From Candidatus Saccharimonadota bacterium (GTDB lineage: Bacteria; Patescibacteriota; Gracilibacteria; BD1-5; UBA6164): 32,000 nucleotides of DNA. The notes beneath the pieces are model-generated. The model made no database searches. It saw nothing but the letters and a program-made list of their open reading frames with translations, and was not told the DNA's origin. Below, one piece after another: positions 1 through 32,000 of the stretch; positions within the stretch are counted from its first letter, which is position 1, and the number at the start of each line of letters is the position of its first letter. The position numbers and the translations under genes are program-made. The DNA is taken from the NCBI GenBank assembly GCA_963677765.1, contig OY782392.1, positions 840,001-872,000 on the forward strand. The letters run 5' to 3'.

Positions 1-2
1 TC

Positions 3-134
3 AATCCTATATCACCATTTTATTTTTGATGAGATATATGGTTTATTATAGATATAATTACAGTTTTTGTTATAGTTTTTAATATTTTTTACTACAATTA
101 TATATCATCTAAAATATCTCTTAATATTCAATAA
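3..134 (+). CDS. 3' end of a CDS entering from upstream of the window (hypothetical, C-terminal hydrophobic helix)
   Basis: Frame 3 is open from the window edge to TAA 132-134 with TGA read as Gly: NPISPFYFGGDIWFIIDIITVFVIVFNIFYYNYISSKISLNIQ*. The two mismatches between this tail and its repeat at 808-846 are both synonymous third positions in this frame. The antisense frame is also open, so the strand call is tentative. Confidence 0.3.
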
Positions 135-143
135 TCTTTATTT
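105..143. repeat. 39-bp direct repeat, copy 1 (tcatctaaaatatctcttaatattcaataatctttattt)
   Basis: 37/39 identical to 808-846 in the same orientation. It covers the last 9 codons and the stop of the partial + strand ORF. Confidence 0.85.
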
Positions 144-234
144 CAATTATATTTATTTAAGTGTTATGGGTTAAACTTTTTCATGTTAGTTTATGTTATG
201 TTTTAATAATGTAAAGTTTATGGTAAAAATTTTC

Positions 235-265
235 AAAAAGACACGGAACTATCCGTGTCTTTTTT
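235..265 (-). terminator. Rho-independent terminator downstream of the minus-strand lipoprotein gene
   Basis: Stem agacacgg (239-246) pairs with ccgtgtct (253-260) around a 6-nt loop, with A/T runs on both sides. It lies directly after the stop at 264-266. Confidence 0.7.
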
Positions 266-737
266 ATATTCATTTTTTTATTCTTATTGAAAATATATCT
301 CATTTAAAGTGTTTAATTCAATCATAGTCATGATTTATATTATAAAATGTTACTTCAATTATCATTCAATCTACTTTCCAAGAATAAGATTTTAATGAAT
401 TATTTGTTCATTCTATATTCTCAGTTTTATAATATTCTCATAAGTCTTTTTTTATGTCTTCTAAACTAGATTTTATATTTATATTTCAATAAATATATCA
501 ATTATAAAGCTCCCATTCTGAATTAACTCTAGAAGGAAAAAATATTCAATCTACTTTATTATATTTATTATATTCCAATCAAAATCACAAATTTTGATAA
601 CTTCAATTTTTACTTTCTCATACCAAATCTACAACTGACTCTCTAGTATCATTAAGTTGAATTTTAAATCTATATTCATTATTAACACTGCAAGAATATA
701 ATAGTAATAATATAGTTAATATAAATATTTTTTTCAT
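264..737 (-). CDS. Small lipoprotein, 157 aa, unknown function
   Basis: ATG at 737, TAA at 266-264. I checked every codon and found no in-frame TAA/TAG, with many in-frame TGA. The N-terminus MKKIFILTILLLLYSCSVNN has a signal peptide plus lipobox (LYSC). Confidence 0.8.
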
Positions 738-807
738 AATGATTTAATTAATTAATATTTTTTTTATAATACTTTTTAAAATATAAAAATCAATTTATAA
801 TTCTACC

Positions 808-846
808 TCATCTAAAATTTCTCTCAATATTCAATAATCTTTATTT
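808..846. repeat. 39-bp direct repeat, copy 2 (relic of a gene 3' end)
   Basis: tcatctaaaatttctctcaatattcaataatctttattt. In the + frame it still reads SSKISLNIQ*, but only 16 codons are open upstream (TAA at 784-786) and there is no start codon. A terminator follows 30 nt downstream. Confidence 0.8.
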
Positions 847-875
847 TTGGCACCTCCATATCAAAAACAAAAAAA

Positions 876-899
876 CCGACTATTTTTAGTCGGTTTTTT
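876..899 (+). terminator. Rho-independent terminator
   Basis: Stem ccgacta (876-882) pairs with tagtcgg (887-893), followed by a T-run at 894-899. Confidence 0.7.
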
Positions 900-958
900 A
901 CATTTATATAAAAATATTGTAAAATATATATGAAATTTATAAATTTTAAAAATTACAT

Positions 959-1330
959 ATGTGAATAGAATCTCAAGAAGCTAATTCTCTTACAGAAATA
1001 ACGAATAATATAAAGGAAAATCTAATATCTAGATGAACAATAGATATTGAAAAAATTGATTATTATATTAATTTTATATTAAAAGGTAAATTTAGTGAAT
1101 GAAAATTACAAAATTTATACGATAAAATAAGTAATAGTGATGATAAAAAAGTAAATGAAGTTATAGATTTTCTATATTTTATGGGTTATATGGAAAAAGA
1201 ACTAAATGACATAAAATCATCTCTTGATAAAGCTCCAGAAAAAATAAAAAAAGCTATTAGTGAACAAGCAGAAATGGAAAATAAAATTGAATTAGAAGAA
1301 TTTGAAAAATTTATGAATGATAATTTATAA
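959..1330 (+). CDS. Hypothetical small helical protein, 123 aa
   Basis: ATG 959, TAA 1328-1330, with 3 in-frame TGA. Translation begins MGIESQEANSLTEITNNIKENLISRGTIDIEKIDYY and ends EEFEKFMNDNL. No recognised motif. Confidence 0.6.
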
Positions 1331-1371
1331 AAAATTATTATTATTTAAATCTTATATATTAAAAATATAAA

Positions 1372-1758
1372 ATGGCAATTGAATCAGTAAATCATACAGT
1401 TGAAGCTGTTAATAACCTTAATAATGATATAAAGGGCTTAGAGAATAAATTAAATGATATAAAAGAGAAAACATGATTGTTCTCAGAATATTCTCCATCT
1501 GAAGGTATGGATAAAGTAATAGATACTATAAGTGATTTTATTAAAGAAAAATATGGAACTATAAATATTATATCAAATGCTTTGTCTAATTGAATTGAAA
1601 ATCAGGAGGTAAATCAGATTTTAACTAGTTTGGTATCTAAGATGGATATTTTAATATCTACTCTAAATGACAATTCAACATGGGTTAGTGGTTGATCAAA
1701 AGATAAATTTAATATGTTACTTGCAGAACTTAATACTGTTAAATCAAAAATTAGCTAA
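1372..1758 (+). CDS. Hypothetical small helical/coiled-coil protein, 128 aa
   Basis: ATG 1372, TAA 1756-1758, with in-frame TGA. Translation begins MAIESVNHTVEAVNNLNNDIKGLENKLNDIKEKTG and ends AELNTVKSKIS. No recognised motif. Confidence 0.65.
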
Positions 1759-1850
1759 AAAAATATTATTTTATTTGTAATTACTTATTGTTATATCTAA
1801 ATTAATATTATATAATATAATTCAATTCAATATAAACTAAAAAAACTATT

Positions 1851-2636
1851 ATGAAAAAATCTACATTAATTACTTCTATTATTTTTGTATTATTTATATT
1901 TACTTATGTAATTGTTGATGCAAGAGCATGATGATGAGGTTCTTCTAGCTCAGGTGATTGAGAGTCAGTTTTTTGAGCAGTTATAGCATGACTTATCTAT
2001 GCTATATATGAAATTAGAAGAAGAAAAATGATTAAAAAAGCAAAAAAAGATTTAGAAGAAGCTTTGAAATCTGATTCTACTTGGGATTTAGCTTCTTTGA
2101 AAGAGTCTGTTGAAAATGTTTTTTCAAAATATCAAATAGCTTGGTGAGATAAAGACTTAACTAGTGTAAAACATCTAATGACAAAAAAATATTATGAAAA
2201 AGCTAAAAAAATCATGGATAAAAAATTATCTTGAAAAATTAATATAATTAAAGATATAAAAATACATGAAATGAATTTGATGTCTGTAAGAGATATGCCA
2301 GGTAGGGATGGAGATATGTTTGCTATGGAAGTAAGTGCTTCTATGATAGATTATACTATAAATGAAAAGACTTGAAAATTTATTAGATCTACTATGCAAA
2401 AAAGAAAAAATGAAACAAACTTATCTTATCAAAATAGAGCTATGACTTCAGCTTCTGAATTTAAAGAATATTATATTTTTATAAGATATGATTGAAAATG
2501 GTTATTAAATAATATAAAAGAAAAATTTTCAATTGTTTGAGATATAATAAGTTTAAAAGAAAAAGATTTAAGAAAAGTATTAGAACAAGAAGAATCAACT
2601 GATTATGTAGATGATAGTGTTTTTTATAAAGATTAA
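1851..2636 (+). CDS. Tim44-like domain membrane protein, 261 aa
   Basis: N-terminal TM helix, then RAGGGGSSSSGDG (four of these Gly are TGA), a second hydrophobic stretch and a C-terminal alpha+beta region (WDLASLKESVENVFSKYQIAWGDKD...EYYIFIRYDGKWLL). This is the typical layout of bacterial Tim44-like proteins. TAA at 2634-2636. Confidence 0.7.
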
Positions 2637-2639
2637 AAA

Positions 2640-2667
2640 AGAGAATTTGCTTCTCTTTTTTTTTTTA
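2640..2667 (+). terminator. Rho-independent terminator
   Basis: Stem agagaa pairs with ttctct around a 5-nt loop, followed by an 11-nt T-run. Confidence 0.8.
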
Positions 2668-2778
2668 CTTTTAAAATTTTAATCTAGATTTAATATGGCT
2701 TTTATATAATTAGATTAATTTATATTTGTATAAATAAAAATACTAGTACAATATAATTGTTTTATAACCAATTTTTTT

Positions 2779-4452
2779 ATGAAAAAATCACTATATATAT
2801 TTTTTGTTATTTTTTTATTATCATGATGTGTTAATCAAATAAATATTGATAATAATTCTAGTTCATGAACAAAAACTGAGTTAGTTAATTCAGGAACTAT
2901 TGATATTACAGAACAATCTAATTCATGAAATCTTGATCTGTCATTTACTTGAAACTTATATAATGATACAAATAAGTATTGTATATTATCAGATTATTGT
3001 ATACCTTCTGAGTTAGAAATAAATCAAGAAAATTGATTTTATATTGCAAATACTTCAACTTGAGAGTATGAGTCTAAGCAAGAATTTACTTATGAGTTAT
3101 CAGAAAACTATGATTATTTTTATATGTCATTAAGTGAATTCATGAGTAAAAAAAATACAAAAATATCTAAAGTATGAAGTTATTATATAAAGTCTTTTGA
3201 TAGAATCTGATGTTGATGATCTAACTTGGAACAAGTAGTTTTAGATTCTAATTGAAAACAAGTAGAAAAAGACTTATTAGATTTAAATATTTCAAAAATA
3301 AAATTATGAAATGTTAGTTTTGAACCAACTTTAAAAGCAAAGGGTTGATTTTGACAACCTCTTGATTCTTATAATGACTTCAAAATTTATAGAGAAGATA
3401 AAAAATACAAAATCTATGAAAATCAAGAAGACTTTGTTAATTTTGTAAATGATAAAGTTATAAACGAGGATAAAAAATTATATAATTCATATATAGCTTT
3501 GTACAAAGATAACCCTGAAGTTTATGTTTTTTATAATTCATTGTGATATGATGATTCTAGTTTAAGGGTTGTATGGTTATGAACTGATGAGTCATATTTA
3601 AATCAAAATATAAAAGAGAATTGAGATTATATGGATTTAGATATAACAAATAAAATAATTTGATATTATGGAGGAGAATATTCTGCTCAAGGTATTTTCG
3701 ATAAAGATTGAAATAGAATAAACTCAGTAACTAAATCTCAATTGCCAATATTTAGTATGAAAAAACTAAATGAAAACTGAAATTATTTAGTTTACTTCAA
3801 GGATTGATATGAATTAAAATCTTTTGCTGAAATGTGTAAACCTGTTGTTTATTATTACTCAAATGAAAAAGAAAAAAATAATCTTACTATTGATATAAAA
3901 AAATGAGATTATTTTACAACTCTTATTCCTGAATTTAACAATAATAATTGATGGGATTTTGAATCAAATGATTGAAATATAACTGTTTGAGAATCTAGTT
4001 ATGATTATCTTTATTATTCTTTAGTTACTATGGATTATAAACATAATAATGATTGATGGATAGTATTATGAGATAATATAGTTGAATTTTTTGATGATAA
4101 ATTAGATAAAATTAACTTTAATAAAAAAGAAAAACAAGACTTTATAGATTTTTGGAAAACAGAATATGAATCTTGAAAATATTATTTTGTTTCTTTTAAA
4201 TACAAAGAAGAGCTTGATAAAATAGTTGATTTAAAATTTTCAAAAAATGTAGATAATGAATTCAGAGTTTTACTTGATAGTTATGAATTAACTGATTTTG
4301 TTATGGAAGAAAAAGAAAAATTTTTATATTCAAATGTTTGAGATAAATTCGATAATTATCTTATAAAAAGATTTGGAAGGGATAATAATTCAACTGAGGT
4401 TTTTGAGTGGGGAGGTGTTCTGATAAAAAAAGATGAAACAATTATAAAATAG
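2779..4452 (+). CDS. Large lipoprotein, 557 aa, unknown function
   Basis: ATG 2779, TAG 4450-4452. I checked all 558 codons for TAA/TAG. The N-terminus MKKSLYIFFVIFLLSGCVNQ has a lipobox L-S-G-C whose Gly is a TGA codon. There are dozens of in-frame TGA. Confidence 0.85.
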
Positions 4453-4455
4453 TAT

Positions 4456-6201
4456 ATGAAAAAGATAATAACATTTATTTTTATGATTCTTATTATAAGT
4501 TCTTGTTCTAAACAAGAGCTTATTTTGAATGAAAATAAAGAAACAGAAGTTACAAAAAATGAAAAATATTTTACTATAATTCCTCACCATAATTTGGTTG
4601 ATGAAAAAATAGATGAATATTATAATTATTTGAAAAACAAATATAATAACTTTGATAATATTATAATAATTTCACCTAATCATTTTGAAAATGTTTATTA
4701 TAGTCCTTGAGTAGAAACAAAGTTTTGTAACAAAATGTATCCAAATGAATGTTTAACTATAAATTCTTTAGATTGAATTAATTTAGATAAAAATATAATA
4801 TCAAATGAAAATATAGATGAATTAGTATTAACAAAAGAGCATTGAATAGCTAACCATTTTAAATTTATTAATAAATATTTTAAAAACTCAAATATTTATA
4901 GTATTTTATTAAAAATAGATATAGAAAAAGATTATTCATTGGAAGAAATATCTGAAAAACTCAAGAATTATAACTTTAAATGAAAAACTTTATTTATATG
5001 ATCAGTTGATTTTTCTCATCATGTTAATGAAAAAGTAGCTGTATTTCATGATATGAATACTTTGGATTATTTAAATGGTTGATTTGAAAAAAAAATAGAA
5101 GTAGATTGTCCTAATTGTTTATATTTGATAAAAGATCTTTCTAGCCATTATTCAAAGAATAATTTTGATTTATATTCTAGAACATCAACAGATTCATTTC
5201 TTAATATAAATTCAAACTTTGATAATACTAGTCATATCTATTGAGAGTTTATAAAAGAAAAAAAAGATAATTATGACTCTGTTTTTTCATGATTACTAGA
5301 TGAAAGTAACTTTGATATAATTACTTGAACATGAAATATAAATAATAATTATGTATATTGAATGTTTTTTTGAGATACTCATTTTACTAGATGATTTACA
5401 AGTTATTATAACAAAAACACTATAGATGATTATTTATCATGTTTTTATTCAAATGCTGATTTAACTAGAGAAATTGATTATTGGCATAATAGAATTTTTT
5501 ATTGATTTGATATAGTTTGAGTAAATTTGGAAACTTCAGTCTGATATAAAAATGAGTGTCAATATTCTCAAAAAGAAATAAAATTTCAAACTGATCCTAA
5601 GTATTTATTAGATTTTAAAAAAGTATGAATTAATACTTTTAATCTAGCTAATAATCATAGTTATGATTGTTGAAATATATGATATGAAGCAACAAAAAAA
5701 TACTTGGAACAAAATAACTTAGATTATTTTTGAGATTGAAGAAAAAATGAGGAAAAAATTCTAAAAAAAGATATAAATTGAACAAAAGTAGCTTTTGTAT
5801 GATTTAATGATATTTGAAATCAAATAAATATCTCAGATAAATCAGATAAAATAAAAAACTTAACTGATGAATGATATATTGTTATAGTAAATATACATTG
5901 GTGAATGGAATATCATTTAAAATCAAACAATAGACAAAAAAATATAGCTAAGAGTTTTATTGATTCTTGAGCTAAGCTTATAATATGACATCATCCTCAT
6001 GTTGTTCAAGATTATGAAATATATAAATGAGTTCCTATTTTTTATAGCTTGTGAAATTTTATTTTTGATCAACCATTTGAAAATACTTTAAAATGATATT
6101 GATTGATTTTTGCAATAAACAATAATTCTGTTAAATATAATTTATTAGAATTTAATAGAAACAGTAAAAATTTTATGATAGATTGTGATAGTTTTAAATA
6201 A
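4456..6201 (+). CDS. Lipoprotein fusing a Memo-like (class III extradiol dioxygenase fold) N-domain to a CapA/PGA_cap metallophosphatase-like C-domain, 581 aa
   Basis: Signal peptide and lipobox MKKIITFIFMILIISSCS. N-domain motifs: IIPHHNLV, IIISPNHF, GSVDFSHHVNEKVAVFHDMNTLDYL. C-domain CapA motifs: FFGDTHFTRG, NLANNHSYDCG, FVGFND, NIHWGMEYH (tgg tga), GHHPHVVQ, YSLGNF. All codons checked; TAA at 6199-6201. Confidence 0.85.
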
Positions 6202-6230
6202 AAGAACTTTAATAAAAGTTCTTTTATTTT
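6201..6230 (+). terminator. Rho-independent terminator
   Basis: Stem aaagaac (6201-6207) pairs with gttcttt (6218-6224), followed by a T-rich tail. Confidence 0.6.
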
Positions 6231-6294
6231 TACTTGTAACTATATAGAAAATAGTTAATATAAAATACCTTTTTTAAAAATAATATAAAAATTA

Positions 6295-7710
6295 ATGAAA
6301 AAAAATAATGCATTAGAGTGATCCATAGTTAAATCTATACTTACACTGACAATACCAATTTTGATATCTAATTTACTTCAAAGTGCTTATCAATTAATTG
6401 ATGCTTTTTGGGTTTGAAAACTTTGAGAAAATGCTGTAGCAGCTGTTTCTATAAGTTTTCCTATAACTTTTTTTCTTATATCTGTATGAAGCTGATTTTC
6501 TATAGCTTGAGCTACACTTATTGCTCAGTTTTATTGAGCTAAGAATTTTAAAAAAGTTAATCATGTAGCAGCTCAAACTATTTTACTTGTAGTTATTGTT
6601 TCTATATTATTATCTATAGTTTGATATGTATCAGCAGGTTTTATATTATGAATTATGTGAGTGGAAGCAGCTGTTTATAATGAAGCATTAAAATTCTTAC
6701 AAATTTCATTTTTATGAATGGTTTTTGTTTTTTCATTTTTTATGTTTCAATCATTACTAAGAGGTATATGAGAAGTAAAATTACCAATGAAAATAGTGTT
6801 ATTTACAGTTATATTAAATCTATTTTTAGACCCTCTGTTTATATTTTGATATTGAATAATACCTGCTATGTGAGTTTCATGAGCTGCTTTAGCAACTTTA
6901 TTTACTCAGTCAATTGCTACTTTTATAGGTTTATTTTTCTTGTTTAAATGAACATATTGAATAAAAATTTCTATACCAAGTTTTAAACCAGATTTTTCAT
7001 ATATTAAAACAGCTTTTTTCTTATGATTTCCTTCTTCTATAGAAATGTCATTACGTAGTTTATGATTAGTTATTTTAACTATTTTAATTACTAGTTTTTG
7101 AACTACAGCAGCAGCATCATATTGAGCATGATCAAATATAGTTCAGTTGGTTATGATACTATCTCTATGATTATCTATGTCAACAGCAGCGCTAGTATGA
7201 CAAAATATAGGAGCTAAAAATATTGCCAGAGCAGAAGAGATAGCTAAAGTAAGTTCACTTCTTTCATTTGTTTTTCTAACAATTATTTGAATAATAGTAT
7301 TTATATTTGCTAAATATTTTGTTTGATTTTTTGTTCCTTGAGAACAAGCTGTAATTGATTGATGAGCAAGATTTTTACATATTATTTCATTATCTTTTTG
7401 ATTAATATGAATTCAAATGGCTATTACTTGAGTATTTAGAGCTTCGGGTAATATGAATACTGCTCTTATATTAACAATCATATCTCAGTGGGTATTGCAA
7501 TTCCCATTAGCATATATATTGTCTAAACATACAGATTTATGAATAGATTGATTATGGTATGCTATTTTACTAACAAATATTATAATGGTATTTATTTCTA
7601 TTTTGGTATTTAAAAAATGAGATTGGAAAAATAAAAAGCTTACAAAAGAAGATAAATTAGAAGAAGAAGTTTATGAAAATACAGTTATAGAAAGATGATA
7701 TAAACATTAA
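6295..7710 (+). CDS. MATE family efflux transporter, 471 aa
   Basis: Twelve-TM-like hydrophobic profile. The N-terminus PILISNLLQSAYQLIDAFWVGKLGENAVAAVSISFP is typical of MATE/NorM. The second half has GLSMSTAALVGQNIGAKN. All codons checked; TAA at 7708-7710. Confidence 0.9.
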
Positions 7711-7718
7711 AAAAAATA

Positions 7719-7748
7719 GGCTCTAGCTTTTTGCTAGATCCTTTTTTT
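7719..7748 (+). terminator. Rho-independent terminator shared by convergent genes
   Basis: Stem ggctctagc pairs with gctagatcc (one mismatch), followed by a T7 run. The stop codon of the minus gene 7734-8060 lies inside it. Confidence 0.7.
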
Positions 7749-8060
7749 GTATTTTTTTGAATGTATTTTATTCCTTTCTTCTTTTAAATATCTTATATAT
7801 TTATCAGTATTTGAACCACTAATAATTTTATAATTTTTTGGATTAACATCTATCTCAAATTTGTAATCATTAGATTCTATTATTTTAACTAAATCATTAC
7901 TTATTCTAGATACTCCAAGCATTTTTTTTATATTAATTAAATCAACTTGTTTTACTTCGTTTTCAATAATTATTTCTGCAATTAGTTTTGTTCTTTTCCT
8001 CAAAATATTTTCAACCCATATAGGTTTTTGATATCTTATTTTTTTTATTTTTGCATACAT
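7734..8060 (-). CDS. Hypothetical small basic protein, 108 aa (possibly HTH-like)
   Basis: Intact in the standard-code track. GGAG Shine-Dalgarno 6-8 nt upstream of the ATG at 8060. Lys/Arg-rich ends. The segment LINIKKMLGVSRISNDLVKII resembles a helix-turn-helix. Confidence 0.65.
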   Translation of the reverse strand: MYAKIKKIRYQKPIWVENILRKRTKLIAEIIIENEVKQVDLINIKKMLGVSRISNDLVKIIESNDYKFEIDVNPKNYKIISGSNTDKYIRYLKEERNKIHSKKYKKRI

Positions 8061-8202
8061 TCATTCTCCTTTTTTTGATGTTGTTTATTTATAAGGATTT
8101 ATTTTTCAATGTCAAAATCTATTTGTATATATATCTTATAAAGTTTTGATAAAAAAATATAAATACTATAATAAAAATTAGTTATTTTTTATAAAAAATT
8201 AA

Positions 8203-8874
8203 ATGAAAAAAGTTATAAAAATATTAGTTTTATTATTTATATTATGAATATCATCTATTTTACTTATAAATTTGTATGTTTTATCTTTTTCTAAATCAAA
8301 GATAATTACAACTACAAGCATAGATTTAGATTATGGCGTATGAATAGTTTTTTGAGCAAAAGTAAAAGATAATTGAAACCCTTCTGATATATTAAAAGAT
8401 AGATTAAAAGTAGCATATGAAGCTTATTCTAATAAATTAGTATCAAAAATAATCGTATCATGAGATAATTCTAGAATTGATTATGATGAAACTACTGCAA
8501 TGAGAGATTATTTGATACAATTATGAGTAAATAAAGATGATATATATATGGACTATGCTTGATTTGATACATATGATACTTTATATAGAGCAAAAGATAT
8601 ATTTTGAGTAGAAAAAGCAGTTTTATTTACACAAACTTTTCATTTAAAAAGAGCTTTATATATTTCAAATAGAATTTGAATAGATTCTATTTGAATAAGT
8701 ACTGATTTAAGAGATTATATTTATTCTGATTATTATAATAGGAGAGAAGCATTAGCTCGTATAAAAGCATTTTTAAATGTTGAAATATTAAGATCAAAAC
8801 CAAAATACCTATGAGATAAAATAGATTTAAATATTCCACAAACAGAAATAAGTGAACTAAATGTTTATAAGTAA
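8203..8874 (+). CDS. sanA: SanA/YdcF (DUF218) family envelope protein, 223 aa
   Basis: N-terminal TM helix, then GIVFGAKVKDNGNPSDILKDRLKVAYEAY...IIVSGDNSRIDYDETTAMRDYLIQLGVNKDDIYMDYAGFDTYDTLYRAKDIFGV...FTQTFHLKRALYISNRIGIDSIG. This matches the SanA pattern. All codons checked. Confidence 0.85.
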
Positions 8875-8876
8875 AA

Positions 8877-8905
8877 AGATATTAATTTTAATTAATATCT
8901 TTTTT
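8877..8905 (+). terminator. Rho-independent terminator
   Basis: Stem agatattaat pairs with attaatatct around a 4-nt loop, followed by a T-run. Confidence 0.7.
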
Positions 8906-8969
8906 ATTTTACTTTTTGTATAAAAAGTAATAAAATACTTATACAAATATTTTTTTAATCAAATTTGTT

Positions 8970-9518
8970 ATGGAATTACTTATTTTACTTTGAGTTTGAA
9001 CATTGTTATGATTATTTGTTGCTACAAAATATAATGCAATAATCAAATTGAGAAATATTAGAGAACAATCATTTGCTGATATTGATGTACAATTAAAATT
9101 AAGATTTGATTTAGTACCTAATTTAATAGAAACAGTAAAATGATATGCTAGTCATGAAAAAGAAACTTTGGAAAATGTTACAAAAGCAAGAACAGAGTTT
9201 TTAAATGCTTGAAATATAGATCAAAAAATGGAAGCAGATAATATGCTTACAGATACTTTAAAAAGTTTATTTGCTGTTGCTGAAAGTTATCCTGATTTAA
9301 AAGCTAATCAAAACTTTTTACAAATGCAAACAGAATTATCAGATATAGAAAATAAAATAGCATCGGCTAGAAGATTTTTCAATAATGCTACACAAGAATA
9401 TAACACTTATATTCAAATGTTTCCTACAAATATAATTGCTTGAATGTTTAGTTTTAAAGAAGAAAAAATGTTTGAAACTAAAGAAGCAGAAAGAGAAAAT
9501 ATAAAAGTTTCTTTTTAG
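8970..9518 (+). CDS. lemA: LemA family protein, 182 aa
   Basis: N-terminal TM helix, then [54 protein letters not shown]...SYPDLKANQNFLQMQTELSDIENKIASARRFFNNATQEYNTYIQMFPTNIIAGMF. This is the canonical LemA signature. Confidence 0.92.
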
Positions 9519-9546
9519 TTTTAATATATTCTAAAATAAAAATAAA

Positions 9547-10467
9547 ATGGCATATTTATGATTGACCACTTCTATCTGGCATAATAGGCTTAGACTTATT
9601 TATCTTACATTATTGTTACCATTAGTAGTATTGATAATTATATTTATATACTTACTAATTGTTCATTGAAGTATTACTGATATTTTTTGGGCTGATTTTC
9701 AAACTATAAACTTATTATTAATTCCCATACTTATTATATGGTTAATTATAGGTGTTAGTATGCAAAAAAATATTATCTTTAAATTTACTTGAGCTAGGGA
9801 AGTAACAAGAACTGAAGAATATGAAATATATAATATAGTTGAAAATTTATGTATATCTAGAGGTCTAGTTACACCAAAAATATGAATTATAGAAGATAAT
9901 AGTTTGAATGCTTTTGCAACTTGATGGACACCAAAGAGTTCTTGGGTTGTATTTTCTAGATGATTAATTAATAAATTAGATAAAAAAGAAATAGAAGCTG
10001 TTGCAGCACATGAATTAACTCATATAATAAATTGAGATGTAAAAAATATGGTTATAATAAATGTATTTATTTGAGCTATATGAACTATCGGATATTTTCT
10101 TATGAGAACTTGATCTTCTAGATCATCTTCAAAATGAAAAAATCCATTATTTATTTTATGAATTATGTTATATTTAGCATCTATATTTTTATTGCCACTT
10201 ATTAACTTAGCTATATCTAGAAAAAAAGAATACTTAGCTGATGCATGAGCTGTTTCTTTGACAAAAGATAATGAAGCAATGATTAGTGCATTACAAAAAA
10301 TAAGCTCTGATTCAGTTATAGAGTCACTATCTAGTAAATGAAGAAACATAGCTTCTATGTTTATAAGTAACCCTAGAGCTAAACCTAGACTTTTTTCAGA
10401 TATGAGATCACTTTTTTCAACTCACCCTAGTATAGAATCTAGAATTGAAGCTTTAAGAAGATATTAA
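9547..10467 (+). CDS. htpX: M48 family zinc metalloprotease, HtpX-like, 306 aa
   Basis: TM helices, NAFATGW (tga tgg), the zinc motif AAHELTHIING (HExxH), and C-terminal EYLADAGAVSLT...STHPSIESRIEALRRY. It lies immediately downstream of lemA, a common pairing. All codons checked. Confidence 0.9.
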
Positions 10468-10492
10468 AGAACTATATTTATAGTTCTTTTTT
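10467..10492 (+). terminator. Rho-independent terminator
   Basis: Stem aagaactata pairs with tatagttctt, followed by a T-run. Confidence 0.65.
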
Positions 10493-10564
10493 GTTTTATT
10501 AAGTTATTTGACAATATAGTTTTTTATTATATTATACTAGAAAATATTATTTTATAATTATACT

Positions 10565-10915
10565 ATGAATTATTTATATAGAGATCAATTACAATTAAAA
10601 AAAGAAAAATTAATTACATGATTAGGATTAAAATGAGAAGATAAGGATATTATTAATTTACTATTAACTAATATGATAACTGTAGTTTGATTATTAGAGT
10701 GAATGAATCCAAATGAACGTCAAAATACTAATTGATATAATCTTGTATCTGAGTATGAACTAACAGATAAAATAATAACTGAAATTTCTAAAAATAGTGA
10801 TATGGTTAATACTATTTTAAGAGAATCTAAATTACTTAAGGCAATTCCTTCTAAAAATAAATCATTTACTACAAAAGATTTAAAAGACCTTTATAATTTG
10901 GAAATGATAAAATAA
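10565..10915 (+). CDS. Hypothetical protein, 116 aa
   Basis: ATG 10565, TAA 10913-10915, with 5 in-frame TGA. All codons checked. No recognised motif. Confidence 0.6.
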
Positions 10916-10919
10916 AAAA

Positions 10920-10945
10920 AGAACTAGTAATCTAGTTCTTTTTTT
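10920..10945. terminator. Bidirectional terminator between convergent genes
   Basis: Stem agaactag pairs with ctagttct around a 4-nt loop, with an A-run upstream and a T-run downstream. Confidence 0.7.
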
Positions 10946-12887
10946 ATTTTTGTAATAAATATCATCTTAATTCTTGATAATAATAATTATCACTATTTTC
11001 TTTTTCAATATAGTCTTTATTTTTTATGTCTATGTTTTCTATTATTAATTTATATCATTCTATATCAAAAATTAATTTTTCATTATCTATATTATTATAT
11101 CTTCAATCATATTCATAATTTGATATTATATCTAATATATCTTCTATATTTATAAGTGTTTTGTTTCAAGAAATACTTAATTCTATATTTTTAGTATCCA
11201 TATTTGCATATGCCCAATCACTTCATTCTTCTTTTGCTTTATTGTTATAACTATTTATAGAGTAGATTCTAGTATATCAACTTAAATCTATTGGAAATAT
11301 ATTATTTTTAGAGTTATAAGTTATAGGTGTAAATGTTTCTGGTTCATAGTCGTAATAACCTATAAGTTTTATCTCTTCTTTTATATAGTTTACTATTTGG
11401 TATTGTCTTGGTTCTTTGTATTCATAATATTTACTCATGTCTTCTATTTTTTCTTTTTGTTTTTCTTCATTATCAGGATATTTTTCTTTTGTTCTTTTTA
11501 TAAATTCTTGATAATTTTCTTCAGCTTCTTTTTTTTGTTTTTCTACTAATTCATTATATTTTTCATCGAATAATTCTTTTATTTTATTACAATTATCAAA
11601 ATCACATAAATAATCTATTCATGAGTATATATCTTTTGATAACTCTTTATCAATATCATATTTACTTTTTAGGGCTACAATTTTTTCTCATTGAAGTATA
11701 TTTGCTTTTTCTAAGTTAGTTACTAATCTATCATATTGTCTTGAAACTGGTAAATTATATACTCACCAAGGTCATATAGATATTATAATCGTAAATATTG
11801 TTAATATAGTTGTTATAAAACTTAAATATTTTCTTTTAGAAAAAATTAGATAAATTGATATAATAAATAGCCATAGACCAAAAACCACTACAAAATATCT
11901 ATTTACAGTTAAGTCATATTGATTTATTCTCAGATATATAGCATATGCTAACATAAATATTTGAGGAATAACTGCATATGGGAAATATTTTCTAAATAGT
12001 TTTATGAATTTATTTTTTTCTTCAAAAATATATGAGAAAATATAAATTATATAACCAAAAGTAGAAAAACCAATAACTAACCAACTTACTTCTCATTTTG
12101 GCCAATCTCAAAAATTTGATAATACTTTAATACTATAAGCATATAGTATTAAAAAATATACATATATAAAAGGTATAGCTATATATTTTATCAAAAATGA
12201 GAAAAATATATTTTCATTGAAATAACTATTATTGTATTCTTCTTTTTTGGGTACTTGTATAAGAGCATATGTAGGAGTAATAAGACATAATGCTGTTATC
12301 ATCCAATTGGCTATTATTTTATAGTCATTATATGAGATATCAAATAATTCAAATGTAGCAAATATTGCTATATTTCATAATAAGACTAATAATCAACCTA
12401 GTATAAATGAAACAAGAAAAATAGTTGAAAATTTATAAAAATATGTGTAGTAAATATTTTGTTCTAATTTTTTTTCTTTTAAATTTTTAATATATGGTGC
12501 AAAAAATAAAAATGATATAATTCAAGTTAATGTTAGTATAAAAAATACAATATTTTCAAAACTATCTAAATCTGTATTAAATCATATAAAAAATAAAACT
12601 GTAAAAATTATAACAGGTATTTGTAATAATATCTTTTTTATTCAGTTAATTCAATAATTTTCTGTACTTAAATATACTCACAAACTAAGAAAAAATCATA
12701 TTATTCAACTAAAAATAAACCTAGATATATTTTGCTCTGATTCATTTGATAAATCAAAGTTTACCAAAGAGTAAAATAATCAAGCTATAATTATCATAAA
12801 TAAAAATGATATAGGAAACCTTGAAAAACTATCTTTTATATTTTTTTTGAGAAAATTGAAACTCAAAAATGAAAATAATTTTTTCAT
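10944..12887 (-). CDS. Large polytopic membrane protein with a soluble C-terminal domain, 647 aa (DUF4153-like, tentative)
   Basis: ATG at 12887, TAA at 10946-10944. I checked all 648 codons and found no in-frame TAA/TAG. The N-terminus MKKLFSFLSFNFLKKNIKDSFSRFPISFLFMIIIAG is followed by about 10 hydrophobic segments. The C-terminal ~230 aa are hydrophilic. The family assignment is from memory of the N-terminal pattern only. Confidence 0.75.
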
Positions 12888-12952
12888 ATAAATATAAGTT
12901 ATTAAATAAATTACATTTATTATAGTATTTTTATATTTGAAAGCTAATTATT

Positions 12953-13441
12953 TTAGTTTTCTATATCTTCTAAATTTATATATTCATAATTAAATCATAG
13001 ATGATTTAAAAATTTTTCTACACAATTTATACTTAAAACAGTAGTATTATCATTTTGTCATGGATGAAATCAAATAGTAGAATTTTTTAATTCTATATCA
13101 AAAAGAACTTTTATATTTTTTTCTTTGTTGTTAACTAGAGCAAAAGGACTTACATGTCATGGATCTACTCATATTAATTCATTCATTAGTTCTTTTGTTG
13201 TAAAACTTATTTTATTTTCTTTCAAAATTTTTCTTAGTTTATTACTATCTAGTTTCTTTTTATCTCACAAAACAAGCATATATATATTTGTTTTGTGTTT
13301 ATTTCTAAGTAATAATGATTTTACTCTTTCTCAAGGGATATCTATTCATTTCGCATCTTCGCAAGTAAATGCTGGTAAGTGTTCATAGTTATTATATTTT
13401 ATTTCTAATTCGTCTAATATTTTAAATATAGTATCTTTCAT
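12953..13441 (-). CDS. YbaK/ProX-type aminoacyl-tRNA editing (deacylase) domain protein, 162 aa
   Basis: Translation: MKDTIFKILDELEIKYNNYEHLPAFTCEDAKGI...VKSLLLRNKHKTNIYMLVLGDKKKLDSNKLRKIL...GVDPGHVSPFALVNN...IGFHPGQNDNTTVL. This matches YbaK/ProX motifs. All codons checked. Confidence 0.8.
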
Positions 13442-13496
13442 TTTTAAATTTATTATAGAAATATTTATTTATAATATATTTTTTACTTTTTATTTC

Positions 13497-13724
13497 AAAT
13501 TTAAACTTAATTTAAAGTTAGTAATTATTATCCATATATCTTTTAAAAAGATGCTTTAAATTGATTTAAAATAAATTTTGAAATTTAAACTTAATTTAAA
13601 GTTAGTAATTATTATCTATATATCTTTTAAAAAGATGCTTTAAATTGATTTAAAATAAATTTTGAAATTTAAACTTAATTTAAAGTTAGTGATTATTATT
13701 TATATATCTTTTTAAGATACTTTT
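13497..13724. repeat. Tandem 84-bp repeat: two full units (13497-13580 and 13581-13664, 83/84 identical) plus a ~60-nt partial third unit
   Basis: Read directly from the sequence. The unit is aaatttaaacttaatttaaagttagtaattattatccatatatcttttaaaaagatgctttaaattgatttaaaataaattttg. Each unit starts with TTTAAAC and TTTAAAG spaced 11 bp apart. It is intergenic, just upstream of the ATG at 13745. Confidence 0.9.
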
Positions 13725-13744
13725 ATATTTTTAATTTTAATATT

Positions 13745-14878
13745 ATGAAAAATACAACTAAATTATTAGCAGGAATTACTGCTACAATGTTAATAGCTTC
13801 ATCTATATCTGGAGTTAATGCTATGAATGGACAATGACAATGAAATGGTCAAGGTCAACAAAAATGAAAAATGGAACAACAAGATTCTATGCAAAAATCT
13901 TCTCATAATCCAGCTGATGTTATAGCTGATATAGAAATGTCTGATTTAAGTGAAACTGAAAGAAATAATTTGATTTATAGTTATGCTGAAGAAACATTAG
14001 CTCATGATATGTATATGTTTTTTTATGAATTATATGGAACAAATACATTTTTAAATATTGCTAATAGTGAATCAGAACATCAAGCAGCTGTAAAATCTTT
14101 ACTAGATAGATATAATATAGATATTCCAAGTGATTATGGTGAATTAAATGATGAATTTGAAGAATTAAAAGCTAAGGGTGAATTATCTTTGAAAGATGCT
14201 TTAGAAGTAGGAGTTTCTATAGAAATTTTAGATATAGAAGATATAGCTCAAACAATTATAGAAACTGATAATGATGATATAAAAGCAGTATTTGTAAATA
14301 TCTGATGAGCTTCATATAACCATTTAAGATGATTTGTATCTGCTTTAAATAATAATAGTTTAACTACAGACTTAGATTATAATCAATATTTAACTGATGA
14401 AGAAATAGCTGATAAAAATATAATCATCAAACAAAAAATGGCTGAAAAAGTAATTTCTGCTTGAGTAGTATTACCAGAAGGTTTTTCTCCAGAAGATATT
14501 GTTGCTAAATGTGAAGCTGAAAATGCAGCAAAAGGTGAAAAATGACAAGGTTCTAATTGACAATGAAATGCTCAATGACAAGCTAAAGGCTCAGGAAATG
14601 GTAACAAAGGAGGGAACTCTTATGCAAATGCAAATAATAATAAATATATAAATGATAATGTAATTGCTACAAAAAATAGATATAAAGATGATATTTCAAC
14701 TAAGTATTGAAATACTATATCAAAAATATCTGATACTAATTTAGAAAATTTAATTTCTAGAATTGATGAATCTATAGAGTCTATAAATAATTCTTTATAT
14801 AGTGACTCTGTAAAAGAAAAATATACTTCTATATTATTAGCATTGAGAGAATTAACTATTTATAATTTATCTAATTAA
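13745..14878 (+). CDS. Secreted DUF2202 (ferritin-like) domain protein with Gly/Gln/Asn low-complexity segments, 377 aa
   Basis: Signal peptide MKNTTKLLAGITATMLIASSISGVNA. DUF2202-like core: LSETERNNLIYSYAEETLAHDMYMFFYELYGTNTFLNIANSESEHQAAVKSLLDRYNIDIP. Low-complexity NGQGQGNGQGQQKGK and KGEKGQGSNGQGNAQGQAKGSGNGNKGG. TAA at 14876-14878. Confidence 0.85.
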
Positions 14879-14900
14879 TTTAAAGTTTATTTAAACTTAA

Positions 14901-14936
14901 AAGTTATTATACTAATTATTGTATAATAACTTTTTT
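14901..14936 (+). terminator. Rho-independent terminator
   Basis: Stem aagttattata pairs with tataataactt around a 10-nt loop, followed by a T-run. The 12-mer atttaaacttaa (14889-14900), identical to the core of the 84-bp repeat, sits just before it. Confidence 0.7.
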
Positions 14937-14948
14937 AATAATATTTTT

Positions 14949-15611
14949 ATGAAAGTACTAATAATAGAAGACCATCCAAAAATAAGAGAAAACATTTCAA
15001 AGTATTTTAAAATCATATGATATACAATAGAAGAGTCTTATAATTGAGAAGACGCATTATTAAAAGTATCAACTTGAAATTATGATGTTTTAATATTGGA
15101 TGTTAATATGCCTATAATGAATTGAAAAGATTTTTTAAAAATAATAAGATCAAAATGATTTAATACCCCTGTTCTAGCACTTACATCAAATTCTAGCTTA
15201 GATGATAAAGTTGAAATGTATGAATTATGAGTAGACGATTATTTAACAAAACCTTTTGAATTAAAAGAGTTAGAAATTAGAGTTAATTCATTATTAAAAA
15301 GAAAGGATAAAAAAATTGATGAAGTTTATTCTTATTGAGATTATAAAATTAATTATAGTATTCATAAGTTTTATTTTAATTGAAATGAACTAACTTTGTC
15401 TAATAAAGAGTATCTTATAATAGAGTTTTTATTAAAAAATAAATGATATCCAAAAAGTAAAAATCAGATTTTGGAAAAAGTATGGTGAGAGTTGGAAGAA
15501 AACTTAGATATATCTAGTACAACATTGGAGTCTCATATATCTACAATAAGAAAAAAAACTAATAAGGATTTTATAAAAACTATAAAATGAGTTTGATATA
15601 TTATTGAATAA
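14949..15611 (+). CDS. OmpR/PhoB-family response regulator, 220 aa
   Basis: Receiver domain MKVLIIEDHPKIREN...YDVLILDVNMPIMNGKDFL...[30 protein letters not shown]. Winged helix LSNKEYLIIEFLLKNKGYPKSKNQILEKVWGE...TLESHISTIRKK...IKTIKGVGYIIE. All codons checked. Confidence 0.95.
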
Positions 15612-15622
15612 TAAAATAAAAA

Positions 15623-16465
15623 ATGAAAATTTCAAAAGAACATAGTATAGCATTAAAAATAAGTCTATCTTTATTTATAATAGCTTTTATAATAACATAT
15701 TTTATATGATATTATAATCATAATTTTTCTGTTCAATCATACTGACAAAATTGAAAGTTTTTTGCTTTTAATAATATAAAATACTATATATTTATAGTTC
15801 TTAGTATATTTATTTATTTTGTTTCTTATGTATTGGCAAAAATAACTATAAAACCTATTGAAGATGCCAATAAATTGCTTAAAGAATTTAATCATAACTT
15901 AGCTCATGAGATAAAAACTCCAATATCTATTATAAAATCTAATATGGAGCTTTTGAATTTATCATATGAAAAGAAACTTGTTGATTCAAGTATTGAAGAA
16001 TTAAATACTATAACAGAAATTACAGATTGACTATTATTTTTGAGTGAGAAATCTACAAATATAAGTAAAGAAAAACTTTTATTAAATGATATAATAAAAA
16101 AATATAATTCAGATTTTATTATTATAAATGAAGAAGGGGAATTTTATGTTAATGCTAATTCTGTATTGATAAATAGAATGATAGATAATATATTATCAAA
16201 TGCACAAAAATATAGTATAGATTGAACTAAAATAATAATAAATATAACAAGTAATAAAATATCTATAATAAACGATATAGAAAAAACTATAATTGAAGAA
16301 AATTTATTGAAATTATTTAATACATTTTTTCAATTAGACAATTCTAGAAATAAAAAAGGGTATTGATTATGACTTAGTATTGCTATGAAAATAAGTAATA
16401 TTCATAATATTAAATTAGATTTAAAATCATATGATAATAAATTTGAAGTTATTATAAAAAAATAA
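15623..16465 (+). CDS. Sensor histidine kinase (two TM helices, HisKA + HATPase_c), 280 aa
   Basis: H-box FNHNLAHEIKTPISII, N-box MIDNILSNAQKYS, G-box GYGLGLSIA (both Gly of GYG are TGA). Starts 12 nt after the response regulator. Confidence 0.9.
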
Positions 16466-16466
16466 A

Positions 16467-16497
16467 AGATAGATTTTCAAAATCTATCTTTTATTTT
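16467..16497. terminator. Bidirectional terminator between convergent genes
   Basis: Stem agatagatt pairs with aatctatct around a 5-nt loop, with A/T runs on both sides. Confidence 0.7.
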
Positions 16498-17917
16498 AAT
16501 TATCTATTATTTTGAATAAATCTATTTCTATAGAATTTTTATTATCAATATATATTCATAATTCATTATTATTAATATATTCTTTATATCAATCTATTTT
16601 TTTATTTGTTACTACAAAGTTTGTCAAAGAATATTCTCATTCTTGATTTACATTTTTATAATATAAATCTCAAAATGCTTCTAGCATAGTGTTTAAAACT
16701 TTTTTAGAAAAATCACTTTTTAATTCTTTATCAGTAATAAGGTTTATATATATTTTATCACTAATTTTATTTAAGTTTTCAAAAAACTCATAAGTCAAAG
16801 TTTGAGGTGCTAAACTATTTCATACATATATATCTATAACTATAGAATCATATTTTATATTGTTTTTTATAGAATTGTTTATAAAAAATCTTGATGGAAC
16901 TGGATTAAAAACTACTTTTTTATTTAATTCTTCTTGTAAGAAATACTTTTCACTTATATTTTTTAAGCTTTTATCAACATCTACTACATCAATATTTTCT
17001 ACAAATTCTTTTTTTGATAGCTCATTTGGTAAGGTAAAACCAGCTCATCAAATGATTAAAATATTCTTATCGGAATTATTTATTATTTGATTTTTAATTT
17101 CTATTATATATTTAAAAAAACTTTCTTTTTTATCTACCAAAATTCAAGATGCAAATCAATTATTTTGTAAAAATAATCTTCTTCAATCAGATGTCTCTAT
17201 AACTTGAATATTATGATATGAATTTGCATGTTCATATATTATTCATGGATTTAGTCTTTTATCAGAAGATAAAATAGTTAATGCTATTAAAAATATAAAA
17301 GTAGATAATACTGTTAATTTTGTTATGTTTTTATATGTTATTGAAACTATAACTATAGCTAAAAAACTTAGTATAGCTATATTAAATACTGCTGACTTTT
17401 CTACTCATAAATATGCAAATAACATAGTTGAAGTTAATACAGATCATAAAAAAGACCCTATAGTTGAGAAAAATAATAATTTTCAAATTTTTTCTCAAGT
17501 ATTATTTCATTTTAGTAATTCAGATAATAGAGGTATTGTTTGACTTGCTAAAAAAACTGGTATAAAAAACAATATAAATGAACTTAGTAATATAGACACA
17601 AAATAGTTTTGAGTAGTTTCTATAAGATAAACTAAAATATATTTATCAAATATAAAAGTTATAAATAAATAAAATATAGCAGCTATAGTTAGGTTTAAAG
17701 CAACTCTATATCATATTTGATTTATTGTTTTATCTTTGCTTATTTTTCAACCAATATAATATCAATATGAAAGAGCTAATAATATCACTCATAGAATTAT
17801 AGAAGTAGATATTGAATTTGTACCTATTATTGGAGTAAAATTTCTTATAGCTATAATTTCTATAGATAGTGTAGTAAATCATTCTAAAAATGATATTAAA
17901 TATATAAGTAATTGCAT
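16496..17917 (-). CDS. Membrane-anchored spermidine/spermine synthase-like protein (fused polytopic N-domain + SAM-dependent aminopropyltransferase-like domain), 473 aa
   Basis: About 7 N-terminal TM helices. Then NSYHNIQVIETSDGRRLFLQNNGFASG, ILIIGGAGFTLP (Gly-rich SAM loop, partly TGA), VDVVDVD and YDSIVIDIYVG. All 474 codons checked. The ATG at 17917 lies 1 nt after the HK stop. Confidence 0.85.
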
Positions 17918-17918
17918 T

Positions 17919-19193
17919 TTATTTAAAGGTTATTTTTATATTAGTTCACTCATTTAATTTTGAATTTATTTCAATTTTCCAATTAAATTTATCACATATT
18001 TTTTTTACAATAGTCATTCATAATCAATTTCATTGTTCATTATATATATTTGAATCTCTATTTCTATAAAATCTAGAATAAATTTTATTTATTTCATCAC
18101 AACTTATTCAAATTCATTTATCAATTATCTCAACAGTTTTTTCATCTATCACTATATCAATTTCATTTCATCAATCATTATAATAAATAGCGTTTGATAT
18201 TAAATTTCAAAATAATCTATCTAAATAATAACTATTATTTTCTATTTTTAAATCAAAATTTTTAATTATATTTATTTTTATATTTTTACTATCTGCTAAG
18301 CTATAATATTCTTCTACAAGTTTTTCTAAATATTCTCATAATTCTATATTTTGAATTTTTATAATCTTTTCATCTCATCTTAAAATAAATCACAAATTAG
18401 ATATAATTTTATTAATATTTTGAGTAGATTTTTTTATATTTTCTAATTTATTTTTTATTTTTGGATCATCTATTTTATCTTCTATTAACTCTATATTAGT
18501 TTCTATCTGCATTAGAGGTGTTTTAAGTTCATGATTAGTATCTTGAATAAAACTTTTTTGTGACTCTAAATTATCTTTTACTTTTGCTATAAAGCTATTT
18601 AAAGAATCTGTTATTTGTCATATTTCAGAACTTCAATATTTATTTATTATAAATTTTTTATCACTATTTATTTCATAATCTTTAATATAGTTTGATAATT
18701 TTATTAATGGCTTTAGCATTCTATTTGTTACAAAATAAGAAATAAAAAATGCTATAAATAGTCAAAAAATATTTAATACTAAAGTAGTATCAATTATATA
18801 TTTTTTAATTCATACTAAATCTCTTATATTTTTTCATATAAGTATATTATATCATCTATAATCTCATCTAAATATATAGTTATCACTATATACATAAGAT
18901 CATAATTTATAATTTTCTATAATATTTTTATCATCAAGTCATATAAATAAAAATAATCATTTATTTGCGAGATTTTCTTCTTCCTGCTCAGTTAAATCAA
19001 TTATATTATTTTCAGAATTATCTATAATATCCATTATATTATTGTACTCTATGGATATATTTCTTTGCATGTTGTTGATAAATGACTTTTCAACAAAGAT
19101 ATATAAAAAAGTAGCAAATAAATTAGTTATAATTATTATAAAAAATCAAAATGATAGAAATATTCTTGTTTTTATTCAAAATTTAGATTTCAT
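17919..19193 (-). CDS. Sensor histidine kinase (two TM helices, HAMP-like linker, HisKA, HATPase_c), 424 aa
   Basis: H-box FIQDTNHELKTPLMQIE, N-box LFGNLISNAIYYN, G boxes IIDKGIGIS and GNGLGMTIVKKI. All codons checked. Its ATG (19193) overlaps the response regulator stop by 11 nt. Confidence 0.9.
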
Positions 19194-19869
19194 TGTTTTC
19201 AAATTTAAATCATATTCATCTAACTGTTTTTATTGGGTCATGTTTAAATCATGAATTTATTTTTTTTCTAAGAGATTGTACATGAGTTCTTGTTACATCT
19301 GACCAAATATCATTATTTATTCACCATATATATTCAAGTAATTCATGTTTAGGAACTACTTTTTCCTTATTTTTCATAAGATATTCAAGTATAATAAACT
19401 CTTTTGGTGTTAAACTTATATTTTTTTCTCATCTTTTAACTTCTTTTAAATCTAGGTTAAGCTCTATATCTCATACTATTATTTTATTTATTTCTAGTAT
19501 ATTAGAATTTTGATTTCTTTTTAGAAGGTTTCTTATTCTTAAAACTAATTCTTTTAGCTTGAAAGGTTTTGTTAAATAATCATCTCATCATGAATTAAAT
19601 CATTCTTCTTTGCTTTCTAAATCTTCCTTTGCTGTAAGAAATATTATAGGGCTATTATTTCATAATTCTCTCAGTTCTTTTGCTATTTGAAATCAATCTT
19701 TTTTTGGGAGCATTACATCTAATATATATAAATCATATTTATTTTTCATAGCTTCTTTAATTCATGATTCTCAGTCTTTTTCTAAATTTACTATAAAGTT
19801 ATTTTCTTCCAAATATTCTTTTATATTTGGTCATATAATATGATCATCTTCTATAATTAATATTTTCAT
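19183..19869 (-). CDS. OmpR/PhoB-family response regulator, 228 aa
   Basis: Receiver domain MKILIIEDDHIIGPNIKEYL...YDLYILDVMLPKKDGFQIAKELR...[30 protein letters not shown]. Winged helix LTPKEFIILEYLMKNKEKVVPKHELLEYIWG...VQSLRKKI...IKTVRGIGFKF. All codons checked. Confidence 0.95.
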
Positions 19870-19938
19870 AATTATTATTGATATTATTTAAATTTATTAC
19901 TTAATTATATTTACAAAGTAATAATTTCAATTTATTAT

Positions 19939-20073
19939 AAAAAATTAACGATTTCTTAACATAAAAAAATATATTTTTTTCTTTTTTTTCTTTATTTTAG
20001 CTATTACTAAGTATATTTAAAAAAATTAACGAATAAAACATTTATTCTTAACGCTTTCTTTACATTACATAAT
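19939..20073. promoter_or_regulatory. Divergent intergenic control region with repeated AAAAAATTAACGA / TTCTTAAC motifs and a candidate sigma70-type promoter
   Basis: TTAAC occurs at 19945, 19956, 20026 and 20048, giving spacings of 11 and 22 bp. The 13-mer aaaaaattaacga occurs twice (19939-19951, 20020-20032). Candidate -35 TTCTTA (20045-20050), 17-nt spacer, -10 CATAAT (20068-20073). Confidence 0.4.
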
Positions 20074-20111
20074 TATACTCAGTCATGTATTTATATTTTT
20101 TAACTAAATTT

Positions 20112-21023
20112 ATGAATAAAAGATTAATTATATTAATTATTAGTTTTTTATTATTTGTACCAAGTTTATATTCTTTTGATGCTAATATTAGTTCTAGTTC
20201 TAAAGAAATCTATCTAAATCAAAAATTTACTTTGAATTTGAAAATAGATTTACAAGACTCTGACAATATAAATATAAATAGAATAAAAGGAATAGAAAAT
20301 TTTGAGGTCTTATGAAAAAGTCAATCTCAACAAAGTGATTATAGAACTACTATTATTAATTGAAAAGCAGATACAATTTCAAGACAAATAATAAATATGA
20401 CTTATGTTTTGAAGTCAAAAAATGCTTGAGAATATACTATTTGACCATTTGTTTTATCTGATGGGCAAAAAATAATAGAAACTAATAGTATTGATTTAAA
20501 AATTTTAAATAGTTTTTTTGATAATAAAACTGAAAATAATAAAAAAGAAAATAAAGTTTTATATAAGGGGTTAAATTATAACTATATTTTATACTTTTTA
20601 TTACCATTGGTATTATTAACTATATTAATTATTTATACATATTATAAAAATAGAGAAAAATTTAAATCTGATATAAATCTTATTGTAAATAAATTTAGCA
20701 AAAAAAATAATATAAATACAGCTGATAAATTTATGGATAAAAAAATGGATGATTTTGAAAAAAATCAAACTATAGAGTATCCAAAAATTGATGATCAAGA
20801 TTTTATAAAAAAAATAGATAATATTGTAAAACAAAAATTACAAAAAAAATATAATATAAAGGGAATTAAAAAATTAACATATACACAAATATTGGAAAAT
20901 CTTGATCATAATTTATCAGATAGAGAAATAGTTAAAAATATATTTGATATGATAACTAAGTTAAAGTATTCAAATATTTTGATAAGTAAGAGTCAATTAA
21001 TAGAGTTAATAAAAAAGATTTAA
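20112..21023 (+). CDS. BatD-like protein (signal peptide, beta-rich ectodomain, TM helix, cytoplasmic tail), 303 aa
   Basis: Signal peptide MNKRLIILIISFLLFVPSLYS. Ectodomain motif MTYVLKSKNAGEYTIGPFVL, as in BatD. TM helix ILYFLLPLVLLTILIIY. An in-frame ATG at 20085 is an alternative start. Confidence 0.65.
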
Positions 21024-21045
21024 GATTAAGTATTAAAATATAAAA

Positions 21046-21390
21046 ATGAAGAGAAACGCAATATTGATATTTTTAATTGTTTTTACTACATTTACATATG
21101 ATGTAAGTGCTAGTTATAATTCAAATTGATTAAAAAATATTGAAACTCCAAAAACATCTTGATATATATGAGTTAATAATAGAAAAACTAATAGTTATAC
21201 TACAAAAAAAGAAAAGGATAATAATAAAAAATTAAAAGTAACAAAAAAAGATTTAAAACAAGAAATAAAAAAAAGAAAAAAATACCATAGAAGTTTACTT
21301 AGTACTTATAATCAATCTTTTAAACAAGAACATTTAGATATGTTAGCATTTAACTCTAAGAGAATTAGTGAGCTTAAAAAACTTTTATAA
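21046..21390 (+). CDS. Hypothetical secreted, Lys-rich small protein, 114 aa
   Basis: Signal-like N-terminus MKRNAILIFLIVFTTFTYDVSA. All codons checked; TAA at 21388-21390. Confidence 0.55.
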
Positions 21391-21545
21391 TAATTTTTTA
21401 ATATTACAAACATGAAAAATAAAAAAAATAATACTTTTTTGGCAAATAAAAGTGACAAATGATTAAATAACACTAAAGTAAGTAAAGTTAAAAATGAAAT
21501 TAAAATAAAATATATTTAATTTTTTAGAATTTAAAATTATTAAAA

Positions 21546-22568
21546 ATGGATACTATTAATATTGCAAATAATGATATGAATAACTGAAATAGTTTAGACC
21601 TAGAACAAAAAATAGAAGAATTATCTTGAAAAGTTAATAAGCTAAAGATAGAAGTTTCAAAAAAAATAGTATGACAAAATGACTTAATTGATAGTTTACT
21701 AATAGGTTTATTCTGAAAATGACATGTTTTATTAGAATGAGTACCTTGATTAGCAAAGACACTTACAGTAAATACTCTTAGTAAAACTCTAGATTTAGGC
21801 TTTAATAGAGTTCAATTTACTCCAGATTTATTACCAAGTGATTTGATTTGAACAGAAATATATAATTCAAAAACACAAAAATTTGATATAAAAAAGTGAC
21901 CTATTTTTAATAATTTTATTCTAGCTGATGAGATAAATAGAGCCCCTTCAAAAGTGCAGTCAGCTCTTTTGGAGGCTATGGCTGAAAAACATATAACTAT
22001 ATGAAATGATACATTTTCTTTGGATAATCCTTTTATAGTTCTAGCTACACAAAATCCAATAGAACAAACAGGAACTTATAAACTTCCTGAAGCTCAATTA
22101 GATAGATTTATGTTAAAAGTAAACGTAAGTTATCCTTCTTTTGAAGAAGAAAAAGAAATGTATAAAAAAGTTTTATCTTCTGATAAACAAAATATAGAAA
22201 AAATATTAACTAAAAATGATATTTTTGAAATACAAAAAATAATTGATAAGATTTATGTTTCAGATGCTATATTTGATTTTGTAACAAATATTGTTGATGC
22301 AACTAGAAATCCATTGAAATATTGATTAGAAGATATAAGTGATTATATTCAATTTTGAGTATCTCCAAGATGATGATTATCATTGTTATCATCAGCAAAA
22401 GTATTGGCATTTATGAATTGAAGAAGTTACGTTATACCAGAAGATATAAAATCACTTGTAAGTAAAACACTTAATCATAGATTAGTTCTTAGTTATGAGG
22501 CTATTGCAGATGATGTTGATACTGAAGATATACTAAATAAAATACTTGATAATATTGATGTAATTTAA
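21546..22568 (+). CDS. MoxR-family AAA+ ATPase, 340 aa
   Basis: Walker A LLEGVPGLAKT (both Gly are TGA), Walker [34 protein letters not shown], and C-terminal VSPRGGLSL. By my hand count 15 of 18 Gly codons are TGA. Confidence 0.95.
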
Positions 22569-22576
22569 TTAATTTT

Positions 22577-23434
22577 ATGGAAATAAATAAAAAAATAAAA
22601 TTATTAGATTTTAAGCTTAAAAAAGATTTATGAACAATGCTTTTTTGAGCTTATAAAAGTATATTTTCTTGAAATTGAATAGATTTTTTAGAACATAGAG
22701 AATATTTACCTTGAGATCCTGTAAAAAATATAGATTGGAAAACTGTCTGAAAAACAGATAAAATATATTCTAAAGTTTTTGAAGAAGATAGAGATTTAAA
22801 TGTTTTATTTATTCTTGATTTATCATGAAATATTGATTTAGGATTTTTTAGTAAAACTAAAAAAGATTTATTAGAAGAAGTTTTTTATTATTTATCAATG
22901 TCATGTAACTACTCATGAGATAACATAGGAGTTTATTTGTTATGAATAGAAGAAAAACCTATATTTATTTCTTATAAAAAATGATTAACAAATATTTATA
23001 AAACTATAAAATATATTGAAGATAATGAAAAATATTTAGATATAGATTTTAAAAAAGAGTTAATTAATATTTCAAAAAAAAATATTAATAAAAACCTTAT
23101 ATTTATACTTAGTGATAATTTAAGTAGTAATGATAATGATTGATTAAAATTTTTAAGTCAAAAAAATGAAGTAATTTATTTATGAATTTTTGATTATTTT
23201 GAAAATAATTTATATCAAACTAATGCTAATATTAGTTTGTGAAATAAAAATGATTTTATAAATATTTCATTAGATGATAAAAAAAAGATTCTTAAATATA
23301 GGGAATTGAGAAATAGTAAAATAATTGAATTTAAAACATTTTTAAATAAATTTAGTATTGATTACTTATTGCTTGATACAAAAAAAGATATTTATAAAGA
23401 GCTTTATTTATTTTTTAGTAAATTAAAAAAATAG
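22577..23434 (+). CDS. DUF58 domain protein (MoxR partner), 285 aa
   Basis: Motif FSGNGIDFLEHREYLPGDPVKNIDWKTVGKTDKIYSKVFEEDRDLNVLFILD is the DUF58 signature. All codons checked; TAG at 23432-23434. Confidence 0.9.
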
Positions 23435-23435
23435 T

Positions 23436-23900
23436 ATGAATGATATTTATGGTATAAAGGATATATTAGAATTTTTATCTTATTGATTTTTTTTAAGTTT
23501 ATTGTCTTTAATATTAATAATTGTTATATATATTCTTTTATCAAAATTTCATAAAAATAAAACTATTGATTCTAAGTTAATAAATAATGATGATGAAAAA
23601 AATATAGATTATAATTTTTTAGAAGATTTGGATATTTTATATTCAAATATTAATAGTTTAAATGAAGTTTTATTTTTAAAAAAATTATTACATATTTATA
23701 TATTATTTATTAATAATAAATATAATTATGATTTTTCTTCTAAAACTTTATTAGAGTTTAAAAATTTAGATATTATAGAAAAAAAAGATTTAGATTTATA
23801 TAGCAATATATATAATAATATATATTCATATAAATCATTGGATAAAAATTATTTAAATGATATTTTTTATAAGGTAAGGCAACAAGTAACTGATAATTAA
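23436..23900 (+). CDS. Small single-pass membrane protein, 154 aa, in the position usually held by a DUF4381-type protein in Bat operons
   Basis: ATG lies 1 nt after the DUF58 stop. TM helix FFLSLLSLILIIVIYILL. The assignment rests on operon position and topology only. Confidence 0.6.
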
Positions 23901-23901
23901 T

Positions 23902-24897
23902 ATGGTAGATTTTTTAAATATACATTTTTTAGATAAATATTATTTTTTATTGATAATTGTATTATTTATATTTTTTTATTTTTTATTAAAGAGTAAAAAA
24001 AATATAAATAACTTTAGTTGATTGAATGATTTAAAATTTGTTTTTAAAAGTAGCTTTTATATTTTTTATATAAAAGTTATTTTACTTTTTTTAATTTTTA
24101 TTACTTTTTTTGCTATATTTGCAAATCCGAATTATAAAAATATTGATAAAAATATTACAAAAAATGGTATAGATATAGTTTTAGCATTTGATATTTCATA
24201 TAGTATGAATGCAAATGATTTTAATCCAAATAGGATTACTGTTGCAAAAACTATATTAAACGATTTTTTGAATAAACAAACAACAAATAGGCTTTGACTT
24301 GTTGTTTTTGCCTGAAAACCATTTACATCTATTCCTTTAACTTTTGATTATTCTGTATTAAAAGAAACTATAAATTTGCTTGATACAAATACTATAAATC
24401 AAAATATTTCTTGATTGTCATGAACTGCTATATGAGATGCTTTATTAATGTCTTCAAATTTATTCAAAGATGAAAATAGAGAAAAAGTTATAATTCTTTT
24501 AACAGATTGAGATGCTAATACATGAGTAGATCCAGAATTAGCGGTTAATTTATTAAAAGAAAAAAATATAAAATTATATAGTATATGAGTTTGATCAAAG
24601 GATTGAGGTGAAGTAACTTTTAATACTTGATTATTTTCTCAGAATTTAAAAGTTAATCCTTTAAATGAAGAATATCTAAAGGGGTTAACGGAAAAAACTT
24701 TTTGAAAATATTATTCTGCTGTTGATTCTAATTCTTTTGAAAATGCATTTAATGATTTAGAAAAATTAGAAAAAAATGAATTAAAAACAGAAGAAAATAT
24801 TTATTATAGAGATGCTTATGATATTTTTGTATATTTGTTAATTATTTTTATGTCATTTTATATTTTTTTATTATTTTATAAAGCTAAATTAGATTAG
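23902..24897 (+). CDS. batA: VWA domain membrane protein, BatA-like, 331 aa
   Basis: Two N-terminal TM helices. MIDAS motif DIVLAFDISYSM, then GLVVFAGKPF, SGTAIGDAL, IILLTDGDANTG and YSIGVGS. C-terminal TM helix. TAG at 24895-24897. Confidence 0.88.
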
Positions 24898-24914
24898 TAT
24901 TTAATAAATTTTAT

Positions 24915-25934
24915 ATGTCAGTCGAATTCACTTTTTTACAATTTTTAATTTTTATATTTTTATCATTTTGATCATTATTTTTATTCTTTTTATTTTATAA
25001 AAAAAATAAAAATATAACTAATATTTTTATTTTAAAACAAAAAACTAACTTTTTTTATATAAAATACATATTTTTATTAGTTTCTTTTATTATATTACTG
25101 TTTTCTTTATTTTGAATCAAGTCATATTGAGATAGTTTTTCAAAAAATGAATGAGTTCCAATAGTATTTGTTTTAGATGTTAGTAAATCTATGAATGTAG
25201 CTGACATTTCAAACTCTAATAATTATTATACTAGGTTAGATTTTTCTAAAACTATTATTGAGAATTATGTACTAAATAATAAAAATAATAAATATGGTTT
25301 AGTTATTTTTGCATGAGAGGCAATATCAGTTACACCTATTACTAGTGATATAAATGTATTTTTAAGCTCTTTATCAAATGTAGATTATAAAAATTTAACA
25401 CTTCAATGAACTGACTTTTCTAGTGCCTTAGAAGAAGCTAATAATAGAATTGATTTGTTATGAGATACTGATAAAGCTGCTTTGATATTAATAAGTGATT
25501 GATGAGATGAAGATATAACTAATAATAATTTTAGAGAATTATTATCAGATAATTATAGTTATTTTGTTTTATGAGTTTGAACTAATAAGTGAGGAAGAAT
25601 TATATTATGAAAAGATGTTTTTTGAAGATATGATTATCAAACTTATAATTGAGATTATGTTATAAGTAAGTTAAATGAAAATAATCTTTTGTATCTATCT
25701 AATCAATTGGAGTGAAGCTATAAAAAAATATCTAATATAAATGATGTTAATACTTTTTTAGAAAAAATTGATAATTTATCTAAAAAAATATATGAGTTAA
25801 ATACAAAAAACTATATAAGTTATTCTAGAAATATATCATTTATATCATTTTTCTTTTTCTTTTTATATTTTTTATTTTATCTATTTGAAAATAGGATTTA
25901 TTTATTAATTTATAATAATGAACAAAAAAAATAA
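24915..25934 (+). CDS. batB: VWA domain membrane protein, BatB-like, 339 aa
   Basis: N-terminal TM helices. MIDAS motif IVFVLDVSKSM, then GLVIFAGEA, QGTDFSSAL, LILISDGGDE and LGVGTNKGG. C-terminal TM helix. All codons checked. Confidence 0.85.
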
Positions 25935-26637
25935 AATATTTTTATTGCTTATTGCTTTATTTTTATTGTTTAATATTTATGTTTTTTATAATATTAATAT
26001 AGCATATAATTGAAATAAATTATATTTATCAAAAAATTATTTAGAATCTATAGATAAGTATAATAATTTTTTAGATAATAAATTATTTCTAAGCAATAAT
26101 GTTAAATCAAAAATATTACATAATATTTGAAATTCTTATTATAGATTAGGTGAACTAGCTGAATTATGAGATAAAAAATTATATTTTTGATATTCTATAA
26201 AATCTTATGAAAAATCTTTATCTATTAGATATGATGAAAAGACCAAATTTAATTATGATTTTGTAAAAAATAAGTTAGATGATTTAAATAATAATCAACA
26301 ACAAAATAATAATCAAGATAATAATTCTTGAGAAAACTCAGATAAAAATAACTGAAACTCAAATTCATGAAATAATAGCTCTAGTAATTGAGAAAATAAA
26401 AATAATAATTCAGAAGATAGTTCTAACTCAAATACAACAAATAATAATGATAAATTATCTAGTGAGGAAAGTGAATTTTTAGAAAAATATATAGACTGAT
26501 TAAATCAAGATCAAGAATATTATAATTCTTTTTATAATAAAAATTATAAACAAAATGATGATATTTTTGATATGTTTATGAGTGATAGTATATTTGATAA
26601 CTCTTTATTAAATCAAGATAACTCAAAAGATTGGTAA
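25918..26637 (+). CDS. BatC-like TPR-containing protein with Asn/Ser/Gly-rich linker, 239 aa
   Basis: ATG overlaps the batB end by 17 nt. TM helix, then the TPR-like segment ILHNIGNSYYRLGELAELG...SIKSYEKSLSI, an N/S/G-rich low-complexity region, and the tail EFLEKYIDGLNQDQ. All codons checked. Confidence 0.6.
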
Positions 26638-26644
26638 TAAAAAA

Positions 26645-26669
26645 ATCAGGATAATAAATCCTGATTTTT
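26645..26669. terminator. Bidirectional terminator between convergent genes
   Basis: Stem atcagga pairs with tcctgat around a 7-nt loop, with A- and T-runs flanking. Confidence 0.7.
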
Positions 26670-26955
26670 ATATTTTTTTAAAGAACTCTGTTCTTAAAAC
26701 CATTTTTCCTGACTCAATAAGTTCTACATCATCTGTAAGTCTTATTTTAGGGAACTTATCTCATCTTTTGATATCAGATGCTCATTTTACTTTTATATCT
26801 TTTATAGCTACTACTGTATCTCACTCTTGTAAGATATTTCAGTTAGCATCTTTCACAAGCAATTCATTTTCATCTTGTTTATCTATTTCTACTAACTCAC
26901 CATTATTATCATAAGTCCACTTATTCCAGTCAATTTCATCGAAGTCTTTAGACAT
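26668..26955 (-). CDS. PhnA/YjdM C-terminal-domain protein without a zinc ribbon, 95 aa
   Basis: The segment VKDANGNILQEGDTVVAIKDIKVKGASDIKRGDKFPKIRLTDDVELIESGKMVLRTEFFKKI matches the PhnA/YjdM C-domain pattern. There is no Cys in the N-terminal 40 aa. Confidence 0.75.
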
Positions 26956-27006
26956 AACTTTTTAAAAATTATATTTTAAGTAAAATTATTATATAAAAAA
27001 AGTTAA

Positions 27007-27918
27007 TTATTTCAATTTTTTAATTTTATAGAAATATCTTGTTTCTATATAATTAATTATTTCTTTTGCTATATTTAATCAAGTTGCTTCTTCTAATCAT
27101 TTAAATCCAGGAGCAGCATTTATTTCACATATTCTATATCAATTATCTTTATCAAATAATAAATCTACTCATGCTATATCTAGTCATACAAGATTAGTAG
27201 CTTCTATTGATAGTATTTCTTCTTTTTCGTTTACTTCATGATTATAAACACTTCATCATCATGAGAAATTAGCTTTAAAATCTCATTCTTTTCATTTTCT
27301 AAGCATAGAAGCTATAACTCTTCATCATACTAAAAATATTCTCAAATCTACTCAAGCTTTTTCTCAAATATATTCTTGTAAAAGTAAGTAAGTGTTAAGT
27401 TTAGATAGACTATCTTCCATCATTTCAAGAATATCTTCTAATTCTCAACTATTTTGAACTTTTATTATTCATTTTCAAGCTTTTCAATCAAGTTTTTTTA
27501 AAATAATAGGATAGTTTAATTGTTTTTCTATGAAACCAATATTTGGCATTCATTTTAATAATATCGTTTTTGGAACAGGTAATCTATTTGCAGCTAACTT
27601 TTGTAGAGATAAAAATTTATCATTAGCAAGTAATCTAGCTTGATTTTCATTTATAACATATACTCAAGCATGTTCCATAAAATCCATTATTGAAGTCATT
27701 TGATATGAGTTATCAACTCTAGGTATTACAACATCTGGTAAAGTTGTTTTTTCATTTTTTATAAAAAGTTTTTCTTCTGAGTATGCATCTATAACTAATT
27801 CTATATCTTCAATAGCTACAAATTTGATATCCATTTTTCTTTTTAATCCTTCTTCTATTAGTCTTTGAGTTCAATAAACATTTTCATTTTTTTCTTTATC
27901 CAATATCCATATTTTCAT
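27007..27918 (-). CDS. rimK: RimK-family ATP-grasp alpha-L-glutamate ligase, 303 aa
   Basis: Motifs: NDKFLSLQKLAANRLPVPKT, YPIILKKLDGKAGKGI, LLQEYIGEKAGVDLRIFLVGGRVIASMLRKGKEGDFKANFSGGGS, GLDIAGVDLLF, ICEINAAPGFKGLEEATG. All codons checked. Confidence 0.9.
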
Positions 27919-28074
27919 CTTTTCTAATTTTTTATTATATAATAAAAACTTTTCAAACCATAAATATAACCCGCGAATATTATTTATTAATATTTTTAAA
28001 GCAAATTTTTTATAAAAATTTATTTTTTATTAATTATATGATATTATATTTTAGTATTAAGCTAATTATTTTAT

Positions 28075-28407
28075 ATGGAATATACAATATTAAAAACATT
28101 TAGGCACACAGTTAAAATACCCTTTATTTTAAGGTTGTTTTTTGGTGTATTTTTTATTATTGTTTCTTGAATTCCAATTATACTTCCTCTTTTCCCATGA
28201 TCACTTTTAGTATGAGTTTTTTTATTAGTTTTATGAATAATACTTGTTATATCTCCAAAAAAGATAAGACATGTTATTAAAATGAGAAAATCAATAATAT
28301 ATCTTTTTAAAAATATACATAATAAACATGTTGTAAGGCATAAAATTTATGATATCAAAATACATGTTATGCAAATATTAAAAAAAGATACAAACAAAAA
28401 AATATAA
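28075..28407 (+). CDS. Small membrane protein with basic tail, 110 aa (PGPGW-like, tentative)
   Basis: Two hydrophobic helices (LRLFFGVFFIIVSGIPIILPLFPGSLLVGVFLLVLGIILV) followed by a Lys/His-rich tail. All codons checked. Confidence 0.55.
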
Positions 28408-28416
28408 TATAAAAAT

Positions 28417-28453
28417 TTGACTAAGTTATAAAAAAGTATATACTCAGTATATA
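28417..28453 (+). promoter_or_regulatory. Candidate lexA promoter with overlapping palindromic operator
   Basis: -35 TTGACT (28417-28422), 16-nt spacer, -10 TATACT (28439-28444). A perfect 8-1-8 palindrome TATATACT-C-AGTATATA (28437-28453) overlaps the -10 box and ends 22 nt before the lexA ATG. Confidence 0.5.
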
Positions 28454-28474
28454 TTATTTATAACTTTTTTGATT

Positions 28475-29104
28475 ATGCTTACAGAAAAACAACAATATGT
28501 TTTGGATGTTATTACAAAATATATTTGAGAAAATGCAAAATCACCAACTATTGAAGAGTTAACTATTTTATTAAATCAAAAATCAAAAAGATGAGTTGTT
28601 CAATACTTAGAAGCTTTAGAGAAAAAATGATTTTTAACTAGAGGTAGATGATATAGATCTATTAGTTTATGAAATAATGTTTGATTTCAGACTACATTAA
28701 ATGTTCCTATTTTATGATATGCTAATGCTTGAACTCCTCTTGTAGATGCTGTAGAAGCAGGTTATTGAGTTTTACCTATATCTAAAAAAATACTTAGTTG
28801 AGATGAGTCTAATTATTTTATTTTAAAAGTAGAATGAACTTCTATGAATCAATACGAAGTAAAATGAAAAACTATTGATAATGGTAGTTATGTATTGATA
28901 AAAAAAGATGATAACACTTTAAATAATAGTGATGCATTTTTATTTTTGGTTAATTGATCTGCTACTTTGAAAAAATATAAAAAAGAAGGTGATATTATAT
29001 ATTTATTACCTGAATCTAGTGATGATTATCATAATCCTATTATATTATCAGAATATGATAATATAGCTGTTAATGGTAAGGTTATCGATGTTTTCAATTT
29101 TTAA
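28475..29104 (+). CDS. lexA: LexA repressor (S24 peptidase), 209 aa
   Basis: N-terminal winged HTH LTEKQQYVLDVITKYIGENAKSPTIEELTILLNQKSKRGVVQYLEALEKKGFL. Cleavage region VPILGYANAGTPL (the Ala-Gly Gly is TGA). Catalytic VEGTSM and ATLKK. All codons checked. Confidence 0.92.
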
Positions 29105-29109
29105 AAAAA

Positions 29110-29138
29110 ATACTCTTTTTATAAGAGTATTTTTTTTT
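29110..29138. terminator. Bidirectional terminator between lexA and ppk2
   Basis: Stem atactctt pairs with aagagtat around a 5-nt loop, with an A8 run upstream and a T8 run downstream. Confidence 0.8.
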
Positions 29139-30309
29139 ATTCGAATAAATCTTCATTTATATCTATTTCTTTTTCAAGCATTTTTACTTTTTCTTTTCCA
29201 TCATAAACTATTTTATCATCCAAAATTAATTTATCAGCATCAATTTTATCTGGATAATCATATTGGTTTAAGATATACTTAATTGCATTTATTCTTGCTT
29301 TCTTTTTATCATCACTATTTATTAATATCCAAGGTGCTTTTTTATGGTGAGTATTTTTAAAGTTATGATATTCAGCAATAGAATATTTTTCCCATAATTG
29401 TTGAGAGTATTGGTCAATAGGAGATAATTTGTATTGTTTTAATGGATTGTATTTTCTTGATTCAAATCTAGCATTTTGTTCTTCTTTACTAACAGAAAAA
29501 TAAAATTTTACTATTTTTATACCTGAATCTACAAGCATTTTTTCAAATTTTGGAACTTCATCAAGAAATTGTTCATATTTTGATTTTGAAACAAATCACA
29601 TAACAGGTTCTACTCAAGCTCTATTATACCAAGATCTATCAAAAAATACCATTTCTCAACCAGCAGGTAAATGTTGTATATATCTTTGAAAATACCATTG
29701 AGTTTTCTCAGTTTCATTTGGTTTTTCTAAAGCAGTTACTCTAGCTCATCTAGGATTTAAGTATTCTCTAAATCTTTTTATAGTACCTCATTTTCAAGCA
29801 GCATCTCTACCTTCAAATATGATTAATAATTTTTGTCATGTTTCTTTAATATGTTTTTGTAGTTTCAGTAATTCTACTTGTAAAGAAATTAATTCTTTTT
29901 CGTATTTTATTTTTTTCTTTTTATAACATACTTTTTTATATTTTTTTCTATCTTCTTCATTTATATCAGAACATTTTTTAAAGTTTTTTTCTTCGAATTC
30001 CTTTACTACATCTATTAACTCTTTTTTATCTTCTTCTTCTTTTGTTTCTGTTTCTTCATCAATAAAATCATCTATTTTTTCTAATAAATCCTTTATTGGT
30101 TTATATTCTCTTTTTTCTTTTTTTGTTAAATTTTCAACTTTTTCTTCAAGTAAGTGTTCAATTTTATTTTTTAATACTTTTAGATTATCAATATCGTTAT
30201 CTACTTTAAATTTATTGAATAATTTTTCTGATTCTTTTATGAATTGTCAAACTAATTCAGGAGTTAATTCAACATTATTATTAAAAATTTGGTAAAATAA
30301 ATTTGTCAT
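29137..30309 (-). CDS. ppk2: Polyphosphate kinase 2 (PPK2) with a ~125-aa N-terminal charged/coiled-coil extension, 390 aa
   Basis: Core motifs: LLIIFEGRDAAGKGGTIKRF (P-loop), [37 protein letters not shown], and KAPWILINSDDKKKARINAIKYIL. The C-terminal 133 aa appear in the supplied track. All upstream codons checked back to the ATG at 30309. Confidence 0.92.
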
Positions 30310-30459
30310 TTTTTGCGTCTTATCAATTAATATTACTAAAATAATTTTACTATATAAAAAAAAGTGAGTCAAAAAAAGTTTAAAATAATGACTTGATTAA
30401 ATCAAAAAATATTTTATGAAAATAAATCTTGCATTTTTTTATAAAAAAATATAATTAGT

Positions 30460-30668
30460 TCAACAGCGCTTGAACAGCTAACAACTGTGAGCTCGAGGAA
30501 GAACGGATTATTCTTATTAGACCCTCGCGGAGAATTAAACTTCGTAAACAAATTAAATTAAGAAAATGCTTTAGGTGGCACCTTTCAAATTATATTTTGA
30601 ACCGAAAGCACAAAAATATTTAAAAAACTATATTATTTAGTATATATAAAATATTTTTGTGTTTTTTT
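30460..30668 (+). promoter_or_regulatory. T-box-like leader RNA (candidate tRNA-Asp-sensing riboswitch) upstream of aspS
   Basis: This is the only G+C-enriched non-coding patch in the window. It has the T-box-like sequence tgctttAGGTGGCACCttt (30568-30585). A GAC codon (30520-30522) sits on the 3' side of an internal loop closed by CGAGG/CCTCG. A perfect 13-bp terminator stem cacaaaaatattt (30609-30621) pairs with aaatatttttgtg (30649-30661), followed by T7. A candidate promoter TTGCAT-N15-TATAAT lies at 30429-30455. Confidence 0.55.
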
Positions 30669-30807
30669 AATTTTTTGACTCAAATAGATTTGATAAATCG
30701 ATTTGTTGCCAAAATTTGTTCTGGCTTATTACTTTATATAAATTATATGAATAATTTATATTTTAAAAAAAATACCAGTATTAATTATATCCTTTAATAA
30801 AATAAGA

Positions 30808-32000
30808 ATGTTAAGAACGCATAATTGTAATGAACTTACTTCAAAAAATATAGGTGAAAAAGTTACTTTATCATGATGGGTTAGTAATAGAAGAGATCAT
30901 GGTGGTATTATTTTTATCGATTTAAGAGATAGATATGGATTAACTCAAGTTGTTTTTGATCCAGAAGATAATAAAAAAGCTTGGGAATTAGCTGATAGTT
31001 TTAGAAGTGAATATGTTATACAAGCTACTTGAACTGTTAGATCTAGACCAGAAGGTCAAGAAAATCCTAGAATGTATACTTGAGAAATTGAAATAATAAT
31101 AGATGATGAAGTAAAAATTTTATCAAAATCAAAAACTCCTCCTTTTGAATTAGACTGACATGGTGAATTATCAAATGAAGAAGTTAGATATAAACATAGA
31201 TATTTAGATTTAAGAAGACCTCAAGCTTTAGAAAATGTTAAGTTTAGATCTAAATTTATAACTTATACTAGAAACTGGTTTACATCTAGAGATTTTTTAG
31301 ATGTACAAACTCCTATTTTTACAGCTAGTTCTCCTGAATGAGCTAGAGATTTTGTTATACCTTCTAGATTACATCCAGGTAAATTTTATGCTTTACCTCA
31401 AGCTCCTCAACAATATAAACAATTGTTAATGGTTGGTGGTATTGATAAATATTTTCAAATAGCTCCATGTTTTAGAGATGAAGATCCTAGAGCAGATAGA
31501 CATGCTTGTGAATTTTATCAAATCGATTGTGAAATGTCTTTTGTTGAACAACAAGATATATTTAATGTAGTAGAAAGTTTTTTCTTTGATTTAGTTAAAG
31601 AATTATCTACAAAAAAAATAATGGATGAAAAATTCTATTCTATGAGTTTTGTTGATGCTATGGAAAAATATGGTTCAGATAAACCAGATTTAAGATATGG
31701 TTTAGAAATGGTTGATGTAATGGATATATTTTCTAGATCTACTAATGAAATTTTTTCTTCAATTGCTAGTGATACGAAAACTAATAGAATAAAAGCATTA
31801 AGAGTTCCTTCATGAGATACTTATTTTTCAAAAACACAAATGAAAAATTTTGAAAAATTCGTTAGACAACATTGAGCTCAAGGTCTAGGTTATTTTCAAA
31901 TGCAAGAAGATGGATTAAAAGGACCTTTGAATAAATTCTTTAGTGAATCAGATTTACAAGAAATAATTGATAGAACAGGACTTGAAGTATGAGATGCTAT
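30808..32000 (+). CDS. aspS: Aspartate--tRNA ligase (bacterial type), N-terminal ~397 aa; continues past the window end
   Basis: Translation: [44 protein letters not shown]...HRYLDLRRP...[17 protein letters not shown]...[53 protein letters not shown]. The SGW, TGT, PEGARDF and other Gly positions are TGA. Confidence 0.97.

What the first reader, a model, noticed from the sequence alone, without database searches (positions are those of the whole stretch)
1..32000. The whole window is recoded: in-frame TGA reads as glycine (translation table 25)
With the standard code, almost every recognisable gene is chopped into short pieces by TGA. Reading TGA as a sense codon gives about 35 uninterrupted CDSs with coding density near 90%, and every one ends in TAA or TAG.

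The TGA positions fall on invariant glycines of well-known motifs, not on tryptophans:
- MoxR Walker A, G-V-P-G-LAKT (both Gly).
- PPK2 P-loop, AAGKGG.
- LexA scissile Ala-Gly, and VEGTSM.
- AspRS, SGW and PEGARDF.
- CapA, HWGMEY and GHHPH.
- HtpX, NAFATGW.
- OmpR-family, VWG and KGVGY.
- HK G-box, GYGLG.
- Lipobox, LSGC.
- Tim44-like, RAGGGGSS.

TGG is still used for Trp and sits directly next to TGA (tgg tga in HWG, tga tgg in TGW). That argues against the Mycoplasma-type TGA=Trp code. In moxR, 15 of 18 Gly codons are TGA by my count. Table 25 is known only from Absconditabacteria (SR1) and Gracilibacteria, so the contig most likely comes from one of those CPR lineages. Any standard-code annotation of it would be badly wrong.
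Basis: partly seen in the sequence, partly recalled or inferred. Interest (0 to 1): 0.75.

Follow-up and report, generated by a model that had tools for sequence, protein, structure and literature searches.

The report
TGA read as glycine: Gracilibacteria contig
This very AT-rich stretch of DNA comes from an uncultured Gracilibacteria (BD1-5) bacterium that reads the stop codon TGA as glycine; this genetic code (table 25) is already known, so the finding is correct but ordinary for that lineage.

Summary
The observation and the interpretation both hold.

- **ORF structure.** With the standard code, ORFs of at least 100 aa cover 19% of the window. With TGA as sense they cover 93%; shuffled sequence gives 1.4%. 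I called 34 genes. They hold 416 in-frame TGA and no in-frame TAA or TAG.
- TGA is 4.3% of codons, GGN 1.1% and TGG 0.47%.
- **Blind tests with TGA masked as X.** In five alignments to solved structures, 40 of 61 TGA sites faced Gly and none faced Trp. At the 37 TGA columns of the MATE transporter, 78 distant homologues carry 84.5% Gly. A Codetta-like score gives Gly +105 bits and Trp -147 bits.
- **Pfam scores.** They total 2133 bits with Gly and 1742 bits with Trp.
- **Orthologous DNA.** In 80 related genomes, window TGA aligns to TGA (51%) or GGN (31%). It aligns to TGG in 0 of 2191 cases.
- **Lineage.** The nearest relatives are Candidatus Gracilibacteria MAGs. The best has 89% AspRS identity and 11.4 kb of synteny.

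The tRNA-Gly(UCA) and the loss of RF2 could not be checked for this genome. Both are supported at lineage level only.

The phenomenon is known. The notable points are modest: GC is 20.6%, TGA supplies about 80% of Gly codons, and public protein databases hold Trp-mistranslated copies of these proteins.

The parts
1..32000 (.). Whole window: recoded chromosome segment (TGA = Gly), GC 20.6%, 34 genes, 90.6% coding
264..737 (-). g01 lipoprotein (DUF3862-like), 13 TGA, 0 GGN
959..1330 (+). g02 hypothetical, 3 TGA
1372..1758 (+). g03 hypothetical, 3 TGA
1851..2636 (+). g04 Tim44-like domain protein, 11 TGA; RAGGGGSS has 3 of 4 Gly as TGA (1923-1946)
2779..4452 (+). g05 lipoprotein of unknown family, 29 TGA; lipobox LSGC with TGA (2818-2829)
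4456..6201 (+). g06 CapA/PGA_cap (plus a weak Memo hit), 32 TGA, 1 GGN; HWGMEY and GHHPH use TGA
6295..7710 (+). g07 MATE efflux transporter, 37 TGA; the test case for the column tabulation
7734..8060 (-). g08 hypothetical, the only ORF with no TGA
8203..8874 (+). g09 DUF218 protein, 11 TGA
8970..9518 (+). g10 LemA, 6 TGA
9547..10467 (+). g11 HtpX-like M48 peptidase, 14 TGA; NAFATGW = ...TGA TGG
10565..10915 (+). g12 hypothetical, 5 TGA
10944..12887 (-). g13 DUF4153 membrane protein, 22 TGA
12953..13441 (-). g14 YbaK/ProX-type aminoacyl-tRNA editing domain protein, 8 TGA
13745..14878 (+). g15 DUF2202 (ferritin-like) protein, 12 TGA and 17 GGN
14949..15611 (+). g16 OmpR-family response regulator, 12 TGA, 0 GGN; VWG and KGVGY use TGA
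15623..16465 (+). g17 histidine kinase, 7 TGA; G-box GYGLG = GGG TAT TGA TTA TGA
16496..17917 (-). g18 membrane protein with a spermine/spermidine-synthase-like domain, 21 TGA
17919..19193 (-). g19 histidine kinase, 24 TGA, 0 GGN; GNGLG is all TGA
19183..19869 (-). g20 OmpR-family response regulator, 14 TGA, 0 GGN
20085..21023 (+). g21 BatD-like protein, 4 TGA
21046..21390 (+). g22 hypothetical, 3 TGA
21546..22568 (+). g23 MoxR AAA+ ATPase, 15 TGA and 3 GGN; Walker A GVPGLAKT has both Gly as TGA (21738-21761)
22577..23434 (+). g24 DUF58 protein, 13 TGA
23436..23900 (+). g25 hypothetical membrane protein, 1 TGA
23902..24897 (+). g26 VWA-domain protein (BatA-like), 13 TGA
24915..25934 (+). g27 VWA-domain protein (BatB-like), 16 TGA
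25918..26637 (+). g28 hypothetical low-complexity protein, 9 TGA
26668..26955 (-). g29 PhnA/YjdM domain protein, 4 TGA
27007..27918 (-). g30 RimK-like ATP-grasp ligase, 21 TGA
28075..28407 (+). g31 small membrane protein, 4 TGA
28475..29104 (+). g32 LexA, 13 TGA; the Gly of the Ala-Gly cleavage site (28724-28738) and of VEGTSM (28829-28846) is TGA
29137..30309 (-). g33 PPK2 polyphosphate kinase, 8 TGA; P-loop AAGKGG = GCT GCT TGA AAA TGA GGT
30808..31998 (+). g34 AspRS, cut off at its 3' end by the window end; 8 TGA and 16 GGN; SGW and PEGARDF use TGA

Best explanation
The window is a chromosome segment of an uncultured, extremely AT-rich (20.6% GC) bacterium. It belongs to the Gracilibacteria/BD1-5 clade (GTDB class JAEDAM01). 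This clade uses genetic code 25: UGA is a sense codon for glycine, UGG stays tryptophan, and only UAA and UAG terminate.

Shown here:
- TGA is in frame in 33 of 34 genes.
- TGA sits at conserved Gly positions.
- TGA exchanges with GGN between orthologues.
- Under strong AT pressure (GC3 about 7-12%), TGA has become the main Gly codon, about 80% of all Gly codons.

Inferred from the lineage, not shown for this genome:
- UGA is decoded by a dedicated tRNA-Gly with anticodon UCA. This tRNA carries the GlyRS identity set G1:C72, C2:G71, G3:C70 and U73.
- Release factor 2 (prfB) has been lost, so nothing competes for UGA. RF1 terminates at UAA and UAG.
For: 1. ORF statistics. Coverage is 19% with the standard code and 93% with TGA as sense; shuffles give 1.4%. 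There are 416 in-frame TGA against 0 TAA or TAG.
2. Codon budget. TGA is 4.31%, GGN 1.1% and TGG 0.47% of 9642 codons.
3. Blind X-masked matches to solved structures. Gly counts are MoxR 9 of 14, RimK 13 of 21, AspRS 5 of 7, PPK2 6 of 7 and LexA 7 of 12, with no Trp at any site.
4. MATE transporter. At 37 TGA columns in 78 distant homologues, 2440 of 2886 residues are Gly (84.5%), against a 9.9% background. The Codetta-like log-odds are Gly +105, Ala -105 and Trp -147 bits. All other codons with n of at least 4 decode as in the standard code.
5. Pfam. The sum is 2133 bits with Gly and 1742 bits with Trp, and 17 of 18 domain hits score higher with Gly.
6. Orthologous codons in 80 related loci. 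Window TGA aligns to TGA in 50.9% and to GGN in 30.9% of cases, and to TGG in 0 of 2191. Window TGG aligns to Trp in 93.7%. In ten outgroup loci that look standard-code, 6 of the 8 AspRS TGA sites are GGN wherever they could be aligned.
7. Lineage. The 80 best AspRS loci are almost all Candidatus Gracilibacteria MAGs. The best, L001, has 89% amino-acid identity and is syntenic over window 20742-31998 at 77% nucleotide identity. The relatives are recoded too.
8. Mechanism in the lineage.
   - prfB is absent and prfA present in the closed BD1-5 genome (1.343 Mb, 28.87% GC). By size this matches CP042461.1, locus L012. prfB is reported absent from all other BD1-5 genomes too (PMC6851277).
   - tRNA-Gly(UCA) and RF2 loss are the recognised hallmarks of this code (PMC8629427).
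   - Proteomics found 97 peptides unique to the UGA=Gly translation against 3 unique to UGA=Trp (PMC4032931).
   - I found a tRNA(UCA) with G1:C72, C2:G71, G3:C70 and U73 on a recoded 132-144 kb cellular contig (L124/L166). Its TsaD has 8 of 12 TGA sites at Gly and is 59% identical to a Gracilibacteria locus.
Against: - The window contains no tRNA gene and no release-factor gene, so the decoder tRNA and the loss of RF2 are not shown for this organism.
- None of the 80 AspRS neighbourhoods holds a tRNA(UCA).
- About one third of TGA sites face non-Gly residues in single pairwise alignments. These are variable positions (S, A, N, D, E); no alternative residue dominates.
- There are no protein-level data for this organism.
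- NCBI names on MAGs are unreliable. Some hits are labelled Peribacteria, Patescibacteria or even Saprospiraceae, so placement rests on sequence similarity, not on a phylogeny.
Confidence: 0.96

Rival explanations
1. TGA encodes tryptophan (table 4), as in Mycoplasmatales and several insect endosymbionts, which are also very AT-rich.
For: - GC is very low, at 20.6%.
- ORF boundaries are identical under tables 4 and 25.
- Public pipelines evidently chose this reading: P0001 and 18 other database homologues carry W at the TGA columns.
- The weak Memo hit scores marginally higher with W, 27.8 against 26.5 bits.
Against: - Trp is aligned at 0 of 61 TGA sites in the structure alignments.
- TGG is aligned at 0 of 2191 orthologous codons.
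- Trp scores -147 bits against +105 for Gly.
- Pfam loses 390 bits in total with Trp.
- The proteome would be 4.8% Trp and 1.1% Gly.
- All relatives are Gracilibacteria.
Confidence: 0.01
2. The code is standard, and the TGA codons are real stops in a heavily pseudogenised or mis-assembled sequence.
For: With table 11 almost every gene is broken, and the longest ORF is 192 aa.
Against: - Only TGA interrupts the frames: 416 TGA against 0 TAA or TAG, although TAA is abundant off-frame.
- The same in-frame TGA sites are conserved in dozens of independent assemblies.
- Full-length domain matches are recovered once TGA is read through.
Confidence: 0.005
3. The sequence is a stop-codon-recoded phage or other mobile element, not a bacterial chromosome.
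For: Some phages recode stop codons, and phages of CPR bacteria are known (PMC10746230, listed).
Against: - The gene content is cellular housekeeping and envelope: AspRS, LexA, PPK2, two two-component systems, MATE, HtpX and a Bat/MoxR operon.
- The window shows 11.4 kb of synteny with a 134 kb Gracilibacteria MAG contig. The AspRS has 78-79% identical homologues in closed Gracilibacteria chromosomes.
- No phage structural families were seen in Pfam.
Confidence: 0.01
4. The code is table 25, but the organism is an Absconditabacterium (SR1) rather than a Gracilibacterium (BD1-5). In that case CGA and CGG might additionally mean Trp.
For: - Both orders share table 25.
- One MATE homologue is labelled Absconditabacterales, at 53% identity.
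- CGA and CGG are absent from the window's genes, so their meaning cannot be read here.
Against: - The closest AspRS and MATE hits are labelled Gracilibacteria. They include the closed BD1-5 genome CP042461.1 and HOT-871 at 78-79% AspRS identity.
- In low-GC relatives, CGA aligns with Lys or Arg in the window, not Trp.
Confidence: 0.04

Closest known systems
Genetic code 25 in Gracilibacteria (BD1-5), e.g. the closed genome CP042461.1 (Sieber et al. 2019, PMC6851277) and the proteomically validated BD1-5/SN-2 bin (Hanke et al. 2014, PMC4032931)
   Same: - UGA is Gly, UGG is Trp, and UAA and UAG are stops.
- The genome is low-GC and gene-dense.
- AspRS is 78-79% identical to the closed genomes, and local synteny is shared with Gracilibacteria MAGs.
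   Different: - GC is lower than in the described genomes: 20.6% against 28.9% and 33.2%. This is at the bottom of the published 0.21-0.53 range.
- TGA supplies about 80% of Gly codons. Among 66 related loci the window ranks 3rd for this share, and 34 of them exceed 50%.
- The best match among species representatives is only 89% AspRS identity, so this is probably an unrepresented species.
Genetic code 25 in Absconditabacteria (SR1), Campbell et al. 2013; Shulgina and Eddy 2021 (PMC8629427)
   Same: The same UGA-to-Gly reassignment, with tRNA-Gly(UCA) and RF2 loss as hallmarks.
   Different: - It is the sister order, with more distant homologues.
- SR1 is additionally predicted to read CGA and CGG as Trp. 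Here those codons are simply unused.
Genetic code 4 (UGA = Trp) in Mycoplasmatales and insect endosymbionts
   Same: - UGA is captured as a sense codon in AT-rich reduced genomes that have lost RF2.
- ORF boundaries are identical.
   Different: The amino acid differs. TGA sites here are Gly and never Trp.

Membership tests
Translation table 25 (UGA = Gly; Gracilibacteria/Absconditabacteria) | UGA occurs in frame throughout genes, and ORFs are restored when UGA is read as sense | tested here: met
   - Coverage rises from 19% to 93%, against 1.4% in shuffles.
- 416 in-frame TGA lie in 33 of 34 genes.
Translation table 25 (UGA = Gly; Gracilibacteria/Absconditabacteria) | UGA positions correspond to conserved glycine in homologues from standard-code organisms | tested here: met
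   - 40 of 61 sites are Gly in the structure alignments.
- 84.5% Gly at the 37 MATE columns.
- Gly scores +105 bits.
Translation table 25 (UGA = Gly; Gracilibacteria/Absconditabacteria) | UGG remains Trp and is not interchangeable with UGA | tested here: met
   - Window TGG aligns to Trp in 93.7% of cases and never to TGA.
- Window TGA aligns to TGG in 0 of 2191 cases.
Translation table 25 (UGA = Gly; Gracilibacteria/Absconditabacteria) | UAA and UAG remain stop codons | tested here: met
   - All 33 complete genes end in TAA or TAG.
- Several Pfam matches run to or near the end of both the profile and the protein (e.g. LemA 149/149, Peptidase_M48, RimK).
- MATE is 471 aa, against about 465-486 aa in most listed homologues.
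Translation table 25 (UGA = Gly; Gracilibacteria/Absconditabacteria) | The genome encodes a tRNA-Gly with anticodon UCA (G1:C72, C2:G71, G3:C70, U73) | not testable with these tools
   - There is no tRNA in the window and none with UCA in the 80 AspRS loci.
- At lineage level only: such a tRNA is present on the recoded cellular contig L124/L166, whose TGA sites are Gly.
Translation table 25 (UGA = Gly; Gracilibacteria/Absconditabacteria) | Loss of prfB (RF2) with prfA retained | not testable with these tools
   - No release-factor gene lies in the window, and the rest of the genome is unavailable.
- The literature reports prfB absent from all BD1-5 genomes, including the closed genome that corresponds to relative L012 (PMC6851277).
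Translation table 25 (UGA = Gly; Gracilibacteria/Absconditabacteria) | Membership of the clade Absconditabacterales + BD1-5 (GTDB class JAEDAM01) | tested here: met
   - The best AspRS loci are Gracilibacteria MAGs and closed genomes, at 78-89% identity.
- 11.4 kb of synteny with L001.
- This is similarity-based; no tree was built.
Translation table 4 (UGA = Trp) | UGA positions correspond to conserved tryptophan | tested here: not met
   - 0 Trp at 61 sites, and 0 TGG among 2191 orthologous codons.
- Trp scores -147 bits.
- Pfam scores are lower with W for 17 of 18 hits.

The most novel reading that the evidence does not exclude
AT pressure may have carried this lineage beyond plain table 25. 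TGA has largely replaced the GGN family: 416 TGA against 107 GGN, with GGC at 4 and GGG at 7. CGA, CGC and CGG are absent from 9642 codons. Some of these near-extinct codons (CGA or CGG, or GGG or GGC) could be unassigned or already reassigned in this genome. Reassignment of CGA and CGG to Trp has been predicted for Absconditabacteria, and of CGG for some Gracilibacteria. The window cannot exclude this, because the codons are simply not used.
Probability: 0.08. Interest if true: 0.55.

Novelty: new member of a known kind. Interest (0 to 1): 0.25.

Why it matters
Biologically this is a textbook case of table 25, so it adds no new principle.

The practical value is in annotation. With table 11 the contig is shredded. 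With table 4, the usual fallback of gene callers, every protein gets Trp at about 4% of its residues. These fall mostly on catalytic and structural glycines such as Walker A, P-loops and the LexA cleavage site. Such mistranslated copies are already in public protein collections.

The window is also an extreme point for codon-capture models. At 20.6% GC the captured stop codon supplies about four fifths of all glycine codons.

Tried and rejected
- **Exact look-up of g08.** This is the only ORF free of TGA. No record of it was found in the contig index.
- **tRNA scans.** The window and 80 related AspRS neighbourhoods (1.15 Mb) gave 14 tRNAs, none with anticodon UCA.
- **Rfam scan of the window.** Nothing reached gathering scores.
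- **Degenerate tRNA-Gly(UCA) pattern over metagenome contigs.**
  - It returned 22 tRNA(UCA) genes, which ARAGORN labels SeC by default.
  - About six lie on clearly recoded low-GC contigs. Many of the rest lie on high-GC contigs that look standard-code, and I did not pursue them.
  - None can be tied to this genome.
- **Sigma factor next to the L124 tRNA.** I hoped its homologues would name the lineage. It has no close named homologue. Lineage was instead inferred from the neighbouring TsaD and ABC genes, about 58% identical to Gracilibacteria loci.
- **AspRS without TGA in L004-L007.** I considered that this marked a non-recoded subclade. I rejected it, because their flanking genes still need TGA as sense.
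- **CGA/CGG reassignment.** There are no such codons in the window. In low-GC relatives the few CGA codons align with Lys or Arg.
- **Not used.** I did not use structure prediction, fold search or the representative-protein search; I judged them unnecessary.

Full report

The window is 20.6% GC. ORFs of at least 100 aa cover 19% of it under the standard code and 93% when TGA is a sense codon. Making TAG sense gives 25%, and making TAA sense gives 69%. In 100 shuffles of the window, the TGA-sense reading covers 1.4% on average (maximum 4.4%). The longest shuffled ORF is 196 aa or less, against 667 aa in the real sequence.

I called 34 non-overlapping genes of at least 80 aa, with 90.6% coding density. 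The 33 complete genes end in TAA (28) or TAG (5). Inside these genes there are 416 in-frame TGA and no in-frame TAA or TAG. TAA occurs 606 and 680 times in the two off-frames. So only TGA is tolerated in frame.

- AAGKGG has 2 of 3 Gly as TGA.
- GYGLG in g17 has 2 of 3 as TGA.
- RAGGGGSS has 3 of 4 as TGA.

**2. Which amino acid does TGA encode?**

*Codon budget.* TGA is 4.31% of codons, all GGN together 1.1%, and TGG 0.47%. Reading TGA as Gly gives 5.4% Gly and 0.47% Trp. Reading it as Trp gives 1.1% Gly and 4.8% Trp, which is not a plausible proteome.

*Blind alignments.* I masked every TGA as X and matched five proteins against solved structures from standard-code organisms:

| Protein | Structure | TGA sites at Gly |
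|---|---|---|
| MoxR | 2r44 | 9 of 14 |
| RimK-like | 7qys | 13 of 21 |
| AspRS | 4wj3 | 5 of 7 |
| PPK2 | 4yeg | 6 of 7 |
| LexA | 3k2z | 7 of 12 |

The total is 40 of 61 at Gly and none at Trp. The Gly sites include both Walker A glycines of MoxR, the PPK2 P-loop, the Gly of the LexA Ala-Gly cleavage site, and the Gly two residues before the LexA nucleophile Ser. The non-Gly sites are scattered over S, A, N, D, E, T, K and R at variable positions.

*Column tabulation.* The X-masked MATE transporter (37 TGA) was searched against the large protein collection. At the 37 TGA columns, the 78 more distant homologues (no more than about 52% identity) carry Gly in 2440 of 2886 cells (84.5%). The background Gly frequency is 9.9%. 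These homologues include some named as Alphaproteobacteria and as CPR groups other than Gracilibacteria and Absconditabacteria.

A Codetta-like log-odds sum over these columns gives Gly +105 bits, Ala -105 and Trp -147. Every other codon seen at least 4 times decodes to its standard amino acid.

*Profile scores.* For ten proteins, the Pfam domain scores sum to 2133 bits with TGA as Gly and 1742 bits with TGA as Trp. Of 18 domain hits, 17 score higher with Gly. Examples are RimK (152.6 against 98.8), PGA_cap (175.8 against 110.5) and MatE (219.1 against 161.2). The only exception is a weak, sub-threshold Memo hit.

**3. Evidence from related DNA**

A scan of one genome per species with the AspRS fragment returned 80 loci. 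Almost all are titled Candidatus Gracilibacteria.
- The best, L001 (JASMTS010000014.1), has 89% AspRS identity. It aligns with window 20742-31998 at 77% nucleotide identity over 11.4 kb, so gene order is shared.
- The closed genomes CP042461.1 and CP017714.1 have 78-79% AspRS identity.
- The low-GC relatives also need TGA as sense. Standard-code coverage is about 0.1-0.6 against 0.84-0.99 with TGA as sense.
- A group of more distant, higher-GC loci (L068-L071, L074, L077, L078) look standard-code.

I aligned orthologous ORFs codon by codon without assuming any meaning for TGA:
- The window's TGA codons face TGA in 50.9% of 2191 cases and GGN in 30.9%. They never face TGG.
- The window's GGT and GGA face TGA in about 25-27% of cases.
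- The window's TGG faces Trp in 93.7% of cases and never faces TGA.

In the ten standard-code outgroup loci, six of the eight AspRS TGA sites are GGN wherever they could be aligned. One site is Asp and one is mixed. This is the pattern of a synonymous TGA/GGN exchange.

**4. How it most likely works**

UGA = Gly is shown directly by the sequence. The machinery is inferred. The window has no tRNA gene, no Rfam match and no release-factor gene, and the rest of the genome is not available.

Published work on the lineage gives the following:
- tRNA-Gly(UCA) and loss of RF2 are the hallmarks of table 25 (PMC8629427; gTranslate preprint).
- prfB is absent and prfA present in the closed BD1-5 genome (1.343 Mb, 28.87% GC). 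By size this matches relative L012, CP042461.1. prfB is reported absent from all other BD1-5 genomes too (PMC6851277).
- Proteomics found 97 peptides unique to the UGA=Gly translation against 3 unique to UGA=Trp (PMC4032931).

As a partial test of my own, I scanned metagenome contigs for a tRNA pattern. The pattern required the Gly acceptor identity (G1:C72, C2:G71, G3:C70, U73) and a UUCAA anticodon-loop core. ARAGORN confirmed 22 tRNA(UCA) genes.

One of these lies on a 132-144 kb low-GC contig (L124/L166) with cellular genes, including TyrRS, TsaD and an ABC transporter. That contig's TsaD and ABC proteins are about 58% identical to ORFs in the Gracilibacteria loci. Its TsaD has 8 of 12 TGA sites at Gly against structure 8iey. 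So the expected decoder exists in recoded relatives. That it exists in this genome remains an inference.

**5. What drives the extreme usage?**

GC3 is about 7-12% in nearly every gene (6-21% overall). Across relatives, the TGA share of Gly codons in AspRS falls as GC rises (Spearman rho -0.71).

Over whole loci the window's TGA share is 0.81, third of 66. Thirty-four loci exceed 0.5. TGA-dominant glycine coding is therefore typical of the low-GC part of this clade, and the window sits at its AT-rich edge. Its 20.6% GC is below all 80 relatives' loci, whose minimum is 21.8-21.9%. It is also at the bottom of the published 0.21-0.53 range.

**6. Rivals**

- Table 4 is excluded by the alignments (sections 2 and 3).
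- Pseudogenes or assembly errors are excluded. Only TGA interrupts the frames, and the same sites recur in independent assemblies.
- A recoded phage is excluded by the housekeeping gene content and by synteny with bacterial contigs.
- An Absconditabacteria origin is unlikely on similarity, but I built no tree.

**7. Comparison with what is known, and verdict**

The phenomenon has been known since 2013 and has been validated by proteomics. The organism is probably an unrepresented species, since the best AspRS identity to a species representative is 89%. I therefore rate it a new member of a known kind, with low interest.

The nearest database copy of the MATE protein (P0001) differs from the window's protein at 7 of the 434 non-TGA residues. 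It carries Trp at 36 of the 37 sites that are TGA in the window's gene and Gly at the other one. Nineteen of the 120 listed homologues show the same Trp signature. The gTranslate preprint reports that its tool calls table 4 for 11 genomes of this class, and it clamps its UGA/GGN log ratio at 0. The window's ratio is about 3.9 to 1.

Noticed in passing
window 6295-7710 (g07); proteins P0001, P0002, P0003, P0005 and others: The public protein collection holds Trp-mistranslated versions of this MATE protein. P0001 differs from g07 at only 7 non-TGA residues and has W at 36 of the 37 sites that are TGA in the window. Nineteen of the 120 listed homologues have W at more than 20% of the TGA columns, which points to gene calling with table 4 on table-25 organisms.
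   Followed up: partly
window 30808-31998 (g34 AspRS), 13745-14878 (g15); loci L004-L007: TGA use is uneven. AspRS has 8 TGA and 16 GGN, and g15 has 12 TGA and 17 GGN, while most genes have 70-100% TGA. In relatives L004-L007 the AspRS gene has no TGA at all, although the flanking genes need TGA as sense. Possible causes are selection on a conserved or highly expressed gene, or gene history.
   Followed up: partly
whole window: CGA, CGC and CGG are absent from all 9642 codons, and CGT occurs 3 times. Arg is encoded by AGA (209) and AGG (20). The meaning of CGA and CGG cannot be read here. Reassignment of CGA and CGG to Trp has been predicted for Absconditabacteria, and of CGG for some Gracilibacteria.
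   Followed up: partly
window 20085-26637 (g21-g28): A Bat/MoxR-type operon: BatD-like, a small protein, MoxR, DUF58, a small membrane protein, two VWA proteins and a low-complexity protein. It is conserved in order in L001 and, in part, in L053, L054 and L056.
   Followed up: no
window 14949-16465 and 17919-19869: Two OmpR-family response regulator and histidine kinase pairs lie on opposite strands. They flank a membrane protein with a spermidine-synthase-like domain.
   Followed up: no
L124 1549-1622 and L166 9840-9913: A tRNA(UCA) with the Gly identity set (gcgggta...tgcccgc-t-cca) sits immediately upstream of a sigma-70-like gene. That gene has no close named homologue and appears on at least 24 contigs. 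The contig is a 132-144 kb recoded cellular contig.
   Followed up: partly
L148 10441-12222: A tRNA array (Ser, Asp, Ala, Tyr, Ile, Arg) is followed by a tRNA(UCA) only about 3 nt before a tRNA-Gly(UCC). The contig is partly recoded, with coverage 0.47 against 0.89. The arrangement fits an origin of the UGA decoder by duplication of tRNA-Gly(UCC).
   Followed up: no
L089, L095, L122, L128, L130, L154, L160 (metagenome contigs, GC 0.43-0.66): tRNAs with anticodon UCA and Gly-type acceptor stems also occur on high-GC contigs that look standard-code. These could be opal-suppressor tRNAs, phage-borne tRNAs or other cases. I did not examine them.
   Followed up: no
window 7734-8060 (g08): This is the only ORF without any TGA. 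It is 108 aa and lysine-rich, has no Pfam match, lies on the opposite strand to its neighbours, and has no exact record in the contig index.
   Followed up: partly
window 30310-30807 and 13442-13744: These are the two largest intergenic gaps, 498 bp upstream of aspS and 303 bp upstream of g15. They have no Rfam match at gathering scores.
   Followed up: no
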